DNA of 64,000 nt from the NCBI GenBank assembly GCA_963674745.2, contig CAXXDV010000003.1, forward strand, positions 1,600,001 through 1,664,000, in the 5' to 3' direction. The position numbers and the translations under genes were made by a program. Below, one piece after another: positions 1-64,000 of this stretch; positions within the stretch are counted from its first letter, which is position 1, and every line of letters starts with the position of its first letter. Source of the DNA: Desulfosudaceae bacterium (GTDB lineage: Bacteria > Desulfobacterota > Desulfobacteria > Desulfobacterales > Desulfosudaceae). Below the pieces are notes generated by a model. The model was not told where the DNA came from. It ran no database searches and saw only the letters and a list, made by a program, of their open reading frames with translations.

Positions 1-2
1 TT

Positions 3-230
3 GAAACCGGATCTTTATGCCCCTGTGGCATAAAGGGAGGGGTTTACGATGCGAACAGCAAGACATGGAAGAAAACCCGCACGGTAAACATCGGCCTGGC
101 AAACGAGATAGACGAGAACGCGGAATACTGCTCGGCTGGCTGCTGGGACAGTTCCTGGAAACTTTGCCGGAAAGCGGGCACCGACGCCGACTCAATGAGA
201 GAGAAGGATTTCAGCTGGTGCAAAAACTAA
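3..230 (+). CDS. 3' end of a Cys-rich hypothetical protein, partial at the window edge
   Basis: Frame 3 is open from the window start to TAA at 228-230 (…SLCPCGIKGGVYDANSKTW…EYCSAGCWDSSWKLC…FSWCKN*). It looks more protein-like than the listed 17..247 ORF. Confidence 0.45.
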   Translation, partial: ETGSLCPCGIKGGVYDANSKTWKKTRTVNIGLANEIDENAEYCSAGCWDSSWKLCRKAGTDADSMREKDFSWCKN

Positions 231-344
231 AAGCGCCGCTTGCTTAGATATCTAACAACCATTTCTCCAAACCAGATAACCGTCAGTAATATCAGAAAGA
301 CATCCCCGTAGCGGGCGTAAACAGACCGCTCTTGGGACCCGACT

Positions 345-354
345 GGGGTCGGAC
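345..354 (+). repeat. GGGGTCGGAC boundary motif (family A)
   Basis: Intergenic copy of the motif also found at 1624, 9436, 12112, 21450 and 25519. Confidence 0.7.
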
Positions 355-374
355 AAAACCAATATAAAACAACA

Positions 375-1550
375 TCAGGATAGAATTATTTCTGTTATTT
401 CGTTGAAAGTACCCAGCCTCATGGGCGGCCCCCATCCGCCGGTTCCCTGATTTACATATATTTTCGTGTTGTTAAGTTTATAAACGCCTTTTAAAAAAGG
501 CTGATGTAAATCAACAAGATATGTAAAGGGCCATATCTGTCCCCCATGTGTGTGCCCGGCCAAAACAAGGTCTGCTCCATATTCGGAAGCTTTTATGGCC
601 GTGACTGGCTGATGGGCAAGAAGAATTTTCTTTGAGCCGTTATTTATTCCGGCAAGTGCTTTTTTGCAGTCAGAAGCAAATTTGCTCCCGAATGTTTTTG
701 CTCGATAGTCAGTAACGCCGGCCAGGTAAAAAGAATCGCCGCCGGCCCTGATTTCAATATTTTCATTATTAAGTACTTTAATACCGGATTCTGCAATCGC
801 CCGGGTCCATTTTTTAACGCCGTTGTAATACTCATGGTTTCCGGTTACAAAATAAACGCCTTTTTTTGCTTTCAGGTTTTTTAAAGGGCTGATCTCGTCT
901 ATAAGATTTTCAAGCGGGCCGTCTGCAATATCCCCTGTTATCGCGATCATGTCAGGCTTTAATTCGTTCACCCGGTTAACGATCCGGCTCAGCGCCTTTC
1001 CTGTCATCATCTGGCCAATGTGGAGATCGGATATCTGAACAATTTTAAAACCTTTGAATATTTCAGGCAGACCGTCGAGTGAAATATTTATTTTAGTTAC
1101 AACCGCGTCGGTGTAATAATTTTTAACGCCAATGAAAGATAAACCCAAAACCAGTGCTGAAACCCCGCAGACGACAATCCTGAAAATAAATTCTCTTCTG
1201 TCCGGATTGGCGATGCTCTCTTCTGTACCCGGGAGTTTCGAATAAATAAAAACAAGTAAATGAACGACATCCGTAAAGAGAAAGGCAAAGAAAAACAGCA
1301 TCATTATACCGAGCCAGAAATAAGCACCCCACAAAACCGGATAAGAAAACTTAAGCGGCAGCATCCGGTAAGCGATCTCGGCAGCCGGAATTGACAGGCA
1401 CAGCACGACTAAACATAATGTCCCGAAATATTTAAACGTGCTGCTCAGGCCGGTATCACTTACCATTTTAATCCATAAGTAGTAATGAATTGAGGAAATG
1501 ACCAGAATTGAGACACATAAGAAAATAATTAAAGCCAGCGTTTTAGACAT
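375..1550 (-). CDS. Membrane-anchored metallophosphoesterase (calcineurin-like, YkuE type)
   Basis: N-terminal TM helices, then DLH, GD, GNHE, LAHQP and GHTHGGQ motifs. Confidence 0.92.
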   Translation of the reverse strand: MSKTLALIIFLCVSILVISSIHYYLWIKMVSDTGLSSTFKYFGTLCLVVLCLSIPAAEIAYRMLPLKFSYPVLWGAYFWLGIMMLFFFAFLFTDVVHLLVFIYSKLPGTEESIANPDRREFIFRIVVCGVSALVLGLSFIGVKNYYTDAVVTKINISLDGLPEIFKGFKIVQISDLHIGQMMTGKALSRIVNRVNELKPDMIAITGDIADGPLENLIDEISPLKNLKAKKGVYFVTGNHEYYNGVKKWTRAIAESGIKVLNNENIEIRAGGDSFYLAGVTDYRAKTFGSKFASDCKKALAGINNGSKKILLAHQPVTAIKASEYGADLVLAGHTHGGQIWPFTYLVDLHQPFLKGVYKLNNTKIYVNQGTGGWGPPMRLGTFNEITEIILS

Positions 1551-1623
1551 ATTTGTATCCGGGGAGATCGTTCTCTTCTGATATATAATTTATAAAAAAA
1601 CGGCTCTGACGAAAAAACCAGCC

Positions 1624-1750
1624 GGGGCAGGACCAAACCAACAGTCTGCTCTAAAACAAGATACACCTCAAAACCACCGAAAAACAAGGATTAGAGTGCC
1701 CATCAACATGTGGTGGCCATAAAAGCAAGTTCTTATCCTTTCCTTTATGA
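1624..1750 (+). mobile_element. Short non-autonomous element: family A motif, internal module and TTCTTATCC end
   Basis: Starts GGGGCAGGACC. TAAAACAAGATACACCTCAAAACCACCGAA is nearly identical to the sequence at ~21501-21530, CCATCAACATGTGGTGG is shared with ~18463, and it ends GGCCATAAAAGCAAGTTCTTATCCTTTCC. Confidence 0.6.
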
Positions 1751-1845
1751 TAAGTTTGCGTATTTCGCAGTATTTTTCTCCAATATTTTGTAGTTTGTAA
1801 TCCGTCAAAAACAATAACCTGCTGAATATTATTGATTATTCTTTT

Positions 1846-1861
1846 CGGCATGATTAATGCT
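1846..1861 (+). promoter_or_regulatory. Putative sigma54 -24/-12 promoter
   Basis: CGGCATGATTAATGCT has the GG-N10-GC spacing and lies ~85 bp upstream of the ORF at 1947. Confidence 0.5.
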
Positions 1862-1946
1862 CTAAAGATTACGATAAGATAAGAAGGTTGCGGTATCCTT
1901 TTGCAAGCAACCATAACAGCAACATTATTAACTGGAGGATGAGAGG

Positions 1947-2816
1947 ATGAAGAAAAAATGTTTGTTTGGTAAACTGGCAGTATTGTCAATGCTTACCCTG
2001 TTTCTGTTTGTTCAGGCAACCACCGCATTCGCATTTGCGCCCGAGCCGCCGCCTCCACCATATTCCAAAACGACCCCGGATAATCAATTCTGCGTTGTCT
2101 CGTATAATGTTGCCGGCCTGCCTGAACCACTTTCAGGTAGCGAGCCGATTACGAACACGAAGCCAATCGGCGAAAAGCTGAATGCCTTTGACATCGCCCT
2201 TGTTCAGGAAGACTTTGCCTATCATATTGACCTGGCAAAAGGAGACGGCCACCCCTATGACTCCGGATATATTTTTATGGGAGATGGCCTCAGCACATTT
2301 TCATACTGCCCATTTACCAACTTCACTCGTGAGGCATGGTTGGTATGTTATGGTGTTTTTGGTCACTTGAATGATTGCCTGACGCCTAAAGGGTTCACAC
2401 GTGCGACCCATGAACTGGCTCCCGGTGTATTTATAGACATCTATGATCTCCACATGGACGCTGGCGACAGTCAGGGAGACTTCGACGCCAGAAGGATCCA
2501 GGTCAATCAGCTTATAAGGCGAATTCTGTCAGCCTCCCAAAGTAAAGCCCTTATCGTGGCCGGTGATTTCAATATGAGTTACAGCGGGGAAGGTGATGTG
2601 CTGCTCGGTAAGCTCATGGATGATACCGGATTACTTGACGCAAGGCGGGAACTGGGGATTGGTGGTGACAGGATTGATAAAATACTCTATAGAAGCGGCA
2701 CAGATGTAACCCTTATTCCGGTTAACTATACTGTAGAGTATGATCATTTTAAAGATAGCAGCGGCGATCAATTATCTGACCATACAGCCATATCAGCGCT
2801 GTTTCAGTGGGAGTAG
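1947..2816 (+). CDS. Secreted endonuclease/exonuclease/phosphatase (EEP) family protein, sphingomyelinase-like
   Basis: Signal peptide; SYNVAGLP, VQEDF, HMDAG, GDFN, RIDKILYR and SDH motifs. Confidence 0.88.
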   Translation: MKKKCLFGKLAVLSMLTLFLFVQATTAFAFAPEPPPPPYSKTTPDNQFCVVSYNVAGLPEPLSGSEPITNTKPIGEKLNAFDIALVQEDFAYHIDLAKGDGHPYDSGYIFMGDGLSTFSYCPFTNFTREAWLVCYGVFGHLNDCLTPKGFTRATHELAPGVFIDIYDLHMDAGDSQGDFDARRIQVNQLIRRILSASQSKALIVAGDFNMSYSGEGDVLLGKLMDDTGLLDARRELGIGGDRIDKILYRSGTDVTLIPVNYTVEYDHFKDSSGDQLSDHTAISALFQWE

Positions 2817-2828
2817 CAAAAAAACAGG

Positions 2829-2860
2829 AGCGCAGTCTCGCAATTATGTGAGACTGCGCT
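2829..2860. terminator. Hairpin between convergent genes, probably a bidirectional terminator
   Basis: AGCGCAGTCTC / GAGACTGCGCT 11-bp perfect stem, with an A-run upstream and TT downstream. Confidence 0.7.
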
Positions 2861-2884
2861 TTACAATTCGGAATTCCAGGAATT

Positions 2885-3463
2885 CTAAAACCGGGTTTTG
2901 ATCCAGCGGATGACACCGCCCAGAATCGGAATCTGTTCATATATCAGGGCGGTATCCCAGTAATCCTGATGAAACACGATTTGCCCATGATTATTGAACC
3001 GCACATGGGACATTCCCACGGTCTCAATAACGTTTTCAAGATCCTTCTCGAGAACCAGGTGCATGACCCAGCGGAAATAATAATCGCCTTCCGAATCAAC
3101 CACATCCACTATTTCAAAACGGCAGGAATGAACACTTTCAATGCTTCCCAGAAAATAGGTTTCCATGGCGTCCAGGCCCCGGACGTGTTTAAAACCGTCG
3201 GCAAAAAAAGCATCCGGCGCATACAGCTCCCGTAGCCCGGCGCGGATGTTGTCCCGGGAAAAATCAGCGTAGAATCTCCGGAATTTTTCGATCGCCTCCC
3301 GGGCCGCGGGCGCGCCCGGATTAAAATCCGGGGTACGGACCGGATCCGTATCCGCCAATGCTTTCTGATAATCCGGTGAAATCCGGAAAGACCGGTGTTC
3401 CGGGGAACACCCGGTCAAGCTGAAGACTGATATGATGAACAGAAGCGATAAACAATTTTTCAT
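2885..3463 (-). CDS. SnoaL/NTF2-like fold lipoprotein
   Basis: Lipobox LTGC after the ATG at 3463; YAPDAFFAD and IVFHQDYWD are NTF2-like motifs. Confidence 0.8.
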   Translation of the reverse strand: MKNCLSLLFIISVFSLTGCSPEHRSFRISPDYQKALADTDPVRTPDFNPGAPAAREAIEKFRRFYADFSRDNIRAGLRELYAPDAFFADGFKHVRGLDAMETYFLGSIESVHSCRFEIVDVVDSEGDYYFRWVMHLVLEKDLENVIETVGMSHVRFNNHGQIVFHQDYWDTALIYEQIPILGGVIRWIKTRF

Positions 3464-3519
3464 GGTGGAATGCTCCCTGTTTGTTAAATGCCCATCCGCC
3501 GGGCGGCGGGATGCGAACA

Positions 3520-4551
3520 TCAAAAAAGGTTAGTATGTGCAATGATCCATCGATCCACTTCCAGCCAGCGGTCAAGAAGCCATTTTTTGCGTTTCTGATG
3601 ATCTTCGGGAATTTCCCCTGACGCGATCCGGCGAAAATGCACATGAATCTTTTTCCCGATCAGATCGCCGCGCCAGAACTGCTTGAAATCCGCTGCGCCT
3701 TCAAAGCCGGTATGGGTACAGATAAGGATATCGGCGTCGGGTGCACCCTGAATGGCCGCAGAAAAGCCGCCCATGCGCGGTGGAAGCACGTTCTGCATGG
3801 CATTGATGCGTGACAGGATTTCCGGAGATTCGGTTGTGGATAACTTCGCCCTGATTTTTTCCAGCTTGCGAGGATAAAAACGGGTGCCCTCGGGATAAAT
3901 CAGCACGCCGTCCCGTTTTCCCATACCGGTTGACAGTTCGCGGATGGCGCTCAACTGCCGTTCCGTGTGCTGTCCGCTCCGGTCCACAAAAACATTGGGC
4001 AGGCGGTTGCCGACCACATCCAGGCATGGATCCCACAGCAACTCCTGCTTGAGTACGAACCGAAGGAGCAGGTTGTGCGTATTGGCAATGAGGACCGAAG
4101 CCAGAACCGTATCCGCCGAGCTGGCATGGCGGATCAGGAGAATGATGGGACCGGGAAAGGCGCACGCGATGTCTTCCGCCTTGATCGACATGGAGAAGAT
4201 TTTCAGGGAACCGTACAGCAGGGCATGGGCCCAGCGGCCCTGGAGCCATGCATTCTGCCGGCTAAAGCGTTCCCTGCCGATGCCCATGAAGGCGCCGCTG
4301 ATCACCCATGAAAGAAAAGCACCCATGAGTCCAAGCATTTCGCAGTTCAGATACAGCAGAAAAAAAAGGACGCATCTGGTGCGCGGCCAGGATGCGCGAT
4401 GGGGTAGAAGCAGATCCGGTATGAGCGTGGATAGCGCAATTACGGGAAACCCCGCGGTGACAATGCCCCATAAAAGAAAACACAGGGGAAAGGAAATCAG
4501 TCGCCGCCTCCAGACTCGAAAGAACCGCGCTTCAACAGGATCGGTAATCAT
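3520..4551 (-). CDS. PlsC-like phospholipid/glycerol acyltransferase
   Basis: HASSAD (HxxxxD), FVLKQEL, FVDRS and YPEGTR motifs. Start set at ATG 4551. Confidence 0.88.
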   Translation of the reverse strand: MITDPVEARFFRVWRRRLISFPLCFLLWGIVTAGFPVIALSTLIPDLLLPHRASWPRTRCVLFFLLYLNCEMLGLMGAFLSWVISGAFMGIGRERFSRQNAWLQGRWAHALLYGSLKIFSMSIKAEDIACAFPGPIILLIRHASSADTVLASVLIANTHNLLLRFVLKQELLWDPCLDVVGNRLPNVFVDRSGQHTERQLSAIRELSTGMGKRDGVLIYPEGTRFYPRKLEKIRAKLSTTESPEILSRINAMQNVLPPRMGGFSAAIQGAPDADILICTHTGFEGAADFKQFWRGDLIGKKIHVHFRRIASGEIPEDHQKRKKWLLDRWLEVDRWIIAHTNLF

Positions 4552-5046
4552 GACGTGTCCATTCCTCCAATGGATGCTACCGTAATAACAAAAAAGAAGA
4601 TAGCCGTCAAAAAGCAAGTCGTTTTAATAAACGGTTTCATCGTGCTCCCCCTGCCCTGTCTTTTTTGTTCAAAGCGATATTAAGCGGTCCATGTCAGTTG
4701 CGTTTCGGCAAATATTAACGATAAGTTATTTGATGTGAATAAAACATATTAACATATGCATCTAAGATTTTTCTTCACAAAAGGGCCTGCCTGATAAAAA
4801 AAGATATTTTTCTCTAAAACGATCTGCGTACAAAATTAACCAAAAGAAGGTTTAGAACGCCCTTTTTAAATCTGAAAAGAACGTGTTAAGATTTTTTAAG
4901 GTGTTAGGTTATATGGAATGGGGTCAATTTTTCTGGACGCCGGATCGGAGGCGGGGTGAAGAAAAAGAAAGCCTGATGATGATTGAACATTGACACCCTC
5001 CGTGTTATGTTTTTAAAAACTGAACCCTTTAAGGCTCTTCAATGAC

Positions 5047-5937
5047 ATGATGAGAGACAACAACAAACTTTTTGAACTGACTGATACCGATTCTCCTGCT
5101 GAGACCCTGGCCGAGATAAAATATATCCTGCATTTGATCGACCCTGATTTGGATCCATCGCCCATCGAAAAGATATTCAGGGATATCATCCTCATCTTTA
5201 CCGGGAAATTCCCCGGATACCGGGCAGCCAACACAAAATATCATAACCTTGAGCATACCTGTTCTACGGCTCTTGCTGCTGCCAGGCTCATTCATGGATT
5301 GCATGTCCAGGATGCGGTTTTTTCACCCCGGCTTGTTCAGCTTTGCCTGATCGGCGCGCTTTTTCACGATACGGGCCTGATCCAGACCGAAAAAGAAGTG
5401 GCGGGTACCGGGGCCCAATACACCATCGGTCACGAGAATCGCTCAATCGCCCTCATGGAGAAATATCTCTCTGGAAACGGATATTCCCGTGAGGACATCC
5501 GCGACTGTGGCCATATGATCAAGTGTACGGAACTCGCCTTTAACATGGACGATATCCCGTTTGCGTCTGAAGAAGTCGGGACCATGGCCAGAATCGTTGG
5601 CACCGCCGACCTGGTCGCCCAGATGGCGGACAAAAATTACCAGGAAAAACTCCCCCTGCTTTTTCTGGAGTTCCAGGAAGCCGGAATAAAAGGATTTGAG
5701 ACCCCTCTGGAGCTTTTTAAAGAAACCGAAGGCTTTTATCGATCGATCGCACGTAAACGAATGAAAAATGAACTCAACGGCATTTCTTCGGCAGCGCTTT
5801 ATCATTTCAGGGACAGGTGGAATATCGACCGGAACCTTTACGAGGATTCAATCAAGTACAATATAAGGCTGATGAAGGAAACGGTGATGGAGTCGCTGAT
5901 GCAGCTTTCCATTGTTTCAGGGCCGGATAAAGAATGA
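5047..5937 (+). CDS. HD-domain metal-dependent phosphohydrolase
   Basis: YHNLEH, FHDTG, HENRS and TADL motifs. Confidence 0.85.
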   Translation: MMRDNNKLFELTDTDSPAETLAEIKYILHLIDPDLDPSPIEKIFRDIILIFTGKFPGYRAANTKYHNLEHTCSTALAAARLIHGLHVQDAVFSPRLVQLCLIGALFHDTGLIQTEKEVAGTGAQYTIGHENRSIALMEKYLSGNGYSREDIRDCGHMIKCTELAFNMDDIPFASEEVGTMARIVGTADLVAQMADKNYQEKLPLLFLEFQEAGIKGFETPLELFKETEGFYRSIARKRMKNELNGISSAALYHFRDRWNIDRNLYEDSIKYNIRLMKETVMESLMQLSIVSGPDKE

Positions 5938-6060
5938 TGGCTTCGTAAAAAATTCAAGATCAAGGCGCGCAAATCCTGAGGAATGCAACAACATACATAG
6001 AAGTACGTGAAATTCCGAATGATGCAGCGCAACGAAGATATTGAACTTTTTACGAAGCCA

Positions 6061-7536
6061 TCAGGAAAAGATATGCTGCACGGGCTGAATCCCGAGGGCT
6101 GACGGGTGAAAGGTTTCGACGATACCCTTTTTATATTTGCCGGTTTCCGGATCGCGTTCGTCCAGGTTGATGATGTCTATTTTCTTATAACTGCCGTCTT
6201 TCTCTTTTTCCAGGATGCAGACCAATGGCCTTTTTCTAAAATCTCTGCTGGGAGAACTGACGACCAGGGCGAGTTCGCCGGTTTTAAGCTTCAGCAGGGT
6301 GCCGACCGGGTATACCCCAAGAATACTGATGAGCACCTTGATGAGGGTGGGATCATAGTGTTTTCCGGCACGATCGAACATGTAGCCAAGGGCTCGGTCA
6401 GGACTCAGCAGGTATTTCCTGTAAGCCCGCGCTGATGTTAAAGTGTCATATTTGTCTGCGATGGAAATAATTTTGCCGAAAAGGGTCATCGGTTTTTTCC
6501 AGCCGGCATGGGGATAGCCGGACAGGTCGTATCTCAGGTGATGCTCAAACATCGGCACCATGATTCTGGCCTTGCCTTCAGGGGATGCATTGAGCCTTAA
6601 TAACAGTCTTGCGCTGTTCAGTGAATGCGCTTCAACAAGTTTCAGCTCGCTGTCGGTCAGTTTATCCCTTTTATGCAGAATTTCGGCGGGGATTTCAATT
6701 TTCCCAAGGTCATGAAAAAGGGCACATATGCCAAGGCTGACGATATTGCGACGCGAGAGATTGATGCGCCTGCCGATGCACATGGACAGCATGGCAACAT
6801 TCACTGAATGCGTATAGGTGTAGTCGTCAAATACCCGGAGTGTGCTGATGGCAGCATAAACTTCGTCATCCTCGATAAGATGCGTCGTCATGCCCTGGAC
6901 AACCCGGACGGTTTTCCGTATACCCACCTCACGCTTCCCGTCTTTTAACTTCTGGGCGACTTCTTCGAGAGAGGCCCTGGCATAAGTGTAGTCCTTTCTG
7001 GCCCGTTCCATCCGTTCTGCCTTGTCCTTGTAAGAGGATTCACTGTCATCCTGAGGCCTTTCCGTTTTTTCGATCAGTTCAACCCATTGGATGTTTTCAG
7101 CCTCAAGGCAGTCTGTAATCCAGGCCAGCGGTTTCGGCTTTTGTTCCGCACTGTCCAGAAGACGCATGAACGCCAGGATCTCTTTTGCAGAGGCATCCGT
7201 GATAGCTTCGCGCAGACGCACGCCCTCCAGGCCGCGGGTACTGAAATAACGTATGATGTTATCAAAAAGACTCTTTGTAGTTCTGGTGTAGCTGAGTTTT
7301 TCATCATCAACATACAACTGGTCATTGGAGATTTTGAACGTCAATGCGTCATCATCAATGCAGTTTTTTATGGACCTGGAAAATTTTTCAATTCCCTCTT
7401 TAACCAGCGTATGGTTTTCGTTGTGAATTCGTGCCATCTGGCCCAGGCTGTAGAAGTTACGCAGGAATTCTTCAAATCCCGAATAGGCCTTGCTTTTTTC
7501 ACCATCAGACATTGGTGTCTTCTCCTGAGACATCAC
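6061..7536 (-). CDS. HD-GYP domain protein (putative cyclic-dinucleotide phosphodiesterase)
   Basis: YTYTHSVNV, HDLGK, HHLRYDLSGYP, IADKYD and a YPVG C-terminal segment. Confidence 0.9.
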   Translation of the reverse strand: MMSQEKTPMSDGEKSKAYSGFEEFLRNFYSLGQMARIHNENHTLVKEGIEKFSRSIKNCIDDDALTFKISNDQLYVDDEKLSYTRTTKSLFDNIIRYFSTRGLEGVRLREAITDASAKEILAFMRLLDSAEQKPKPLAWITDCLEAENIQWVELIEKTERPQDDSESSYKDKAERMERARKDYTYARASLEEVAQKLKDGKREVGIRKTVRVVQGMTTHLIEDDEVYAAISTLRVFDDYTYTHSVNVAMLSMCIGRRINLSRRNIVSLGICALFHDLGKIEIPAEILHKRDKLTDSELKLVEAHSLNSARLLLRLNASPEGKARIMVPMFEHHLRYDLSGYPHAGWKKPMTLFGKIISIADKYDTLTSARAYRKYLLSPDRALGYMFDRAGKHYDPTLIKVLISILGVYPVGTLLKLKTGELALVVSSPSRDFRKRPLVCILEKEKDGSYKKIDIINLDERDPETGKYKKGIVETFHPSALGIQPVQHIFS

Positions 7537-7537
7537 T

Positions 7538-9289
7538 TCAGGTCTTTATTTTATTCAACGCTTTCCTGACCACCCCGAACCGGCTTTCTGACGCTTCTTG
7601 AACAGCACCCGCTGCTTCCGGCGTATTAATATAAGACAGGGCTTTGGCGGCGCCCTCACGGAAAACCGGTTTCCCTGTCCCCATAAAACTGTTCCATCCT
7701 TTGTTAAGGAGTATGTTACTCAAAAACGGCACGGACGTGTCAGAACCGCAACGGCCAAGGGCCTCAAAACAGGCTAGGATATGAGCCGGATCTTTTTTTC
7801 CGATATTTTCCTTTATATAATCCAGCAGCATATGCTCCAGTGCGCCGGACCTCTGCCTGGCAAAAGCCGCCAGGATACTGGCGCGTATTTCCTTACTGGG
7901 GTCATCAATGAATGAAAACAGCTTTTGAGCGTATTCGGGGTCCCTTTTAACCAGTTCTTTGATCGCATTTCTGCGCACGATGTCGGATGAATGATCGCAC
8001 ATCCTGAGAATGATTTGATTGATCTCTTCTCCTTGCAGACGATTGAGTATGGCCAGAAGCTTGACGCCCATCTTCTCACCATGCTTCTGTGCTATTTCTT
8101 CAAGAGGCCCGATGTCACGCCGGCTCTTTTTCACGACCACATCCGTGATCAACTGCTGTATCTCGGGTGAATTCCTCTGTACAATGACCGGCACCAGAAA
8201 AGGAACAACCTGAGGCGAAAAATAACGCAGCGCCTGTCCGAGCGCCTTTAACATATCAACTTCACTCGTTGGCACGTTCAGGAGTTTATCGCTGATAAGC
8301 TGAAGGATTTCAGGGCTGTTCAGGTTCTGAAAAAACCGCTTGATGGAAGGGCGCCGCCAATCCTTTTTAGCTAATTCTTTGGTGAAGAGATTATGCAGGG
8401 ACTGAAACAATTTGATCACCAGTTCGATCTTATCCAGCTCAAGGGTTTTAACCGCCATTTCCGAGATGAAACCCAAAACCGCTTCGTATTTTTCAGGGTC
8501 GGACTGGCTGTTAAGTATAATCAGCAACAGGTCAAACAGGTCCCCGGTAATAATCCAGCTTTCTTCCTCTTCGACCATTTGCCGAAGTGTTTCATTATCG
8601 TCACCGGACAAACCCAGTTCGGCATCACCTTTTAAAATATCGGCTATACTTCGGGCATCAATTTCTTCTTTGTCAGACCCTTTCGGCTCCATGGGCCGGT
8701 CCGCTTCTCCTCCCGGTTCTTCTTCTTTTTGCTCAGTATCATCATCCTGAGATTCAGGTTGGGGAAGATTGGAAAAATCAATGAGCAGCATGTCCTGCCA
8801 GAAAATATCAACCGCCTTGAAATCAATGTATTCAAGTTCTTCATCTATCAGGTCGGTTACGATGTCTCCCTCGGCCTCTTCCAAAAACGATCTGTGATTA
8901 TTAACGGTTCTGAAAAAAGAAGCGATCTCCTCCAGCGTAAGACCCTCTTTAAACTCAATCCATTTGATACCGTCACGATAGAGGAGTGTCGTAATATCTT
9001 CCGACGAGGCCTCCTGTGAAACCTCATAGATGATTTCAGAACTGCAAAGGAGACGGTCTTTTTCCACCGTCAGCCGCAAATCACCATGGTTCGTGAAAAA
9101 ATTGCTGAATGCGTCAATTAGGTTTTCAAAAGATTTTATCGTATTTACATGATCCTCCGGATACAGGCCGTAATTCTTCCAGGCCAGGAGAAGAATCCTG
9201 GTTGCCTGCCTGGCATCCTGCAATTCATTATCCGAAAGGGATCTATGACCTTGATTTTCCTGTTGTTCCATTGTGTCTGCTTTTGTCAT
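7538..9289 (-). CDS. HEAT-repeat protein, adjacent to and upstream of the HD-GYP gene
   Basis: N-terminal LYPEDH domain and C-terminal HEAT-like repeats (DDPSKEIRA, ACFEALGRCG, REGAAKAL). Confidence 0.8.
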   Translation of the reverse strand: MTKADTMEQQENQGHRSLSDNELQDARQATRILLLAWKNYGLYPEDHVNTIKSFENLIDAFSNFFTNHGDLRLTVEKDRLLCSSEIIYEVSQEASSEDITTLLYRDGIKWIEFKEGLTLEEIASFFRTVNNHRSFLEEAEGDIVTDLIDEELEYIDFKAVDIFWQDMLLIDFSNLPQPESQDDDTEQKEEEPGGEADRPMEPKGSDKEEIDARSIADILKGDAELGLSGDDNETLRQMVEEEESWIITGDLFDLLLIILNSQSDPEKYEAVLGFISEMAVKTLELDKIELVIKLFQSLHNLFTKELAKKDWRRPSIKRFFQNLNSPEILQLISDKLLNVPTSEVDMLKALGQALRYFSPQVVPFLVPVIVQRNSPEIQQLITDVVVKKSRRDIGPLEEIAQKHGEKMGVKLLAILNRLQGEEINQIILRMCDHSSDIVRRNAIKELVKRDPEYAQKLFSFIDDPSKEIRASILAAFARQRSGALEHMLLDYIKENIGKKDPAHILACFEALGRCGSDTSVPFLSNILLNKGWNSFMGTGKPVFREGAAKALSYINTPEAAGAVQEASESRFGVVRKALNKIKT

Positions 9290-9435
9290 ATAGTCAACAG
9301 AACTATGGTAAACGTTTATTCGACAAAATAAAAAACCACCAGCCCCACAAGGTGAATATTTAATGGTACGACATGAAAGCCTTTTTAGTCAAATGATTGC
9401 CGTTTTTGATCAAAATAAATTGGGGCGCACTAACC

Positions 9436-9454
9436 GGGGCCGGACCAGGTTAAC
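9436..9454 (+). repeat. GGGGCCGGACCAGGTTAAC boundary motif (family A)
   Basis: Matches 12112-12130 at 17 of 19 positions; the two copies bracket the 9463..12000 kinase gene. Confidence 0.75.
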
Positions 9455-9462
9455 ATGCTGGC

Positions 9463-12000
9463 CTATGTTCCAACCTCACCGGCACATTCATCCAGCACCC
9501 AACGAACAGCAGCGGCCAGTTGATCCCGCCGAACCGGCTTCATCAAAAAGGCATTGATCCCCAGGGCCGTGGCCTTTTTTTCATCTATCTGCTGGTTGAA
9601 GCCCGTGCACAGAATAACGGGCAATCGGGGCCGGATTTTATGAATTTCGGCGATCAGCTGAACACCGGTCATTTCCGGCATGGTCATGTCGGTCACCATC
9701 AGGTCAAACGTATCCGGGGCGTTCCGAAAAGCTTCCAGGGCGAGCGGACTGCCAACGTGCGGCGTCACTTTATAACCGAAGCCGGTCAAGAGCGAATTCA
9801 ACATGTCAAGGATACTGAGCTCGTCGTCAACCAGGAGAATATGTTCCGTTCCCCTGTTGGCCGAACCAGGCTTGTCCGCCGGCATTGGAGCGCACTCTGG
9901 GCCTGCCGCCGCCACCGGAAGAAAAACATGAAATGTCGCCCCCTGCCCGGGTGTGCTGGACACATCGATCAGGCCTTCATGCTCTCTGACGATCCCATAA
10001 GAAACTGACAGCCCCAGGCCGGTGCCTTTACCGATTTCCTTGGTCGTATAAAAGGGATCAAAGATTTTCATCATAACCGCCGGGTCCATCCCTGTGCCCG
10101 TGTCCGAAACAGACAGGTCGATGTAGTTCCCGGGCGCTATCTCCACACTCGGCAGTCGATCCCCAACAAGCTCAATTTCATTAAGCCCGATCGCAATTAT
10201 GCCGACATCCGCCTCCATGGCGTGGTGAGCGTTCACGATCAGGTTCATCAGCACCTGATGGATTTGGCCGGGATTGGCCATCACCGGCCGGCAGGACGAA
10301 TCAATATCAGCCCTTATCTCTATTGAGGTGGGTATAGAATGCCGGGTCAGGTCCAGTACCTCACGGATGATGTCCTGTATTTTGACGGGTGTTTTGTCGC
10401 TCTGCCGCTGCCGGCTGAAGGCGAGAATCTGTTTGACCAGATCGCTTGCTCGAGAGGCACTGCCCAGAATGGCTCGGGCATATTTTTGTTGTAGACTGTC
10501 GCCGCGCGTTATTTCCATGAGCATCTCAGCGTAACCGACGATCGGTGACAGGACGTTGTTGAAGTCATGCGCAATGCCGCCGGCAAGTGTTCCGATGGAC
10601 TCCATTTTCTGGGCCTGCAGGAGCTGGGATTGGAGGCTGATATTTTCCATCTCGGCCCGGCGGCGGGCGGTGATGTCACGGAACGTCCAGATACGGCCGT
10701 AGTTTTGGCCGTCTTTGCCTACAACAGGCGCCGAATATCGCTCCAAAACAGTCCCGTCCTTCAGTGCGACTTCGTCCTGCAATGTCTCCTCCGGATGGTT
10801 GTAAAGAAAGGTAACCTGCGCCAGAAACGCTTCCGGGTCCTTTGTTGAATTCATAACATACTGGACCTGGGTCTGATCATCGTCATTGTCGGCGATATGT
10901 TGCGGGATTTTCCAGAGTTCAATGCTCCGTCGGTTTTGAAAGACCTTTTTCCCTCTGCCGTCAACCACCAAAAGGCCTTCAGTGGTGGTATTGGCCTGGG
11001 CCTCTAAAAGCGCGGCCTGCCGGCGCAACTCGTCTTCCGCCCGTTTCTGATCCGATATATCGCGGGCCACTGAATACGTCACCCCCTTTTCCGGCTTCGG
11101 GTGTGACACCCAACTGAGCCAGCGGTAGCTACCGTCCCGGCACATATACCGGTTAATGAAATTGATTACCCTTTCCCCTTTTTGAAGTTTCGACTCCACC
11201 ATGTCTATTGTCTTCATGACATCATCCGGATGGATAAATTCAAGAAACGGTTTTGACTGGAGCTCATCTTCAGTAAAACCGAGCGTTTCCGTAAAGGCCG
11301 GATTGATCCTTATAAATGTCGAGGTCCGGATATCGGCAATGCATAGCATATCGAGGGACATGGAGAACACCTGCTCGAATTCTTTTCGGGCAAGCTGAAA
11401 GTAGATCAGAATCATCCCGATTGCGACAATAATCTCAATAAAGGCCCCCAGCAGGTATCCCCATGGGGCAAACCACTCCACGGGCCTCAGGAAGGGGTAA
11501 TCGATCTTGTGAACCCCCCATATGATAAAAGCAATCCCGACAACGCTCGGAAGGATTCCGTCCACCGTTCTGTACCGGAGTATCATGATGCCGGTCCAGA
11601 TGAAAACCATCCCGATAAACAGATAATTGGGAAGGCTTAAGAAAAGCAGGGTGGTGTCCGTCATGCCGCAGGCAAAAATCCACATGCCAATGGCAACTGC
11701 AAGATACACCCATAGCCGGTGCATGGACCGGTTGATAAAAACAAAGGTCCCGTACATCAGAAACATTCCGCTCAAGAGGGTGGTGATCTGGTTGCTGATC
11801 AACAGATACCGGGAATAGTCGTCGGGCCCGGCTGTAATCAGCACCAGCATCAATACGAAACGCAGGGTATATATGCACCACCCTATGGACCAGATGAACA
11901 GGTATTTCTGCCTGTCAACCGTATACAGGTAGAAGAAGGTCAGGGTCAGGACGACCGTTCCTGACAGCGTTGCGACAACCGAAGGTATCAGCCAGTTCAT
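9463..12000 (-). CDS. Membrane hybrid sensor histidine kinase (7TM, 2xPAS, HisKA, HATPase, REC)
   Basis: AHDFNN, NLIVNA, DTGTG, FYTTK, GTGLGL and a C-terminal receiver (LVDDE, TDMTMP). Confidence 0.95.
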   Translation of the reverse strand: MNWLIPSVVATLSGTVVLTLTFFYLYTVDRQKYLFIWSIGWCIYTLRFVLMLVLITAGPDDYSRYLLISNQITTLLSGMFLMYGTFVFINRSMHRLWVYLAVAIGMWIFACGMTDTTLLFLSLPNYLFIGMVFIWTGIMILRYRTVDGILPSVVGIAFIIWGVHKIDYPFLRPVEWFAPWGYLLGAFIEIIVAIGMILIYFQLARKEFEQVFSMSLDMLCIADIRTSTFIRINPAFTETLGFTEDELQSKPFLEFIHPDDVMKTIDMVESKLQKGERVINFINRYMCRDGSYRWLSWVSHPKPEKGVTYSVARDISDQKRAEDELRRQAALLEAQANTTTEGLLVVDGRGKKVFQNRRSIELWKIPQHIADNDDDQTQVQYVMNSTKDPEAFLAQVTFLYNHPEETLQDEVALKDGTVLERYSAPVVGKDGQNYGRIWTFRDITARRRAEMENISLQSQLLQAQKMESIGTLAGGIAHDFNNVLSPIVGYAEMLMEITRGDSLQQKYARAILGSASRASDLVKQILAFSRQRQSDKTPVKIQDIIREVLDLTRHSIPTSIEIRADIDSSCRPVMANPGQIHQVLMNLIVNAHHAMEADVGIIAIGLNEIELVGDRLPSVEIAPGNYIDLSVSDTGTGMDPAVMMKIFDPFYTTKEIGKGTGLGLSVSYGIVREHEGLIDVSSTPGQGATFHVFLPVAAAGPECAPMPADKPGSANRGTEHILLVDDELSILDMLNSLLTGFGYKVTPHVGSPLALEAFRNAPDTFDLMVTDMTMPEMTGVQLIAEIHKIRPRLPVILCTGFNQQIDEKKATALGINAFLMKPVRRDQLAAAVRWVLDECAGEVGT

Positions 12001-12111
12001 GTGTAAACGGTTTCTCCTTGAAGAGTTTTGCCCGTGGTGAGCGGGAAAGGCTGAATTTTATAGTCTATTAATATAAATAATCTCACAATAATCTGTATGA
12101 AGCAAGCAATA

Positions 12112-12130
12112 GGGGTCGGACCAGGCTAAC
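12112..12130 (+). repeat. GGGGTCGGACCAGGCTAAC boundary motif (family A)
   Basis: Direct repeat of 9436-9454. Confidence 0.75.
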
Positions 12131-12279
12131 TTAGGGTATTCCGGTATTCCGGGGACATCCATGATAAGTAAAGTCAAGGGAAAAAAAGAGTTTTCCCATC
12201 CGCCAAAGAATACCCCCTGGTGGTTATGTTCCCGGTTCTCCGCGTAAGCTCTTTTTAATCTGTGTCTATTCGATCGACG

Positions 12280-12470
12280 GTCTGCCGCGACCAGACATCC
12301 ATTTGCTGTATCAGCCGCTTTATCCTTAATAAATAAAGCGGCGTCACAGAAGATTGAGTTTGGGTTAAAACCCGCCGGCCTCGAAACAGTATAAAAGATT
12401 GTATCTCGATCGGCTGTTCGATCACACAGTCCCCAAAACGCGAGGCCCGGCGGGAAAGCAACAGACGGAT
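12280..12470 (-). ncRNA. Candidate bridge RNA (seekRNA) of the IS110 element; ends approximate
   Basis: Two stem-associated loops. Segments at 12429-12434 and 12386-12393 match the target GGGGAC/ACAGTATA; segments at 12358-12362 and 12295-12302 match the donor junction CAAAC/ACATCCAT. Confidence 0.75.
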
Positions 12471-12490
12471 AAACCGTTATTTTATAAAAT

Positions 12491-13528
12491 CTATGCCGCT
12501 TCCTGTTCTTCTCCTTTCGGCAGTTCAAACGTCTTTTGTCCTTTATCAACCGCAAGCATGTAGGCGACAAGCTTTCGTGCTACCGCCAGCGTGGCCCGGT
12601 TTTTATTGCCTTTCTCGATCTCTCGGGCATGCACCTCGGCCAGTTGCGGGTTCCAGTAAGGTGCCAGTTTGGCCGCTTCGACCAATATCGTTTGTAAATG
12701 TTTGTTTCGCTTCTTCGATATTGGGCCTCTCATATTTTTGCCGGCCGACTCTCTTTGAGCGCTGCATAACCCGCAATAACTGACAGCTTTCCGGGCCGAT
12801 GAAAAACGGCCAGGATCTCCGATCTCCAGTGCCCAGGTCAGGGCCGTAACCTCTCCGACACCCCTGATGGACATCAGTCGATCCACCCGTTCTTTTATCT
12901 GCTCATTATTGCGGAGCACCTTTAACAGTTTTTTTTGGATATCGGTAAACATCTCATATCCGGATCGGGACATGCGCAGCAGGTTTATTACCGACTCGGG
13001 CACATCTTCCATGTTCTCCAGCAACTCACGAAAATATTTTTTCCGGTGCAGTCTGCTTTTGGTGTATTCCGCGCCGCATTCCATCAGGAGGCCGGATATT
13101 TTGTTTTGCATACGAACCGCCTCTCTGACGATATGATTGCGATAACGGAGAATGCGGCGCAACTCCCGCATATCCTCAGGCATCATGTAACACTCCGGCA
13201 ATAAATCGCACCGCAACAGATCGGCAATCATTCGCGCGTCTACTTTGTCGTTTTTCTTTTTGGATGCAGAAATAGCCTTGAGCATCTGGGGATGGGCGAC
13301 CTTCAACTCCTCAGCATACGGTTTTAAAAAATCATAAATCCATCCTGAAAACATCGTTGCTTCCATGGCGCCTGTCCACGGCCCTGGCAGACCATCTGCC
13401 CAGTGGGTTAAAGCGGAACGCGTAGCGGATATCACCCCTTGTCCGATAACGGTTCCGTCTTGTTGTTTAATGCAATAAGCGATAGTTTTCTTGTGAATGT
13501 CCAGTCCGATATAGTATGATTTTTTCAT
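12491..13528 (-). CDS. IS110-family DEDD transposase/recombinase
   Basis: YIGLDIHK, MEAT, KNDKVDARMIA, GVGEVTA, YCGLCSAQRESAG and AVARKL motifs. AGGAGG RBS precedes ATG 13528. Confidence 0.97.
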   Translation of the reverse strand: MKKSYYIGLDIHKKTIAYCIKQQDGTVIGQGVISATRSALTHWADGLPGPWTGAMEATMFSGWIYDFLKPYAEELKVAHPQMLKAISASKKKNDKVDARMIADLLRCDLLPECYMMPEDMRELRRILRYRNHIVREAVRMQNKISGLLMECGAEYTKSRLHRKKYFRELLENMEDVPESVINLLRMSRSGYEMFTDIQKKLLKVLRNNEQIKERVDRLMSIRGVGEVTALTWALEIGDPGRFSSARKAVSYCGLCSAQRESAGKNMRGPISKKRNKHLQTILVEAAKLAPYWNPQLAEVHAREIEKGNKNRATLAVARKLVAYMLAVDKGQKTFELPKGEEQEAA

Positions 13529-13704
13529 GGGAGACCTCCTTGTTTGTGGATTCAGATTCTGAGCAAGCCCAGTGCCTGTCTCAGCCGGTATTTTAAATAC
13601 CACATCTGCCACCGGGAGGTCTCCTCTCTCAATTAACTTACTTATGCATTCAAACAGTATACTGGTTTAAATCTATATACAGAGATCGCCAGACCGGAAT
13701 TCCA

Positions 13705-15345
13705 TTATTCTGCCTGCAGTTTGACTGCCGTTAACGAACAAGGCGGAAACGAAAAGGCATCAGGTGTTTTGCCTTGAGGGGAGATACTTAGCGGGATAAT
13801 GTTTTCACGGTTCTCCGGTGTGTTTTGCGCGAACGGATCATCATGGGTAAGTGACATTATTTCCTTGAAGACGAATTGACGGTCAGTGAAGCCGGCAAAA
13901 GAGATCCCGGTTTTGACATGTTGTTCCAGGTGCCGGTTGACAACAACCAGAGATATGTTTTTCCCGTCATCCGACATGGTCGCCCCGGCATCGAGTACCG
14001 GGATTGCACCTTCCTTTACCATGCCGATTTTTTTATTCATAACCGTGGGGCATGCCATGTCAAGCGCCAGGTGATTTTGGTAAGCGTTGCTGAAAATCAT
14101 CCAAAAGGCATGGTAACTGGTGGTTTTAACGATCCCCCGGTCGTCGGTCCTGATCAGCCCGAGGCAATTAATCAGCTGGGAGCAGTTCCCCATGCCCATT
14201 ATTTTCCCCAGCCGCATCATTGACAACAGGACGGATGCCACAAACAAAGAATCGCTCAAGGTCCAGTTTGTTTTTATCATCTGTGACATCTGATACCAGG
14301 CATTCCATTCATCCAGTGCTATCCTGACAGTTGTGTCAGGGCCAAGCGCGTCTTCAACGGACTGCCGGCATCGACGCAACATCATTTCAAATTCAGCGGG
14401 AGCGGCCTGCATGGCATAATGTACTTTTTCATTATGCCAGGGGGGCAGGGAGCGACCCAGAAGCGCCCGGGGATTTATAATATTAATGTTTGTCCACGGT
14501 GCGTAAATATGAACACTCAAATAATCGACATAGCCGTCAATCGCGCTTAAAAGCGTGGTGTTCCATTCCGCCGTATGACGGGTAACAAGGATATCCCGCC
14601 ACCCGGGGTCAATGCCGCTGGCGACCAGCCTGATACCCGGATCTTTCTGTTTCATGGCCCTGGCAAACTGCAGGTATCGCCGGGCGTAGCTGTCCGGGCG
14701 TTTTTCCCAGCCTGGAATATACCTGCCCCAGATTTCATTGGCGATCCCCCAGTATTTTACATTATACGGTTCGGGATTGACCTTTGCCCGCAGAGCGCCG
14801 AATGCCGTGTCTGAAGAACCGTTACAGTATTCTACCCAATTGGCGGCCTCTTCGGGTGTGCCGGTTCCATAATTGATGTTGATATACGGATCGGCGTTGA
14901 TTTTCCGGCAGAGGGCATTAAACTCATCCGTGCCGAATTGATTATGAACATAAGGGCCGGGCACGCCATATTTATTTCTGAAAAATCCATAGGGGATGAA
15001 TTTGCCCCAGAATTTATTGGGGTGCCCTCTTCTGTCTTCTGATTTTCCGACACCGTCCTGCCAATGGTATGTCTCGGCATAGTTCCCCCCCGGCCACCTG
15101 AGCACAGGTCCCGGCCCTTTGTCGGCATGTTGAAACAGCGGGATCACGGCCTGAAGAACATCTGCCCGGACGCCGCTCAAAAAAGAGTCATCGCAGTGCG
15201 GCAGGCTTTTGTATCGCTCCGAGGTTGTCCACAGGCCGTCATGAATGGCCTCACCGAGTTCCTCGATAAAATGGCCGAATATATTTCTGTCAATTTGATG
15301 CTGAATATTATTCTTGATTTTGATGTCAGCCACTGAATACCCCAC
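13705..15345 (-). CDS. abfA: GH51 alpha-L-arabinofuranosidase
   Basis: FGHFIEELG, RWPGGN, FGTDEF, WVEYCNG, WGIANE (acid/base) and ALDEWN (nucleophile). The start codon is uncertain. Confidence 0.88.
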   Translation of the reverse strand: MGYSVADIKIKNNIQHQIDRNIFGHFIEELGEAIHDGLWTTSERYKSLPHCDDSFLSGVRADVLQAVIPLFQHADKGPGPVLRWPGGNYAETYHWQDGVGKSEDRRGHPNKFWGKFIPYGFFRNKYGVPGPYVHNQFGTDEFNALCRKINADPYININYGTGTPEEAANWVEYCNGSSDTAFGALRAKVNPEPYNVKYWGIANEIWGRYIPGWEKRPDSYARRYLQFARAMKQKDPGIRLVASGIDPGWRDILVTRHTAEWNTTLLSAIDGYVDYLSVHIYAPWTNINIINPRALLGRSLPPWHNEKVHYAMQAAPAEFEMMLRRCRQSVEDALGPDTTVRIALDEWNAWYQMSQMIKTNWTLSDSLFVASVLLSMMRLGKIMGMGNCSQLINCLGLIRTDDRGIVKTTSYHAFWMIFSNAYQNHLALDMACPTVMNKKIGMVKEGAIPVLDAGATMSDDGKNISLVVVNRHLEQHVKTGISFAGFTDRQFVFKEIMSLTHDDPFAQNTPENRENIIPLSISPQGKTPDAFSFPPCSLTAVKLQAE

Positions 15346-15352
15346 GAATCTC

Positions 15353-15364
15353 GGGGACAGTATA
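15353..15364 (+). repeat. GGGGACAGTATA motif (family B), an empty IS110 target site
   Basis: Exact 12-bp match to the reconstituted IS insertion site; lies between two genes. Confidence 0.8.
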
Positions 15365-15380
15365 TCGATTTATTTGCAGC

Positions 15381-16112
15381 TTAAACCGCCCCGGTGTTAT
15401 TTTCGATTTCCTGCTTGAAGTAGGCATTCGCCAGTTGAAGGAAATCGTCACGTGACAGCAGCTCTTGTGAAACGCGGTTTAACACCTCGTCCGGAATGAC
15501 TTCATTCCGCCCGGCGAACCGCCCGGCCTCACGACAGCCTTCGTAGACAGGCTTCATCCTGTCCGGTTCGAGTGCATCGAAAATTTCCATCATCGGTCCG
15601 TGGGGCCTGAGAAGGGAGCCCAGGTACTGCCGGCAACCCAGCCGGACAAAAGCCTGAACATGCGCTACCAGCTCATCGAAGTGATGCATCTCGTGAAAAC
15701 CGCAGTTGGACAACAGCACCATCGAAGAGTTTTTGGTTCCCTCGCGGAACGGATGGGTACACTGACCGTCCTTGACTTCAATGAACGGCAGCGCCAGCGG
15801 AATGATCCGGTCCATCATGATTTTCATCTGGGCCGTCATGCCGCATACATAGAGCGGCGTAGCGAGAACCACCACATCCGCCTGTCGCAAAAGTTCGAGC
15901 ATACGCTGCATGTCATCCTTCTGCACGCATTCTCCGGGTGTCTTGAGCCAGCAGTTGAAACACCCGATGCAGGGATTGATTTTCATTCCCTGAAGATAGA
16001 CCAGGTCAACAGTTGCACCTGTTTCTTTTGCCCCCTCAATAAACGGTAGCAGCATACGGTCCGTATTGCTCAATTTCTTCCTGGGGCTGCCGTTGATCGC
16101 CAGAAGTTTCAT
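15381..16112 (-). CDS. Iron-sulfur flavoprotein / NADPH-dependent FMN reductase family
   Basis: INGSPRK, CIGCFNCW…C and ATPLY motifs. Confidence 0.88.
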   Translation of the reverse strand: MKLLAINGSPRKKLSNTDRMLLPFIEGAKETGATVDLVYLQGMKINPCIGCFNCWLKTPGECVQKDDMQRMLELLRQADVVVLATPLYVCGMTAQMKIMMDRIIPLALPFIEVKDGQCTHPFREGTKNSSMVLLSNCGFHEMHHFDELVAHVQAFVRLGCRQYLGSLLRPHGPMMEIFDALEPDRMKPVYEGCREAGRFAGRNEVIPDEVLNRVSQELLSRDDFLQLANAYFKQEIENNTGAV

Positions 16113-16198
16113 GCCCTCACCTCTTTTGTGTTTGTGTTATTGGAAAAAATGAACCGAACATCCCCCATCCAGGCATTTAAAAAAAATCATACTCTTAT

Positions 16199-16216
16199 TT
16201 CCAGGGACAGTATCCC
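16199..16216 (+). repeat. Degenerate family B motif (TTCCAGGGACAGTATCCC)
   Basis: Similar to TTCCGGGGACAGTATAC. Confidence 0.55.
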
Positions 16217-16236
16217 TATTTTAAATTTATTGCAGG

Positions 16237-16257
16237 AAGCCCCCTCGAAGGGGGCTT
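16237..16257. terminator. GC-rich hairpin
   Basis: AAGCCCCCT-CGA-AGGGGGCTT perfect stem, ~130 bp downstream of the minus-strand gene ending at 16389. Confidence 0.55.
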
Positions 16258-16301
16258 TTGGGTTGGGAGAAGAGCCCAATTTTTATTACCTATTACCCTG
16301 C

Positions 16302-16368
16302 TTGATCAACAAGCCGGCCTTGTTATCGATAATGGCCATAAAAGCGACTTCTTATCCTTTCCTTATGA
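16302..16368 (+). repeat. Promoter/end module copy with a degenerate -35
   Basis: GGCCATAAAAGCGACTTCTTATCCTTTCCTTATGA is nearly identical to 1715-1750. Confidence 0.75.
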
Positions 16369-16388
16369 AATTGGTGGAATAAGTTTGT

Positions 16389-17960
16389 TTAGCCGGATTT
16401 TTCACGGATTTGTTTATAAAATAATATGCCGATGGAAAAGAGCATAATTGAGACAACCGGAGCGACCTGCCATTTACCATGCAACCCCAGCCAACGCCCC
16501 ATAATGAATGACCGCGTGTCAGATGGCGGCCGATCGGGTTGAGGTTTTCTTAAAGGAAAATTTCTATCCGTGAGGAACTGCAGGTTGTCATTTGCAAACT
16601 GTTTATAAAATTGCGGTAATGGATTGGACCAGAATTGTTGTATGACCGGATGATCATCCGGTCGGACATTGGGGGAGGATGTAGACACTGTAGCGGCTAT
16701 CAGCATGTTGCTGACGGAAAACGCCAGCATCAACGCGCCGGGTATTGTTACAATCCAAGGGCGGGGTAATTGAAGATGTGTGATGCCCACGGCGGCAAGG
16801 ATTATGTACCATTGAAGCCCGACTATCTGATAACGAGGTCCGGTAGACCAGCCGCCGTGCCAGCCGTTGAAAGACACGTTTAGTACAAAAAAAAGTATGA
16901 TATTAGCTAGAGCCAACCAAGGCACCCAGCGATATTTTCCCAGCTTACCGGTCACCAGAAGCCCTAAGGGAAAGAGACAAAGAACGGGCATATACCAAAA
17001 CAGACCACGGTAGGACGAAAACGTCAATCCGAAAACAGCCTGCTTGAATCCGAAAAAATCAAACAGGCCACCGGCGGCGTTGGTCGAGAGAAATAGTGGA
17101 TTGCTATAGATCGAAGCGGGCATGAAGAATGATCCGAAACAAATTTTGTGATACCCGGCGAAGATCAGAGCCGGGAACAGTCCGCCCAGGCAGAAACGAG
17201 CAAGAGATCGCGGGTTCCGGCGCATCACCATATAAATAAAAACAACGGCGACGGTCAGGGCGGTGGTATAATCACAGAGCACTGCCAGTCCGAAAAAAAG
17301 ACCGGAAAGGCTTTCATAATTTGTCGGTTGTCTTACCAGAAAGAAAAATCCGGAAATGCAAAAAGCGGCGGCAAGTGTGTGCCCCCATAATTGAGTGGAA
17401 AACGGAAACATCAGTGTGCCGAAATAAAGGGCGAAGGTGCCCAAGCCCGCCACAAGATCGTTTTGTTTACATAAGGTCAGAAGGGACAGGTAAAAAAGGA
17501 TACTCGATAGGGCCACCGGCACAACCGTTACGAAAAAATTAATGATGAAGCTGTTGACATTAGTGGCTTCCGTACGCAACGGGTCAATCCCCAGTCCCCT
17601 TTCCAACCAGTAGAGGACGGCATAAACCGGTATTCCCATAATTGACGGCAGCGGCGGTTTGTTGGAATAGAAATTGCGGTCGTACTGCGGGTTGTTTGCC
17701 CAGTCACAGGTGTTTGTGTACCGGTCGGGGCCGCAGCCCTTGAACCGGTTGATATGAAACGTATACGTGTCGGCCGTTCCCGGCTCCACAAAACTAAAAA
17801 TCACATTGAGTCGGGCCGCTTGGTTTGCGTTGGCGCCGTTATGAAACCATCCATAGGCGACTGTAATAGCAAAGCATAACATCAGCGCCATTTTCGGAAC
17901 GGTTGAAGCGGGCAATAAAGACCGAGCACTGTGAACGCGTCGTTGGTGAACAGATATCAT
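16389..17960 (-). CDS. Polytopic membrane protein, GT-C-like glycosyltransferase
   Basis: Many TM helices; FYSNKPP, SYRGLFWYMP and WHGGWSTGPRY motifs. Confidence 0.7.
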   Translation of the reverse strand: MISVHQRRVHSARSLLPASTVPKMALMLCFAITVAYGWFHNGANANQAARLNVIFSFVEPGTADTYTFHINRFKGCGPDRYTNTCDWANNPQYDRNFYSNKPPLPSIMGIPVYAVLYWLERGLGIDPLRTEATNVNSFIINFFVTVVPVALSSILFYLSLLTLCKQNDLVAGLGTFALYFGTLMFPFSTQLWGHTLAAAFCISGFFFLVRQPTNYESLSGLFFGLAVLCDYTTALTVAVVFIYMVMRRNPRSLARFCLGGLFPALIFAGYHKICFGSFFMPASIYSNPLFLSTNAAGGLFDFFGFKQAVFGLTFSSYRGLFWYMPVLCLFPLGLLVTGKLGKYRWVPWLALANIILFFVLNVSFNGWHGGWSTGPRYQIVGLQWYIILAAVGITHLQLPRPWIVTIPGALMLAFSVSNMLIAATVSTSSPNVRPDDHPVIQQFWSNPLPQFYKQFANDNLQFLTDRNFPLRKPQPDRPPSDTRSFIMGRWLGLHGKWQVAPVVSIMLFSIGILFYKQIREKSG

Positions 17961-18169
17961 GAGTCATCTTTACCCAGTGAATACCAAATTGATGTATCCA
18001 GCAAGTGGTCAATGATCAAAATCTCTGTGTCAAACTTCGTAAACAGTGACTGAGGGATACGCTCAAGGACGGACGATAATGTGCTTTGTGCGTTGTAGGC
18101 AACAATGAATATCAACGTCTTGTGACGGCTTGGAGCCTCGTGGACAATCGTTTTATTTTTTTTGCGCAT
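17957..18169 (-). pseudogene. Truncated GT2 glycosyltransferase N-terminus
   Basis: LIFIVAYNAQSTLSSVLERIP…EILIID is followed by an abrupt loss of similarity. Confidence 0.65.
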
Positions 18170-18209
18170 TCACGTTACTGTTCCTGCCGGTAGAATATGA
18201 CTGCTTGAT

Positions 18210-18258
18210 GGATAAGAGCTTGCTTTTATATAGCAAGTGCGGCCTTGTGTGTCAATAT
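18210..18258 (-). promoter_or_regulatory. Portable sigma70-type promoter module
   Basis: Minus strand reads TTGACA-17-TATATA then AAAGCAAGCTCTTATCC, upstream of the GT2 fragment and GT-C gene. Confidence 0.75.
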
Positions 18259-18633
18259 CTTTTAGGGTACCACCTAATAGGGCTCTTTTCTCATGTTCCC
18301 GATTATGGCTACTGGGCTGAATAATCCCAAAATTTGCCGACCGGGAGACACAGTAGCGCCGTCTCAAAAATCTCGTATTTTTCTTTGTATTCCACTGCTC
18401 TGACATTTTTTCTGTTCTTTTTATCTCTTTGATAATGTTCTTTAGAGTCCTGCGTTAAAGGGCCATCAACATGTGGTGGTCTCCTAAAACCATCGATTGG
18501 CAATGATTTATGATGAGACTGCCGGTTAAACGCTGGGCATTGATGCTACAGAAATTGAAGCCGCAGAGCGATTTTTTTGACCCTTGTGGCCGCTGAACAG
18601 CCCTGTAAAAAACCAATCGCAAGTTTGTGGGAG

Positions 18634-18700
18634 CTCAAAAATATTGACACACAAGGCTGTCCTTGCCATTAATGATGACCATAAAAGCAACTTCTTATCC
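18634..18700 (+). promoter_or_regulatory. Portable promoter module
   Basis: CTCAAAAATATTGACACACAAGG…CCATAAAAGCAACTTCTTATCC, 41 bp upstream of the ORF at 18742. Confidence 0.75.
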
Positions 18701-18741
18701 CTATCAGGAATAAGCATTTAATTGTTTTAAAGGTAAAAAAA

Positions 18742-20397
18742 ATGGCTTTAAAAATTATTTCAGACAAGCCCCCTTCTGTGATTTTCATTGCAGGACTTAT
18801 TTCTTCATTAGTATTAATTATCTATTCAAAAACAGTTCATTTTGATTTTGTTTATCTTGATGATCCGCAATTTGTGATAAACAATTTCCATCTATCTGAA
18901 GGATTCTCACTAGAAAACATTTGGTGGGCCTTTACTTCTTCAACGGATATTTCTAATTATTGGATTCCGATTACCTGGCTATCTTTCATATTGGATTACA
19001 ATTTATACGGATTGAATCCCGGCGGATTTCATTTTACAAATTTTCTGCTGCACCTGCTGAACGCTATTCTGCTTTTTGTTTGTTTATTGAAATTTACCCA
19101 AAAATCTTACCCCAGTGCGTTTGTTGCGTTACTGTTTGCCGTACATCCACTTCATGTGGAGTCTGTTGCCTGGATTTCCGAACGAAAGGATGTGTTAAGT
19201 ACCTTCTTTTTTTTATTAACACTGTTATCATATCATTACTATTTGAAATCCTCTAGAATTTTAACCTATCTCGCAGTCATGGGTTCATTTTTATTGGGAA
19301 TTTTATCAAAACCAATGCTTGTGACCTTGCCGTTTATTTTGTTGTTGATTGATTTCTGGCCGTCAAAGCGGGTCTGTTTTGATTCTTCATTGAAATCTCA
19401 AAAACGAATAATCTTAAAAATTATTATCGAAAAAGTTCCTTTTATCCTGGTCATCATATTTTTAAGCTTCATGGCCTATATTACCCAAAAAAAAGGGCAC
19501 GCCATTACTCCCTTTTATGTTCACCCGCCTTTGATGAGAATTGAAAATCTATTTGTCGCCTATATGATTTACCTAAAAAAAATGGTATGGCCACTGGATT
19601 TAGCAGCCCATTATCCATATCCGGGCCAATTTCCTTATAGGGTTATTGCTTTTTCTGTTTTTGCATTTACATTTATTTCTTATTATTCATTGAAAAAAAT
19701 TAAAATCCTCCCTTTTATCGCATTTGGATGGTCATGGTTTATTATTACTCTTTTTCCGGTAATCGGTATTATTTTGATCGGCCCGTATCTTATTGCAGAC
19801 CGTTATGCCTATATTTCTCTGATCGGCATATATATCGCTGTCACATGGAGCTGCGCAGTTACCATTACAAACAAATACCCGCAGACAAAGAATGGAATGA
19901 TAGCCATCAGCGTTGGTATCATCTTAGTTTTAACAGTCCTCTCATGGCGCCAAGTTCAATACTGGGAGAATAGTGAGGAACTATTTAAGAGAACATTTGC
20001 TATCAATCCGCACAACTCTGTAGCGCATAATAATTTGGCGACTTATTACAACGATCGCCATCAATATTTAAAAGCCATCTCGCATTATCAAGAAGCTATC
20101 CGAATAAGTCCGAATTATGCTAATGCATATTATAATCTTGGAAATACCTTTAAAAATATTCAAAAATACAACAAATCGATTCAAAATTATTTAAAAGCAG
20201 TGGAACTGAATCCTAAAAATGTTGAGGCGTACAACAATCTTGGCATCGCTTATTTCTTCGTAAATGATCTTGATCAAAGTATAATATCTTTCCGCAAGGC
20301 GCTGCAAATCGCCCCTAATTACATCATTGCAAAAGAAAATTTACAGCGTGTTTTAATTGAAAAGGAAAATAGTTGTTGCCCATTCAAAAAAGAATAA
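18742..20397 (+). CDS. TMTC-like membrane O-glycosyltransferase with C-terminal TPRs
   Basis: FVYLDD, HPLHVESVAWISERKD, SKPMLVTLP, ADRYAY and TPR repeats. Confidence 0.88.
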   Translation: MALKIISDKPPSVIFIAGLISSLVLIIYSKTVHFDFVYLDDPQFVINNFHLSEGFSLENIWWAFTSSTDISNYWIPITWLSFILDYNLYGLNPGGFHFTNFLLHLLNAILLFVCLLKFTQKSYPSAFVALLFAVHPLHVESVAWISERKDVLSTFFFLLTLLSYHYYLKSSRILTYLAVMGSFLLGILSKPMLVTLPFILLLIDFWPSKRVCFDSSLKSQKRIILKIIIEKVPFILVIIFLSFMAYITQKKGHAITPFYVHPPLMRIENLFVAYMIYLKKMVWPLDLAAHYPYPGQFPYRVIAFSVFAFTFISYYSLKKIKILPFIAFGWSWFIITLFPVIGIILIGPYLIADRYAYISLIGIYIAVTWSCAVTITNKYPQTKNGMIAISVGIILVLTVLSWRQVQYWENSEELFKRTFAINPHNSVAHNNLATYYNDRHQYLKAISHYQEAIRISPNYANAYYNLGNTFKNIQKYNKSIQNYLKAVELNPKNVEAYNNLGIAYFFVNDLDQSIISFRKALQIAPNYIIAKENLQRVLIEKENSCCPFKKE

Positions 20398-20409
20398 AAA
20401 ACCAATAAA

Positions 20410-21144
20410 TTATCTCTTGTAATGTTTCCAAAGTTGATACATCTCGGAAAGAATCAAAGGGAAATCGAAGGCGTGAATTTTTGAACCCTCAATGTGTGTC
20501 CATTCCAGCAGGGGTTCTTCCTGAATATTTCTAGGTAACTTGTTTGATAAAGATAAAAACCTGGCAAGAATCTCAACATCAAATAACCATTTGGTTAAAA
20601 ACGGTTCGGAAATAATCTTTCTGAGTTTTGGCGTTGTTCGGAATAATTTGGCCCCGCATTGAGTGTCATAGATTGGGATATCAAGGATAATAGAAAAAAT
20701 TGTAGCAAAAAAACGGCCAATATAATGCCGAGATTTCCGACGCTGGATATGTCTACCAAGCAGAAGCACTCTCGCCCCCAACACAGCTTCAATATCTGGA
20801 TTCCTTTGAAGGACCGAAATTAATCGATCAATCTCACTAAGAGGCGCAGATAGGTCTGCATCCCAATATCCAACTGTATCCGTTTCTTTTTTTAACGCAT
20901 GAAGGAATCCGATTCGAACAGCCTCTCCTTTACCACCATTATCCTCTAAATGAATAACTTCTAAGGTGTCTGATTTCTTCTTGCAAAGGGCATCTAATAT
21001 ATGACCGGTGCAATCTTTACTACCATCATTAATAAATATAAAAGAGATATTCTCATGCCGGCAGGCATATTCAATAAAATTTTCAACGGGAAGCCGTTTA
21101 GCTTCATTATAACAAGGGACCACAATGGCAGTTGAATGAAACAT
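20410..21144 (-). CDS. GT2 polyprenyl-phosphate glycosyltransferase (Dol-P-glucose synthase-like)
   Basis: IVVPCYNE, INDGSKD, GGKGEAVR, DADL, YDTQCGAK and WLFDVE motifs. Likely start is ATG 21144. Confidence 0.9.
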   Translation of the reverse strand: MFHSTAIVVPCYNEAKRLPVENFIEYACRHENISFIFINDGSKDCTGHILDALCKKKSDTLEVIHLEDNGGKGEAVRIGFLHALKKETDTVGYWDADLSAPLSEIDRLISVLQRNPDIEAVLGARVLLLGRHIQRRKSRHYIGRFFATIFSIILDIPIYDTQCGAKLFRTTPKLRKIISEPFLTKWLFDVEILARFLSLSNKLPRNIQEEPLLEWTHIEGSKIHAFDFPLILSEMYQLWKHYKR

Positions 21145-21303
21145 AGTAATCAGATTTTCCACCTCAACGTCATCGACATAAATTTCCGCTTTTAATCGCA
21201 GGGCCAGGGCAATGGCATCACCGGGGCGGCCTTTTAAGAAAAATTCTCTGTCTTTTGAAATACAGTATATTTTGGCATAAAATGTATTCCCTGAATTGTG
21301 CAC
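21145..21303 (-). pseudogene. C-terminal remnant of a bifunctional nuclease (DUF151), in frame with the GT2
   Basis: FYAKIY…RPGDAIALALRLKAEIYV resembles the DUF151 signature RPSDAIALA. Confidence 0.65.
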
Positions 21304-21440
21304 GGGTATTGCAAAAAAACATCCGAGTCTCCTCTTATATTAGTGTTTAATAGAGAACCAATAATAAAAACAGAAGGGACCCAAATGGTAAAACAGCGAA
21401 TACACGATATCAGGAAAAAGGCCACCAGTAAACAATTTAA

Positions 21441-21753
21441 GGGGCCTCAGGGGTCGGACCTAAAGGGCCTCAGGGAGCGGACCTAACTAACGGTCTGATC
21501 TAAAACAAGATACATCTCAAAATCACCGAAGAATAAGGCTTAGAAAGCACTTTTTGCCCCTAAAAAGATCATTCTAAGTTTTTTTACATAATTGGCATCT
21601 TAAATCAATGTTATTAACCCCCAAAAGTTATTTTAAAAGCTAAGAAACAGCTTTATTTATTTTCACCGGGCGGATTAAAGTGCGGTCTCAAAAATATTGA
21701 CACACAAGACCGTCATTGCTATAAATGGTTAACTTAAAAACAAGTTCTTATCC
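21441..21753 (+). mobile_element. Longer non-autonomous element: duplicated family A motif, internal module and promoter end
   Basis: GGGGTCGGACC at 21450 sits in a near-tandem duplicated 23-mer. Internal homology to 1641-1695. TTGACA(21697)-17-TATAAA, then TTCTTATCC. Confidence 0.6.
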
Positions 21754-21832
21754 TTCCTTTATACTTATCCTTTGAAGACACTGGGGGTGCTGAAACGGAA
21801 ATAAAAACATTGACCGAACGCAGAACGTCATA

Positions 21833-22858
21833 ATGAAACCCGCATATTCAGTTATCACAGTCCTTGTTCTGACCCTAATCGTAATAATAGTCGGTGGAGA
21901 GTTATATCTTCGGCATCAGTTTTCGGCTTACACCACCGCCCTCTGCCCTTCACCATGCCAAAAAGACAACTCGATCGGCTGGATTAACAAAAAAGCCATC
22001 ATCAATAGCCCTTCCTTTTCGAACGATCGGGATAATATTACAATCACGCAGTCAGCAGACGGGAGAAGGATTACTTCTGATGATGGATTAAACAGTTCGA
22101 ATGTTCTCGATCAACTGGTTGTCGTCGGTGGATCTTTTACTCAAGGTTATGGCCTGTCTGACGAAGAAACCTGGCCCTGGCTTCTCCAACAAAAAACACC
22201 CTGCATAGAGATTTTAAATTATGGCACCACCGGATATGGAACATATCAATGCCTGCTAACGCTGGAACGGGTCCTTCCGACGTTGTCTTCACCCAAAATT
22301 GTCATATACGGATTTCTAGAGCATCATCTAATAAGAAATGTGTCACCACCCGATTGGCAGGCGATGCTGGCCATGAACCGGAAAGGAGAGGTTTGGCTTC
22401 CTTATGTTGATATTGATGAGCAAGGCAAACTGGTTCGTTATCCCCCCACTCCTGTCAAGCGATGGCCTTTGGACCATTCTTCAGCGATGGTAAGACTGAT
22501 TGAAATTATGTATCTGAAAACCTTTCAAAGCAGAAACTATTTTGAAAAAATGGACGCCGCCTGGCAACTTATTATGATAGAGATGAGAAACCTATGCGCC
22601 AGGCATGGCTGCCGCCTGGTAGTAATGATTCTTGGATTAAACGACCAAAGCCAAAAGCAGTTTTATACAACGTTCTTAAAAATGAACCATATTGACTATA
22701 TAGACGGCAGCCTCGAATTCTGTCCGGAGTTGCTGCTGGAAAAAGACCCTTTTCATCATCCCAACCCCAAGGCTAATGCCGTCTGGGCGGACATCCTCAG
22801 CAGTCATATTTATTGCCGGGAAAACGAACAGATTGATTTCGTCAAACGCGGACCCTGA
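21833..22858 (+). CDS. Membrane-anchored SGNH/GDSL hydrolase
   Basis: GGSFTQG, NYGTTGYGT and DPFHHPN motifs. Confidence 0.85.
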   Translation: MKPAYSVITVLVLTLIVIIVGGELYLRHQFSAYTTALCPSPCQKDNSIGWINKKAIINSPSFSNDRDNITITQSADGRRITSDDGLNSSNVLDQLVVVGGSFTQGYGLSDEETWPWLLQQKTPCIEILNYGTTGYGTYQCLLTLERVLPTLSSPKIVIYGFLEHHLIRNVSPPDWQAMLAMNRKGEVWLPYVDIDEQGKLVRYPPTPVKRWPLDHSSAMVRLIEIMYLKTFQSRNYFEKMDAAWQLIMIEMRNLCARHGCRLVVMILGLNDQSQKQFYTTFLKMNHIDYIDGSLEFCPELLLEKDPFHHPNPKANAVWADILSSHIYCRENEQIDFVKRGP

Positions 22859-23040
22859 TGATTGGTTATGAGGCAATCGCCTCTTCCGGCGCAGAGATTT
22901 CAAGTACCTCAAGCTGGTTTTGGGAACTTATGGCTGGGGAACTCGGCATTTCCTTTAAAGAAATCTACATCTGTATACGGATAATGACCGACGTAACCCG
23001 ACAAACCAAGGAACGGTTTCGGTTTGAAAACTAGCCTTTT

Positions 23041-23064
23041 TTCCGGAATTCCGGAGACTGTATG
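23041..23064 (+). repeat. Degenerate family B motif
   Basis: TTCCGGAATTCCGGAGACTGTATG versus the reconstituted IS site TTCCGGTATTCCGGGGACAGTATA (4 mismatches). Confidence 0.55.
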
Positions 23065-23687
23065 TCTGTTTTCGTGGAAATTCCGGCCGAACAATGACCC
23101 CGGCGGTGTGACGCCCCTGCCCTGTGCTTCTTAATATGGTTCGATCCCAAAGCATACACCATCCAGTTTTCTGGGAATTTGTCCTGAATATCAGGACAAA
23201 AATATATTCAATAATGGGTCCTGAGATGATCCTATCCCCATCCCATCACAATCAAATGAGCCGCGCAAAATCTGATATTCATTCAAAAAAGCCAATGTGT
23301 TTAATACGTTATTTATGATTCCATCCGTTTTAACCGTATGCATAATAAACCGCCGGATAAAAGCATTTGTCTTTGGCATATTTTTTGGAACCCATCAAAA
23401 CCAGATATAAACCGGATCGGTTTTTGAGCAGTTAATTGATTAAGGGAGGAATGCATATACCAGGAAAAAATTGTGCCGTTAAAACTTGTACAAGGAAGAG
23501 TGGGGGCGGAAATCCCTGCTATGTTATCCTGGTGATTCTGGTTTTGGTCTTTCCCCTTGCTATCCCGGCTCAAGCTGAAAAAGGATTATTATGGCATGGT
23601 AACTGTAAATAATCGTTTTAAATTCCGGTTAAATTCCGGCGGCCGTCTCTCTATTTCTTTGTAACTCGATTATATGAACAAAGAAGG

Positions 23688-23698
23688 ATGCTGTCCCC
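23688..23698 (-). repeat. Inverted family B motif (GGGGACAGCAT)
   Basis: Reads ATGCTGTCCCC on the plus strand; intergenic. Confidence 0.45.
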
Positions 23699-23805
23699 GT
23701 TAATTCAGTTTCTCCCAACACGATTGACACAAAAAAACACCCCTGATATAAACATTCTATATCAAAAAACGCCTTTCTGATGCTGTCAAGTATACAGGTA
23801 AACTG

Positions 23806-24447
23806 ATGCGTCATGAACTGACAGACAAGCCGAGGGAAGTCCGTTGTATTCCCGCCGACATCGACCCGGAACTTTTGAAGCAGGACCTTCCGGTTTTCCA
23901 ACAGAAAGCCGTTGACGCCGGTGCTGCCGACTGTGCCGTTATCACCAGCAGAGACATCATTTTCAACCCGGAAATTACCGCCCGGGTGGCGGCGGACAGT
24001 CGTTTTCCTTCCGTACACTGGCCCCTGGATTACCCCGTAGACGACCTGGCCGAGGCGCTTTGCGCCTATGATAAAGGTATTTTCTTTCGTATGGGCAGGG
24101 TCCCCGGCATGCCGGCCTACGGCGGCGGCCCGATAAGGGATGAAAGCCATCGCCGTCTTTATCAGCAGACCTATGAAATCATTACCCTGATCGAGTCGGC
24201 CGCCTTTTATCTCGGGTATCATCTGGCAATGGGGCTGGCGGCAGGCAACTGCCGGGGCATTTTCTGCGCGGAGGAAAAGCGGTGCCGGCCGATGATCAAA
24301 GGCCAGTCTTGTATCCACGCGAATATCGGCCGTCCTTCTATGGAGGCGGCCGGAATTGACGCCCGGGCCATGTCTGCGGCGCTGAAATGGGAAACAGGTC
24401 CCCCCCCCGATGGTTTTGAAATCGCGGGGCTGGTGATGATTGCCTGA
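23806..24447 (+). CDS. DUF2284-like predicted metal-binding protein
   Basis: AAGNCRGIFC…C…C…RPSMEAAGIDA motif. Confidence 0.8.
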   Translation: MRHELTDKPREVRCIPADIDPELLKQDLPVFQQKAVDAGAADCAVITSRDIIFNPEITARVAADSRFPSVHWPLDYPVDDLAEALCAYDKGIFFRMGRVPGMPAYGGGPIRDESHRRLYQQTYEIITLIESAAFYLGYHLAMGLAAGNCRGIFCAEEKRCRPMIKGQSCIHANIGRPSMEAAGIDARAMSAALKWETGPPPDGFEIAGLVMIA

Positions 24448-24464
24448 AAAGAGAGGAAGCGTCA

Positions 24465-25154
24465 GTGACCAATGCTGCGGTAACAGAACCGGAAAACCGG
24501 CTGGAAAACAACGTTCAGCATCTTAAACGTCTGGCCGTAAAACGCGGTGCTGATGATGCCGTGGTCATCTCTGCCGCGGATGTCATCGTTGACCCCCGGG
24601 TCCGGTTTAAATGCATGATACCCAGATGTTACATGTCCGGTAGCTGCGGCCACTGCCCCCCGCACGGGTATTCCACTCAACAAACGCGGGACATCGTGTC
24701 CGGGTATGGCCGGGCCGTTTTTTTCCGGGTCGGCGTCAAAAGTACCATCATTGCGGCCGACAATGTCCACGAAGCCATTGAATCCGGGGTAATGGATGCC
24801 GGCGGTCATGCCTTGAACCTGGGCGGGTACTATATCCTGGTGTTCAGTATTGTTAAAATTCTGCAAAAAACGGCCGAAGCCGAAGGCTACCGCACCCATG
24901 GTTTTGCCGCAGGTAACTGCCGGGATCCGTTCTGCCATCTTAGGCCGGTTTGCCAGAGCCTGATGACCGACCGGGGCTGCCGGCATCCCAACCTGAGTTC
25001 TTTCTCCATGGAATCCACCGGCATGGATGTTTACCGGATGGCGGCCAGGGTCGGCTGGCAGCAGTATCCCATTGGCGGGAGTTGTCAGCCGGACAGTGTC
25101 CCCCGGGGAAGCCTGATGGGGCTGGTACTGGTAGGCCAAAAAAAAGAGGGGTAA
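24465..25154 (+). CDS. DUF2284 predicted metal-binding protein
   Basis: DPRVRFKCMIPRC…CGHCPP, AAGNC and SMESTGMDVY motifs. Confidence 0.85.
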   Translation: MTNAAVTEPENRLENNVQHLKRLAVKRGADDAVVISAADVIVDPRVRFKCMIPRCYMSGSCGHCPPHGYSTQQTRDIVSGYGRAVFFRVGVKSTIIAADNVHEAIESGVMDAGGHALNLGGYYILVFSIVKILQKTAEAEGYRTHGFAAGNCRDPFCHLRPVCQSLMTDRGCRHPNLSSFSMESTGMDVYRMAARVGWQQYPIGGSCQPDSVPRGSLMGLVLVGQKKEG

Positions 25155-25158
25155 AACC

Positions 25159-25416
25159 ATGAAAAAACGGCCGGCAGGCATTTCCCTTAAAATCCGTGAA
25201 ATCCGCAAAAACATTCAGGCCCTCAAGCAAATGAACCTGACACCGGCCCAGGCAATGAATATGCTCAAAGAACCGGTACTGTGGTTCCGGGTGACTCGGA
25301 ATTTTCGTGAAATTGAAGGGTCCTGGTTCAAAGCCATCAAGCTTTACGTCTATATGTTTGAAGGCGTACCCGACAAAAGGCGGGACAAATCAGCCGGAAG
25401 CAACAGGAAACGATAA
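25159..25416 (+). CDS. Small hypothetical protein
   Basis: GAGGG RBS; starts 4 bp after the preceding stop. Confidence 0.6.
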   Translation: MKKRPAGISLKIREIRKNIQALKQMNLTPAQAMNMLKEPVLWFRVTRNFREIEGSWFKAIKLYVYMFEGVPDKRRDKSAGSNRKR

Positions 25417-25518
25417 GCAACCGGTTAACCATTATTGCGTTCATACCCATGAGTATTTTTTTATCCTATATTAAAGAACCCTTTTATTCCAGAAGTTCCG
25501 TCACCACCAGGGGTAACC

Positions 25519-25544
25519 GGGGTCGGACCAAAAGAAGGTTTAGA
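25519..25544 (+). repeat. Family A motif GGGGTCGGACCAAAAGAAGGTTTAGA
   Basis: The last 18 bp are identical to 4839-4856; the TAACCGGGG prefix is shared with 9431. Confidence 0.75.
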
Positions 25545-25712
25545 CTAACAGGTTGATTTAAAATCGCGAAAACCCCCTGAATCCCCCCCTAATTCTTGAG
25601 TTCTCCCCCGAATTCACCAAACAACTTTGAAAGATTGCCCGGAATTGCTATTATTGTAATGATACAAAACAATAGAGAGAACAAAATTAACATCCTGACC
25701 TGGGGAGAAAAA

Positions 25713-26810
25713 ATGGCGTTAAATTCGGATTCATCGAACCCGGCCGATAAAAGGCATATCCCTTCAAAAGCAAAGATGAAAAAATTCAAGGCGACCTTCA
25801 ACGGCGAGACGATAAGGGGCAATTATGTTCTTATCGACGCCAGATCGTCCGAAGAAAAAACGGCCGACAAGGCCGATGGAAGCCTGAAAGGCCCGGTAAT
25901 GGTATTCTTTCAGGGCCACGGTCAGCGGCCGAAAGACTGCTATGAATTCACGAAGGTGCTGGCGCTTAACGGTTTATCGGGTATATGCCTTGTGCCGACA
26001 TGCGACACCCCTTTTGGTGACGATCCGGCATGGCGGGGCGACCGGGGAAAAATGGTCATCCTGATGGAGGCGATCAGGCATATGCTCGATGAGTGCGGCG
26101 TCTCGGTCGAAGGCTTCAGCCCGATAACCGACATGCCATCGCTGATAAACGGCAGTCCCCTCGTCCCGAAGCCGGACAACAGTTCCGGGAACATCTGTTC
26201 GATCGGCTGGTCTCACGGCGGGATACTCGCCAGGGAATTTGCCTCGAACTATCCCGGCGCCGTCATTGGACTGGCCACTGTCTGCCCGGCCGGTTATAAA
26301 AAATGGAAAAATCCCGGCCATCTGCTCGTAAGATTCGCACTGGAAGCGATCAATTCGGGCGTGCAGACGCTGACAAAAAAATCCCCCGGCGCTATCGGTT
26401 CCGCGTGGGGGCTTACCTGCGGACTTACCGGTGATATTTCCAGATCGGTGACCGACAGCCTTTTGTCAGGCAAACCGTCCAAACTGACGAGGGCATATAA
26501 AGATATCAGCGACTGCGCCCGATTAACTGACGACAGCGTCGCACCGGTCGGCGGCCTTAAAAACATAGCGGTCATCTTCGCGCGCAACGATACATGCATA
26601 GCGGCAGGCGAATACGGCATCGGAAATCTTGATAATCCTTCCGACAGCGACATCGAAGCGTTCTGGAAGCGATACTATCCGTCTAATCCGGCGGACAAAA
26701 CGACTCTGGCATTCAGGATTCTGCCGGGATCGCATACGGCGCCGGCTGCGCACAGCAGGCGCTATGCCGAAACGGTTCTGTCCGCGCTCGGTCAGACCGG
26801 ATTGGAATAA
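25713..26810 (+). CDS. Alpha/beta-fold hydrolase
   Basis: VFFQGHG, GWSHGG nucleophile elbow and C-terminal GSH. GGGGAG RBS precedes ATG 25713. Confidence 0.8.
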   Translation: MALNSDSSNPADKRHIPSKAKMKKFKATFNGETIRGNYVLIDARSSEEKTADKADGSLKGPVMVFFQGHGQRPKDCYEFTKVLALNGLSGICLVPTCDTPFGDDPAWRGDRGKMVILMEAIRHMLDECGVSVEGFSPITDMPSLINGSPLVPKPDNSSGNICSIGWSHGGILAREFASNYPGAVIGLATVCPAGYKKWKNPGHLLVRFALEAINSGVQTLTKKSPGAIGSAWGLTCGLTGDISRSVTDSLLSGKPSKLTRAYKDISDCARLTDDSVAPVGGLKNIAVIFARNDTCIAAGEYGIGNLDNPSDSDIEAFWKRYYPSNPADKTTLAFRILPGSHTAPAAHSRRYAETVLSALGQTGLE

Positions 26811-26837
26811 ACGCACGAAGGGAGTCCCCTGGCTGGT

Positions 26838-26904
26838 AAATATTGACACACAAGGCCGGACCTTGCTATATGATGATGACCATAAAGGCAGCTTTTTTAT
26901 CCTT
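26838..26904 (+). promoter_or_regulatory. Portable promoter module
   Basis: AAATATTGACACACAAGGCCGGACCTTGCTATATGATGATGACCATAAAGGC…TTATCCTT. Confidence 0.75.
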
Positions 26905-26954
26905 CATTGAGTCATTTTGATGATACCAGTATGCAAATAAAGGAACCCGTTTAA

Positions 26955-27554
26955 ATGAAAAAATTCATCTTCCGCTCCGTCCTGTCAATTTCCATACTAT
27001 TGTTGGCTGTCAGCGTCTCTTATGCGGACAGTTTCAGCTTTAGATTATTGGCCAACCGGTCTGCCATTGACGGTGGCTTTGATGCCGTTACCAATGTGAA
27101 TGACAACAATTTCGTTACCGGTGTCAGCGGGGTATATAATGAGGATGAATATGAAATCGTATTTGCCAGGGCAATGATCAAAAACAAGCTGCCTATTAAT
27201 GGATTAGAGGGAATGCTCGGATTCAAGGGAGCCTGGGGAGAAGCCGAAAAGCACCGGCTTGATGGCGACCTGTCAAACGTCGCGTTTGCCCTTTCAGTCG
27301 CTTATGATCTAGCCATCGCCTATTCAGCGCAAATTCCCGTTACCCTTTCAGCAACCGCCAGTTTTGCACCCCAACCCCTTTGTTTTCGGGATTCGAATGA
27401 ATTTTTTGAAGCACTTGCGGAGATTGACTGGAAAGTTTTAAAAAATGCGGCTCTGGTGGCCCGCTATCGGTATATTGAAATCGATTTTGATAAAGGCACC
27501 CGGTGGGAAAAGAAGGACAGCACCGGATATGTGGGTTTAAAATTTTCTTTTTAA
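26955..27554 (+). CDS. Small outer-membrane beta-barrel protein (YfaZ-like)
   Basis: Signal peptide, amphipathic strands and C-terminal YVGLKFSF. Confidence 0.7.
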   Translation: MKKFIFRSVLSISILLLAVSVSYADSFSFRLLANRSAIDGGFDAVTNVNDNNFVTGVSGVYNEDEYEIVFARAMIKNKLPINGLEGMLGFKGAWGEAEKHRLDGDLSNVAFALSVAYDLAIAYSAQIPVTLSATASFAPQPLCFRDSNEFFEALAEIDWKVLKNAALVARYRYIEIDFDKGTRWEKKDSTGYVGLKFSF

Positions 27555-27557
27555 TTC

Positions 27558-27963
27558 CTACAGGCCTTTAGGCCGGCCGTTTTTATCCCATCCGCGGAGT
27601 TTATAATACCGGGAAAGCATCTTTTCCAGTTCGATTCCGGGCCAGCCATCTTCCCGGACCTCATTTAAGATGCGGTCAGGCAGGGTGTCATCGGCCCGGG
27701 TAATCCCTTCCCGGCAGTTCATGTACCGTTCCAGGTTGAAAGTGCGCTCGCCGGCAGTGTAAAAATCTTTTGAGGTGACGTTGTATCCCATGATGCCGGA
27801 CAGCAGCGCGGCATAGTCGGAAAGATCGGTTGTGGCAACCGCTATGGCAGGAAGGTAGCGCATCAACAGGCGCATGATGGGGATGGGGGTGTGCCTGTAT
27901 ATGAAATTCTCTTCTAAAAACGGAAATTCGGTCCATATGCAGAAGATGGCCGAGTTTACCGCT
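27558..27963 (-). pseudogene. Displaced duplicate of the AOR 3' end
   Basis: 27561-27963 is a 403-bp direct repeat of 31176-31578 with about 10 substitutions. Confidence 0.92.
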
Positions 27964-28086
27964 GCAGAAAACCGGCGATTTTGAAAAAAAGGCTTGAGTT
28001 GCCCGGATTATCGGGCGAGACGATTGCCTGGTCCGTTACTGTAAAATGAAATATAAAAGTTTTAACACACTTACCTGAGGAGGAAG

Positions 28087-28992
28087 ATGATGACAGGCGA
28101 AAAAACGGTTGAAGGGGAAAGCACTTGCGATATGGATTTTGACATGTACCTTGATGATGTGGCCCTTGCACAAAAAATTCTGGCCAGTGCCGATAAAAAT
28201 GACGAAAAAATCAGTGACGCGGGCATCGTGTTTGCTTTGCGGAACCTGCTGAAGATGAAATATTATCCCGTTGCGGTAAAATATTTTTTTGACGAAAAAG
28301 AACTCAAAGAATTTAAAAGCCATGCGACATACAAGGTGTCCCTGCATCCCGTCACCTTCTGCGCCTATGTGGCGGCAAGTAGGCAGCGGGGCGACATTTT
28401 GCTTGGAACCGCCGACAGAGTCGGCTGTTCCAATGCGAAGTACGTTCTGAACTGGAAAGAGCTGGATGAGGGCGAGATTAAAAGCCACCTTAAATACACA
28501 AAGGACCGGGCCCAGGCGGAAAAATTCGTAAAGACCAAAAAGCGGATGCCCAAGGCCCCCCTGGCGTTTGCCACCGCCCCGCTTCACAAGGCGCCCTTCA
28601 AGCCGGACCTGATCCATGGTATGTGCGACACGCTTCAGTCATATCATCTTGCAAACGACTGGAATGCCGCGTTTGACAGCCATCCTTTTGAAATGGTGAT
28701 GACAATGAATTCTTCCATCTGTCACGGCTGCGTCCAGTGTTTTGTAGTGGATAAATTCAATATTACCCAGATGTGCAGCAGCAGCTATACCGCCGGAAAG
28801 ACGGAACAGGGTGAAATTAACTGGATTATGCCTTACGCGCAGATGGAGCCCACAGTTCACTGGATGCTTGAGCGGACCGTCCGTGATGGTGGCGTCTCTT
28901 TAACGAGAACAGGAGAGACCTATCCGGGATTTGATATTTGTAAGCTTTGTCCTTTTCTGGTTTTCAAAAAACCCAGACAGGAGGCGGTGTAA
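28087..28992 (+). CDS. DUF169 family protein
   Basis: YYPVAVKYF, TFCAYV, GCSNA, KPDLI and conserved Cys pattern. Confidence 0.8.
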   Translation: MMTGEKTVEGESTCDMDFDMYLDDVALAQKILASADKNDEKISDAGIVFALRNLLKMKYYPVAVKYFFDEKELKEFKSHATYKVSLHPVTFCAYVAASRQRGDILLGTADRVGCSNAKYVLNWKELDEGEIKSHLKYTKDRAQAEKFVKTKKRMPKAPLAFATAPLHKAPFKPDLIHGMCDTLQSYHLANDWNAAFDSHPFEMVMTMNSSICHGCVQCFVVDKFNITQMCSSSYTAGKTEQGEINWIMPYAQMEPTVHWMLERTVRDGGVSLTRTGETYPGFDICKLCPFLVFKKPRQEAV

Positions 28993-29173
28993 AACCACCT
29001 TGTTTCAGAAGCCGGGCCGGCTATTCAGGGAACAACGGATCAATCACAGCCAGAACCGGGAGAAGCATGAGCTGGTACTTGAAGCATTCCGTTTTTCTGT
29101 TCTTTTTTATCTCTTTGATAATGTTCTAAAGAAGACAATACCGGCCCGACAATAAATAAAAAGGAACGTCCCC

Positions 29174-31168
29174 ATGAAAAAAAATATGTTAAAGATCGCT
29201 GTCGTTCTTATACTTGGGCTGATGCTCATTTCGATTGGATGCGACAAAAAAAATCCTTACTCTCCTGATGCTGATTCCCAGGGGCATACCGCACCAACAG
29301 CCTTTACAACAGCGCTTAATGACAAGGTCCTGACGGAACTCCCTTTTGACGATCGCCAGGATTTTGTCGACTGCAAAAGAGGGTTAATCGCCGCTGACCC
29401 GGATTTAACAGTCAAGAGCGCAAAAGGCAACGTCATCTGGGACCAGCCCGCTTACAAATTTGTTAAGGGTGACGCCCCGGAAAGCGTCAATCCCAGTCTT
29501 TGGCGACAGGCCCGGTTAAACAGCATCCACGGCCTGTTTAAGGTGACGGATGGAATCTATCAACTCCGTGGTTTTTGTCTTTCCAATATGACCATTATTG
29601 AAGGCAAAACCGGTTGGATTATTATCGATCCTCTTACCACCAGGGAAACAGCTGCCAGGGCCATTGCATTTGCCCGCAAGCATCTGGAGAGCAAGCCCAT
29701 TATGGCGATTATTTATACACACAGTCACCTCGATCATTTTGGGGGGGTACTGGGGGTGATATCGCCTGAGGAAGCAGCCAGGCGTAATGTTCGTATTATT
29801 GCACCCCAAGGATTTATGGAGGCGGCCACCAGCGAAAACATCATTGCCGGCACAGCCATGGGGCGCCGGGCCGCATATATGTATGGCAAAAACCTGGCGC
29901 CCTCCGAACGGGGGCATGTGGACAACGGGCTGGGAAAACAAACGCCTTTTGGAAGCTTTAGCATCATGGCTCCCACCGAGCTGGTGGATAGAACCGGCCA
30001 GGAGATGACCATCGATGGGATTCACTTTGTGTTTCAATACGCGCCGGAATCAGAAGCACCCGCGGAGCTGACCTTTTATCTGCCCGAGATTAAAACTTTT
30101 TGCGGCGCGGAAGTACTTTCGCACAACATGCACAATCTCTATACGCTACGCGGAGCCAAGATTCGTGACGCGCTCAAATGGAGCCACTATATTGATGAGG
30201 CCATTAACCTGTTCGGCGATGCTAAAATTTATTTCGGCTGCCATCATTGGCCTATATGGGGCAATGAGCGGATAATTGATTTTTTAAAAAAACAGCGGGA
30301 CCTTTATAAATACATCCACGACCAAACAATCAGACTGGCTAATGAAGGCTATACCCCGAAAGAAATTGCCGAACAGATTGAACTGCCCGAATCCCTGAGC
30401 ACGGTTTTTTACAATCGGGGATATTACGGAACCCTGCGGCATAATTCAAAAGCGGTTTATCAGGCTTATTTTGGCTGGTATGACGCCAATCCCGCGAACC
30501 TTAATCCTTTGCCGCCCCGGGAGGCGGGCAAGCGATATGTCGCGTATATGGGTGGTGCTGAAGAAATTCTTGCCAAGGCTCAGGCCTCTTATGAAAAAGG
30601 CGAATACCGCTGGGTTGCCCAGGTGCTTAATCATCTGGTATTTGCCGAACCTGACAATGTCAAGGCAAAAGAATTGCTGGCCCGCGCCTATGACCAGCTT
30701 GGCTATCAGTCGGAAGCCGGTCCTTGGCGCAATGTTTATCTGACCGGAGCAGACGAGCTGCGTCACGGGGCGCCTGCAGAAGGAGTCGATCTTATTGGTT
30801 TTTATGAGGTTTTAAGAAGGACCGAAGTGTCTGCTTTTTTTGACAGCATGGCCGTAAGGCTGAACGGTCCCAAAGCCGGAGAAAAACAAATGGCGATAAA
30901 CGTGATTTTCACGGACCTGGATGAGAGCCATGTTTTGACAATTGAAAACGGGGTACTGCATCATAAAAAAGCCGCCCCGGACCCGGAAGCAAATGCCACT
31001 ATAAAAGTGACGCATGAACTTTTTGTGCGTATGCTCTCCGGTCTGGCAGGCATTAAAGAGACGATATTCTCTGACTCGCTTGAAACCAGCGGCAGCCGGA
31101 TTGATCTGGTGCGCTTTTTGATGTTGTTTGATAAGCCCGACGGCCTTTTCCCTATTGTAACGCCTTAG
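29174..31168 (+). CDS. Alkyl/aryl-sulfatase (SdsA1/YjcS-like metallo-beta-lactamase), lipoprotein
   Basis: Lipobox, VNPSLWRQA, THSHLDHFGG, HNLYTLRGA, HHWP, RGYYG and a C-terminal SCP2-like domain. Confidence 0.93.
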   Translation: MKKNMLKIAVVLILGLMLISIGCDKKNPYSPDADSQGHTAPTAFTTALNDKVLTELPFDDRQDFVDCKRGLIAADPDLTVKSAKGNVIWDQPAYKFVKGDAPESVNPSLWRQARLNSIHGLFKVTDGIYQLRGFCLSNMTIIEGKTGWIIIDPLTTRETAARAIAFARKHLESKPIMAIIYTHSHLDHFGGVLGVISPEEAARRNVRIIAPQGFMEAATSENIIAGTAMGRRAAYMYGKNLAPSERGHVDNGLGKQTPFGSFSIMAPTELVDRTGQEMTIDGIHFVFQYAPESEAPAELTFYLPEIKTFCGAEVLSHNMHNLYTLRGAKIRDALKWSHYIDEAINLFGDAKIYFGCHHWPIWGNERIIDFLKKQRDLYKYIHDQTIRLANEGYTPKEIAEQIELPESLSTVFYNRGYYGTLRHNSKAVYQAYFGWYDANPANLNPLPPREAGKRYVAYMGGAEEILAKAQASYEKGEYRWVAQVLNHLVFAEPDNVKAKELLARAYDQLGYQSEAGPWRNVYLTGADELRHGAPAEGVDLIGFYEVLRRTEVSAFFDSMAVRLNGPKAGEKQMAINVIFTDLDESHVLTIENGVLHHKKAAPDPEANATIKVTHELFVRMLSGLAGIKETIFSDSLETSGSRIDLVRFLMLFDKPDGLFPIVTP

Positions 31169-33023
31169 CCTCGTGCAGACCTTTAGGACGGCCGTTTTTA
31201 TCCCATCCGCGGAGTTTATAATACCGGGAAAGCATCTTTTCCAGTTCGATTCCGGGCCAGCCATCTTCCCGGACCTCATTTAAGATGCGGTCCGGCAGGG
31301 TGTCATCGGCCCGGGTAATCCCTTCCCGGCAGTTCATGTAACGTTCCAGGTTGAAAGTGCGCTCGCCGGCAGTGTAAAAATCATTCGGGGTGACGTTGTA
31401 TCCCATGATGCCGGACAACAGCGCGGCATAGTCGGAAAGGTCGGTTGTGGCGACCGCTATGGCAGGAAGGTAGCGCATCAACAGGCGCATGATGGGGATG
31501 GGGGTGTGCCTGTATATGAAATTCTCTTCTAAAAACGGAAATTCGGTCCATATGCAGAAGATGGCCGAGTTTACCGCTTCGGTCAGGTCCTGCATGAACT
31601 TGACGAAATGGGCCTTGCCCCTGGTGCCGAGCGGGCTGAGGTAGGAGTCCGCCTCAATGGCATGCGTGCTGCCCGACAGATGGGTGGCGCCGCTGTTGGC
31701 TGTGGCATACCCCAGTCCCTGTCCGGTACATCCCCGGGGATCATAGGCCGCCATTTCAAGCCCCTTGACGTGAATGGCAAATTCCGCGCCGCCCCTTTTT
31801 TCGGACAACGTTCTGACGCCTTCGGCCAGTTCGTTTCCCAGTCCGCGCCGATAGGCAATATCCACGATTATTTCTTCAATACCGTTCGGGTTGCCGAAGG
31901 CGAGGTCGCTTTTCAGCAGGCCTTTTTCCGTTAATTCCATGGCAAAGCCGATGACATTGCCGGTGCTGATGGTATCCATGCCGAGCCGGTTCAACAGCTC
32001 ATTCCAGCGTGCGATATGGGGAAGACTGGTAATCATCAGGTTTGACCCCATCAGGCCGATGGTCTCATATTCCGGTGAAATCATCTCCTTGTTATTGAAT
32101 ACACCGATTCGCCCGCATTGAATGGCGCATCCGGTACAGCCGTGCCTTTTTTTCAAATGCCGGTCCCTGATGGTTTCACCGCAGATATCGTCAATATTAT
32201 CTACCGTTGAGCGGCTGAAGTTCCGGCTTGGCATGATCCCGTATGGACCGTATTTCATTACATTGAGGGGCGTTCCCAGTTCCGGCAGGGTATGGCCGGT
32301 AACGGCATGGGACTTGATTTTATTTCTGGCGGTGGTGACGGCTCGTTTGAATTTTTCAGGATCAGCCGGATGAATTTTACGGTTGCCCGAGGCAACAATC
32401 CCTTTCAGCTTTTTGGCACCCATCACCGCACCCAGGCCGCAACGACCGGCAATGCGCCTGCCCGAGGCAATGACAGCGAATTTGACCATGTTCTCCCCGG
32501 CCGGGCCGATCACCACCCAGTCACCCTCTTCTTTTCCGCGTTCCTGGGTATCACGTGTATCCATGCCCCATATGGCGGTAGCGTCGACGATCTCCTGGGC
32601 CTTGTCCGTCACCCTGACATATACCGGTGTTTCAGACGCCCCGCGGACCATGATGCCGTCAAACCCGGCGCGTTTCAGGCTCAGCCCGAACCGGCCGCCG
32701 GTGTATGAAGAGGCGAAAATCCCGGTCAGCGGGGATTTTGATACGACCGCAAACCGGCCGCCGGATGGTGCCGCCGTGCCGGCGGCCGGTCCGCTCATGA
32801 TGACCAGTATGTTTTCAGCTGAAAGCGGATCGATTCCGGGTGAAATGTGATCGTACAGTATTTTTAAAGCCAGGCCCTTTCCCCCGATATAGTTCTTTCT
32901 GTCTTCGGAGGAGACAGAAAGAACGGATATTTGTCCGGACGTCAGGTCAACATCTAAAACCTTGTTGGTAACGGCGATTATGTCAGTAATGGCGACCACC
33001 TCGCGTTTTGGTGAATACGGCAT
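31152..33023 (-). CDS. aor: Tungsten aldehyde:ferredoxin oxidoreductase family protein
   Basis: KSPLTG, IGPAGEN, GRCGLGAVMG, CTGCAIQC, PEYET, GMDTIS, YDPRG and YYKLRGWD motifs. Confidence 0.93.
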   Translation of the reverse strand: MPYSPKREVVAITDIIAVTNKVLDVDLTSGQISVLSVSSEDRKNYIGGKGLALKILYDHISPGIDPLSAENILVIMSGPAAGTAAPSGGRFAVVSKSPLTGIFASSYTGGRFGLSLKRAGFDGIMVRGASETPVYVRVTDKAQEIVDATAIWGMDTRDTQERGKEEGDWVVIGPAGENMVKFAVIASGRRIAGRCGLGAVMGAKKLKGIVASGNRKIHPADPEKFKRAVTTARNKIKSHAVTGHTLPELGTPLNVMKYGPYGIMPSRNFSRSTVDNIDDICGETIRDRHLKKRHGCTGCAIQCGRIGVFNNKEMISPEYETIGLMGSNLMITSLPHIARWNELLNRLGMDTISTGNVIGFAMELTEKGLLKSDLAFGNPNGIEEIIVDIAYRRGLGNELAEGVRTLSEKRGGAEFAIHVKGLEMAAYDPRGCTGQGLGYATANSGATHLSGSTHAIEADSYLSPLGTRGKAHFVKFMQDLTEAVNSAIFCIWTEFPFLEENFIYRHTPIPIMRLLMRYLPAIAVATTDLSDYAALLSGIMGYNVTPNDFYTAGERTFNLERYMNCREGITRADDTLPDRILNEVREDGWPGIELEKMLSRYYKLRGWDKNGRPKGLHEAKALQ

Positions 33024-33312
33024 GCCGTATCGATTTCGATGTCAGGGAAGTGTAAGAAAATCTTATACCATAAAAGCCGCGTTGACAAATTACGGAGCAT
33101 TTTCAGGAAAAGTTTATTTATTGATTCATCATTACATTGCAGGACAGATATAAGTTGTAAAACATTTGTAATAGCGAAAAGACCGCTATTGTATTCGGGA
33201 TTTTTCTTTTATGCTGTTGGCAGTTGGTAATTTTTAATAACCGAATGGTTTTTAACAAACCAGACAAACCATTTGTTAAAGCAGGCCGGCCAACGGCTGA
33301 AGGGAAACAAAC

Positions 33313-35058
33313 ATGGCGACACAAAAAACGGTTCACCCCCTTGGTACCCGCGCGAAAGTTCTCTTATCAAGTGTCTTCGGGCCTTACGCTCAGGATGATG
33401 AGTTCGGAAGCAGAAGAATAAACCCCATGGAGCTTTATCAGAATCAGGTTACCCGGGTGCAGGGCGCATTTTCCCTCAGGATGTTTCACCGCACGTTCGG
33501 TCTCATGCTGATCCAATCCAACCTCAAAGCCCCCTGTTGCCTGTTGGACTTTCCCACCCGGGATCGATTTATCGATGAGCTGAAAAACAATTCCTATGAC
33601 ATTATCGGCATCAGCGCCATTCTCCCCAATGTGGGTAAAGTAAAGAAAATGTGCGAACTGATCCGGCAGTACCAGCCCCGGGCCGACATTGTCGTGGGCG
33701 GGCATATTGCCGCCAAGGCGGATATCGACACCTACTTTGACGCCGATTATATTGTCCGGGGCGACGGGGTCAGGTGGTTCCGCGAATTTCTGGGTCAGGA
33801 CCCGGAAGAACCGGTTTGCCATCCAGCCGTGCCCTCTGCCTTTGGCACCAGAATTGTCGGCCATACGCTGAGCGAAAAACCCGGCGAAGTGGCGGCCATC
33901 CTGGTTCCTTCCGTGGGATGCCCGGTGGGATGCAATTTCTGTTCAACCTCCGCCCTCTTTGGCGGCAAAGGCAAATTCATCAATTTTTATCAAACCGGCC
34001 GGGAATTGTTTGAGGTCATGTGCGATATTGAAAAGAAGCTGAAAGTACGTTCCTTTTTTGTTCTGGATGAAAACTTCTTACTTCACAAAAAAAGGGCGCT
34101 TGAGTTGCTTGACCTGATGAAAGAGCACGGAAAAAGCTGGGTGCTGAACGTGTTCAGCTCCGCCCGGGTTTTAAAGTCTTACGATATGGAAGATCTGGTC
34201 AGACTGGGTATCGGATGGATCTGGATGGGGCTGGAAGGAAAATCCAGCAGATACCGAAAACTCAATGACATTGACGCCCACCAGCTGATCAAGGAATTAC
34301 AGGACAACGGCATGCGGGTCCTGGGCTCTTCAATCATCGGCCTCGAGGACCATACCCCGGAAAACATTTCCGAGGTCATTGATTACGCGGTCAGTTACAA
34401 CACCGATTTTCACCAGTTCATGCTTTATACGCCCAACCCGGGTACACCGCTTTACGAAGAGCACAAAAAGGACGGCACCTTGTACAGCGAATCGGAATTC
34501 CCGATCGCGGACGCCCACGGCCAGTACCGGTTCAACTATCGGCACCGGCACATAAAGGACGGCCGGGAAGAACAGTTCCTGCTGGACGCCTTTAATACGG
34601 ATTTTAAGGTGAACGGGCCCAGCCTCTTCAGATTGATACGAACCCACCTTTCCGGATGGCAGAAATTCAAAAACCATCCCGACGAACGCATAAGAGACCG
34701 CTATGACTGGGAAGTGGATCCCTTGCGGACAACATATGCCGGCGCTGTCTGGGCCATGAAAAAATATTACCGCAAAGACAAACACATGGCCCGCAGAATG
34801 GACGAACTGCTCCAGGACATATACACCGAATTCGGCTTAAAAACCAGGCTGGCAGGCCCGATTATCGGGGCTTTTGCTTTTTTTGCCATCAAACGGGAAG
34901 AGAAAAGACTGGCGCGGGGATGGACCTATGAACCGGCTTGTTTTTTCGAAAAGAATAAAGCCGCCGAGGCGTTGACGGAAGAAAAAATCGTTGGTAAAAA
35001 AATAAAACCGGATGTTTTTGAATCAATTACGCCCCTGGAACCTGTTTTGGGTAAGTAA
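33313..35058 (+). CDS. Cobalamin-binding radical SAM protein
   Basis: B12-binding N-domain (IIGISA, VVGGH) and CPVGCNFC motif. Confidence 0.9.
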   Translation: MATQKTVHPLGTRAKVLLSSVFGPYAQDDEFGSRRINPMELYQNQVTRVQGAFSLRMFHRTFGLMLIQSNLKAPCCLLDFPTRDRFIDELKNNSYDIIGISAILPNVGKVKKMCELIRQYQPRADIVVGGHIAAKADIDTYFDADYIVRGDGVRWFREFLGQDPEEPVCHPAVPSAFGTRIVGHTLSEKPGEVAAILVPSVGCPVGCNFCSTSALFGGKGKFINFYQTGRELFEVMCDIEKKLKVRSFFVLDENFLLHKKRALELLDLMKEHGKSWVLNVFSSARVLKSYDMEDLVRLGIGWIWMGLEGKSSRYRKLNDIDAHQLIKELQDNGMRVLGSSIIGLEDHTPENISEVIDYAVSYNTDFHQFMLYTPNPGTPLYEEHKKDGTLYSESEFPIADAHGQYRFNYRHRHIKDGREEQFLLDAFNTDFKVNGPSLFRLIRTHLSGWQKFKNHPDERIRDRYDWEVDPLRTTYAGAVWAMKKYYRKDKHMARRMDELLQDIYTEFGLKTRLAGPIIGAFAFFAIKREEKRLARGWTYEPACFFEKNKAAEALTEEKIVGKKIKPDVFESITPLEPVLGK

Positions 35059-35127
35059 AAATCTGCAGAATCAGACCGATTCACGATACAACTTAAATGG
35101 CGACCGGAATAATTTGCCCGCTAAAAT

Positions 35128-35162
35128 AAAAAAGGCGCCCCCCGATATACAGGGAGCACCTT
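35128..35162 (-). terminator. Rho-independent terminator of the cold-shock gene
   Basis: Minus strand AAGGTGCTCCC…GGGGGCGCCTT followed by a T-run. Confidence 0.7.
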
Positions 35163-35182
35163 AATTGCTCGATAAAACTTGC

Positions 35183-35383
35183 TTAGACAGCAGTCACGTT
35201 AACAGCAGACGGGCCTTTGGGCCCATCTTCTACTTCAAAAGTAACGCGGGCACCTTCTTCGAGGGATTTAAAACCGTTTGCATTAATTGCACTGTGATGC
35301 ACAAATACATCCGGTCCGTCTTCTTGCTCGATGAAGCCAAATCCTTTACGATCATTAAACCACTTAACTGTTCCATTTTTCAT
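35183..35383 (-). CDS. cspA: Cold-shock protein
   Basis: GTVKWFN, KGFGFI and DVFVHHSAI motifs. Confidence 0.97.
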
Positions 35384-35829
35384 AATATCATCCTCCTTTC
35401 AAAAAATTTCAATATTACGTACTGTAGGATGATACCGTTTGAAAAACGAACAATTCCTGCAGCAAGAACCCCATCCGCTGAATTTCAGCGGAATTTAATT
35501 GATATTTTAATCTTAAGCGGTAAAAAATCCAATAGCAAGCTAAAAGTTTATTATAAAAAAATAAAAAAGCGTCCGGACAGCATTTCATCATTTTGCGAAA
35601 CCCAATTTCAACCAGAAGCTTCAGGGATAAATTTTGAAAAAACAGAACGACCCGCAGGTTCCCCGGGCCTGTGCGAGAAAGGATGATAAGGTTTAATCAC
35701 AAAAAAAGCTTGTTTTTAAAGGCAGAAAACGGCTATTTTAAAGACAACTATCTTTAATGACCAAATTATTTTTGGTCGGCCCCCGAACCAAGGCAAATAA
35801 ACGGACTGAACCATAAGAGGCGTTTTATC

Positions 35830-36345
35830 ATGAAAGAAATTGCCGTCATTATAGCCGATCTCTTTGAGGATTCCGAATATACCCGTCCTGTAAATGCCTT
35901 TCAGGCTGCGGGTCATTCTATTACCCATATCGGTCTTTCAGAGGGAGCGAATGTTAAAGGGAAAAAGAAACAAACACCGGTAACGATTGAAAAGGCAGTT
36001 GCCGATGTGGTCATCGATGAATTTGATGCCCTGTTAATTCCCGGAGGCTATTCACCGGACAAACTTCGCGAGGATGATAAAGTCGTCAATTTTGTCAGAC
36101 AATTTGTCGAGAGCGGCAAGCCCGTTTTTTCCATCTGTCATGCCCCCCAGCTGCTGATTTCGGCCGATGTTATCAGAGGCAGGCGGATTACCGGCTGGAA
36201 ATCGATTGTTCAGGACATCAAGAATGCCGGGGCAACATTCGTGGACGAGGCTGTGGTCGAGGATGGAAACCTGATCTCCAGTCGTTATCCCGGCGATCTG
36301 GATGCTTTTATAGAAGCCTGCCTGAAAAAGTTACACGTGGGATAA
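35830..36345 (+). CDS. pfpI: PfpI/DJ-1 family intracellular protease/glyoxalase
   Basis: FEDSEY, IPGGYSPDKLR, ICHAP and LISSRYPGDL motifs. Confidence 0.92.
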   Translation: MKEIAVIIADLFEDSEYTRPVNAFQAAGHSITHIGLSEGANVKGKKKQTPVTIEKAVADVVIDEFDALLIPGGYSPDKLREDDKVVNFVRQFVESGKPVFSICHAPQLLISADVIRGRRITGWKSIVQDIKNAGATFVDEAVVEDGNLISSRYPGDLDAFIEACLKKLHVG

Positions 36346-36355
36346 CGTCGGTCTT

Positions 36356-38098
36356 CTAACCCTTCCCGTCCTCATAAACATCATCCTCATAAACGCCTTC
36401 AGAGGGGAGTTCATCATAAACATCGCCTTCATAAACGGCTTCATTGGAGAATTCACTTCCTTCAGCCGTTTTGTCTGCCGAACGGATGATATAGTGGTCC
36501 CAGTATTCAACATTCTTGAAAACCAGTGAAAAACGGGCAAACTCCCCCGGAAGGATCACCCTGGGTTCCGCCATGAGCTTCTGCTCCTGAATGGTAGAAT
36601 CGCTCCAGTCGACAAAGGCCACTTCAACAACAAGATTTTTAATCGGTTTGGTTCCTGTGTTTCTGATCTTTCCGTACACACGCAAACGGCTGTCTTCCAT
36701 CTCTTCGATGTCATGACTGGTGATTTCAATTTCGTCCGGCGCTTTAGTAACTACTTTTGTAATGGGTGCCAGTTCTTCCGTAACGTGATGTTCCGTCATG
36801 GGGCGATTTGCAGATGTATTGAGGTTTTTTGAGCTGGTATCTGTTCCTGTCCCAAATTTGAAGATCAAAACGAAAAAACCGATTAAAACAAGTACGGCAA
36901 TGGGTGTAAGAAATTTCGTAAAAGAAGCGGAGGAGGAGCTGCTCATCTTTTGCGGGATCATCATGGTTTGAGACAGTTGGGTCGGGATGATATTCGGGTT
37001 GCTGAATTCGGTTGACGCAGCCGGCGGCGGTTCGGAATCCGTTGTTTCCGTTTCGTCAATCTGCAGGACCTGGAAACTTTTTTTCAGTTTCGTCAGTTCC
37101 TGGATCAACTGGTCATAGCTCATAAAACGATCATCCGGGTTTTTGGCCATCATTTTCCTTATGACACCGGCAATAGCGGGCGGAACAGCAAAACTGGAGG
37201 TAGGAGAAGGAAACGGAACCGGATCATTGATGTGTTTCATGATAAGGGTTAAGGCATCATCCGATTTGAACGGCAGCCGACCGATGATGAACCGGTAAAG
37301 CATGACGCCCAGGCCATAGATGTCTGTCCGAAAGTCTACTTTTTCACCGCGCCCCTGTTCCGGGGACATGAACAAGGGCGTTCCCAGCACCATGCTGGTT
37401 CGAGTCAGGTGCTGATCTTCGGTAAGTACTTTGGCCATGCCGAAATCAGTGATTTTGACAACACCTTCAGCGTTGATAAGGATATTGGCCGGTTTTATGT
37501 CCCGGTGAATAATCCCGATTTGCAGGGCCTTTTTCAGCCCTTCACACACCTGGATGGCAATTCCCAAGGCCTTTGAAACAGAAAAACGCTTCTGCTTATG
37601 AATCATTTGGGCGGTTGAGGGGCCGTTGACGTATTCCATCACAAAGTATGGCATCCGGCCTTCTTCGCCGGCAGTGTAAATTTGCGTAATATTCGGATGG
37701 GACAGTTTGGCCAGTGCCTGTGCTTCTAGAAAAAAACGTTGTCTTTGTGTCTCATCTTCGATCGATAGCACCTTGATGGCAACATGACGGTTCAGTGATT
37801 CGTCAAGACATTTGTAAACGATTCCCATCCCCCCTTTTCCAAGGGCCCTTTCGACCTTATAGGGCCCGATGGTTTTCGGGAGGTCAACCACTGTTTGTTT
37901 CAACCCGGCAGCAGAAGGAACTTCCGGCTCAGGTCCTGGTTCCGATCTTACCTGCTCTTGCGTTTTCCCGTATTGTTTATCCTTCTGGAACAGAGCGAAT
38001 CCGCAGGCTTTACACTTGGGGGCCTTTTGTTTTATCTGGTCGATTTTATCAATATCAACTTTGTATTTTTGGCCGCATTCGGAACAGGTGATGTGCAT
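36356..38098 (-). CDS. Hanks-type Ser/Thr kinase with N-terminal zinc ribbon, TM helix and external FxLYD-like domain
   Basis: CSEC…CKAC; GKGGMG, VAIK, HRDIKPAN, DFG and GTPLFMSPE; GKIRNTG…ILPGE. Confidence 0.93.
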   Translation of the reverse strand: MHITCSECGQKYKVDIDKIDQIKQKAPKCKACGFALFQKDKQYGKTQEQVRSEPGPEPEVPSAAGLKQTVVDLPKTIGPYKVERALGKGGMGIVYKCLDESLNRHVAIKVLSIEDETQRQRFFLEAQALAKLSHPNITQIYTAGEEGRMPYFVMEYVNGPSTAQMIHKQKRFSVSKALGIAIQVCEGLKKALQIGIIHRDIKPANILINAEGVVKITDFGMAKVLTEDQHLTRTSMVLGTPLFMSPEQGRGEKVDFRTDIYGLGVMLYRFIIGRLPFKSDDALTLIMKHINDPVPFPSPTSSFAVPPAIAGVIRKMMAKNPDDRFMSYDQLIQELTKLKKSFQVLQIDETETTDSEPPPAASTEFSNPNIIPTQLSQTMMIPQKMSSSSSASFTKFLTPIAVLVLIGFFVLIFKFGTGTDTSSKNLNTSANRPMTEHHVTEELAPITKVVTKAPDEIEITSHDIEEMEDSRLRVYGKIRNTGTKPIKNLVVEVAFVDWSDSTIQEQKLMAEPRVILPGEFARFSLVFKNVEYWDHYIIRSADKTAEGSEFSNEAVYEGDVYDELPSEGVYEDDVYEDGKG

Positions 38099-38168
38099 TT
38101 TTTACAAACCCGGCAATTAAAATTTAGTGGTTTTTAAAAAATTAAGGATAAGACGTCTTTATTAAAAA

Positions 38169-38206
38169 TTTTTGTTATATATAACAAAAAAAGGCTATTA
38201 TGTCAA
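38169..38206 (-). promoter_or_regulatory. Sigma70 promoter overlapped by a 22-bp palindrome
   Basis: Minus strand TTGACA-17-TATATA; perfect palindrome TTTTTGTTATATATAACAAAAA at 38169-38190. Confidence 0.6.
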
Positions 38207-38397
38207 TGCCGACAGGAGTTCCAGAGATGCTGCCGGGAACCCGTCAGTGGCGCTGAACAATACGAAAAAACAAGAAAATATCTGGGCCACACTTGACTCC
38301 CGCCCTCTTCCGGCTAAAATAAAATGATATCCATCCAAAAAATGAAACATCTTAAAATTATCTCAAAAAAGATATTGACTGCGGGGGGAGAAAAGAG

Positions 38398-39305
38398 ATG
38401 TGGAGGATCATAAAGGGCCTGGCCTGGATTCTTACCGGGGTTGTCGGCGCGCATGCCGGACATTTTATCTATCAAAAGTACTATCTTAAAGATTTTTCCG
38501 GTATGAAATTTTCCGAATCCATTGCCGTAATATCTGAAAGGCTGCTTTATCTGTCGCAGCAATATTATGAAAAGACAATCCCTCTGCTGATGGCTCACAA
38601 ACAAATAACCCTGTCGGTTATCGGCCTGGTGGTCTTCCTGATGCTTGTCTTTATCTGGTTCAAGGTGCGTGCAAAGTCAAAACCCGAAAGGGATTACAGG
38701 GCTAAATTAAAAGAGGCCGAAACCATTGCGGCCAACGCGCAGAAAAAAGCAGCCGCTGAAATGCAAAAAATCGAGGCCTTGAAAAAAGAAATGGCGGCCG
38801 AATTTGAGAACAAAGAAAAATCTCTCGAAAGTGAGGCCGAAACCATTGTGGCGGACGCACAGCAAAAAGCAGCCGATGAAATGCAGAAAGCCGAAAACTT
38901 AAAAAAAGACATATCGGCCGAATTTAAAATTAAAGAACGGGCAATTAAAAAAGAGGCCGAAACCATTGTGGCCAACGAGCAGAAAAAAGCAGCCGTTGAA
39001 ATGCAGAAAGCCGAGGCCTTAAAAAAAGAAATGTTAGCCAAATTTGAAAACAAAGAGAATGAACTTAAAAAAAAGGCCGAAACCATTGTGGCTGACGCGA
39101 AGAAAAAAGCCGCCGCTGAAATGCAAAAAGTCGAGACGTTAAAAAAGAAATGACGGCCGGGTTAGAACAAAAAGAAGAACAGCTCAAGAAAAAAGCCGGC
39201 GAAAAACTGGGCGCCTATGTCGTAAAAATAAACAACCTGGAAAAAGAACTGCTCCGACTGAAAGAGATAAATCAAAACCTGATGCAAAAGCTGAAAACCA
39301 ACTGA
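38398..39305 (+). CDS. Membrane-anchored coiled-coil protein with 40-aa tandem repeats, frameshifted at 39141-39147
   Basis: 120-bp repeats start at 38713, 38833, 38953 and 39073. Frame 0 stops at 39153; the -1 frame continues the repeat to TGA 39305. Confidence 0.75.
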
Positions 39306-39343
39306 AACGCTCAGGGCTTAAAAAGGTTGGGGGGAAATCGATC

Positions 39344-40165
39344 ATGGGAATATTTTTGGAAAAAACAGCCATCATCACCGGCGGGGCTTCGGGCATAGGA
39401 GCGGCGCTGGCCCAGGAACTGGCCCGCCGGGGAGCAATCGTGACGCTCGCTGATGTTAATGCCGAACTGCTTGAAAAGACCACCGCAGCCATAGTCAATG
39501 CCGGCGGTAAAGCCAAAGCAGTACCCCTCGACGTGACGGATTTCGGTGCGGTAAATAAACTTGTCGACGACACCATCTCTGAACACGGGCACCTGGATTA
39601 TCTTTTCAACAACGCCGGTGTCGTCGTCTTATCCGAAGCCCGGGACTATGATTACCATGATGACTGGCGCAAAATTATCGACGTGGACCTTTACGGTCCG
39701 GTCAACGGTGTGGCGGCGGCCTACCCGGTGATGATTAAACAGGGCTTCGGGCATATCGTAAACACGGCCTCGCTGGCGGGGCTGATGCCGTGCGAGCCGT
39801 TCTGTTCTTACACGGTCGCCAAGCACGGTGTGGTAGGACTTTCCCTTACCCTGCGGATGGAAGGCGCGGACCTGGGCGTGAAGGTCAGCGTGGTTTGCCC
39901 CGGTTTGATTGAAACGCCTATTTACAATTCCCGGGTGATCAAACTCGACCGGGAAAAAATGCTCGAAACCGCCCCCAAAGGCATGGCTCCTGAAAAGTGC
40001 GCCCGCTTAATTCTGCACGGTGTCGAACGCAACAAGCCGATTATCGTGGTGACCGTTATGGCCAGGATTGCCTGGATTCTATACCGCATAAGCCCCGCCA
40101 TGATGCTTTGGCTGGGAACAAAATTCGTCAGGCATTTCCGAAAGGAATTGCGGGTCGAGGATTAA
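39344..40165 (+). CDS. Short-chain dehydrogenase/reductase
   Basis: TGGASGIG, NNAG and YTVAK motifs. Confidence 0.95.
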   Translation: MGIFLEKTAIITGGASGIGAALAQELARRGAIVTLADVNAELLEKTTAAIVNAGGKAKAVPLDVTDFGAVNKLVDDTISEHGHLDYLFNNAGVVVLSEARDYDYHDDWRKIIDVDLYGPVNGVAAAYPVMIKQGFGHIVNTASLAGLMPCEPFCSYTVAKHGVVGLSLTLRMEGADLGVKVSVVCPGLIETPIYNSRVIKLDREKMLETAPKGMAPEKCARLILHGVERNKPIIVVTVMARIAWILYRISPAMMLWLGTKFVRHFRKELRVED

Positions 40166-40365
40166 TATATAATAGTGAAGTATTCCAATTTCTTCAAAAT
40201 ATGCTATAATTAAATAATTCAAAAATTTCATAATTTCATTATCGTACTTGTACCATAACAGATTTGCCACAGCTGTAAGTCACGAGGCATAATTGTAACC
40301 GTATTTCCTCAAGAGATCTTGACCTGGAAATGGGATGGTACCAACCAGAATCAGGAGGCGAAAAA

Positions 40366-41367
40366 ATGAAAAAACTGTTTCTTTTGATTTTTATGGTAAT
40401 TCCGGCTGTCATGAATGTGAACGTGGCCCTGGCCGAAAACAACCTGGCAGAAAAAAAAGTGGTTGTTATTTCGGGTATCAGCCAAGCCAAAGCAGATGCA
40501 GCCGGTTATACAGAGGCTTATGAAGGAATCAACAAAGGATTTAAATCGATAGGTATTACACCTCATTACGAATGGGCTGAACTTACGCCTGACAATGATA
40601 AAAATAATCATACGATCGGGGATGAGATGGTGACCAGAGTCAAGGCCATGAAACCGGACCTGGTTATTGCGCTCAGCGACGACTGTCTTCATTATGTCGG
40701 CCTGAAATTCAAGGAGATCCCGGTTGTTTTTGCCTATGTGTTCGGTGATCCCACCAAAATCCCCGGCCTTCCCCAGAAAAACATCACCGGTGTGGTGCGC
40801 CGCAGTTATGCCGGCGATATCTTTGCCCTGGCCAACAAACTGCTCGGCGTTAAGACAGTCGCGTTGATCGGTAAGTACAGTGAAGCCATGGCCGGGGTCA
40901 AAGGCTACATGGCTGCCGGCGCCGATAAGCTGGAAGCAGCCACCGGCGTGCGTTATCTGGACATGTACCTGGTCAACACCTTTGAAGAATGGACAAACGC
41001 GGTCAAGACCACGCCGGCAGAACTTCTCTATCTTACGGATACCAGCCGCCTTATCAAAGGGGATAGAGAATTGACCAGAACGGAAACAACCAGCTGGACC
41101 GTTGAAAACGCCAAGGTTCCGGTGATCGCAGCCATAGAAGGTGATGTTGAGGCCGGCGCGCTTTTTGCGATTTTAACCTCGGTGACCGTCAACGGAGAAA
41201 TGGCCGCCGAGCTGGCAGTAAAAATTCTGTCCGGCACGGCACCGTCGGATATACCCTATAGCCCCAGCACCAAGGGACGGCTGGTTTTTAACGCGACTAC
41301 GGCTAAAAAACTGAACGTGAATATTCCGTACGAAATTCTATCCACCGCTGAAAAAATTTACGAGTAG
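40366..41367 (+). CDS. Periplasmic ABC_sub_bind-type substrate-binding protein
   Basis: Signal peptide; IPVVFAYV, NITGV, GEMAAELAVKILSG and FNATTAKKL motifs. AGGAGG RBS. Confidence 0.85.
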   Translation: MKKLFLLIFMVIPAVMNVNVALAENNLAEKKVVVISGISQAKADAAGYTEAYEGINKGFKSIGITPHYEWAELTPDNDKNNHTIGDEMVTRVKAMKPDLVIALSDDCLHYVGLKFKEIPVVFAYVFGDPTKIPGLPQKNITGVVRRSYAGDIFALANKLLGVKTVALIGKYSEAMAGVKGYMAAGADKLEAATGVRYLDMYLVNTFEEWTNAVKTTPAELLYLTDTSRLIKGDRELTRTETTSWTVENAKVPVIAAIEGDVEAGALFAILTSVTVNGEMAAELAVKILSGTAPSDIPYSPSTKGRLVFNATTAKKLNVNIPYEILSTAEKIYE

Positions 41368-41406
41368 TACGGGTATTGCCGGCAACATAACAAAAAAAGG
41401 TTTTAT

Positions 41407-43296
41407 ATGAGAATTTCACTGCGCAATAAGATTCTTATTCCAACAGTGTTGTTAATCCTTTTCGGCATGGGAACCGCAGCTGTCATTTCCTACATCTCCT
41501 TTTCGAACACTCTGACCGAAACCCGGGTCCAAGACCTGAAACAGACTTCAGGAATGATTGCCAGAATGCTGGATGACTGGTTCCGGGACCGCCAGCTGGA
41601 TGTTCAAAGCTGGTCCCAGCAGAAAATGTATCTTCATGCCGTCCAGGACACTTTCATGGGCCGGGCCGCCAGGTCGGCCAGCAGCGACCAGTTGGCCAAT
41701 CTTAAAAAGAGTTACGGTTATTATGACAACATCTGCCTGGCTGATCAGGCTGGCCGTGTGGTGGCGGCTGCGGATCCGGGGTCTGCCAGAAATATGGTTA
41801 CCGATGAAACCTTTTTCAAAACGGTACTAGACAATGATTCCTTTACTGTATCCCTCGAAAAAGACGCAAAGACCGGCCTCCCCCTTGTAATCATCGCTTC
41901 CCGTATGGAAGGGACGGACCAGGAACCGGGCGTGTTTTTTGCCGTGGTTACCATAGACCGCATAAATTCCCTGTTTATCGACCAGATAAAAATCGGCCGG
42001 ACCGGTTTTGCTTACCTGTATGAGGCAGGTGGACTGATGGTTGCCCACCCGGACCGGCAGCTGCAGCTCAATTATGATCTGAATTCAAATAAAACGTTTA
42101 AAAAATGGAAAGACCTGACCGCAGGTCAGTATATTTCGGGAAGCAATGGAGATAAACGGTGGGTCGCCTTCAACCAGATTCCTTCCATGAACTGGCGGGC
42201 GGCAGTGACTATCTCGGCCGGAGAAGTGCTGGCGCCGGCCAAAAAAATGGGCTTGCTCACCCTTATCGTTACTGTTGTTCTGGTAGGAGCGGCCATATTC
42301 TTTTCCTATCTGCTTTCGCGTTTCATCACCAAACCCATTTTACAGGCAGTTGATCTGGCCGGTCGCGTAGCCGATGGAGATCTTACCGTAAGCATTAAAA
42401 CCCACAGGGGAGATGAGATCGGTCTGCTGACCCGGGCCTTGAGCGATATGACAGGCCGCTTGAGAGATGCCGTAGACCGGGTCCGTTGCGCTGCCGAAAA
42501 TGTTTCGTCGGGCAGTGAACAGGCCAGCGCTTCTGCCGAAGGCTTGTCACAGGGCGCCACAGAACAGTCGTCCCACCTGGAAGAGGTCAGTTCCAGTATG
42601 GAACAGATGATGTCCAATATCAATCAGAACGCGGACAACGCAGCCCAGACAGAACGGATTGCCCTGCAGGCAGCCATGGACGCGGAAGAAGGTGGCTCCC
42701 AGGTACAGGAGACCGTCAGGGCCATGAGGGACATTGCCGAACGGATATCAATTATTGAAGAGATCTCCCGGCAGACCAACCTGCTGGCTTTGAATGCCGC
42801 CATTGAAGCGGCCCGGGCCGGTGAATTCGGTAAAGGGTTCGCCGTGGTAGCGGCCGAGGTCAGAAAACTGGCCGAACGCAGCGGGGAGGCGGCCAAGGAA
42901 ATCGGTGAACGATCCATTAACAGCGTGGATATCGCTGAAAAATCCGGGGCAATGCTGGATAAACTGGTTCCGGATATTCGAAAAACAGCGGAACTGGTTC
43001 AGGAAATCACAGCTTCTTCCAATGAGCAGAAGTCGGGTACAGACCAGATTAACGGCGCCATCAATCAGCTTGATAATGTGGTGCAGCAAAACGCTTCTTC
43101 CGCAGAGGAATTGACTACAACGGCTGAAGGCCTGGCCAGTCAGGCCCAGCAACTCCAGGATGCCATGACCTTTTTCAAAATGGATACGAACCAGGCCGAA
43201 AACCGTTTACCGCCAGGTAAACGTTCGCTGATGATCGGACTTGAGAACAAGAAACCGGGGTCGCCCTTTAAAGTGCAGGATAACGATTTGTTCTAA
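41407..43296 (+). CDS. Methyl-accepting chemotaxis protein (dCache, HAMP, MA)
   Basis: [34 protein letters not shown] signature. Confidence 0.96.
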
Positions 43297-43592
43297 ATCA
43301 ATATACGCAAAACAATGATCAAAAAGTAAGGCCTGAAATACCCTTTTTGACCTCAAGTAGGATATTTTTGGTTTTTCCCGGTGTGATTCACGTATTAAAC
43401 AAATACCCTGATGGAGTGTCTTTATTTCGACGGCAACCGACTTGAAGCGCTTTTTTTTGCTTTTTTTTTACAAAAATTGCAAAAAATACCAGGATAAGAT
43501 GTTCCTTCAAAAAGCTTTCAATCGCCATTCACCTGCTGTAAATATTTGAAATAAAAAAACTAAAGAACTGCCCGAAGCGACTCCCCCGGCTA

Positions 43593-43608
43593 TGGCGCAG
43601 AAATTGCT
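43593..43608 (+). promoter_or_regulatory. Sigma54 -24/-12 promoter
   Basis: TGGCGCAGAAATTGCT, 62 bp upstream of the ORF at 43671. Confidence 0.7.
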
Positions 43609-43670
43609 AAATGCATATAACAACACTAGGATTTATACTGGCATAAACGAGAAAGCGGAGGAAACAAACA

Positions 43671-45977
43671 ATGAATATGAATAAAACACACCTTGACACG
43701 CTTCGTTATTCTTGTTTGCTGGCGGTAATCGTCCTCGGGCTTCTGTGCATCATCGGAACCGGTGGTGGTGGCGGTGGCGGGGATGATGACAATGACGGAC
43801 TGGGCATGTATTACCGCGACGGCGACAATGACGGATATGGTGACGCGGCCGCCTCCATAGAAGCCGTTTCCCAGCCGCAAGGATATGTAAACGACGATAC
43901 CGACTGTGATGATAACAACACGGCCATATATCCGGGCGCGGCTGAAGTTTGTGACGACGACATCGACAATGACTGCGACGGGCTGATCGACGAGGGCTGC
44001 GATACGAACACCTGCACCGACTCGGACAAAGACGGTTTTTATGCCCAGGGGGGATGCGGCACGGCGGTCGACTGCAACGACGCCAAAGCAGCCGTTCACC
44101 CCGGCGCTGCTGAAGTATGTGAAGACGGTATCGACAATGACTGCGACGGACTGATCGACGAGGATTGTGCCGATGATGACTGCACCGACGCGGACAATGA
44201 CGGCTTTTTTGCCGAGAGCGGATGCGGCACGGCAGTCGACTGCGACGACACCAAAGCAGCTGTTCGCCCCGGCGCGGCCGAAATATGTGACGACGATATC
44301 GACAATGACTGCGACGGAAACGTCGACGAGGATTGCCCCGACTGCACCGACGCGGACAAAGACGGTTTTTTTGCCGAAGGGGGATGCGATATAGAAATTG
44401 ACTGCGACGACACCAAGGCGGACATTAATCCCGACGCTGACGAAGTCTGTGACGACGGCATCGACAACGACTGCGACGGGGATGTGGACGAAGGCTGTTC
44501 TACCTGCACCGACGCAGATGGTGACGGGTATTTTGTCGAGTCAGGCTGCGGTGATATCTTTTTCGACAGCGTTGACTGCAATGACAACAACGCGGCCATA
44601 TACCCTTATGCCACGGAGATATGTAACGACGGTATCGACAATGACTGCGACGGCCAGGTGGACGAGGCCGATGACTGTTCGGTTGATGCATGCCAGGACG
44701 CGGATGGTGACGGTTATTATAACAAATCAGGCTGCGGCGGAAACGCGATGCTGGAGGGTGTTGACTGCAATGACAACAACGCCTCCATTCGTCCCGGCGC
44801 CACGGAGATCTGCGACGGTATCGATAACGACTGCGATGGACAGATCGATGAAGGCTGCTCGAGCAGTACCTGCACCGACAGGGACAATGACGGCTATTAT
44901 GCCGAAGCGAACTGCGGCAATGCCTTTATCGACGGTGTCGACTGCAACGACAACAACGCGGCTGTGCATCCCGACGCCACGGAAATCTGCAACGACAACA
45001 TCGATAACGACTGTGACGGCCAGGTCGACGAAAACTGCTCTACCGGCACCTGCACCGACGCGGACCACGACGGGTATTATGCCGAGGCCGACTGCGGCAA
45101 CCCGTTTGGCGGCGGTGTCGACTGCGATGACAACAACCCGGCCATTCATCCCGGCGCCACGGAGGTCTGCGACGACAGGCGCGACAACGACTGCGACGGA
45201 CAGGTGGACGAGGGATGTGCCCAGGATACTTTCACCAACTCCCTGGGCATGACCTTCCGGCGGATTCCTGCCGGTACCTTTATCATGGGGTCGGGCAGCG
45301 GAGACACCCCCCACCAGGTCACGATCACCAAAGATTTTTATATCCAGACCACCGAGGTGACCCAGGCCCAGTGGCAGGCAGCCTACGGGGGCAACCCCTC
45401 GTATTTTACCAATTGCGGCGGCAACTGCCCGGTGGAGAGGATATCCTGGAATATAACCCGGTATTTTATCGGCGCCATGAACAAGCGGGGAGAAGGCACC
45501 TACCGGCTGCCGACCGAGGCGGAGTGGGAATATGCCTGTGGGGCCGGCAGTACCACGGCCTTTTCCAACGGCCCGATTACGGATCTTTACTGCGGTTATA
45601 ATGCCAGTTTGAGCACCATCGGCTGGTACTGCTATAACTCGGCGGTAACCTATGCCGGGTGCGATAATATCAGCAGCTATACCGGCCCCGCCTGCGCGGG
45701 AACGCAACCCGTAGCGCAGAAACAACCCAATGCCTGGGGCCTGTATGACATGCACGGCAATGTCACCGAGTGGGTCTCGGACATTTATGCCGCCTACCCT
45801 TCTGAAAGCGTAGTTAATCCCACAGGCGCCGCCACCGGAACCGCCAGGATCTATCGCGGCGGCTGCTGGCACAATTTCGCCCAGGAATGTACCTCCGCGG
45901 TTCGCCATACCAGTTGTCCGGTCGGCACCGATAATGGCCGCGGATTCCGCCTGGTCGTGGTTCCGCCCGGCCAATAG
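43671..45977 (+). CDS. Secreted protein with 8 MopE-like Asp/Cys metal-binding repeats and a C-terminal FGE-sulfatase (CLec-fold) domain
   Basis: DCnD…PGA.EvC.DgIDNDCDG..DE repeats; then IPAGTFIMG, RLPTEAEWEYAC, PNAWGLYDMHGNV.EW and RGG.W…GFRLV. Confidence 0.9.
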   Translation: MNMNKTHLDTLRYSCLLAVIVLGLLCIIGTGGGGGGGDDDNDGLGMYYRDGDNDGYGDAAASIEAVSQPQGYVNDDTDCDDNNTAIYPGAAEVCDDDIDNDCDGLIDEGCDTNTCTDSDKDGFYAQGGCGTAVDCNDAKAAVHPGAAEVCEDGIDNDCDGLIDEDCADDDCTDADNDGFFAESGCGTAVDCDDTKAAVRPGAAEICDDDIDNDCDGNVDEDCPDCTDADKDGFFAEGGCDIEIDCDDTKADINPDADEVCDDGIDNDCDGDVDEGCSTCTDADGDGYFVESGCGDIFFDSVDCNDNNAAIYPYATEICNDGIDNDCDGQVDEADDCSVDACQDADGDGYYNKSGCGGNAMLEGVDCNDNNASIRPGATEICDGIDNDCDGQIDEGCSSSTCTDRDNDGYYAEANCGNAFIDGVDCNDNNAAVHPDATEICNDNIDNDCDGQVDENCSTGTCTDADHDGYYAEADCGNPFGGGVDCDDNNPAIHPGATEVCDDRRDNDCDGQVDEGCAQDTFTNSLGMTFRRIPAGTFIMGSGSGDTPHQVTITKDFYIQTTEVTQAQWQAAYGGNPSYFTNCGGNCPVERISWNITRYFIGAMNKRGEGTYRLPTEAEWEYACGAGSTTAFSNGPITDLYCGYNASLSTIGWYCYNSAVTYAGCDNISSYTGPACAGTQPVAQKQPNAWGLYDMHGNVTEWVSDIYAAYPSESVVNPTGAATGTARIYRGGCWHNFAQECTSAVRHTSCPVGTDNGRGFRLVVVPPGQ

Positions 45978-45984
45978 CACAGGA

Positions 45985-46516
45985 GCGGCAAAAGCGAAGT
46001 GGTCTTCACTGCCGGCCAACAAGTGGTTCTGGGCCTGTTCTTCGGCTGTGAAGGACATCCTGGGTAAGCAGCCGGGAGATGTCCCGCGTATTGTACAAAC
46101 GGACTTTTTACAGAAAATCATAGGGGGTTTCCGCTCCCATGACCATCATGCCATGGCTGATGCCCCATTCGGCCATCATGCCGTTTTCCATCTGGCGTTC
46201 GGCAAAAAAATTTACAACGGGTTTTTAATTTCAGATTCAATCCCGGCCTTATCAAGCGCCCTCTTACGGCCCCGGCACGGGAGGTAACTGCCAGATTATT
46301 TATCTTACCGGCCACCTGCCGAACCTCTTCAAGGTTGTCCATGCCGACACAGGTTAATAACCTGTTGAGCTGAAAATTCAGATGTTCATGGGGATGAAGC
46401 TGGAAAAACTGATCCGGCACCCTGATTTCAGGCAGAGTATGATCATCACGCAGGCCGAAAAATAATACCACGGCCATAGCAGCCGCAATTGCTGACACAT
46501 AATATATTTTTTTCAT
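45985..46516 (-). pseudogene. Internally deleted, scrambled alpha/beta-hydrolase remnant
   Basis: N-terminus LNFQLNR…LEEVRQVA; in other frames EWGISHGMMVMGAETPYDFL*…QDVL, FTAEEQAQNH and LLAGSEDHF. Confidence 0.6.
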
Positions 46517-46840
46517 TTGAATGTTCCTGAGTCCGAAAATTTAATTATAATACCACCGGCAGGTTTCTGAATCAAGGCAAAGGGAATCCTGGAACCAGCG
46601 CTTAACCAACATAACACATTGAACTTAAAGGAAAAAATTAAAATCCCCGCTTGATGTGCCCTTGTAGACGGCCCCTGATTTCTCCCCAACAGCTTGTTTT
46701 CATGAAGAGAGAAAAGGACTCGACGTACTTTACGTCTTGTTTTTCGAACTGTATAGATTTTAATCTGTCTAAAAAGATGGTATAAAAAAAATAGTGTCCA
46801 AAATATCATCATACATAAACTTAGATAGGAGCCCAAGACC

Positions 46841-48892
46841 GTGCAAAAAGATGGCTACACATACCAGGGCGATGTAAAGAAAGTCAGTGTATTTAAAAAA
46901 GTAAAGCATGGACAGGGAACACAGACTTTCTCAGACGGGTCCAGATACGAGGGCGAGTTCAAGGATGATGCTTACGAAGGAAAAGGAACACTGACTTTTC
47001 CGGACGGAAAGAAATTCGAAGGGGAATGGAAAGAAGACCGTTTTTTAAAAGGAACGGTGACTTCCCCGGACGGATCAAAATACGAGGGTGAATGCAAGGA
47101 TGGTCGTCCCTCGGGAACAGGTGTGCTGAATCTCCCGGACGGGAAAAAATACGAGGGCGAATTTACGAATGGCCGTCCCACTGGAAAAGGGATGCTGACT
47201 TTTCAGGATGGGAAAAAATATGAAGGGGAATGTAAGGATGGCCGGCCCGCGGGAAAAGGAATGCTGAGCCTTCCGGACGGGAAAAAATACGAGGGTGAAT
47301 TTAAGGACGGCAGTTTTGTAACCGGAACGCTAAGCCTTCCGGACGGGACAAAATGCGAGGGTGTATTCAAGGGCGGTGCGCTTGTAAAAGGAAAGATGAC
47401 TTCCCCGGACGGGAAAAAACACGAAGGGGAATTTGCGGATGGTCATTTTGTAACCGGAACGCTGAGTCTCCCGGACGGGACAAAATACGAGGGAGAATTC
47501 AGGGGCGATGCGCTTGTTAAAGGGACAGTGACGAATCCGGACGGACAGAAACACGAGGGGGAATGGAATAATGGTGTTCTTGTCAAGGGAATGCTGACGC
47601 TTCCGGACGGCGCAGAATACGAAGGTGATTGCAAGGATGGCAAACCCGAAGGAAACGGGGTAATGACGCTCCCGGATGGACGAAAGTACGAAGGCGAATT
47701 CAAGGATGGGGTGCTTGTAAAAGGAATGATGACGCTCCCGGACGGATCAAAATATGCAGTAGAAAAAAAGGATGAGCATACCTCTGGAACAGGGACGCTG
47801 ACGCTTCCGGACGGAACAAAATACGAAGGTGATTATAAGGATGGCCGTCCCAATGGGAGTGGCGTGATGATGTTCCCGGACGGACGAAAAAGTGAGGGTG
47901 AATTCAGAAAGAGTATGCTTGTAAAAGGTGCGACTACCTATCCGGACGGCACAAAATACGAGGGCGAATGGAAAAAGGGCGTTCTTACCAAAGGCGTGGC
48001 GAAGTTCCCGGACGGGACAAAATACGAAGGCGATTTCATGGAAGATACATACAATGGCGAAGGAATGCTGACGCTCCCGGATGGATCCAAATACGAAGGG
48101 GTATGGAAGAGTGGTGCGCTTATATTAGGGATGGTGACTTCTCCGGACGGCACAAAATACGACGGCGCTTTAAAGGAAGATGCCTACAATGGTAAAGGCA
48201 TACTGACGCTCCCGGATGGGAAAACATACGAAGGAGAATTTGAGGATAACCATCTGATAAACGGGACGGTGACGTTCCCGGACGGGTCAAGATGTGAGGG
48301 AAAATTCGAGGATAACCTTCTGGTTAATGGGACGTTGACTTTCCCGGACGGAAAAATATACGAGGGGGATTTCAAAGAAGGTCTTCTGATAAATGGAACG
48401 GTGACGTTCCCGGACGGCGCGAAATACGAAGGTGATTATAAGGATGGCCGTCCCGAAGGACACGGGACGATGACTTCCCCGGACGGCACAAAATACGAAG
48501 GAGGATATAAGGATGGCCGTCCCGAAGGACACGGGACGATGACTTTCCCGGACGGGTCACAATTCGTGGGAGATTTCAGTGGCGGCAGTCCTCTTGGGAC
48601 GGGTACAGTCACTTTTCCGTCCGGAAGAAAATACGAGGGCGAATTTATGAATTATACCCCCCATGGTAAAGGGACCATGACGCTCCCGGACGGGTCAGAA
48701 TTCGTAGGTGAATGCACAGATGGCGTTCTGATCAGTGGTGCGGTGACTTATCCGAACGGATCGAAATACGAGGGTCAATTCAAGGATTATCGACCGCACG
48801 GGACAGGCACACTGACCTCACCAGACGGGACAAAACACATGGGGGAATTTAAGGATGGTAGTCCTGTAATTCCCAAGCAGACAACTTCCTGA
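46841..48892 (+). CDS. MORN-repeat protein
   Basis: Almost the entire 683 aa consists of ~22-23-aa YEGEFKDG…GTLTxPDG repeats. Confidence 0.9.
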   Translation: MQKDGYTYQGDVKKVSVFKKVKHGQGTQTFSDGSRYEGEFKDDAYEGKGTLTFPDGKKFEGEWKEDRFLKGTVTSPDGSKYEGECKDGRPSGTGVLNLPDGKKYEGEFTNGRPTGKGMLTFQDGKKYEGECKDGRPAGKGMLSLPDGKKYEGEFKDGSFVTGTLSLPDGTKCEGVFKGGALVKGKMTSPDGKKHEGEFADGHFVTGTLSLPDGTKYEGEFRGDALVKGTVTNPDGQKHEGEWNNGVLVKGMLTLPDGAEYEGDCKDGKPEGNGVMTLPDGRKYEGEFKDGVLVKGMMTLPDGSKYAVEKKDEHTSGTGTLTLPDGTKYEGDYKDGRPNGSGVMMFPDGRKSEGEFRKSMLVKGATTYPDGTKYEGEWKKGVLTKGVAKFPDGTKYEGDFMEDTYNGEGMLTLPDGSKYEGVWKSGALILGMVTSPDGTKYDGALKEDAYNGKGILTLPDGKTYEGEFEDNHLINGTVTFPDGSRCEGKFEDNLLVNGTLTFPDGKIYEGDFKEGLLINGTVTFPDGAKYEGDYKDGRPEGHGTMTSPDGTKYEGGYKDGRPEGHGTMTFPDGSQFVGDFSGGSPLGTGTVTFPSGRKYEGEFMNYTPHGKGTMTLPDGSEFVGECTDGVLISGAVTYPNGSKYEGQFKDYRPHGTGTLTSPDGTKHMGEFKDGSPVIPKQTTS

Positions 48893-48961
48893 CCTGCTGC
48901 CGGGTCGCACCACGTAAACTTCTTCATTTATCCACCCTCGCGCGTTACAGATGAGGCTGAA

Positions 48962-50191
48962 ATGATTAAAATCGCGGAACTCGACACCTTGCGCCGGTTG
49001 CTGGACAACCGGGGCTGGCGTCTGCGTTTCAGCAATGAGCTGGAACATGAATTCCAGCTGGATTATTTCCAACGTTATTTCCTGCACATGCAGATTGCCG
49101 GAATAACAGGTTTGCTTGTCTTTCTGGCCAGCGGATTTCTGGACATGATCTGGACGCCCGAAGTGGCTGAAAAGGAATGGCTGGTAAGAGTTATTGCCAG
49201 CATGCCCATGGCGTTGCCTTTGCTGCTCAGTTTCTGGGACCCGTTTAAACAAAAATTCGGCCAACGCCTCATGCAGCCGGGAATCTGCCTCTTTGCCTCA
49301 AGTGTCGTGGCCGGACTGGTCGCCATATCCCTTATTGCTCCCGAACCCTACAATTACTATTATTATAACGCCATCTCCGTGGCCATGGTGATGGTATTTG
49401 TTTTGTCGCGTATACAGTTCAAATGGGGGGTGATCTCCGCCATCATTATGATGATCACGTTTAATGTCGGGCTGATCCTGTTCGGTTCTTCCCATAACAA
49501 GCTGGCAATTGTGGTCATCAATAATTACGTGTTTTTCGGTGCAGCCATCGCCGCGGTGGTCGGCACGTTCCTGATAGAGCGCACCCTGCGACAGAATTAC
49601 CTGCAATCGCGTCTGCTGTCCGTTGAAATCCGTGACCTTGAGGAATCCAACCTGAAACTGCAATACCTGACAGCCATTGACGGCCTGACCCAGGTGGCCA
49701 ACCGCCGCAGCCTGGATCGGCGCCTGGCTCTCGAATGGCAGCGTGCCCGGAGAAAGCGTAACCCGCTGGGGTTCATCATGGTGGATATCGATCATTTCAA
49801 GCTGTTTAACGACAAGTATGGCCACCAGGCCGGCGACGAATGCCTTCGGGTGGTGGCTGCCCTGCTTAACAGCCATGCCCGCCGTCCCGGAGATGTGACG
49901 GCAAGATACGGCGGAGAGGAATTTGCGCTGGTACTCACTGACGCCACTGCGGACCAGGCCAGAATTGTCGCCGAAGTGTTGAGAAGAAAACTGGTGGAAG
50001 TGATCATTTCATACAACGATACCGTCGACGCCAAGGTGACCGCCAGTTTCGGTGTAGCGAGCATGGTGCCCGACAGCGGACAGACAAACCCGGAAGCCCT
50101 GATCCTGGCGGCCGACAATGCACTGTACCAGGCCAAAAGAGCTGGCCGCAACTGTGTCATGGTATATGGCCAACCGGATAACAACAAATAA
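48962..50191 (+). CDS. Membrane diguanylate cyclase
   Basis: TM region, then DGLTQVANRR, DIDHFK, an RPGD I-site and RYGGEEF. Confidence 0.95.
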   Translation: MIKIAELDTLRRLLDNRGWRLRFSNELEHEFQLDYFQRYFLHMQIAGITGLLVFLASGFLDMIWTPEVAEKEWLVRVIASMPMALPLLLSFWDPFKQKFGQRLMQPGICLFASSVVAGLVAISLIAPEPYNYYYYNAISVAMVMVFVLSRIQFKWGVISAIIMMITFNVGLILFGSSHNKLAIVVINNYVFFGAAIAAVVGTFLIERTLRQNYLQSRLLSVEIRDLEESNLKLQYLTAIDGLTQVANRRSLDRRLALEWQRARRKRNPLGFIMVDIDHFKLFNDKYGHQAGDECLRVVAALLNSHARRPGDVTARYGGEEFALVLTDATADQARIVAEVLRRKLVEVIISYNDTVDAKVTASFGVASMVPDSGQTNPEALILAADNALYQAKRAGRNCVMVYGQPDNNK

Positions 50192-50196
50192 CGTAT

Positions 50197-50835
50197 TTAT
50201 TTCTTCGTTGCGGTCGTCAATGAATGGATAATGACGGCATAAGCAATAAGCAAAAGGCCCACCAGCCCCCAAAGGGGCCAGTCCGGATGCGGTATGAAGG
50301 GGATAAGCGTTTTTAAAGGGACCCAGCAGTCGAGATGGATCACCAGAAAATGACCTTCAGGGGGATTTCCCATGGGGTGTGTTACCAGGTAAGCCCAGTT
50401 GCTGCGCGGAATGTTCTGGCGTAACGGAGAATTCAGCATGGACGCCATCACTTTAACGGGCACAGACGGTATATCTTTACCCGCCATTTCCAGGACAGGG
50501 GCCCCTCCCCGGTAATACCAGACGCCTTTTACCCGTCCTTTTCCCAGGGGGCCTTCGGCATGCTGCCGGAGCAGCGCATTAATATCCGGAGAGGGTTTCT
50601 GAAGTTCACTGCTTATGAGTTTACAAAGGCAGCGCCCTTGCTGCAATTTTTCATTCATCAGCGCATAGCGGCCGGTTCTCATACCATGATGCAGGCTGAA
50701 TGCGGAACCGAGTAAAAGTATCACCAGAACAAAACACAAATGGAATAAGGTGCACTGTCGCCAGGGATGGCGCTGTGATTTATTCGCTTCCATGGTTTTT
50801 AACATATCATGATTGTTATCGAAAGGTGAAGTCAT
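50197..50835 (-). CDS. Hypothetical protein with two TM helices
   Basis: Two TM segments flank a periplasmic-like region; start is uncertain. Confidence 0.55.
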   Translation of the reverse strand: MTSPFDNNHDMLKTMEANKSQRHPWRQCTLFHLCFVLVILLLGSAFSLHHGMRTGRYALMNEKLQQGRCLCKLISSELQKPSPDINALLRQHAEGPLGKGRVKGVWYYRGGAPVLEMAGKDIPSVPVKVMASMLNSPLRQNIPRSNWAYLVTHPMGNPPEGHFLVIHLDCWVPLKTLIPFIPHPDWPLWGLVGLLLIAYAVIIHSLTTATKK

Positions 50836-51037
50836 AATGGCCCGGGCGAGCAATCTTCTGAATTGACACCCGGGGATGATCCCGCTAAAATACAAAAACT
50901 AAAGAAAAATTTTCCTTCTGAAAAGGCATCGGGGGCAATTTTTTTTAGCATTTGGGGGAATATCTAAACAATTAATCTAATTTTATTTTAAACCATTATC
51001 CGGCATTGGGTGGCAGGAAATGGGCTGGGGTTAAAAA

Positions 51038-53134
51038 ATGACGTTCCCTGATCTGGCTCGGGGTGTCCTTATAAATCTGTTCATGCTTCTGGGGTTTGTC
51101 GCCTTATCTTCCATGTCCCGGCGACTGAAGGCAGGACCCTCAAGTCATCTTCCCGCCTGGGCGGATGGATTTATGTTCGGTCTCATGGCGGTACTGGCCA
51201 TGGCGGTTCCATCGGCTACCAGTCCCGGCGTGATCTTTGATTGCCGCTCCGGCGTGATCGGGGCCGGCGCAATTCTGGGCGGTCCGGTATGCGCCCTTAC
51301 CAGCGTTGTTTTCCCCGGTCTTTATCGACTGCACATCGGTGGCTCCGGCCTGATTCCCGGGCTCCTGGAAATCATACTGCCCGCCGTTCTGGGTTCTCTG
51401 TGCTACCTGAAGCGTCATAAACGCCGGCAGCCCTTGACCGTGGCTTACGCTGTTCTTTGCAGCCTGATTATCGGATTCATTTCAAACGGTATTATCCTCA
51501 CTTTCCTTCTGGTGTTCATGCCCCACCCGAACCTCCTGCTCGATACCGGCAGCAGCTTGCTGATCCTTTTTAACGGCCCCCTGTCGATGGGACTGTTTTC
51601 ATCCCTTCTCGTGCTGGAAAGGGAGCATGCCGAAAACATGGAATTGCATACGTCTATTTTGCAGACCACCCTGGACGGGTTCTGGCTGGCAGACAGCCAG
51701 GGCAATCTGATTGAAGTCAACGAAGCATACTGTCGGATGAGCGGTTACAGCGAAGCGGAACTGCTGACCAAAAACATTGCCGACCTGGAAGCATCCATGG
51801 ACGGCCCGGAAGTCGCGCGGCATATTCAGTTAATCACAGACAAGGGGTGGGATCGCTTTAAAACCACCCACCGTCGCAAAGACGGCAGTTGTTTCAGCGT
51901 TGAGGTCATCGGTCAGATGCTTCCCGATCAAAGCGGCCGGGCCGTGATTTTCCTGCGCGACATCACGGACCGGGAAAAAGCGGAAGCGGCTTTACGGGAA
52001 AGTGAAAAAAAATACCGGCAACTGATCGAAACCACGGATACCGGTTTTGTCATCCTTGATGAAAAGGGCCATGTCCTTGACGCCAATCAGGAATATGTCC
52101 GGATGACGGGTTATGGCGAGCTTCAAGACATCCTGGACAGGCCGGTCACCGACTGGATCGCCCCGGAAGATCGGCGGCGCAGCACCGAAGCGGTTAAGAA
52201 CTGCCTGCGGACCGGATCGCTTCGCAACCTCGAAATCTCATACATCGATACAGCAGGCAGAATCGTTCCGGTTGAAATCCAGGCCAACATGCTGCCCGGA
52301 GAGGAATCATCACTAATCATGGGAATATGCCGTGATATCACGGAACGCCGAATGGCCATGGAAGAAAGACAATCCCTTCAGGAACAGCTTTTCCGGGCCC
52401 AAAAAATAGAATCCATGGGAACGCTTGCCGGTGGGATTGCACACGATTTTAATAATATTCTGTCTCCCATTATCGGCATGTGCAGTATTTTGTTAAAAGA
52501 ACTGCCTGAAAACGCCGGGCTGCAAGCCAAGGTACAGCTTATTCTGGAAAGCGCCCAGAAAGCCTCGAACCTGGTAAGACAGATGCTCACGATAGGCCGA
52601 CGATCAGACAGCAGCAAGCAGCCGGTCGAAATCCAGAAGATCATCCGGGAGGTCCTGTCCCTGGTCCGGCTCTCACTTCCGGACAACATCGATATAAACC
52701 TGAAAATCGAGGAGTCCCTTGAGGCGATCCCGGCGGATGCCGGCCAACTTCATCAGGTCTTGATGAACCTGATCACCAATGCCTATCATGCCATGGAAGA
52801 CACCGGCGGTTTGCTTGAAATCGGGCTGCGTGAAACCCAGATCGATGCCGATAACCTTCAGGAGCCGTCCCTGACACCCGGCAGGCACCTTGTACTATCT
52901 GTTTCGGATACAGGCCCGGGCATGGATGAAACCACTGTTGAAAAGATTTTTGACCCGTTTTTCACCACCAAAAAAGCCGCTAAAGGGTCGGGACTTGGCC
53001 TTTCCGTTTCATACGGTATCATCAAGGGGCATGACGGCGCCATAATCGTAAAAAGCAAGCCCGGCCAAGGGACCGCATTTCATATTTATCTTCCGATTCA
53101 AGATATTGATCTAAAAGAAGATAATAAACATTAA
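51038..53134 (+). CDS. 5TM-5TMR_LYT, 2xPAS sensor histidine kinase
   Basis: PGVIFDCR…GGP LytS-type TM domain; AHDFNN, NLITNA, FFTTK and GSGLGL motifs. Confidence 0.93.
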   Translation: MTFPDLARGVLINLFMLLGFVALSSMSRRLKAGPSSHLPAWADGFMFGLMAVLAMAVPSATSPGVIFDCRSGVIGAGAILGGPVCALTSVVFPGLYRLHIGGSGLIPGLLEIILPAVLGSLCYLKRHKRRQPLTVAYAVLCSLIIGFISNGIILTFLLVFMPHPNLLLDTGSSLLILFNGPLSMGLFSSLLVLEREHAENMELHTSILQTTLDGFWLADSQGNLIEVNEAYCRMSGYSEAELLTKNIADLEASMDGPEVARHIQLITDKGWDRFKTTHRRKDGSCFSVEVIGQMLPDQSGRAVIFLRDITDREKAEAALRESEKKYRQLIETTDTGFVILDEKGHVLDANQEYVRMTGYGELQDILDRPVTDWIAPEDRRRSTEAVKNCLRTGSLRNLEISYIDTAGRIVPVEIQANMLPGEESSLIMGICRDITERRMAMEERQSLQEQLFRAQKIESMGTLAGGIAHDFNNILSPIIGMCSILLKELPENAGLQAKVQLILESAQKASNLVRQMLTIGRRSDSSKQPVEIQKIIREVLSLVRLSLPDNIDINLKIEESLEAIPADAGQLHQVLMNLITNAYHAMEDTGGLLEIGLRETQIDADNLQEPSLTPGRHLVLSVSDTGPGMDETTVEKIFDPFFTTKKAAKGSGLGLSVSYGIIKGHDGAIIVKSKPGQGTAFHIYLPIQDIDLKEDNKH

Positions 53135-53148
53135 AAAGCCGCATCCGA

Positions 53149-53544
53149 TTAAGCCTCAAGCTCAATCATCAGAGGGATGACGTGAAGTACTCCGGAGACT
53201 TCACGGGTTTTACCGATTTCCCACCTGCTGCAGACCGCCCTGCCGGCCAGCAGGTTATCAATCCCTCCGACCACGCCTTTGACATCGATCACCGGATGCC
53301 GTCGCAGAACTTCAGGCAAACCATAGGTCAGGTTACAGGCCAGGCATTTCCCCGGCCGCTGGTGCAGGTGGAATTCGAAGTTCAGGTGTTTTCCGGTTTG
53401 CCCGGCAAAAGCCAGGCTGATATCATAGGCACCTTCGTCTGCATCACCGTAAAGCACCTCAAAAAAACGGTCAGCCCTGTCCCGGGGGAAAATGTCTTCC
53501 AGGGCCGTTTCCGTAAAAAACGCCTGGAAGTCCCGCTCATTCAT
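53149..53544 (-). CDS. Conserved hypothetical protein with a CxxC motif
   Basis: FFEVLYGDADEGAYDI…RPGKCLACNLTYGLP, recalled as a Desulfobacterota conserved hypothetical. Start set at ATG 53544. Confidence 0.7.
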   Translation of the reverse strand: MNERDFQAFFTETALEDIFPRDRADRFFEVLYGDADEGAYDISLAFAGQTGKHLNFEFHLHQRPGKCLACNLTYGLPEVLRRHPVIDVKGVVGGIDNLLAGRAVCSRWEIGKTREVSGVLHVIPLMIELEA

Positions 53545-53811
53545 ATTCAATATCCTGTTCCAGAAAGATAACGATAAAAGGCTGAGTTCAATAAAATAAT
53601 CATAGCCGTACCGCGGGTTTTGTGTCAACAATTACACATATTCATTTACACTTTGAAAGTCCGCGACAATTGGCGGATGATGGCGGCGCTTCTTTCTTAC
53701 CATGAAAATCTTTTATTGAATTGATCAATTTCGATCAAACGTATAAATTTATCTGTATCATAACCATCAAAATATAAAATATGAACATCCGGACATTAAG
53801 GAGAATCGACA

Positions 53812-54468
53812 ATGAACTGTTTAAAGTATGCATCATATCTTTTGTTGCTCCATCTCCTGCTTAGCGGGCCCCTTTACGCACAGATAAATTCCTGGGTGGA
53901 CGAAAACGGGATCAGGCGCTATTCGAATTCGCCTCCTGAGAAGCCTGAGGGGTCTTATGAAGTCATTGAAGAGGTTGAAAACGAGGAAACCCCGAAGAAA
54001 ACCAACTATCAGCGTGATAACTGGAAAGAGCGCCTGGAACAAAAACTAGCCGAAGAAAAAGCCGATAAAGAAGAACAACTGTTAAAAAAGCAGAAAACGG
54101 ACAAAAAAGAAAAAATAAATAACGCTTATGAAGCACTGAATAAGCTCAAGACGCTCGTAGCAGGAGATATCGACTGGGACGAATACAAGAAACTGTTGGT
54201 GGAGGCAAAAGCAAGGCTGGATTTACTCACCGATATTCCAGATGCTAAAGACGAAAGAAAACTGCTGACAGAGGCCTATGAGAGTTTCGCGCTTGTAACG
54301 GAACTGAAAAGGTGGGCGATGGGCGACCAGGAAGAGCGTCTGATTAAACGAATAAAGAAAATGAATGACGATTGGGGTACGAATGCCCCGAACAGCTATT
54401 TTAAGGCCCGGGAAATCTGTTGGCAGCGTGCGGCAGCCAAGCTCAAAGAGTTCGGCAGCACCCCATAG
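53812..54468 (+). CDS. DUF4124-domain secreted protein
   Basis: Signal peptide, then WVDENGIRRYSNSPP and a coiled coil. Confidence 0.8.
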   Translation: MNCLKYASYLLLLHLLLSGPLYAQINSWVDENGIRRYSNSPPEKPEGSYEVIEEVENEETPKKTNYQRDNWKERLEQKLAEEKADKEEQLLKKQKTDKKEKINNAYEALNKLKTLVAGDIDWDEYKKLLVEAKARLDLLTDIPDAKDERKLLTEAYESFALVTELKRWAMGDQEERLIKRIKKMNDDWGTNAPNSYFKAREICWQRAAAKLKEFGSTP

Positions 54469-54672
54469 ATCGTTTTCTTCATGCCCCCCTGATCAAAACA
54501 GACAACCGATGGCCATCCCGGTGTCATGCTCGTTTAATTTTTCAGATCACTGCGTTATCCCTTCCCGACCCCGATTTATCCGGTGATTTTAAATCCGGGA
54601 TCTGATAATATATATACCAAAATGGACTGATTTCCCACTGAATGACTAATCCGCATAACTGACGGGGGCTGA

Positions 54673-55176
54673 ATGAAGGAATCCAAGTTTTTAAAGGACA
54701 CCATGCAGAACATTGAAAAACTCCTTACCATTCCCATGATGAAAGAGTTTGAAACCAAATCTCTGGGTAATATCCTCAGGCAGAGCAAAGTACGCCAGTA
54801 TGAAGACGGAGAAAAGATTTTCAAAGAAGGCGATGTCGGACCATGGCTCTACTTCCTTCTTTCAGGCGAAGTCCGGGTGGAGAAAGACGGTGAGGATCTG
54901 GCCACCTTGAAACGCAAAGGAGATGTATTCGGCGAGATGGGCATGTTGACGGATTCCTATCGTTCGGCATCAGCCACCGCCGTTGGTGAAACCATCTGCC
55001 TGGTAACGGATGCATCCCTGATCAATGATTTTTCTCCAAACGACAAACTGGCGTTCTGCTGTATCCTTTACCGTGTGTTGGCAGAGGTGGTCACACAACG
55101 GTTGAAAACGGCCAGTGATGACATCGTCAGGTTAAAAAAAGAAAACGAAGATCTCAAGGCGCGACTGGGGGCCTGA
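54673..55176 (+). CDS. Cyclic-nucleotide-binding domain protein
   Basis: IFKEGD, LSGEVRV, FGEMG and RSASATA motifs. Confidence 0.92.
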   Translation: MKESKFLKDTMQNIEKLLTIPMMKEFETKSLGNILRQSKVRQYEDGEKIFKEGDVGPWLYFLLSGEVRVEKDGEDLATLKRKGDVFGEMGMLTDSYRSASATAVGETICLVTDASLINDFSPNDKLAFCCILYRVLAEVVTQRLKTASDDIVRLKKENEDLKARLGA

Positions 55177-55192
55177 CTCAGCATTTTTCCCG

Positions 55193-55843
55193 TTACCCTT
55201 TTAACCCCAATGATGGCGGAGAAGGCTCTCTGGCCATAAACCATATCGAGGGGGCGTCCCGGTTCAGCCGGTATTCGCTGATGACCAGAAAACCATGCCT
55301 TTTATACAAGGGCAGATTTTTTTCATTGGAACACTCCAGGTAAGCGGGTTTGGCTGCCCGGTCATACACGGCCAGGGTCTCCCGCAGCAACAGGGAACCG
55401 ATGCCTTTACCCTGCATGTCTTTGACGACGCCCAGAGCATGAAGATAATAGTGGCTGTTCACCGGTCGCGCAGATTCAACCCTGCGCAGCAGCCGATCGG
55501 CCAGGACAATCATGCGCAACCCCTTTTTTCGACCCAGATAGCTTAAAACCCAGGCCAGGGCAAAAGAAAGGGGTGGGAACCGGGTACTGACACCGGGCGG
55601 CAGCCACAAGGCCGCACCGGTTTTGTCCGGGGTTACCCGGCTCAGGCCGTAACCGGCATAATACTTTACGAACACGGCTTTAAAATAACGGGGAATAAAA
55701 TCTTTTTCCGGCTGAATATAGTTCATGACCGGGTCTTCCATAAAGGACCGGCCCAGTATGTCCCCGACAAGTTCCGCATCTTTTATGGAAAGTGGCTTTA
55801 ATGTCATAATATTATCCGGCGGCACCTGTATCTTTTTTTTCAA
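55193..55843 (-). CDS. GNAT acetyltransferase
   Basis: HYYLHALGV…QGKGIGSLL and YLECSNEKNLPLYKRHGF motifs. Confidence 0.92.
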   Translation of the reverse strand: MKKKIQVPPDNIMTLKPLSIKDAELVGDILGRSFMEDPVMNYIQPEKDFIPRYFKAVFVKYYAGYGLSRVTPDKTGAALWLPPGVSTRFPPLSFALAWVLSYLGRKKGLRMIVLADRLLRRVESARPVNSHYYLHALGVVKDMQGKGIGSLLLRETLAVYDRAAKPAYLECSNEKNLPLYKRHGFLVISEYRLNRDAPSIWFMAREPSPPSLGLKG

Positions 55844-57917
55844 CCCGGCAGATCAGCGCCTTTATAGGCACCGAAGCGGATGCCGGGCATAAGGGTTCGT
55901 CATTGGTCACCATGTTGATGTTTATTTTTTTCCACCCGTCCTCAACCCCATACCAGAAACCATGAGGGGAATGGACCACCCGGGGATCTATACCGTCATA
56001 GTATCTTGCCTTTATTTCTATCCGGTTCCTGGGGGAAGACAGGTAAACCCATTCACCGTCTTCAATGCCAAGCGCCCGGGCCGTGTCCGGATGGATCTGA
56101 AGTTCAGGGTCCGGCATACGTTTCCGTAAAGACGGAATGTTCCGGTGAGACGAATGGTAATAAAAAACATAACGGCCGCCGGTGGTCAGAATCAATGGAT
56201 ATTCCTCGCTGAGTTCAGGCTTGCTGAAAGGGCTTTCGTCAGGCTCGGAAAAAGCCGGCAGCGGTGATATGTTCAACCCATTGAGATAATCGGCATAGAG
56301 CTCTACTTTGCCCGTAGGTGTTCGGAACCGGCCCGTTTTTTCGTAACGTTTATACGCTACCGGGTTGACGGACTTTCCGATCTTCGCAAGTTCATCAAAG
56401 GTCATGCCGACATATTCCAACCGGTAGTCCAGAACCTCTTTGATCGTTTTCCAGTATTCGGTCAGACCCGTTTTACGAGCCAGATCGATCAGGATCTGTT
56501 TTTCATCCCGGCATTCGGGCACCGGTTCGACCGCTTTTCTCTGGCAGATCACATGGTTTTTCATCAACAGGTCTTCCACGTCATCCCGCTCACTCCAGTG
56601 GGCCGGGGGAAGGATCACGTCCGCCAGCTCGGTGGTGGGGGTATGATAGTAATCAACCGTAAACAGGAAATCCAGGGACTGCAGGACCGATCTGACCCGG
56701 CCCGAATTGGGATAGGCACAGACGCTGTTGTTGGCGAACAGGCCCAGGGCTTTTACCGGATAGGGTTGGCCATGGGTAATGGCAGGCCAGACGACCTGTG
56801 GCGGGCAGGGAATCGGCACCAGTCCGATCAGGGGATATGTGTCTCCCCCGAGTTTTTTTGCCCCCTGGCTGGAAGGAAGGTTTCTGGCCGAGTCGTAATC
56901 CGAACCGTAGCAACTTCTTTTTCTGGTGGGCGGCGAACAGTTCAAATTGCCGCCGGGGATTTCCAGGTTCCCGGTAATGGCACTGAGTATGCTCAGGCCC
57001 CTTGAAATATGAAAGGCATCATTGGCCTGGCAGACACCGCCCATGCCCGGACCGATGGCTGCCGGATTTGCCTGCGCGAAAGCAATGGCCGCCGCTTCAA
57101 TCTTTTTTGCCGGGACCCATGTGATCGCTTCGCCTTTTTCAGGGGTAAATTCCGCCACATGGTCTTTTAATTGATCAAAACCGGCGGTCCAGTTTTCCAC
57201 AAAGTCCTTGTCATACAACTCATTTCTTATAATAACGTGAATCATCGAGAGAATAAGGGCAACATCCGTTCCCGGCCGAATCTGAAGCCAGTGATCCGCT
57301 TTTTGGGCGAATTTTGTGCCCCTCGGATCCACCACGATCAGGCTGGCCCCTTTTTTCAATCCCTGTCGGATGTCATACATATAAAGGCCGGGCCAGGATT
57401 CTTCCGGGTTATGGGCCCACAACAGCATGCATTTGCTTTGGGCGTAATCCGGGTCCACCAGGCCGAAACCAATGGTCGCAACGCTTCCCAAAGCCAGCGG
57501 CCCGCCGCTCATGTTAGATGGCGCCATAAAATTCGGAGAGCCGAACTGCATTAAAAACCGGTTAAGATACGGTGCCATGCCCCGGGTTGTTCCGGAGCCA
57601 AAGACAACTGATTCGGCGCCGAATTTTTCCCGGTATTCAAGCAGACGTTCGGCAATCAGCCCCAGGGCATGGTCCCAGGTGGCTTTCTCAAATCGTGTGC
57701 CCTGCCGGTCGCCCACCTTAATTAACGGGGTTGTGATTCTATCCGGGTGATAAATCATCTCCATGCATGCCCTGCCCTTGGGACAGGTATAGCCATGACT
57801 GAAGGGATGCGTTTTATCTCCCTTTATCCCCACGACCCTGCCGTCCCTTACGGAAAGAATCACCCCGCAACGTGAATGGCATTCAAAACAGATTGTTTGA
57901 ACTTCAGTGGTTCCCAT
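55812..57917 (-). CDS. Mo/W-bisPGD oxidoreductase, acetylene-hydratase-like clade
   Basis: CFECHSRC…CPKG Fe4S4 motif; VVDPR, IRPGTD, ADVILP, FRTPTGKVEL and IHPDTA motifs. Confidence 0.9.
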   Translation of the reverse strand: MGTTEVQTICFECHSRCGVILSVRDGRVVGIKGDKTHPFSHGYTCPKGRACMEMIYHPDRITTPLIKVGDRQGTRFEKATWDHALGLIAERLLEYREKFGAESVVFGSGTTRGMAPYLNRFLMQFGSPNFMAPSNMSGGPLALGSVATIGFGLVDPDYAQSKCMLLWAHNPEESWPGLYMYDIRQGLKKGASLIVVDPRGTKFAQKADHWLQIRPGTDVALILSMIHVIIRNELYDKDFVENWTAGFDQLKDHVAEFTPEKGEAITWVPAKKIEAAAIAFAQANPAAIGPGMGGVCQANDAFHISRGLSILSAITGNLEIPGGNLNCSPPTRKRSCYGSDYDSARNLPSSQGAKKLGGDTYPLIGLVPIPCPPQVVWPAITHGQPYPVKALGLFANNSVCAYPNSGRVRSVLQSLDFLFTVDYYHTPTTELADVILPPAHWSERDDVEDLLMKNHVICQRKAVEPVPECRDEKQILIDLARKTGLTEYWKTIKEVLDYRLEYVGMTFDELAKIGKSVNPVAYKRYEKTGRFRTPTGKVELYADYLNGLNISPLPAFSEPDESPFSKPELSEEYPLILTTGGRYVFYYHSSHRNIPSLRKRMPDPELQIHPDTARALGIEDGEWVYLSSPRNRIEIKARYYDGIDPRVVHSPHGFWYGVEDGWKKININMVTNDEPLCPASASVPIKALICRVEKKDTGAAG

Positions 57918-58064
57918 ATATTTGTCTCCCTGAAAACATTATGATTACTCATCAGTAAATTCTATCGATTTCTGAATTCAATTCAAGCTTAAACGCTGGT
58001 TTGCGTCTTTACTTCTGGTGCAGGCTACCTTGACCGGACAAGTTGGACAATGATTGGAAATACA

Positions 58065-58094
58065 TTGACACACAATATTCTTTTTGGTTATAAA
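58065..58094 (+). promoter_or_regulatory. Sigma70-like promoter sharing TTGACACACAA with the portable module
   Basis: TTGACA-18-TATAAA upstream of the hybrid kinase. Confidence 0.5.
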
Positions 58095-58135
58095 CAATAG
58101 AATTTTAACATTTTTTTATAATCCTCCTAAACGCG

Positions 58136-61100
58136 GTGACCTCTTTCATGAAGCGTTTACGGCTTCCTTTTAAAAAAAGGCTGTTTCTTTATTTTTTTGC
58201 TGCCATCACCCTTACCCTGATCTGTGGGGGTGCGGTAAGTGATTTTTTCTGGATCAATAAAGGTATCCACGAGCGGTTGGACCATTTTGAGAATGTGGCT
58301 ATGGCTGCGGGGCAACTGATTGCGCCGGCAGTTGCAAATAGCGATTGGACGGCGGCAAAGGTCGTGCTACGGACCTTTCACAAGACCAATCCCCAGCTTA
58401 CCCACCTGGTGCTGGACGTGGAGGGAATGGTCGTGGCCCGGGCCCCGGATGGAAAGGCCCCGTCTGGCCTGATGAGCGGACTTGGCAAGCCCATATCCGG
58501 CAAACTGGAGCGCTCGGACATCGACTGGCACTGCAAAAACCAACACAGTATCTACTTAAGGACACAGGTAGCTGAAAATCGACATGCCGTGCTTCATGTG
58601 TCCCTGTCCCTGGCACAACTGTTCAAGGAGCAGTTCCAGTTCCGGACCATATATGCTGTTTTCGCAGTACTTATCATGCTGGTGCTGCCGACGATTCTGT
58701 CCATGGCCTTTGCCAGAAAGCTTTCCCGTCCTGTCCGGCTGCTTCAGGAGGGTTCCGCCCGAATAGGCACCGGAGACCTGGAACACCGTATTGACGTCTC
58801 CACCGGCGATGAGCTGGAGGACCTGGCCAATGACCTGAACCGCATGGCCGAAAACCTGGCCCAGGCCCGGAGCGACCTGGAACAGAAAGTAGCGGATCGA
58901 ACACGGAAGCTGGAAGCCGAGGTGGCCGAACGCCGCCGGGCAGAGAACCGTTTCCGGGACCTTTTTGAGCTGTCCCCCGTAGGCATTATGGAACTGGACT
59001 GGACCGACACCGTGAGAAATACCGGGGAGGAAGCCGAGTCAACAGGCTGCCTCCTGACGGATTATCTTCAAAAGCATCCGGATAAGGTCAAACACATGGT
59101 GCAAAACGCCCGGCTCGTAAGCGCCAACCGGGCTGCACTTCAGCTTTTAGGTTTCGGAAGCCTGGAGGGCCTTCAAAAAGCATTCGGGCCATACGTATCC
59201 CATCACTTCATAGAGCAGATCCAGTCCGAGATGGCTGACTCGCTTTTACGAGTCAAATGCAACGAGCAACCGACCGACCTCTTTATGGAAAGGCCCATTA
59301 CCCGGCCGGACGGCGAGACCCGGGTTTTGGCTTTCAAGTGGGCGGATGTTCACAAAGACGCCGGTTATCATAACATCGTAACCGTCATCGATCTCACCGA
59401 ACGCAAACTGGCCGAGGAAGCCATCCGGAAAGCAAGGGACGCCGCCCAGAATGCCAACCAGGCCAAAAGCGAATTTCTGGCCAATATGAGCCATGAAATC
59501 CGTACCCCTTTAAACGCCATCGTCGGGATGACCCACCTGGCGCTTTCAACCGACCTGACCCCCAAACAGCAGGACTATCTTGAAAAAGTCCAATCAGCGG
59601 CCCGGAGCCTTCTGGGGATCATCAACGATATTCTGGATTTCTCCAAAATCGAGGCCGGCAAACTGGACCTTGAGGACATGCCCTTTCAGCTGGAAAGCGT
59701 CTTCGATGACCTGGCCAACCTGATCGCCTTAAAAGCCCATGACAAGGGGCTGGAGTTTCTGATCCACGTGGATCCCGATGTCCCCTACTCCCTCAAGGGT
59801 GACCCGCTTCGCCTGGGGCAGGTACTCATTAATCTGACCAACAATGCCATAAAATTTACACCCAGCGGCGAAATTGTCCTGAAAGTGCGTGCCAAAGAAA
59901 AAACGGAGGAACGCACCACCCTTGAATTTTCAGTGCGGGACACGGGCATCGGCATGAACCCGGCTCAGGTGGAAGGCCTTTTCCGGGCCTTTACCCAGGC
60001 CGACACTTCCACCACCCGGAAATTCGGCGGCACCGGGCTGGGGCTGGTCATATGCAAACGCCTGGTGACCATGATGGACGGCGACATCAGCGTGGAAAGC
60101 GAAGTCGGACGGGGATCGCTTTTCACCTTCACGGCCGTATTCGAAAGACAACGGATCGAAAAGAGGAAACCGGATCGTTTCGTTCCTACCCCGGATCTGA
60201 GAGGCATGCGCGTTCTGGTGGTTGATGACAATGCTTCGGCCCTGGAAATTCTGGACTCCATGCTTTCCTCGTTCACCTTTGAAGTAACCCTGGCCGCCTC
60301 GGGCGCCCTGTGCCTGGAGATCCTGTTTGATAAGGAAACGGGAAAGCCTTTTGACCTGATCATCATGGACTGGAAAATGCCGGAAATCGACGGTCTGGAA
60401 ACGGCTGAAAAAATCATCGCCGGATATCGCAAAAAAGATGAAAAGCGGCCAAAAATCATCATGCTTACGGCCTACGGCAACGAAGATGTCATGCGCCGGG
60501 CCGAGGAGATCGGTATTGACCGCTTTCTTTCCAAGCCCGTGAGCCGCAGTATTTTTTTTGACACCATCATGCAGGCCTTTGGAAAAGACGTTCCCGAATC
60601 AACCCGGCGAAAAGGACTGGGGGAAATGGAAAAAGCCACTCTGGCCTACCTGGCCGGGGCAAGGGTCCTGGTGGCTGAAGACAACCCCATCAACCAGCAG
60701 GTAGCCCGGGAAATCCTGGAAAACGCCGGTATGACCGTAAAAGTTGCGGACAACGGACTGGAAGCCGTGCACATGGCCGTGGCCGGAAATTTCGATGCCG
60801 TACTCATGGACGTGCAGATGCCGGTCATGGACGGATACCGCGCGACCGGCGAAATCCGGCAGAACGAAATCACCTCACGGCTGCCCGTCATTGCCATGAC
60901 CGCCCATGCCATGGCCGGTGACCGACAGAAAAGTCTGGATTCAGGCATGAACGATCATGTCACCAAACCCGTTAATCCCCATGAGCTTCTTACAACCCTG
61001 GCCCGATGGATCGAACCCCTGTACCGGAAAAAAGCCGCTGCCGCTTCGCGGCCGACCCGGGCTCCTTTGCCCGAAAGCCTTCCGGGCTTTGACATGGACG

Positions 61101-61690
61101 CGGGACTCGATCGCCTTTCCGGCAACTCCAGGTCCTACGCCAACCTGTTAAAACGATTTGCCGATGACTACCGGGATGCGGCCAAAGAACTGGCCCGCCT
61201 TCTGGACTCGGGTGATATGGAAGCGCTGCGTCACCAGGTCCACAGCATCAAAGGGGTGGCCGGAAACCTCGGCGCGGCAGAAGTGGAAAGCGCGGCCCGG
61301 GATATGGAACAGGCCATCGTACAGGGAGAAAAAGATCTTGCCGACCGGCTCGGGAAATTGGCCTCGGCCCTTGCCCCCCCGCTGGAGGTTCTGGCCCGGT
61401 TTTTCGTTGAACAGGCACAACCTTTAGGCGGTGTTTTTTCCGGCGAAAAGGCGCCGCCTTTACCCGAAGGCGCGCTCGACCGCCTGGCGGAGCTGTTAAG
61501 CATCAACGACACCGGCACGGAAGAGGCTTTTGAAGAAATCCGGGACACCCTTTTTGCGGTGGTACCCGATATCACCGGGGAGTTGGAGAAAAAAATCCAG
61601 AACTTCGATTTTAAAGGCGCCCTGGGCTCACTGAAAAACCTTATAGATCGCCTTGAAGAAGGCCCCAAGCCCGGGTCAAATCAGGATTAA
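58136..61690 (+). CDS. Hybrid histidine kinase (HAMP, PAS-like, HisKA, HATPase, 2xREC, Hpt)
   Basis: [15 protein letters not shown], two receiver domains and [12 protein letters not shown]. Confidence 0.96.
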
Positions 61691-61692
61691 CC

Positions 61693-62793
61693 ATGAAGGA
61701 CGGAAAACGTAGAATTCTCATCGTGGACGACATGCCGTCCAACATAAAAATATTGAATGATATCCTCCGCGAGGATTACGCCGTCAGTGTCGCCACCACC
61801 GGGGCCGAGGCCCTCGAGGTCGTCCGGGGTTCGGCCCGTCCGGACCTGATTCTGCTGGACATCATGATGCCCGAAATGGACGGATACGAGGTCTGCCGCC
61901 GCCTCAAGGCAGATCCGGATACCCATGCCATTCCCATTCTGTTTGTAACGGCCATGGGAGACGTGGAGGATGAAACCCGGGGACTGGAACTGGGCGGCGT
62001 GGACTATATCACCAAGCCGGTTTCTCCGCCGATTGTCCGTGCCCGGGTCAACAACCACATCCGTCTCAAGCTCCATCAGGACCACCTGGAAGAACTGGTC
62101 TGGTCCCGCACCCGGGAACTGGCGGTCACCCAGGACGCCACCATCAGAAGCCTGGCCTCACTGGCGGAAACCCGGGACAATGAGACCGGCGGACACATCC
62201 TGCGCACCCAGCGCTATGTTCGGGCTCTGGCCGATCATCTTCGTTACCGGGGACAATTTCTTGACCGCCTGGACGACCGCTACATAGATCTCCTGTTTAA
62301 ATCCGCCCCCCTCCACGACGTAGGCAAGGTGGGTGTACCCGACGCTATCCTGCTGAAACCCGGCAAGCTCACCGATGAAGAATTCACGACCATGAAAAAA
62401 CACACCACACTGGGCAGGGATGCCATCCGGCGCGCGGAAGACCGGCTGGAAGGAGACACCGGGGCTTCCTTTTTACGCCTGGCACGGGAGATCGCTTACA
62501 CCCACCACGAGAAATGGGATGGGTCCGGATACCCTGAAGGGCTGGCCGGACAAAAAATTCCGGTGTCGGGCCGGCTCATGGCCGTGGCCGATGTTTATGA
62601 CGCACTGGTAACCCGACGCATTTACAAGCCGGCTTTTCCCCATAAACAGGCCGTGGAAATCATCCGGGACGGCCTTGGCAGGCATTTCGACCCGGACATG
62701 TGCCTGGCGTTTCTGGAAATTGAGGAAACCTTCAGAGACATCGCCATGGAATTCATTGACTGTGAAGAAGACCGCGTTGCCCTTGTTTCATAA
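61693..62793 (+). CDS. REC-HD-GYP response regulator (RpfG-like)
   Basis: Receiver domain, then RDNETGGH, HDVGK and HHEKWDGSGYP. Confidence 0.95.
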   Translation: MKDGKRRILIVDDMPSNIKILNDILREDYAVSVATTGAEALEVVRGSARPDLILLDIMMPEMDGYEVCRRLKADPDTHAIPILFVTAMGDVEDETRGLELGGVDYITKPVSPPIVRARVNNHIRLKLHQDHLEELVWSRTRELAVTQDATIRSLASLAETRDNETGGHILRTQRYVRALADHLRYRGQFLDRLDDRYIDLLFKSAPLHDVGKVGVPDAILLKPGKLTDEEFTTMKKHTTLGRDAIRRAEDRLEGDTGASFLRLAREIAYTHHEKWDGSGYPEGLAGQKIPVSGRLMAVADVYDALVTRRIYKPAFPHKQAVEIIRDGLGRHFDPDMCLAFLEIEETFRDIAMEFIDCEEDRVALVS

Positions 62794-62883
62794 GAAGACG
62801 GTGTTAACCGACCTGAAAGGGTCATGGCGCTAAAAAAGTTCGCCTGTTCCCTACCGCTTTATTCCGGACAATCGTGAGCCGGG

Positions 62884-63603
62884 CTATTCATTCCAGACAA
62901 TAACGCTTTTTTCATAATCAATGGTGAATTTGAACCGCCGAAGAAAGTCCAGGCCCAGCAAACCGTCGAACGGCGATTCATCCCCTGAGTAAGTCAAAAC
63001 GGTAATCCTGGGTTCCAGGACAGTTTTTGATCCGACCGTAAGAAACTTGATGGGAAGGTGACGGGCCTTGACTTTGGCCCCGCCGGCGACAATCAGTTTC
63101 CCCCGCCGGCCGCCGCTGATACCCAGGCGCTCCGCAATATCGTCATGAATGATGGTCATATTCGCGCCGGTGTCCAGAAGCAGGTTAGCCACTACGGTCT
63201 TATTGCGATAGCCAAGGGACACGGGAACCAGGATCTGGTTGTTTCCGGTGATGTCAACTGGCGTTGTATTCTCTTCAAATTCTTTCTTTTCTCTGGCTTT
63301 TTCTTTTTCCAGCTGCCGGAGGTGCAGCTTTTGAATGTATTTTTCCCATTCCTGGTTTTTCTGTTTTTCGATTTCCTCCAGCCTGGCCGCTTCAGCCTCT
63401 ATCATGCGTTGTCGTTCTTCTTCCGAAAGATCATCGTAACGTTCTTTATGGATTTTTACATCATCTACCTGCGATGGGGGAATGGCGCCCTGTTTGTTCG
63501 TAAAGGTTTTCACCCCGTTTTCATCGACATATTCATAGAACTCGCTTCCGGCGGAAAGGGGAAAAAGAACAAGGCATAAAACGCAAATTAGAAAATTCTT
63601 CAT
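62884..63603 (-). CDS. DUF4124 plus retropepsin-like aspartyl protease
   Basis: YVDENGVKTFTN; LLDTGA; DGLLGLDFL. Confidence 0.9.
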   Translation of the reverse strand: MKNFLICVLCLVLFPLSAGSEFYEYVDENGVKTFTNKQGAIPPSQVDDVKIHKERYDDLSEEERQRMIEAEAARLEEIEKQKNQEWEKYIQKLHLRQLEKEKAREKKEFEENTTPVDITGNNQILVPVSLGYRNKTVVANLLLDTGANMTIIHDDIAERLGISGGRRGKLIVAGGAKVKARHLPIKFLTVGSKTVLEPRITVLTYSGDESPFDGLLGLDFLRRFKFTIDYEKSVIVWNE

Positions 63604-63700
63604 GGCGGATAGATCACCGGCAAAAAAATTAAGGTCCTGGCGCAGGACTGAAAACGTAAGATTATTATTAATTATGGCTCTCCTCCAATTTAGTGGGCAC

Positions 63701-63890
63701 AGGGTTCAAGGATTCAAGGGGTCGAGGGTTCAAGTGTTTGTTGTTGATAAATCTTTTTTTTAAAAGGATTGAATCGCCAATGAAAAACGTTCTGGTTTCA
63801 ACTTGTCAACCAGACACTGAAAAACTCGTCAAGCACCTGTTTATAAAAGCGGTTCTTCACCCCTCGACCCCTTGAAACCCTTGACGCCTT
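63701..63890. repeat. Non-coding element with inverted arrays of 8-nt repeats
   Basis: Left arm AGGGTTCA-AGGATTCA-AGGGGTCG-AGGGTTCA; right arm CCCTCGACCCCTTGAA is an exact 16-bp inverted match. Confidence 0.75.
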
Positions 63891-64000
63891 CTAAAAAACC
63901 AAAGGATTAACTGAACATTATACAATTTGTATACTATCACTAATCGGGAGATGAACCTTAAATATAATATATAATAACGGCCAGACGGTCCGGCGTCAAG

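Follow-up and report, generated by a model that had tools for sequence, protein, structure and literature searches.

Intergenic repeats in a variable region of a Desulfosudaceae genome as probable leftover ends of several kinds of mobile element

The window analysed here (64,000 nucleotides of a Desulfosudaceae bacterium, C3:1,600,001-1,664,000) raises the question of why, in its first 29 kb, where the repeats were studied, pieces of the same few modules recur between unrelated genes. A preliminary description of this DNA had noted that the genes between the motifs are unrelated in function, vary in base composition and in several cases end close to a motif, all of which is borne out by Pfam matches, by G+C contents of 0.35 to 0.56 and by distances of 8-27 nt, and it had proposed an integron-like platform using non-attC sites, perhaps mobilised by an HUH nuclease. 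The recurring modules are indeed real repeats, but they are not one set of sites: at least four unrelated mobile-element families are represented, and at four gene boundaries (2816/2885, 3523/3520, 7536/7538 and 20397/20410) no motif is seen. With a probability of roughly 0.7, the motifs are leftover ends of several mobile-element kinds lying between unrelated genes, and no integron-like cassette system is present. The intergenic spaces would thereby hold one-ended relics of several non-autonomous elements, and the genes between them, for all their differing composition, would be ordinary accessory genes of a variable region.

Motif A, GGGGTCGGACC, heads an inverted terminal arm of about 100 nt. 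Five of the six places reported for it in the window are exact (1624, 9436, 12112, 21450 and 25519, all on the plus strand), whereas the one at 345 differs in its last base. Against the five matches to GGGGYMGGACC, 0.18 are expected by chance, and none of 100 shuffles gave five; genome-wide there are 23 such matches, and the A profile gives 17. Arms joined to a further module, P, are listed below with that module; the remaining copies are these.

345..375 (+), short A arm remnant, head off in the last base, without a match to the A profile, abutting the stop of the phosphoesterase gene 375-1550 (-)
4782..4967 (+), A-type arm (blastn) with a degenerate head, the head read by eye; 4831-4967 matches C3:1545455-1545591 (blastn), and the arm ends at the left edge of a three-gene block common to relatives
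9431..9465 (+), solo A head that overlaps the hybrid histidine kinase gene at its 3' end (motif, profile); a metagenome contig (depth 5.4) joins 9418 to 9465 without the A head
12112..12135 (+), solo A head upstream of the kinase gene (motif); the homology of one metagenome relative stops beside it, at 12111
25514..25564 (+), solo A head upstream of gene 25713-26810 (motif, profile)

The origin of A can be followed in a congeneric genome (G002:C14, locus L073), where a 265-aa Y1 gene at 1228-2025 is bracketed by GGGGTCGGACC at 1107-1117 and its reverse complement at 2039-2049. The encoded protein matches PF01797 (35 bits, cut-off 23) and falls below the curated RAYT model NF047646 (68 bits, cut-off 80). 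In another relative, G009, two 677-nt copies at different sites retain both arms and a truncated Y1 gene, accompanied by a 405-nt deletion form of the same element. The solo A arms of the present genome have no protein-level match to the Y1 gene, a point that counts against the relic reading; three other Y1 genes occur in it, each flanked by its own GGGG-headed repeats, one of them 10 kb left of the window. Judging by these arrangements, A is the head of the terminal arm of a RAYT-like Y1 HUH transposase element, intact in G002, of which this genome would have lost the Y1 gene and retained solo arms only. The preliminary description had proposed looking for the motifs beside Y1 or RAYT genes elsewhere, and its HUH guess holds for the origin of the GGGG-headed motifs, although not for a cassette platform; the promoter end comes from another HUH family, the IS91/ISCR-like Y2 one, and not from the Y1 family of A. 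Tn3-family ends also begin with GGGG, and Tn3-derived miniature elements were considered as a source of A and rejected, since PF01526 has no match in the genome and the inverted ends enclose a Y1 gene.

The promoter end, TTGACACACAAG..TTCTTATCC, here called P, occurs at 18244 (-), 18644, 21697 and 26843, and in truncated form at 1712-1741 and 16310-16360.

1619..1741 (+), A arm 1619-1726 fused to P end 1712-1741, promoter part deleted (nhmmer, alignments)
16310..16360 (+), 5'-truncated P end facing the 3' end of a convergent gene (nhmmer), an exception to the promoter pattern described below
18207..18288 (-), P end directed leftwards to gene 16389-17960 (-) (nhmmer)
18280..18703 (+), 5'-truncated IS91-like element (nhmmer, alignments) comprising, in order, the last ~14 Y2 transposase codons, the 3'-untranslated X module as far as 18488, an insert of 137 nt and, 39 nt ahead of a TPR gene, P end 18609-18703
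21440..21756 (+), A arm carrying two hairpins and, at 21440-21488, a head duplicated in tandem (23 nt); in place of its right end stands P end 21663-21756 (nhmmer), 77 nt before gene 21833-22858
26807..26903 (+), P end, 51 nt upstream of a yfaZ-like gene (nhmmer)
29092..29132 (+), 41-nt X module fragment (repeat search)

Genome-wide, nhmmer finds 39 P copies (E<=0.01). A co-oriented gene starts within 250 nt downstream in 32 of 37 copies, compared with 37% for random intergenic points (p=1e-9), and 21 proteins encoded downstream belong to unrelated Pfam families or to none. P carries an outward-facing promoter-like signal consisting of a perfect TTGACA, a 17-nt spacer and a TATA(A/G/C)A box; across 46 copies the -35 box, a dyad and the first ~25 predicted transcribed bases are strongly conserved, and a subterminal hairpin, CAAGG/CCTTG, is kept with a G:C to A:T exchange. 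The hairpins have no folding advantage over shuffled sequence (z about -0.6 to -0.7), and the only match of a rule-based promoter scan was the truncated copy, at 16306-16333, the full modules going uncalled because their -10 box lacks the final T; both results count against the reading of P given below. Similarity among the copies ends abruptly at one fixed end, directly followed by CTTG in two copies and by CCTT, CCCT or CCAT in the others.

To the left, longer P copies run through the X module and reach the final codons of a Y2_Tnp gene. This genome contains one truncated Y2 transposase gene (C3:1014017-1015084, 5'-truncated, 355 aa; PF04986, E=4.5e-18) and otherwise short fragments only; in G009 X, P and then a co-oriented gene come after a full 464-aa transposase gene. 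The G009 protein is a Y2 HUH transposase with a zinc-binding N-terminus that matches the IS91-family model NF033538 (166 bits, cut-off 125) together with PF14319 and PF04986, while the ISCR clade Ia model scores this type of transposase far below its cut-off (149 vs 925 bits). Of 11 family-level loci, 8 show P on the 3' side of the transposase gene or of what is left of it; in two genera P runs on directly from the 3' end of an IS91-family gene, and in other genera from gene fragments. P is a conserved region directly 3' of the transposase gene, on the oriIS side, with a subterminal palindrome. The left (terIS) end was not identified in the single full copy, that of G009, and comparison with relatives recovered no empty site for P. 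From these alignments, P is recognised as the conserved 3' end region of an IS91/ISCR-like (Y2 HUH) insertion sequence, whose copies would have lost the transposase gene to varying extents and would persist just upstream of co-oriented genes. Its position suggests that P probably supplies a putative promoter to the adjacent gene, and copies have survived in such places probably because P drives those genes, as POUT does in ISCR1.

PMC13181058 places oriIS downstream of the transposase gene, with subterminal palindromes and only ~82 bp needed. For ISCR1, PMC6218425 reports two working outward promoters in a 232-bp oriIS region and a co-oriented downstream gene in 84% of 1127 copies, a proportion to be set beside the unrelated co-oriented gene that follows in 32 of 37 cases here. 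Further features shared with ISCR1/IS91 are the Y2 HUH transposase with an N-terminal zinc domain and the conserved non-coding region of ~300 nt after the gene, with its sharp end and subterminal palindrome. Unlike in ISCR1/IS91, nearly all P copies here lack a transposase gene, and unlike ISCR1 they are chromosomal, in an environmental anaerobe, and are linked neither to class 1 integrons nor to resistance genes. P also resembles putative mobile promoters, which the abstract of PMC3575422 describes as promoter-bearing sequences of high similarity before non-homologous genes, within a genome and between species, but in the present case the source can be named as the end of an IS91-like element.

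A third module, B, and further repeats complete the inventory.

12139..13694 (-), IS110-family element in a B palindrome (PF01548/PF02371, NF033542)
15345..15391 (+), B repeat between the GH51 and FMN-reductase genes (profile)
16196..16242 (+), B repeat upstream of the FMN-reductase gene (profile)
23044..23090 (+), weak B-like repeat (profile, E=0.25)
23687..23698 (-), weak inverted B-like 12-mer, two mismatches (motif scan)
5936..6063 (no strand assigned), 127-nt palindromic MITE of a family distinct from A, B and P (repeat search)
9305..9421 (+), 117-nt repeat of another family (repeat search); homology with G001 and G003, two relatives, stops at its right edge
27556..27963 (+), copy (408 nt, 97%) of the 3'-terminal part of the aldehyde:ferredoxin oxidoreductase gene, at 31171-31578; the DUF169 and alkyl-sulfatase genes lie between the two

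The 12-mer reported for B, GGGGACAGTATA, is exact at 15353, but its other places are inexact (two mismatches at 16203 and at 23687 on the minus strand, three at 23053). Allowing at most one mismatch gives 1 match against 0.19 expected (at least one in 17 of 100 shuffles), and allowing at most two gives 7 against 3.1 (7 reached in 3 of 100); the 12-mer is therefore weak by itself. A longer B profile returns 20 matches at E<1, 17 of them within C3:1.50-1.63 Mb and some forming inverted doublets, and the family is real. The splitting of B by an insertion sequence at 12151/13654 is confirmed: the IS110 transposase gene, 12491-13612, encodes a DEDD-family protein (NF033542, 210 bits, cut-off 140) and is flanked by B halves at 12139-12151 and 13655-13694. 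IS110-type elements target REP sequences, and the present case is like those found in repeated palindromes in that the element occupies the B centre and both genomic copies share flanking half-sites, the second, 100% identical, lying at C1:2188855-2190385; it is unlike them in that just these two copies occur. Beside the repeat at 15345..15391, homology with G003 ends at the stop codon. B would be a small REPIN-like palindrome family that serves as the target of the IS110-family RNA-guided recombinase.

REPIN-RAYT systems, as described in PMC5581495, share with this locus a Y1 HUH gene between inverted repeats that also occur as extragenic doublets and singlets, a transposase that is single-copy or lost, and hairpin doublets, formed here by B and by the repeats beside the other Y1 genes. 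In contrast to them, the A arms measure ~100 nt where REPIN palindromes have 20-40 nt, copy numbers are low (about 17-21 each for A and B), one zone takes in 13 of the 17 matches for A and 17 of the 20 for B, instead of a dispersed distribution, with co-oriented A arms, and the heads are GGGG rather than the GTAG or CGTC tags of the title of PMC3733652.

Copies of A, B and P cluster in a zone of 190 kb close to the replication terminus (GC-skew maximum at C3:1.36-1.42 Mb), the gene content of which is mosaic relative to relatives. The same 3.4% of the genome holds 13 of 17 A matches (p=2e-16) and 13 of 39 P copies (p=3e-10). The preliminary description had allowed that the motifs might be no commoner at the boundaries of variable genes than in core intergenic regions; their concentration in the variable zone and at synteny breakpoints speaks against this. 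Within the zone, 12 of 13 A arms are co-oriented (p=0.003), whatever the gene orientation, and elsewhere in the genome arm orientation does not track replication direction. Such co-orientation is not predicted by random transposon decay and counts against the relic reading. Homology breakpoints lie 1-15 nt from A arms at 9421/9436 and 12111/12112, a pattern that a boundary-forming process would also give, which likewise counts against that reading.

The compared relatives are other species, at 83-90% DNA identity, among which no precise empty/filled site pair was recovered. G002 also has P before its PilZ orthologue; two other G002 genes have P upstream with no P copy listed near their G000 orthologues, and the upstream regions of one such pair, when aligned, proved unalignable. 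The G002 orthologue of gene 25713-26810 has an A element at its 3' end, on the opposite side. P and A sit differently around orthologous genes in the sister species.

Several of these observations would suit an integron-like platform, with A and B as recombination sites bounding single-gene cassettes moved by a trans-acting recombinase: the order B - GH51 - B - FMN-reductase - B in direct orientation, homology with G003 that ends ~10-40 nt from both B sites around the FMN-reductase gene, co-oriented A arms (12/13) at synteny breakpoints, and the mosaic character of the region relative to the sister species. Integrons, sedentary chromosomal ones included, likewise have co-oriented repeats that separate unrelated genes of differing composition in a variable region. 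Such a platform is nevertheless very improbable at a locus with four or more element families and no nearby tyrosine recombinase: of 21 genome matches to PF00589, none falls between C3:590,880 and C3:2,332,584, leaving no IntI-type integrase within 700 kb, and no attI is present. The boundaries hold A, B, P, the 127-nt MITE, the 117-nt repeat or nothing instead of a single attC-like family; unlike promoterless cassettes, the genes lie on both strands with their own promoters or the P module; and the repeats are transposon ends, A being a Y1 transposon arm whose transposase is missing from this genome, where transposases matching the motifs are absent or truncated. Moreover, the low-depth metagenome contig has the three-gene block beside the kinase gene with the intervening A head absent, and one orthologous gene has A and P at different positions in the sister species.

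Two further readings concern P itself. Capture in the manner of ISCR elements, whereby one-ended rolling-circle transposition would have brought in the neighbouring genes so that those beside P are cargo, is unlikely, even though PMC13181058 reports that in 1-14% of events IS91-family elements take neighbouring DNA with them and that a mini-element of the form terIS-cargo-oriIS is moved in trans, and PMC6218425 describes the oriIS flank of ISCR1 as variable and in most cases gene-bearing. Genes downstream of P are slightly lower in G+C (median 0.477 vs 0.515 for the genome, p=0.011), one copy directly precedes a clearly foreign TPR gene (35% G+C), and P and A stand at edges of mosaic islands in G002; the IS91 model, however, carries DNA beyond terIS and not beyond oriIS, no transposase gene lies between motif pairs in the window, and the unit A-gene-P at 25514-26903 is not kept, the G002 orthologue lacking both P and an upstream A. 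For two orthologues P is present in just one of the species, consistent with P moving by itself. It is distinctly unlikely that P owes its conservation to being a regulon promoter rather than mobile DNA, with the CAAG..CTTG dyad between -35 and -10 as the operator of one regulator. The conservation across 46 copies, the nearly constant position upstream of a co-oriented gene and the P-PilZ pair kept in two species would suit that reading; against it stand the continuity of P with IS91-family transposase 3' ends in two genera and with gene fragments in others, the lack of a common function among downstream genes, the abrupt end of similarity at one fixed end and the clustering in a variable zone. 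The mobile and regulon readings of P may be compatible, as a mobile promoter carrying an operator.

On the preferred reading, that of leftover mobile-element ends, the repeats are additional members of already known element kinds. The first 29 kb form part of a ~190-kb terminus-proximal plasticity zone, whose rearrangement and insertion points the repeats would mark because elements of this sort persist in intergenic space alone and offer homologous stretches for recombination.

The pattern set out in the preliminary description, in which unrelated single genes are bounded by recurring intergenic motifs, is for the most part real. Within a source genome of 5.55 Mb in three contigs, where the window occupies C3:1,600,001-1,664,000, the GGGG-headed motif GGGGYMGGACC (family A, heading an arm of ~100 nt) was found five times in the window against 0.18 expected, a number reached in 0 of 100 shuffles; its places at 1624, 9436, 12112, 21450 and 25519 stand, all on the + strand, whereas the copy placed at 345 deviates in the last base. 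Family B, a REPIN-like palindrome family, is recovered by a longer profile with 20 matches, whereas its proposed core, GGGGACAGTATA, is exact at 15353 only and, with two mismatches allowed, gives 7 matches against 3.1 expected, which makes the 12-mer weak on its own. The third module, the 'promoter end' (P), was located at 18244 (- strand), 18644, 21697 and 26843, with truncated copies at 1712-1741 and 16310-16360. An Rfam search (E<=1) and a tRNA scan of the region gave no matches. The genes separated by the motifs are functionally mixed, as had been claimed, with G+C ranging from 0.35 to 0.56 and the following products:

Between motifs (i): metallophosphoesterase, endonuclease/phosphatase-fold, SnoaL-like, acyltransferase, HD-domain, hybrid histidine kinase
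Between motifs (ii): GH51 arabinofuranosidase, FMN reductase, TPR, GT2, DUF2284, YfaZ-like, some without family

Its sequence context identifies P as the 3'-terminal region of an IS91-like element. Genome-wide, a profile search (E<=0.01) found 39 copies, 30 of them on the + strand, in which the right-hand end of the similarity is fixed, directly after TTCTTATCC, and the left edge varies between copies. The longest copies extend leftwards through a non-coding module of ~210 nt (X) and reach the final codons of an open reading frame; the frame at C3:1014017-1015084 encodes a 5'-truncated, 355-aa Y2_Tnp protein (PF04986, E=4.5e-18), and in the rest of the genome the IS91-like transposase gene is reduced to short fragments. 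The 5' end of this sole long copy is cut short by an overlapping IS256/Mutator-family transposase gene fragment at C3:1013308-1014183. The Y2 protein was matched in 9 of 13 genomes of the family (E<=1e-20), with a full 464-aa frame in the relative G009 only, where it scores 166 bits against the curated IS91-family model (cut-off 125), carries zinc-binding and Y2 domains, and is followed in order by X, P and a co-oriented gene. P adjoins the gene or remnants of it in 8 of the 11 loci at family level, compared with none of the 13 loci where the homologue is more distant. The window holds the following truncated form:

18280-18703: truncated IS91-like element, with the last ~14 codons, X, a 137-nt insert and P

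A co-oriented gene starts within 250 nt downstream of 32 of 37 P copies, compared with 37% at random intergenic points (p=1e-9). Genes in this position show a slight AT excess over the average (p=0.011). The 21 downstream proteins that were scanned are mutually unrelated and include:

Downstream of P: HipA-type toxin pair, GDSL hydrolase, M20 peptidase, PilZ, radical-SAM enzymes, CBS protein, sensor kinases, FecR, TPR, family-less proteins

At C3:2533537-2535124, a helix-turn-helix and HipA-type toxin-antitoxin pair lies directly 3' of a P end, with three P-bearing elements within 8 kb.

Excerpts of one account describe IS91-family elements as having an oriIS and a terIS end that differ from each other and bear subterminal palindromes, inserting beside CTTG or GTTC without target duplication, requiring no more than ~82 bp of the oriIS end, and running past terIS in 1-14% of events (PMC13181058). 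For ISCR1, an excerpted study reports a 232-bp oriIS region 3' of the transposase gene with two functional outward promoters, and a co-oriented gene at the oriIS end in 84% of 1127 copies (PMC6218425). P agrees with IS91 and ISCR1 in its conserved stem and co-oriented downstream gene; the stem is CAAGG/CCTTG, with several of the 46 copies that were aligned showing CAAGA/TCTTG instead, and the -10 box reads TATA(A/G/C)A, without the final T. A rule-based consensus promoter scan called 24 sites against 23.2 expected and left full P modules uncalled, and the folding energies of A and P, including the P hairpin, are no more stable than those of shuffles. These IS91/ISCR-like ends are putative mobile promoters, a known kind of feature in a fresh instance.

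Intact forms in relatives identify motif A as a Y1 transposon arm. The ~100-nt module headed by A, searched as a profile, gave 21 matches at E<=0.1, and the head forms inverted pairs in G009 and in the congeneric sister species G002. One inverted pair on contig C14 of G002 brackets a gene of 265 aa that has both an HUH and a catalytic-tyrosine motif (PF01797, 35 bits, cut-off 23), for which the top NCBIfam model is REP-associated tyrosine transposase at 68 bits, under the cut-off of 80. In G009, two 677-nt copies at separate sites possess both arms (80-100 nt each) and a 5'-truncated Y1 gene and share an identical 171-aa frame, and an internally deleted form of 405 nt is also present. In the window's own genome, tblastn of A-type Y1 proteins found no match at the A arms and no gene copy, and the exact A head on the reverse strand has one match only; the A copies are therefore solo arms. 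With blastn, a G002 A element matched 3 places among 31 genomes, every one of them in G002, which shows that blastn lacks the sensitivity this family requires. A Tn3 origin of the GGGG-headed ends was rejected, the genome having no Tn3-type transposase. Separately, the arm head at 21440-21488 is tandemly duplicated, as two 23-nt units that are 81% alike.

B is palindrome-forming, with inverted doublets at C3:1506335/1506403, 1548942/1549007 and 1555394/1555426. An IS110-family element (12152-13654; 210 bits, cut-off 140) sits inside one B copy, and its sole other copy, C1:2188855-2190385, is 100% identical, with identical flanking half-sites. Another B-type palindrome, C3:1597739-1597810, contains ~40 nt with ends like those of the window IS110; this insert may be a footprint or miniature derivative of IS110. 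Families A and B are RAYT/REPIN-like repeats, together with an IS110 element in a palindrome: known kinds, in fresh instances. The genome carries three Y1 genes, all outside the window, and the repeats of these three have no match within it:

C3:1589116-1590255 (10 kb left of the window): 379 aa, Y1 transposase domain and DnaA-C-like helix-turn-helix
C3:2400231-2401320: 340 aa, bracketed exactly by inverted GGGGACGCCCTTTAT-type repeats
C3:924847-925560: classical 170-aa RAYT, 106 bits (cut-off 80)

The 379-aa gene is preceded at a distance of 47 nt by a GGGGACGTCTATG-type repeat with ~17 copies, mostly near that gene in C3:1.55-1.60 Mb, including hairpin doublets such as C3:1591991/1592048; the GGGGACGCCCTTTAT-type repeat has only four copies in the genome, all within 4 kb; and the 170-aa RAYT has GGGG-headed hairpin repeats on both sides in direct orientation. 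Several distinct GGGG-headed repeat families, each with its own Y1 transposase, share one genome. RAYTs are described, in excerpts of one study, as usually single-copy and REPIN-flanked, with some groups having few flanking repeats (12-14 occurrences), and the low repeat counts found here match those groups (PMC5581495).

The motifs concentrate in a zone of ~190 kb, C3:1.49-1.68 Mb, which makes up 3.4% of the genome and holds 13 of 17 A matches (p=2e-16) and 13 of 39 P matches (p=3e-10); 17 of the 20 B matches fall within C3:1.50-1.63 Mb. Because cumulative GC skew has its maximum at C3:1.36-1.42 Mb and is almost flat over the zone, the zone adjoins the replication terminus. The + strand carries 12 of its 13 A arms (p=0.003) and 11 of its 13 P ends, and A orientation is independent of neighbouring genes. 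A replication-direction rule for A was rejected, since copies outside the zone disobey it. Confinement of most A and B copies and a third of P to a co-oriented terminus zone contrasts with the dispersed REPINs described so far.

G002 (99% complete) has no match at the DNA level to most genes in the first 34 kb, and the counterparts found sit elsewhere in that genome; other regions are syntenic with G002 over 10-17 kb. The A and P elements of G002 lie at borders of syntenic blocks and mosaic islands, and A arms coincide closely with homology breakpoints between the window and relatives. A 3-gene block at 5047-9289 is common to G001, G003 and G005 in three different contexts, with homology limits at ~4935 and 9421, both adjoined by A-type sequence, and in a sediment-metagenome relative the contig match ends at 12111, immediately before the first base of an A head. 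Among the public sequencing runs, X5 and X7 derive from the window's own strain, so that they offer no comparison between strains, and X1 and X3 from sediment metagenomes with relatives, whose joints, at low depth or 85% likeness, serve as weak hints only. Where a 72-kb island in G002 joins its surroundings, comparison with the window's genome showed an A element at one side alone and gave no clean empty site, and the region upstream of a P-bearing G002 gene is unalignable with that of its orthologue in the window's genome.

Other repeats occur in the same stretch. A 127-nt palindromic MITE with 27-nt inverted ends (5936-6063) recurs at ~48 other places in the genome; copies of 76-89% identity are spread across the family and also turn up in part of the order's genomes, and different sequence occupies precisely this site in a metagenome relative. 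The 117-nt repeat at 9305-9421 marks the right-hand limit of the conserved 3-gene block; the genome holds four other copies of it, and it also occurs in G004. A 408-nt direct repeat (97%; 27556-27963 and 31171-31578), of which the first is a duplicated 3' end of an aldehyde:ferredoxin oxidoreductase gene, flanks DUF169 and alkyl-sulfatase genes, an arrangement resembling their insertion with target duplication.

The preliminary description had proposed an integron-like cassette platform with motifs perhaps mobilised by an HUH/Y1 nuclease. The HUH origin is supported, with A as a Y1 transposon arm and P as an IS91-like (Y2) end, but the platform is not: no gene for a tyrosine recombinase is present within 700 kb, the boundaries carry several unrelated repeat families or none, the genes lie on both strands with their own upstream regions, and the transposases partnering A and P are absent or broken in this genome. 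The gene at 25713-26810 has an A head upstream and P downstream, but its G002 orthologue has a complete A element at the 3' end, over the stop codon, with no upstream A and no P. Among nine G002 P copies, one precedes a PilZ gene, as in the window's genome, and two precede genes whose orthologues there have no P listed nearby; as a weak hint, one low-depth metagenome contig joins 9418 to 9465, placing the 3-gene block beside the kinase gene with the A head missing. These data fit A and P as small elements whose movement or decay is independent of the genes. A further reading takes the terminus-proximal zone as a working, HUH-run platform for gene capture and expression, in which IS91-like ends would bring promoters to, or travel with, new genes and co-oriented RAYT-type arms would act as recombination or termination boundaries. 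It would account for the uniform orientation of A arms and their coincidence with synteny breakpoints, and these features, together with the AT-richer genes downstream of P, keep an active HUH role in importing or wiring new genes alive at low probability; we consider the working platform itself unlikely.

For genome annotation, the case is a warning that intergenic repeats around unrelated genes can mimic cassette arrays. The confinement of most A and B copies and a third of P to one zone could inform the spread of REPIN-like elements. Furthermore, an IS91-like end placed before ~30 unrelated genes would provide a concrete source for putative 'mobile promoters', and the P ends would mirror the POUT promoters of ISCR1 in a chromosomal, non-clinical setting.

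Follow-up and report, generated by a model that had tools for sequence, protein, structure and literature searches.

The window, as we call the whole stretch of 64,000 nt that was analysed, contains an IS1111-type insertion sequence (IS) of 1,499 bp on the (−) strand (12158–13656, with one of the two TGT/ACA copies counted in). Its transposase gene (12491–13528, (−) strand; 345 aa) was assigned with Pfam and NCBIfam: DEDD_Tnp_IS110 (PF01548) matched residues 7–150 (1.6e-20) and Transposase_20 (PF02371) matched residues 216–299 (2.9e-20), and the NCBIfam model NF033542, IS110 family RNA-guided transposase, scored 210.8 bits against a cut-off of 140. The match to the IS621 transposase in PDB was weak (7e-8). 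The C-terminal motif reads GLCSAQRESAG against the published GL-P----S(t)G, with Ser for Pro and SA then G for SG, and HMMER aligns it, by opening a one-residue gap, to the ESG of IS621. A GH51-like alpha-L-arabinofuranosidase gene (13705–15345, (−) strand; Pfam Alpha-L-AF_C, 1.4e-22; NCBIfam ArfA, 194 bits, below the cut-off of 625) is located between the occupied target of the IS and an empty one, and an FMN-reductase/flavodoxin-like gene (15381–16112, (−) strand; Pfam FMN_red, 4.1e-20) between the empty target and a degenerate one. The three sites around these genes are in direct orientation and bracket one gene each, as the earlier note had described. Its remark that the GTG start of the GH51-like gene (15345) is only 7 nt from the site also held, and an in-frame GTG at 15333, preceded by GGGG, may be an alternative start. 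A search of 40 relatives at E ≤ 1e-30 found no GH51-like gene.

Ends, copies and insertion sites of the element

The trinucleotide ACA (TGT on the strand of the element) is present at both junctions (12155–12157 and 13654–13656), which leaves the crossover point ambiguous within these 3 nt. Across the junctions, the sequence reads ...TTCCGGGGAC|ATCC... at 12151–12157 and ...CAAAC|AGTATA at 13651–13661. The right subterminal inverted repeat, read from the sequence as ATGATAAGTAAAGT (12161–12174), has its partner at 13636–13649 (reverse complement ATGCATAAGTAAGT); ATGCATAAGTAAGT and ATG-ATAAGTAAAGT align over 14 nt with a single gap and a single mismatch, and owing to the gap an automatic repeat search did not list the pair. 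The left terminal extension is 7 nt long (TGTTTGA) and the right one 3 nt (GGA), and the non-coding ends comprise 333 nt downstream of the transposase gene (12158–12490) against 128 nt upstream (13529–13656). In those passages of PMC11187229 that describe the IS1111 group, the transposases have 330–350 aa, a range into which the 345 aa fall, the longer non-coding region is downstream of the gene, the subterminal inverted repeats measure 11–13 bp, and the extensions are 7 or 6 bp on the left and 3 bp on the right. The features of the element, namely its transposase size, downstream non-coding region, subterminal repeats, 7/3-nt extensions and the order of its guide matches (below), match this description, and the element is probably an active-looking member of the group.

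The genome has only two copies of this IS, each on another contig, and the second, on contig C1, is 100% identical over the full element. The identity between them ends in the flanks, at 12145/12146 and beyond 13661, and both copies sit in TTCCGGGGAC|...|AGTATA (GGGGAC^AGTATA), whereas their remaining flanks differ. In addition, a 24-nt identity at C3:1597784–1597807 runs from the left part of the repeat family described below directly into the terminal 9 nt of the IS on its right side, the TGT and the right target, and is probably the scar of a deleted third insertion. The earlier note had asked whether all copies share GGGGAC^AGTATA, and the site specificity that it implied is borne out by both copies and the probable scar, although the target consensus in this genome rests on the small sample of two insertions and one scar. 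The two other IS110-family types in the genome have unrelated flanks.

In the window, the occupied target comprises a right half, TGT CCCC GGAATA CCGGAATA (12141–12157, (−) strand), and a left half, ...CCAGTATAC TGT (13654–13668, (−) strand). The reconstituted 12-mer, GGGGACAGTATA, recurs exactly at 15353–15364 (+) and with 2 mismatches at 16203–16214 (AGGGACAGTATC), confirming the exact and the degenerate recurrence noted earlier. With up to 2 mismatches allowed, the window contains 7 matches (3.1 expected), and because 3 of 100 shuffles reach this number, the degenerate copy alone is not significant. Genome-wide, the exact 12-mer occurs at two uninterrupted sites (window 15353 and C3:1555408), which answers the call for a count of empty sites, and at two IS-interrupted sites, against an expectation of 0.66, and the 10-mer GGGACAGTAT has 10 copies where approximately 10.5 are expected. 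However, 11 of the 24 matches with at most one mismatch fall in C3:1.50–1.62 Mb, where approximately 0.5 would be expected. Thus, the bare 12-mer (2 vs 0.66), whose frequency the earlier note had made decisive, is near chance frequency genome-wide, but the 28-nt family around it is not, and the sites belong to a real repeat family.

The predicted guide RNA and its target

A predicted seekRNA/bridge RNA, with a target loop followed by a donor loop, is located at 12258–12457 ((−) strand) in the 333-nt non-coding end 3′ of the transposase gene. A 361-nt fold had a z of −3.17 and places the two target halves opposite each other in a single internal loop that a 13-bp stem closes. The structure is conserved: an RNAalifold consensus of 33 sequences contains 43 pairs, 22 of them with compensatory changes. 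An Rfam search with the predicted RNA gave no match. In the target loop, the 5′ guide UUUUGGGGAC (12429–12438, (−) strand) is predicted to pair with the top strand GT-CCCC-RRRR (core and right target), and the 3′ guide UAUACUGU (12386–12393, (−) strand), identical to the top strand TATAC-TGT (left target and core), complements the bottom strand. The former lies 36 nt 5′ of the latter, which is the order, top-strand match 5′ of bottom-strand match, reported for IS1111 seekRNAs in PMC11187229. On this fold, GGGGACAGTATA is encoded in the predicted seekRNA/bridge RNA of the element itself, as the two halves of the target loop; the encoding of the target in the guide RNA is the established mechanism of IS1111/IS110 elements, as presented in PMC11187229 and PMC11208160. 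The donor loop (12295–12364, (−) strand) is invariant in relatives, as are the ends of the element. Its 5′ side, CCCAAAC (12358–12364), can pair with GTTTG at the left end, and its 3′ side, AUGGAUGU (12295–12302), equals the right end plus core.

The empty target, TATAC TGT CCCC GAGA (15349–15364, (−) strand), agrees with the guides at all 16 positions (in the last four through A-U or G-U pairs) and is the only uninterrupted site in the genome to do so, against a chance expectation of 0.04 per genome. The claim of a perfect empty target 1.7 kb away stands. The degenerate family member, GATAC TGT CCCT GGAAA (16198–16214, (−) strand), has one guide mismatch and one G-T wobble.

To compare guides with insertion sites, 79 related loci from other genomes (protein identity, 62–73%) were aligned; the stems were the same and the guides variable. 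The left guide matched its own left flank at a mean of 4.80 of 8 positions and the flanks of other loci at 2.54 (55 loci), whereas the right guide matched its own right flank at 5.67 and those of other loci at 4.36 (30 loci), or at 6.63 and 5.39 when wobble was allowed. None of 10,000 permutations reached the observed match in any test, although these counts overstate the significance because the related loci share phylogeny and are not independent. Positions −5 to −1 of the left flank agreed with the guide in 37–48 of the 55 relatives (16–25 expected). In three of the 55, just 2 of the 8 left-flank positions match their own guide, and five relatives (L019, L042, L044, L081 and L037) adjoin TATAC-TGT though their own guides read differently. 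Guide and flank therefore change together among the relatives, and the 55 left guides give a visible record of natural re-direction.

Taken together, the locus very probably holds an RNA-guided IS1111-group element whose own seekRNA spells its target, and this target is the core of a clustered host repeat. The partner of the DEDD/serine recombinase would be a seekRNA (bridge RNA) produced by transcription of the 333-nt non-coding end. In its first loop, UUUUGGGGAC would pair with the top strand of the core and right target and UAUACUGU with the bottom strand of the left target and core, and both guides would specify TATAC-TGT-CCCC-RRRR, the reverse complement of which contains GGGGACAGTATA. 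The second loop would match the joined element ends (ATGGA-TGT-TTG). Because the guides would specify the target and the donor loop the ends, the IS would insert at that sequence only, in one orientation, leaving TGT at both junctions. Expression of the RNA, a circular intermediate and the recombination chemistry are inferred here from the published mechanism of the family.

The 28-nt intergenic repeat and its possible nature

The 12-mer is the core of an intergenic repeat of approximately 28 nt, gaAATagG TATAC TGT CCCC GGAAT Tcc, approximately 30 copies of which are packed into C3:1.495–1.630 Mb (135 kb). Of 31 strong matrix matches, 27 fall inside this 2.4% of the genome, and the reversed matrix gave none at the same threshold. 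This supports the proposal of the earlier note that the element targets a local repeat, and the second perfect target lies only 1.7 kb away because the repeat is packed into this variable stretch. The gene content of the region is mixed and accessory (DruA, BglII, Fic/RhuM, HipA N-terminal domain, TetR regulators, a glycyl-radical enzyme and GH51), and synteny with the same-genus genome G001 ends at window 9420. Of the 15 single copies of the repeat, 13 have the orientation of the gene that follows, and in 10 of these cases the gene is no more than 200 nt away. Eight inverted doublets, 13–176 nt apart, could form long hairpins, and two have a homologous spacer; all eight lie just downstream of a + strand gene, and their (−) halves point into the 3′ ends of genes. 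The stretch after TGTCC is often tandemly duplicated with a period of 8–11 nt.

It is quite possible, though somewhat less likely than not, that the repeat is a selfish palindromic host element, REP/REPIN- or MITE-like, that the IS uses as a safe place to insert, much as ISPa11 and ISPpu9 do with REPs; PMC11187229 and PMC12288879 report that IS1111/IS110 members target REPs. The intergenic position of the copies and the hairpin-capable doublets are consistent with this, as are the clusters that the motif, with one dinucleotide varying, forms in other genomes of the order, its occurrence in the flanks of IS relatives, and a RAYT-like Y1 transposase in the region and another near the repeat cluster of genome G017. 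REP/REPIN copies would be dispersed and their RAYT gene flanked by the repeat; here, however, the copies are clustered and number only approximately 30, single copies are no hairpins, the Y1 proteins score 54–56 bits against the NCBIfam cut-off of 80, and the Y1 gene of the present genome is flanked by a different repeat.

The orientation of the single copies towards nearby genes would also suit a promoter or operator common to accessory genes, with TATACT as a −10 box or factor-binding site and the IS inserting between repeat and gene. TATACT resembles a −10 hexamer, the variant TATACTGGCACCGGAATTCC is like a sigma-54 −24/−12 element except at one base, and the tandem duplications resemble binding-site arrays. 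Nevertheless, upstream of the motif the information is below 0.5 bit, with no conserved −35 element, the commoner variant is without the GG needed by sigma-54, and the (−) doublet halves point into gene 3′ ends, all of which make this reading unlikely.

More improbable is a broader scenario in which AATTAAGTAT-NN-TGT-CCCCGGAATT and the IS1111 clade of this element co-evolve as partners in Desulfobacterota-type genomes, where NN would be tracked by the left guide of the IS in each lineage. The motif would mark the 5′ edge of accessory modules in hypervariable islands, and IS-flanked cargo insertion, by regenerating the motif on each side, would make the island grow like an RNA-guided integron cassette array.

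We also regard as highly improbable that the 28-nt repeats are cassette-like boundaries between which the IS recombinase, or composite transposition by IS pairs, moves genes, with cargo insertions regenerating target sites and so building up a variable island. The sites are indeed intergenic, mostly point into the next gene and surround the GH51 and flavoprotein genes in direct orientation, the accessory gene content, the absence of GH51 from the relatives searched and the break in synteny would fit, and IS-end-flanked cargo can be moved experimentally (PMC11187229). Yet no module was found in two contexts, long intervals are bounded by inverted sites as often as by direct ones (8 convergent, 11 direct and 1 divergent interval across the region, by hand count from the site list), and the uniform placement of the doublets is not predicted by composite transposition. 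There are just two IS copies, on separate contigs, and the other two IS110-family types show no such flanks. The boxes R″ and R′ of attC sites read RYYYAAC ... GTTRRRY; no such boxes were seen, and the end of the repeat is GGAATTCC instead of GTTRRRY. In the 135-kb region, 123 ORFs were called, and among the 102 of them that were scanned with Pfam there was no integrase and no tyrosine recombinase, the only recombinase families being this IS110 transposase and an IS200-like Y1 transposase. The suggestions that the sites form a cassette system and that the recombinase rearranges genes between them thus found no evidence, and in the published mechanism the partner of a target is the joined ends of the element, not a second target. 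Finally, that the 12-mer recurs so near the IS (1.7 kb) by chance, which the near-expected frequencies of 12-mer and 10-mer would allow, is scarcely credible given some 16 further conserved positions common to approximately 30 other sites, the concentration of near-exact matches within 125 kb and the empty reversed-matrix control.

The IS itself, one more IS1111 element with its target spelled in a guide RNA, matters little, but it is a clean natural example, with approximately 16 nt specified, two occupied sites, one scarred site and one free site. The repeat, a conserved, gene-oriented 28-nt intergenic motif that several genomes of the order share and that is concentrated here in a variable, defence-rich stretch, is more interesting; if it organises gene modules, it would represent a new kind of genome architecture. 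The guide/target pairs are ready-made natural specificities for bridge-recombinase engineering.

Comparison with known systems

REP/REPIN elements with RAYT transposases share with the present repeat the intergenic location, the hairpin-capable inverted doublets and a Y1 transposase gene nearby, but they are dispersed, and the Y1 proteins here are below the family cut-off and not flanked by the repeat; the GTAG-type head typical of REP/REPIN elements also appears to be lacking here. The IS621 bridge RNA system (IS110 group) likewise has a two-loop RNA binding target and donor and a core at both junctions, as described in PMC11208160. In IS621, however, the RNA is encoded at the left end, 5′ of the gene, CT forms the core (GT/TGT here), there are no long subterminal repeats, and the recombinase has approximately 326 aa. 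ISPpu9 of Pseudomonas putida KT2440 is another IS110-family element in REP sequences; it has a small RNA gene 3′ of its transposase gene, and PMC12288879 reports additional solo copies of this module, whereas the solo right-end fragments in G001 are without the target loop.

ISEc11, ISKpn4 and ISPst6 belong to the IS1111 group, and their seekRNAs have been shown experimentally. According to PMC11187229, they have the same order of top- and bottom-strand matches, an RNA from the 3′ non-coding region and natural re-direction through changed guide segments; they insert into a short linear site or into attC sites, and the seekRNA of the present element is a predicted one. ISPa11 (IS1111 group, Pseudomonas aeruginosa) has another target sequence in another host phylum, and its target REPs are dispersed and numerous (>1000 insertions in the pipeline of PMC11187229), in contrast to approximately 30 copies in 135 kb here. 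Nevertheless, as that source describes it, ISPa11 is alike in its transposase of approximately 340 aa, its downstream non-coding region giving the seekRNA and its subterminal inverted repeats, and it too goes into a repetitive extragenic element of its host, at a single position.

The element, its copies and its ends

The 1,499-bp insertion sequence (IS) at 12158–13656 of the window lies on the minus strand, and its transposase gene (12491–13528, minus strand; ORF call and Pfam) was placed in the IS110 family by both Pfam and NCBIfam. The earlier note had described the IS together with a recurring target sequence, and this observation was correct: a sequence search of the window found the 12-mer GGGGACAGTATA at 15353–15364 and its degenerate copy AGGGACAGTATC at 16203–16214. 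On the plus strand, the junctions read TTCCGGGGAC/ATCCATG on the left and TTCAAAC/AGTATA on the right, and both carry ACA (TGT on the element's strand), so that the crossover can be placed only to within these three bases. One more copy was found in the genome (three contigs, 5.55 Mb), at 2188855–2190385 of contig C1. The two copies are identical across the whole element, and each is framed by TTCCGGGGAC and AGTATA. Their flanks diverge at 12145/12146 and past 13661; because the copies differ at these points and are identical in the interior, the limits of BLAST identity (12139 and 13669) were rejected as the ends of the IS.

At positions 1597784–1597807 of contig C3, which carries the window at 1600001–1664000, 2.2 kb before its start, 24 nt of the right junction are repeated as TATCATGGA-TGT-CCCCGGAATACC, corresponding to the last 9 nt of the IS, TGT, and the right target. 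At this locus, which is paired with an inverted copy of the host repeat 45 nt upstream, the left part of that repeat (AAAATAAGTAT) abuts the final bases of the IS right end. In the simplest reading, a deletion between two TAT triplets removed an IS copy here, of which the 24 nt are probably the scar. The same-genus genome G001 contains two right-end fragments of the IS (approximately 125 and 190 nt) with similar flanks and without the transposase. Junction promoters have been reported for the IS110/IS1111 family, and if the ends of the IS were joined (12157–12185 with 13650–13656), they would form TTGACT-17 nt-TTGAAT, a possible junction promoter in which TGT immediately precedes the −10 box. 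A 170-aa ORF with a TTG start (12058–12570, minus strand) extends from the non-coding end of the IS past the right junction into flanking sequence; this ORF, which overlaps with the predicted guide RNA, is probably not a gene.

An intergenic host repeat of 28 nt

The idea that the IS targets a local repeat was right, in that the occupied target belongs to a clustered repeat of 28 nt. The concern that the 12-mer (GGGGAC^AGTATA) occurs only at chance frequency was nearly borne out for the bare sequence, with two uninterrupted copies against 0.66 expected, but not for the repeat family around it: when up to one mismatch is allowed, the genome has 24 matches, of which 11 fall in C3:1.50–1.62 Mb. 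The 10-mer core of the target occurs 10 times genome-wide (approximately 10.5 expected). The alignment of 29 sites of the stretch gave a motif of approximately 28 nt, gaAATagG TATAC TGT CCCC GGAAT Tcc, upstream of which these sites showed no further conservation. A weight matrix returned 31 hits at ≥20 bits, 27 of them in C3:1.495–1.630 Mb, against none for the reversed matrix; as its training sites came from the same stretch, the unbiased figure is the near-match count (11 of 24).

The repeat copies are nearly all intergenic. Single copies face into the next gene in 13 of 15 cases (10 of them within 200 nt), and eight inverted doublets, with spacings of 13–176 nt, all lie just 3' of a plus-strand gene. 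The segment past TGTCC is often in tandem with a period of 8–11 nt, and both IS targets contain a tandem duplication (CCGGAATA CCGGAATA and CCGGAAAT CCGGAAAT). Between 1.566 and 1.579 Mb, the variant TATACTGGCACCGGAATTCC predominates (8–9 copies, C3:1566216–1578591), which save for one base resembles a sigma-54 −24/−12 promoter. The 28-nt repeat was rejected as an integron site (no integrase among the 102 of 123 called ORFs scanned in the region), as a sigma-70 promoter (no −35 box), as a Xer/dif-like site (no dyad of 11-nt arms), and as a Tn7-like end (no Tn7-type genes in the region). Over 115 kb of the stretch that holds the repeats, no Rfam family reached the gathering score.

The reconstructed targets of 32 relatives of the IS gave the consensus aAAttaagtAtac TGT CCCC.gatTtcc, in which AAG before TAT is conserved although it lies outside the guide coverage. 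A pattern search of 120 other genomes of the order, allowing up to 2 mismatches, yielded 116 matches, and the reversed control gave 63 (totals added by hand), a weak excess overall. The excess was marked in a few genomes, with counts for motif and control of 9/2 (G065), 7/1 (G064), 6/1 (G017), 6/0 (G031), 5/0 (G007), and 5/0 (G036). The copies in G017, G065, and G031 are tightly clustered between genes and read AATTAAGTAT-NN-TGTCCCCGGAAT, where NN is specific to each genome and partial duplications occur in tandem.

Occupancy of the target sites and the surrounding region

When every near-match of the target was scored against the guides of the IS, the perfect empty target that had been claimed near the element was confirmed at 15349–15364 (TATAC TGT CCCC GAGA), which alone among the uninterrupted sites pairs at 16 of 16 positions. 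The site at C3:1555408 has one guide mismatch in the right part, six further sites have one mismatch each in the 12-mer, and the site at 16198–16214 has one mismatch and one wobble. Neighbouring repeat copies in the stretch are typically 1–10 kb apart, so the distance of 1.7 kb between the perfect empty site and the occupied one is unremarkable, and neither local hopping nor a special mechanism is called for. In the assembled contigs of four sequencing runs, in which rare variants are invisible, those of runs X1 and X2 were continuous across 15357, and neither a joint skipping the IS nor a joint at 15357 was reported. The IS itself formed a separate contig of 1,511 nt (12151–13661) with approximately double the depth of its flanks, in line with the two copies. 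In runs X1–X3, the last ~40 nt of the right end together with the target (12146–12197) were covered 3–4 times as deeply as the remainder of the IS, and in several contigs they ran on into other sequences, so that related elements or right-end fragments are present in the same samples.

As had been described, the three sites bracket one gene each, a GH51-like gene (13705–15345) and an FMN-reductase-like gene (15381–16112), and the GTG of the former at 15345 is indeed 7 nt from the target site. The real start of this gene may instead be another in-frame GTG, at 15333, which follows a GGGG run. Neither the GH51 gene nor the IS transposase was found in the 40 relatives searched at E ≤ 1e-30. No evidence emerged for recombination of one target with another by the IS enzyme or for movement of genes from site to site, and a cassette system is unlikely. 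Inverted and direct site pairs enclose the long intervals with similar frequency (8 convergent, 11 direct, and 1 divergent by hand count), and the other two IS110-family types of the genome (two copies each, ~1.6 and 1.74 kb, at C3:2262732, 2594331, 1846100, and 2335798) use unrelated flanks. As their ends are also unrelated, a link between the 28-nt repeat and these types was rejected.

Pfam searches found no integrase or other recombinase family in 102 of the 123 called ORFs of the region, the only exceptions being the IS110 transposase and an IS200-like Y1 transposase (C3:1589115–1590254, 379 aa). The latter has a weak DnaA_C-type HTH, resembles REP-associated transposases (RAYT-like) below the cut-off (54 versus 80 bits), and is flanked by a different repeat, GAAACGCATAAAATCATAGACGTCCCC (upstream flank 1590288–1590318), the first 16 letters of which occur nine times in the genome. 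The accessory genes identified with Pfam include DruA, a BglII-type nuclease, Fic/RhuM, a HipA N-terminal domain, several TetR regulators, a glycyl-radical enzyme, aminotransferases, and adhesin-like proteins. G001 shares 4935–9420 of the window at 86–90% identity and then diverges, with synteny ending at 9420, and the same-genus genome G002 shares only repeats with the window, which makes a module-level comparison within the genus impossible.

Several other repeats were observed in the window. A second intergenic family (...ATGGCCATAAAAGCRACTTCTTATCC), with 4–5 copies (1694–1738, 16313–16357, 18656–18700, 21709–21753, and 26873–26897; also 1602–1695 and 21451–21544), sometimes lies beside the 28-nt motif, and pieces related to it are present in G001 and G002. 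A repeat of ~128 nt between two convergent genes (5936–6063) has dozens of copies at 74–92% identity in those two genomes and is therefore MITE-like. Long in-frame tandem repeats occupy 46900–48850 and 43800–45220; one array consists of 29 units of 66–69 nt, and the other of 162–180-nt units with many Asp/Cys codons, resembling the MopE-type metal-binding repeats of a paralogue at C3:1546837. Two 300-nt stretches (27556–27855 and 31171–31470), 3.6 kb apart, are 96% identical.

A predicted guide RNA and the IS1111 group

The 333 nt from the stop codon to the right end of the IS fold more stably than shuffled sequences (z = −3.17), and no Rfam family was found at E ≤ 1 in 11900–16500. In the predicted fold of the guide RNA (12258–12457, minus strand), a 13-bp stem (CCCGCCGGGCCUCG / CGAGGCCGGCGGG) closes an internal loop topped by a small hairpin. 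This loop, with UUUUGGGGAC on its 5' side and UAUACUGU on its 3' side, is the putative target loop. Read in the orientation of the element, the target sequence is TATAC-TGT-CCCC-GGAA; the 5' guide segment is complementary to GT-CCCC-GGAA with two G-U pairs, and the 3' segment is identical to TATAC-TGT and would thus pair with the bottom strand. A second loop holds CCCAAAC, complementary to GTTTG of the left end, and AUGGAUGU, which equals the right end plus TGT.

The relatives sampled (79 loci, mostly in Desulfobacterota-type MAGs, with transposases 62–73% identical) have 3' non-coding ends that align with that of the IS, with the stems kept and the two guide segments variable; the right end, ...ACTTATCATGGA before TGT, and the left end, TTGAATGCATAAGTA after TGT, are conserved. 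RNAalifold on 33 sequences gave 43 pairs, 22 of which showed compensatory changes. Each guide was matched to the flank at its own locus and, for comparison, to those of other loci. The left guide matched its own flank at 4.80 of 8 positions versus 2.54 for others (55 loci with a recognisable left end), with agreement at −5 to −1 before TGT in 42, 47, 37, 44, and 48 of the 55 (16–25 expected). The right guide matched at 5.67 of 8 positions versus 4.36 (30 distinct of 38 clean right junctions), or 6.63 versus 5.39 when wobble was allowed (30 loci). In all three tests, none of 10,000 permutations reached the observed sum, although these counts overstate independence because the loci are related to each other. 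For three loci, agreement with the left flank was limited to 2 of 8 positions, and five loci adjoin TATAC-TGT while their own guide reads otherwise. The predicted guides thus specify about 5 + 3 + 8 nt.

On these sequence features, the element is a typical IS1111-type IS with its target encoded in the predicted guide RNA. The 345-aa transposase with its downstream non-coding region matches the published description of IS1111 (PMC11187229). The subterminal inverted repeats, which span 14 nt and include one gap and one mismatch, the 7-nt/3-nt terminal extensions, and the order of the guide matches fit the same group (PMC11187229); the C-terminal motif of the transposase is a variant, GLCSAQRESAG. 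In the seekRNAs of IS1111 elements, the top-strand match lies 5' of the bottom-strand match (PMC11187229), and the RNA of the IS has the same arrangement. For IS1111 members, bridge RNAs with target and donor loops have also been predicted, located in the right end (PMC11208160), and the predicted RNA of the IS fits this plan.

Follow-up and report, generated by a model that had tools for sequence, protein, structure and literature searches.

A conserved RNA downstream of an IS1111-type transposase gene is a predicted bridge/seekRNA whose target guides covary with the insertion site

Abstract

A 1499-bp insertion sequence of a Desulfosudaceae bacterium, contained in the 64,000-nt stretch of DNA that we analyzed (the window), encodes a structured RNA in the non-coding tail downstream of its transposase gene. 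The structure of this RNA is conserved among homologous elements with compensatory changes, its two target guides read both strands of the insertion site, overlap at the core and covary with the target, and the donor guide AUGGAUGU covaries with the element's transposase-distal tip. We consider it likely that this is an IS1111-type element with its own bridge/seekRNA, in which a target arm and a donor region would guide the DEDD transposase. Judged by sequence and predicted structure, the RNA is of a kind already known; what is added here is a natural series of guide/target pairs and a corrected guide map, while the known picture is unchanged.

Materials and methods

Homologs were collected by a scan of one genome per species, which yielded 79 loci, mostly in Desulfobacterota-type MAGs, with transposases 62–73% identical. 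Their ORFs were placed by tblastn, and the downstream and upstream regions were then aligned. Tips, flanks and RNA segments were retrieved with fuzzy anchors from 81 loci, i.e. the 79 loci, the window and the second copy of the element in the same genome; the proximal tip was recovered from 74, the distal tip from 55 and the RNA anchors from 70–74 of them. Kept outside the statistics were the window itself (L001), the second copy (L002), a remnant (L003) and loci without anchor or flank. The RNA alignment (A3) comprises 56 distinct RNAs and excludes L034, L046 and L069, which carry long insertions. The transposase tree is a quick tree and not a completed careful search.

Results

A cleanly delimited element with an identical second copy in the genome

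The element occupies positions 12157–13655 on the minus strand (1499 bp with the core dinucleotide counted once), as delimited by its junctions, by an identical second copy and by the ends of its homologs, which are conserved. Its core dinucleotide is AC on the plus strand, corresponding to GT in the orientation of the element. The junctions read TTCCGGGG-AC/ATCCATG (12147–12163) and GCATTCAA-AC/AGTATAC (13646–13662). One target half, TTCCGGGG plus the core AC (plus strand, 12147–12156), adjoins the transposase-distal end, while the core AC plus the other half, AGTATAC (13654–13662), adjoins the transposase-proximal end; in transposase-gene orientation the target site is TATACT-GT-CCCCGGAA. 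Both halves are defined by junction and second copy. This copy is 100% identical and resides elsewhere in the same genome (G000:C1:2188855-2190385, identity spanning window positions 12139–13669). Identity ends a few bases from the predicted element ends, the flanks are again TTCCGGGGAC and ACAGTATA, and outside of the predicted ends the two loci have in common only the target words TTCCGG..TTCCGGGGAC and ACAGTATA.T..TTTA. The ends and junctions proposed in an initial annotation of this DNA, made from the sequence alone, are confirmed by the second copy. As two identical copies occupy look-alike sites, the element is probably active or was so recently, which also makes the description of the system as intact in that annotation plausible.

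Junctions of the homologs read GT in 66 of 67 cases at the proximal and in 44 of 47 cases at the distal end. The core could be GT or TGT, since a T precedes GT in donor and target alike. Of note, in the Malonomonas-like MAG of locus L076 the distal junction is GC rather than GT, the 5' target guide ends in ...GAGGC with a 9-nt match, and the other guide still carries GU, making L076 a possible natural core variant.

Both ends carry a subterminal inverted repeat that is conserved in the homologs. One arm, ATAAGTAA on the plus strand (12164–12171), lies 7 nt from the transposase-distal tip, and the other, TTACTTAT on the plus strand (13638–13645), 8 nt from the transposase-proximal tip. The repeat search returned none at a minimum length of 12, and the repeat appears at a minimum length of 8. 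With 8 perfect base pairs it lies at the low end of the 7–17 bp published for subterminal inverted repeats of IS1111 elements (PMC11208160). Downstream of the transposase gene the element has 333 nt of non-coding sequence, and upstream of it 127 nt.

On a circle junction, built in a script, the hexamer TTGACT (12172–12177, minus strand) would come together with TTGAAT (13653–13648) across a 17-nt spacer, and TTGAC is conserved in the homolog ends. We infer a putative promoter, with TTGACT as the -35-like half, which would be formed only on the circle junction; junction promoters have been reported in this IS110/IS1111-type family. Contigs from three DNA runs that match positions 11700–14100 comprised only repeat-collapsed unitigs, and none bridged the empty site or the circle junction. 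In DNA contig runs containing this genome, word depth at the distal end (12139–12197) was about 95–138 as compared to about 2–44 elsewhere, and partial contigs often run into unlike sequence, suggesting that many related elements in the sample have the distal end in common.

The element is inserted between ordinary chromosomal genes. Its neighbors, all on the minus strand, encode a hybrid PAS histidine kinase with a receiver domain (9463–12000), a protein with an alpha-L-arabinofuranosidase C-terminal domain (13705–15345) and an FMN reductase/flavodoxin-like protein (15381–16112).

The transposase is of the DEDD/IS110 type

The transposase gene (12491–13528, minus strand) encodes a protein of 345 aa that is assigned to the DEDD/IS110 type by matches to Pfam families PF01548 (DEDD_Tnp_IS110; 1.6e-20, 73.9 bits at a cut-off of 29) and PF02371 (Transposase_20; 2.9e-20, 72.9 bits at a cut-off of 21.3) and to two transposases of known structure, those of IS621 and ISCro4 (PDB; E about 7e-8 to 8e-8). 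Residues D10, E56, D94 and D97 align with D11, E60, D102 and D105 of IS621, whose roles as DEDD residues have been described (Hiraizumi et al. 2024, PMC11208158). The motifs IGLD, AMEAT and KND..DA are kept in most of 76 homologs (AMEAT in 73/76). In the region of the serine motif G--P----SG, the protein reads GLCSAQRESAG, in which S261 is followed by A and then G, and the form GL........SAG is present in 75/76 homologs. The nucleophile S241 of IS621 is one residue off in the HMMER alignment, where it stands opposite A262.

IS1111 elements are characterized by a longer non-coding region downstream of a transposase gene coding for 330–350 aa (PMC11187229). Based on subterminal repeats, long downstream tail and transposase size, the features used for this purpose in PMC11187229 and PMC11208160, the element is by sequence an IS1111-type member of the IS110 family. 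The placement in the IS110 family and IS1111 type with an RNA downstream of the transposase, already proposed in the initial annotation, is thereby supported by the Pfam matches, the repeats and the 333-nt tail.

The leader upstream of the transposase start codon contains a perfect 10-bp inverted repeat, GGAGACCTCC/GGAGGTCTCC (13530–13539 and 13615–13624), which covers the likely ribosome-binding site and of which the GGAAACCTCC part is kept in homologs. It probably serves translational control.

The tail encodes a structured RNA conserved with compensatory changes

As delimited by the closing helix P1, in which GCUUU (12459–12455) pairs with AGAGC (12252–12248), the predicted bridge/seek RNA spans positions 12248–12459 on the minus strand, in keeping with homolog conservation, helix covariation and folds. 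From 5' to 3', the conserved order begins with the closing helix, formed by GAUCUU and AAGAUC. It continues with an arm, in which the outer stem CCCGCCGGGCCUUGC/CGAGGCCGGCGGG carries an inner hairpin of variable sequence, and then with the single strand ...CCCAAACUCAAUCUUC, a second variable hairpin, the single strand CAGCAAAUGGAUGUCU, a small hairpin and the closing strand. When a hand-drawn structure of 36 pairs was laid on the 56 RNAs, 95.7% of the cells were paired as compared to 29–47% with the partners slid. Changes on both sides were found for 22/36 pairs, and none of 500 shuffles reached any of these measures. Taken together, the tail encodes a structured RNA that is conserved with compensatory changes.

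The outer stem of the target loop (helix 2) is built from the 5' strand CCCGCCGGGCCUCGC (12440–12454) and the 3' strand CGAGGCCGGCGGG (12371–12383), of which 12441–12454 and 12371–12383 form 13 pairs with one bulged C; 99.0% of its cells are paired and 5 pairs have changed on both sides. The enclosed inner hairpin (12396–12428), which includes GATCG/CGATC (12408–12412 with 12419–12423), is variable in sequence among the homologs. All 7 pairs of its helix 3 have changed on both sides, and such inner hairpins switch wholesale, e.g. UA in 26 and CG in 25 cases. Between the donor-guide strands lies a further hairpin (12306–12349; helices 4 and 5) with a 10-bp stem (12314–12323 with 12333–12342); one pair of helices 4 and 5, for instance, is UA 29, CG 25 and GC 2 times. 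A small hairpin, GGUC...GACC (12279–12292; helix 6), follows the donor guide, with 90% of its cells paired in a less reliable part of the alignment. Hairpin lengths differ by non-multiples of three, indicating an RNA and not a coding region.

The RNA strand also folds better than its shuffles, none of which was as good; z is -3.83 over 201 nt and -3.63 over 339 nt. The RNAalifold consensus, in which closing helix and last hairpin were absent and the donor strands were joined by invariant pairs, was replaced by the hand-drawn structure. No Rfam 15 family matched positions 11900–13900 at E values up to 1, and a promoter scan upstream of the RNA on the RNA strand did not find a sigma-70-like site; one terminator-like hairpin is present at 12197–12178.

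Outer stem, inner hairpin and 10-bp stem had been drawn in the initial annotation just where they are found, and the covariation that it suggested looking for in homologous copies and their flanks is present in helices and target guides. Its layout of two loops needs revision in one half: a target loop is indeed followed by a donor region, but the latter is a multi-branch junction with a long-range closing helix and not a simple second internal loop.

Both target guides covary with the flanks of the element

The initial annotation had pointed out four words in the tail as guides, and all four are present at the positions given there. This could in principle be a matter of chance, or of a relic internal copy of target and ends without any function as RNA, in particular as two of the four words are short. 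However, among 20,000 dinucleotide-preserving shuffles of the tail (333–334 nt) either 8-mer occurred 118 times, whereas both 8-mers together, and likewise all four words, occurred in none. As the structure in addition covaries, and the guides covary with the flanks in dozens of elements, we regard this explanation as extremely improbable.

The 3' target guide UAUACU-GU (12384–12393, minus strand) has the same sequence as flank plus core (13654–13661, minus strand). Comparison with the left flank in 55 unique pairs gave 5.58 identities of 8 for cognate as opposed to 3.25 for non-cognate combinations, a difference reached in 0/10,000 permutations, and the signal resides at positions -6 to -2 (0.69–0.87 vs 0.28–0.47). 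The word TATACTGT (12393–12386), by which this guide was first described, is in place and covaries with the elements' own left flanks. When 46 unique pairs were scored over the 6-nt guide, which precedes an invariant GU, 14 matched in 6/6 positions, 19 in 5/6 and 13 in 2–4 of 6. Several right flanks likewise fit the 5' guide poorly, indicating that guides and present flanks sometimes disagree.

The 5' target guide UUUUGGGGAC (12429–12438, minus strand) pairs with the transposase-sense strand GT-CCCCGGAA, comprising core and flank (12147–12156). Cognate right flanks gave 5.51 and non-cognate ones 4.28 matches of 8 (35 unique pairs, 0/10,000 permutations), with signal out to RT+7. Since UUUUGGGGAC and GTCCCCGGAA form ten pairs, eight Watson-Crick and two U·G, the guide is longer than the hexamer GGGGAC (12434–12429) originally assigned; this word is present and covaries, but the short geometry deduced from it does not hold, the guide comprising 8+2 nt. 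The base of the 5' guide opposite the core T, in 68 typed target loops, is A in 52 and U in 9 cases (GGGGUC), and absent in 7.

In an unbiased mutual-information scan, which combined each RNA column with each position of flanks and tips, the seven top pairs fell within the two target guides, the eighth being an inner-hairpin column. The top five connect LT-2 to LT-6 with RNA columns 79 to 75, and RT+4 to RT+7 are connected with columns 34 to 31. Thus, the loops do not remain the same in elements with different targets but change with them: the target guides read both strands of the site, overlap at the core and covary with the target.

Target-like sequences elsewhere

The idea that the target is a highly repeated sequence was abandoned, as the exact 12-mer occurs only twice unoccupied and tolerance of one mismatch gave 24 sites vs 23 for the reversed control, i.e. 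no enrichment. Of these unoccupied exact sites, which share the 12-nt sequence TATACTGTCCCC, one lies at window positions 15353–15364 (minus strand) and the other at G000:C3:1555408-1555419, inside a 32-nt near-palindrome, AATTCCGGGAACAGTATACTGTCCCCCGAATT. A Tn3-like or MITE end was considered as general target because GGGGTCGGACC is located 34 nt from the insertion, and was likewise rejected: this word occurs only 8 times in the genome and in 3/45 right and 0/66 left flanks of homologs, and the neighbors of the element are ordinary genes. It is found in the window at 12112–12122, 21450 and 25519 and at five other places of the genome, in some copies with similar following sequence, and the distance of 34 nt recurs at two homolog insertions.

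An intact empty copy of the target is present about 40 nt from the occupied one in the left flanks of L039, L071 and L072 and in the right flank of L022, which suggests that target-bearing units are arranged in tandem; L022 additionally has a second element copy 25 nt downstream. At L003 (G000:C3:1597739-1597807), 2.2 kb before the start of the window, an insert of 38 nt interrupts a target-like palindrome; its one end is the distal tip TATCATGGAT, and its other end resembles the proximal tip (TTCAAATC vs TTGAATGC). This insert could represent either a miniature derivative or a scar of excision.

Guides in the donor region

Evidence for donor guides is thinner, as the tips vary little. The 3' donor guide AUGGAU-GU (12294–12302, minus strand) is identical in sequence to the transposase-distal tip together with the core (12155–12162, minus strand). 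Tip position -4 is A in L010, L025, L029, L033 and L063, and in all five the RNA reads AUAGAUGU, while it reads AUGGAUGU where the tip has G. Typing of RNA and tip gave 36 combinations of ATGGAT with ATGGAT, 5 of ATAGAT with ATAGAT and 5 with a change in the DNA only (at -1 or -5). In the subset with full RNA alignment, tip position -4 and G12300 are G/G in 41 and A/A in 2 elements, and this is the best-scoring RNA column for tip -4. The donor guide AUGGAUGU hence covaries with the transposase-distal tip, and the word ATGGATGT (12302–12295) named for it at the outset stands, the G-to-A variants of the tip being matched in the RNA in 5/5 cases.

For the transposase-proximal tip, the most likely 5' donor guide is UCAA-UC (12352–12357, minus strand), which would pair with G(T)-TTGA (13648–13655) and place a U opposite the core T. 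Tip position +3 and C12356 form 51 G:C and 3 A:U combinations with none discordant, and C12356 is the best-scoring RNA column for tip +3. It is U in L048, L060 and L064, exactly those elements in which tip +3 is A; L010 and L074 also have U in this column, with the tip of both undefined. UCAAUC abuts a hairpin as GGGGAC does in the target arm, and its geometry is analogous to that of GGGGAC/GGGGUC. The +3 change corresponds to at least two events in the quick transposase tree, where L060 is surrounded by relatives with the unchanged base and the other elements branch deep. For each guide, covariation is confined to one position and corresponds to about 2–3 independent events in this tree. This assignment is the least secure step of our model.

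The initial annotation had placed this guide at CAAAC (12362–12358, minus strand), which matches the core plus 3 nt of the tip. The same system with CAAAC as guide of the transposase-proximal tip, and with the covariation of UCAAUC being incidental, has in its favor five unbroken Watson-Crick pairs with GT-TTG that include both core bases, where UCAAUC has U·T at the core, and the co-occurrence of TAAAC with the tip TTAAAT in L060. Yet, in 58 homologs with unchanged tip the word is CTAAC in 10, CACAC in 4 and CGAAC in 2 cases (16/58, or 18/58 when two with TAAAC are included), L048 and L064 conversely keep CAAAC although their tip has changed, and the CAAAC columns give no mutual-information signal. 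The 5-mer taken alone is within chance, being expected about once per three such tails. CAAAC is thus present as described but probably not a guide, and a system relying on it appears unlikely to us; between the two words, we judge UCAAUC to be roughly twice as probable as CAAAC. Six elements in which tip +2 has changed from T to A keep UCAAUC and have a mismatch under either assignment.

The donor region might also lack guides altogether. The first arm would then act alone as a seekRNA, the transposase would recognize the ends through the subterminal repeats, and the tip-like words would be scaffold. An 82-nt short RNA of ISEc11 with nothing but the target matches supported transposition, even better than the long form did (PMC11187229), so that a donor loop may be dispensable in the IS1111 group. 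The second region here is moreover nearly invariant, as a protein-binding scaffold would be, and invariant bases of the two donor strands, AUCU and GGAU, could form pairs between them. On the other hand, G12300 and C12356 change together with the matching tip bases and never alone, the tips are conserved well past the subterminal repeats, and donor-binding nucleotides have been predicted in the multi-loops of IS1111 RNAs (Durrant et al., PMC11208160). We therefore consider a role of the first arm alone rather improbable. Donor recognition in IS1111-type elements probably involves the RNA in addition to the subterminal repeats, and we retain the model with AUGGAUGU and UCAAUC as donor guides.

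Discussion

A model for the element and its RNA

In our model, the RNA of about 210 nt would be made from the tail behind the transposase gene and bound by the transposase, and a long-range helix would close it. Its target arm (about 84 nt) would form an internal loop with two guides. At core and right flank, the 5' strand UUUUGGGGAC would pair with the transposase-sense strand; at left flank and core, the 3' strand UAUACUGU would pair with the opposite strand. The donor region would be a multi-branch structure that presents two single strands around a variable hairpin: AUGGAUGU, which copies the transposase-distal tip plus core, and most likely UCAAUC, which would pair with the core and the first four bases of the transposase-proximal tip. 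By analogy with IS621 and ISEc11, the RNA-loaded DEDD transposase would synapse the circularized element with the target, and strands would be exchanged at the GT core.

Some bases next to the guides resemble the handshake of IS621. The invariant UU after UAUACUGU matches the two bases with which the transposase-proximal tip begins, and the C after AUGGAUGU matches the first flank base. These handshake-like bases follow the guides that copy the transposase-sense strand and match recombinant junctions. The 5' guides may touch the core through its G alone; in the donor guide, U stands opposite T. The handshake idea found no support by covariation, as UU is unchanged in the six elements with A at tip +2; since the bases are invariant and UU does not track tip +2, a resemblance to IS621 is all that can be stated.

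In the flank on the transposase-distal side, a tandem duplication of 8–13 nt lies about 3 nt from the junction in 10/45 unique right flanks, as compared to 4/67 left flanks and 1.3/45 in shuffles. The right flanks with such a duplication include those of L002, L017, L021, L043, L051, L067 and L073; in the window (12125–12156) CCGGAATA occurs twice, in the second copy CCGGAAAT does so, and in L067 a 7-nt remnant of the element end lies between the duplicated copies. These duplications could be footprints of RNA-guided partial (half-site) recombination.

It is tempting to combine handshake-like bases, contact to the core via G only and half-site footprints into a scheme in which the IS1111 branch works as a mirror image of IS621, but we regard this as doubtful. 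If it were true, the first strand exchanged would be the opposite one relative to the gene.

The element represents a cleanly delimited and, judging from its two copies, apparently active candidate for an RNA-guided recombinase from anaerobic Desulfobacterota-type bacteria. Its approximately 50 relatives with different guide/target pairs form a natural series that provides a useful data set for design, and this series shows which guide positions are read, i.e. 6+2 nt for one guide and, with G·U allowed, up to 8+2 nt for the other.

Comparison with known systems

RNA-guided target choice by IS1111 and IS110 elements was established in 2024 (Siddiquee et al., PMC11187229; Durrant et al., PMC11208160), and a bridge RNA at the right end has been predicted for 93% of IS1111 elements (Durrant et al., PMC11208160). 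In IS1111 elements the RNA lies downstream of the transposase, with the guide complementary to the top strand located 5' (PMC11187229). The seekRNAs of ISEc11, ISPa11, ISKpn4 and ISPst6 (PMC11187229) share with the present RNA the position in the long downstream non-coding region, a first arm of comparable size (82–96 nt in the published short forms, about 84 nt here) and a pair of short matches, one to each strand, with an overlap at the insertion point. The guide order, with the complement of the transposase-sense strand 5', is the same as well, provided that the published "top" strand is the gene-sense strand (PMC11187229). Shared are further the subterminal inverted repeats with terminal extensions of 7–8 nt and the absence of a duplication beyond the common core (PMC11187229). 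In contrast to these elements, target and ends are different here, the transposase belongs to a Desulfobacterota-centered branch, and the strands of the second region that match the tips covary with them, while the portions of the published seekRNA account considered here (PMC11187229) assign no donor role. The predicted bridge RNAs of ISCARN28, ISAzs32 and ISPa11 from the IS1111 group (Durrant et al. 2024, PMC11208160, Fig. 6 and Extended Data Fig. 10) were set beside the present RNA by description only, and a named close relative of the element may exist in ISfinder or in published supplements.

With IS621 the element has in common a recombinase composed of DEDD and Tnp domains, and an RNA in which a target region is followed by a donor region, with one guide per DNA strand and the core in both (PMC11208160, PMC11208158). 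In contrast, the RNA is encoded downstream of the gene rather than upstream as in IS621, the guide order is reversed relative to gene orientation, the donor region is not an internal loop but a multi-branch junction with a long closing helix, GT (or TGT) takes the place of CT as core, one donor guide seems to set U opposite the core T, and the similarity of the proteins is low (E 7e-8). Read on the plus strand of the window, the order of LTG, RTG and handshake guide of IS621 (PMC11208158) is mirrored as left guide, right guide and two donor-matching bases.
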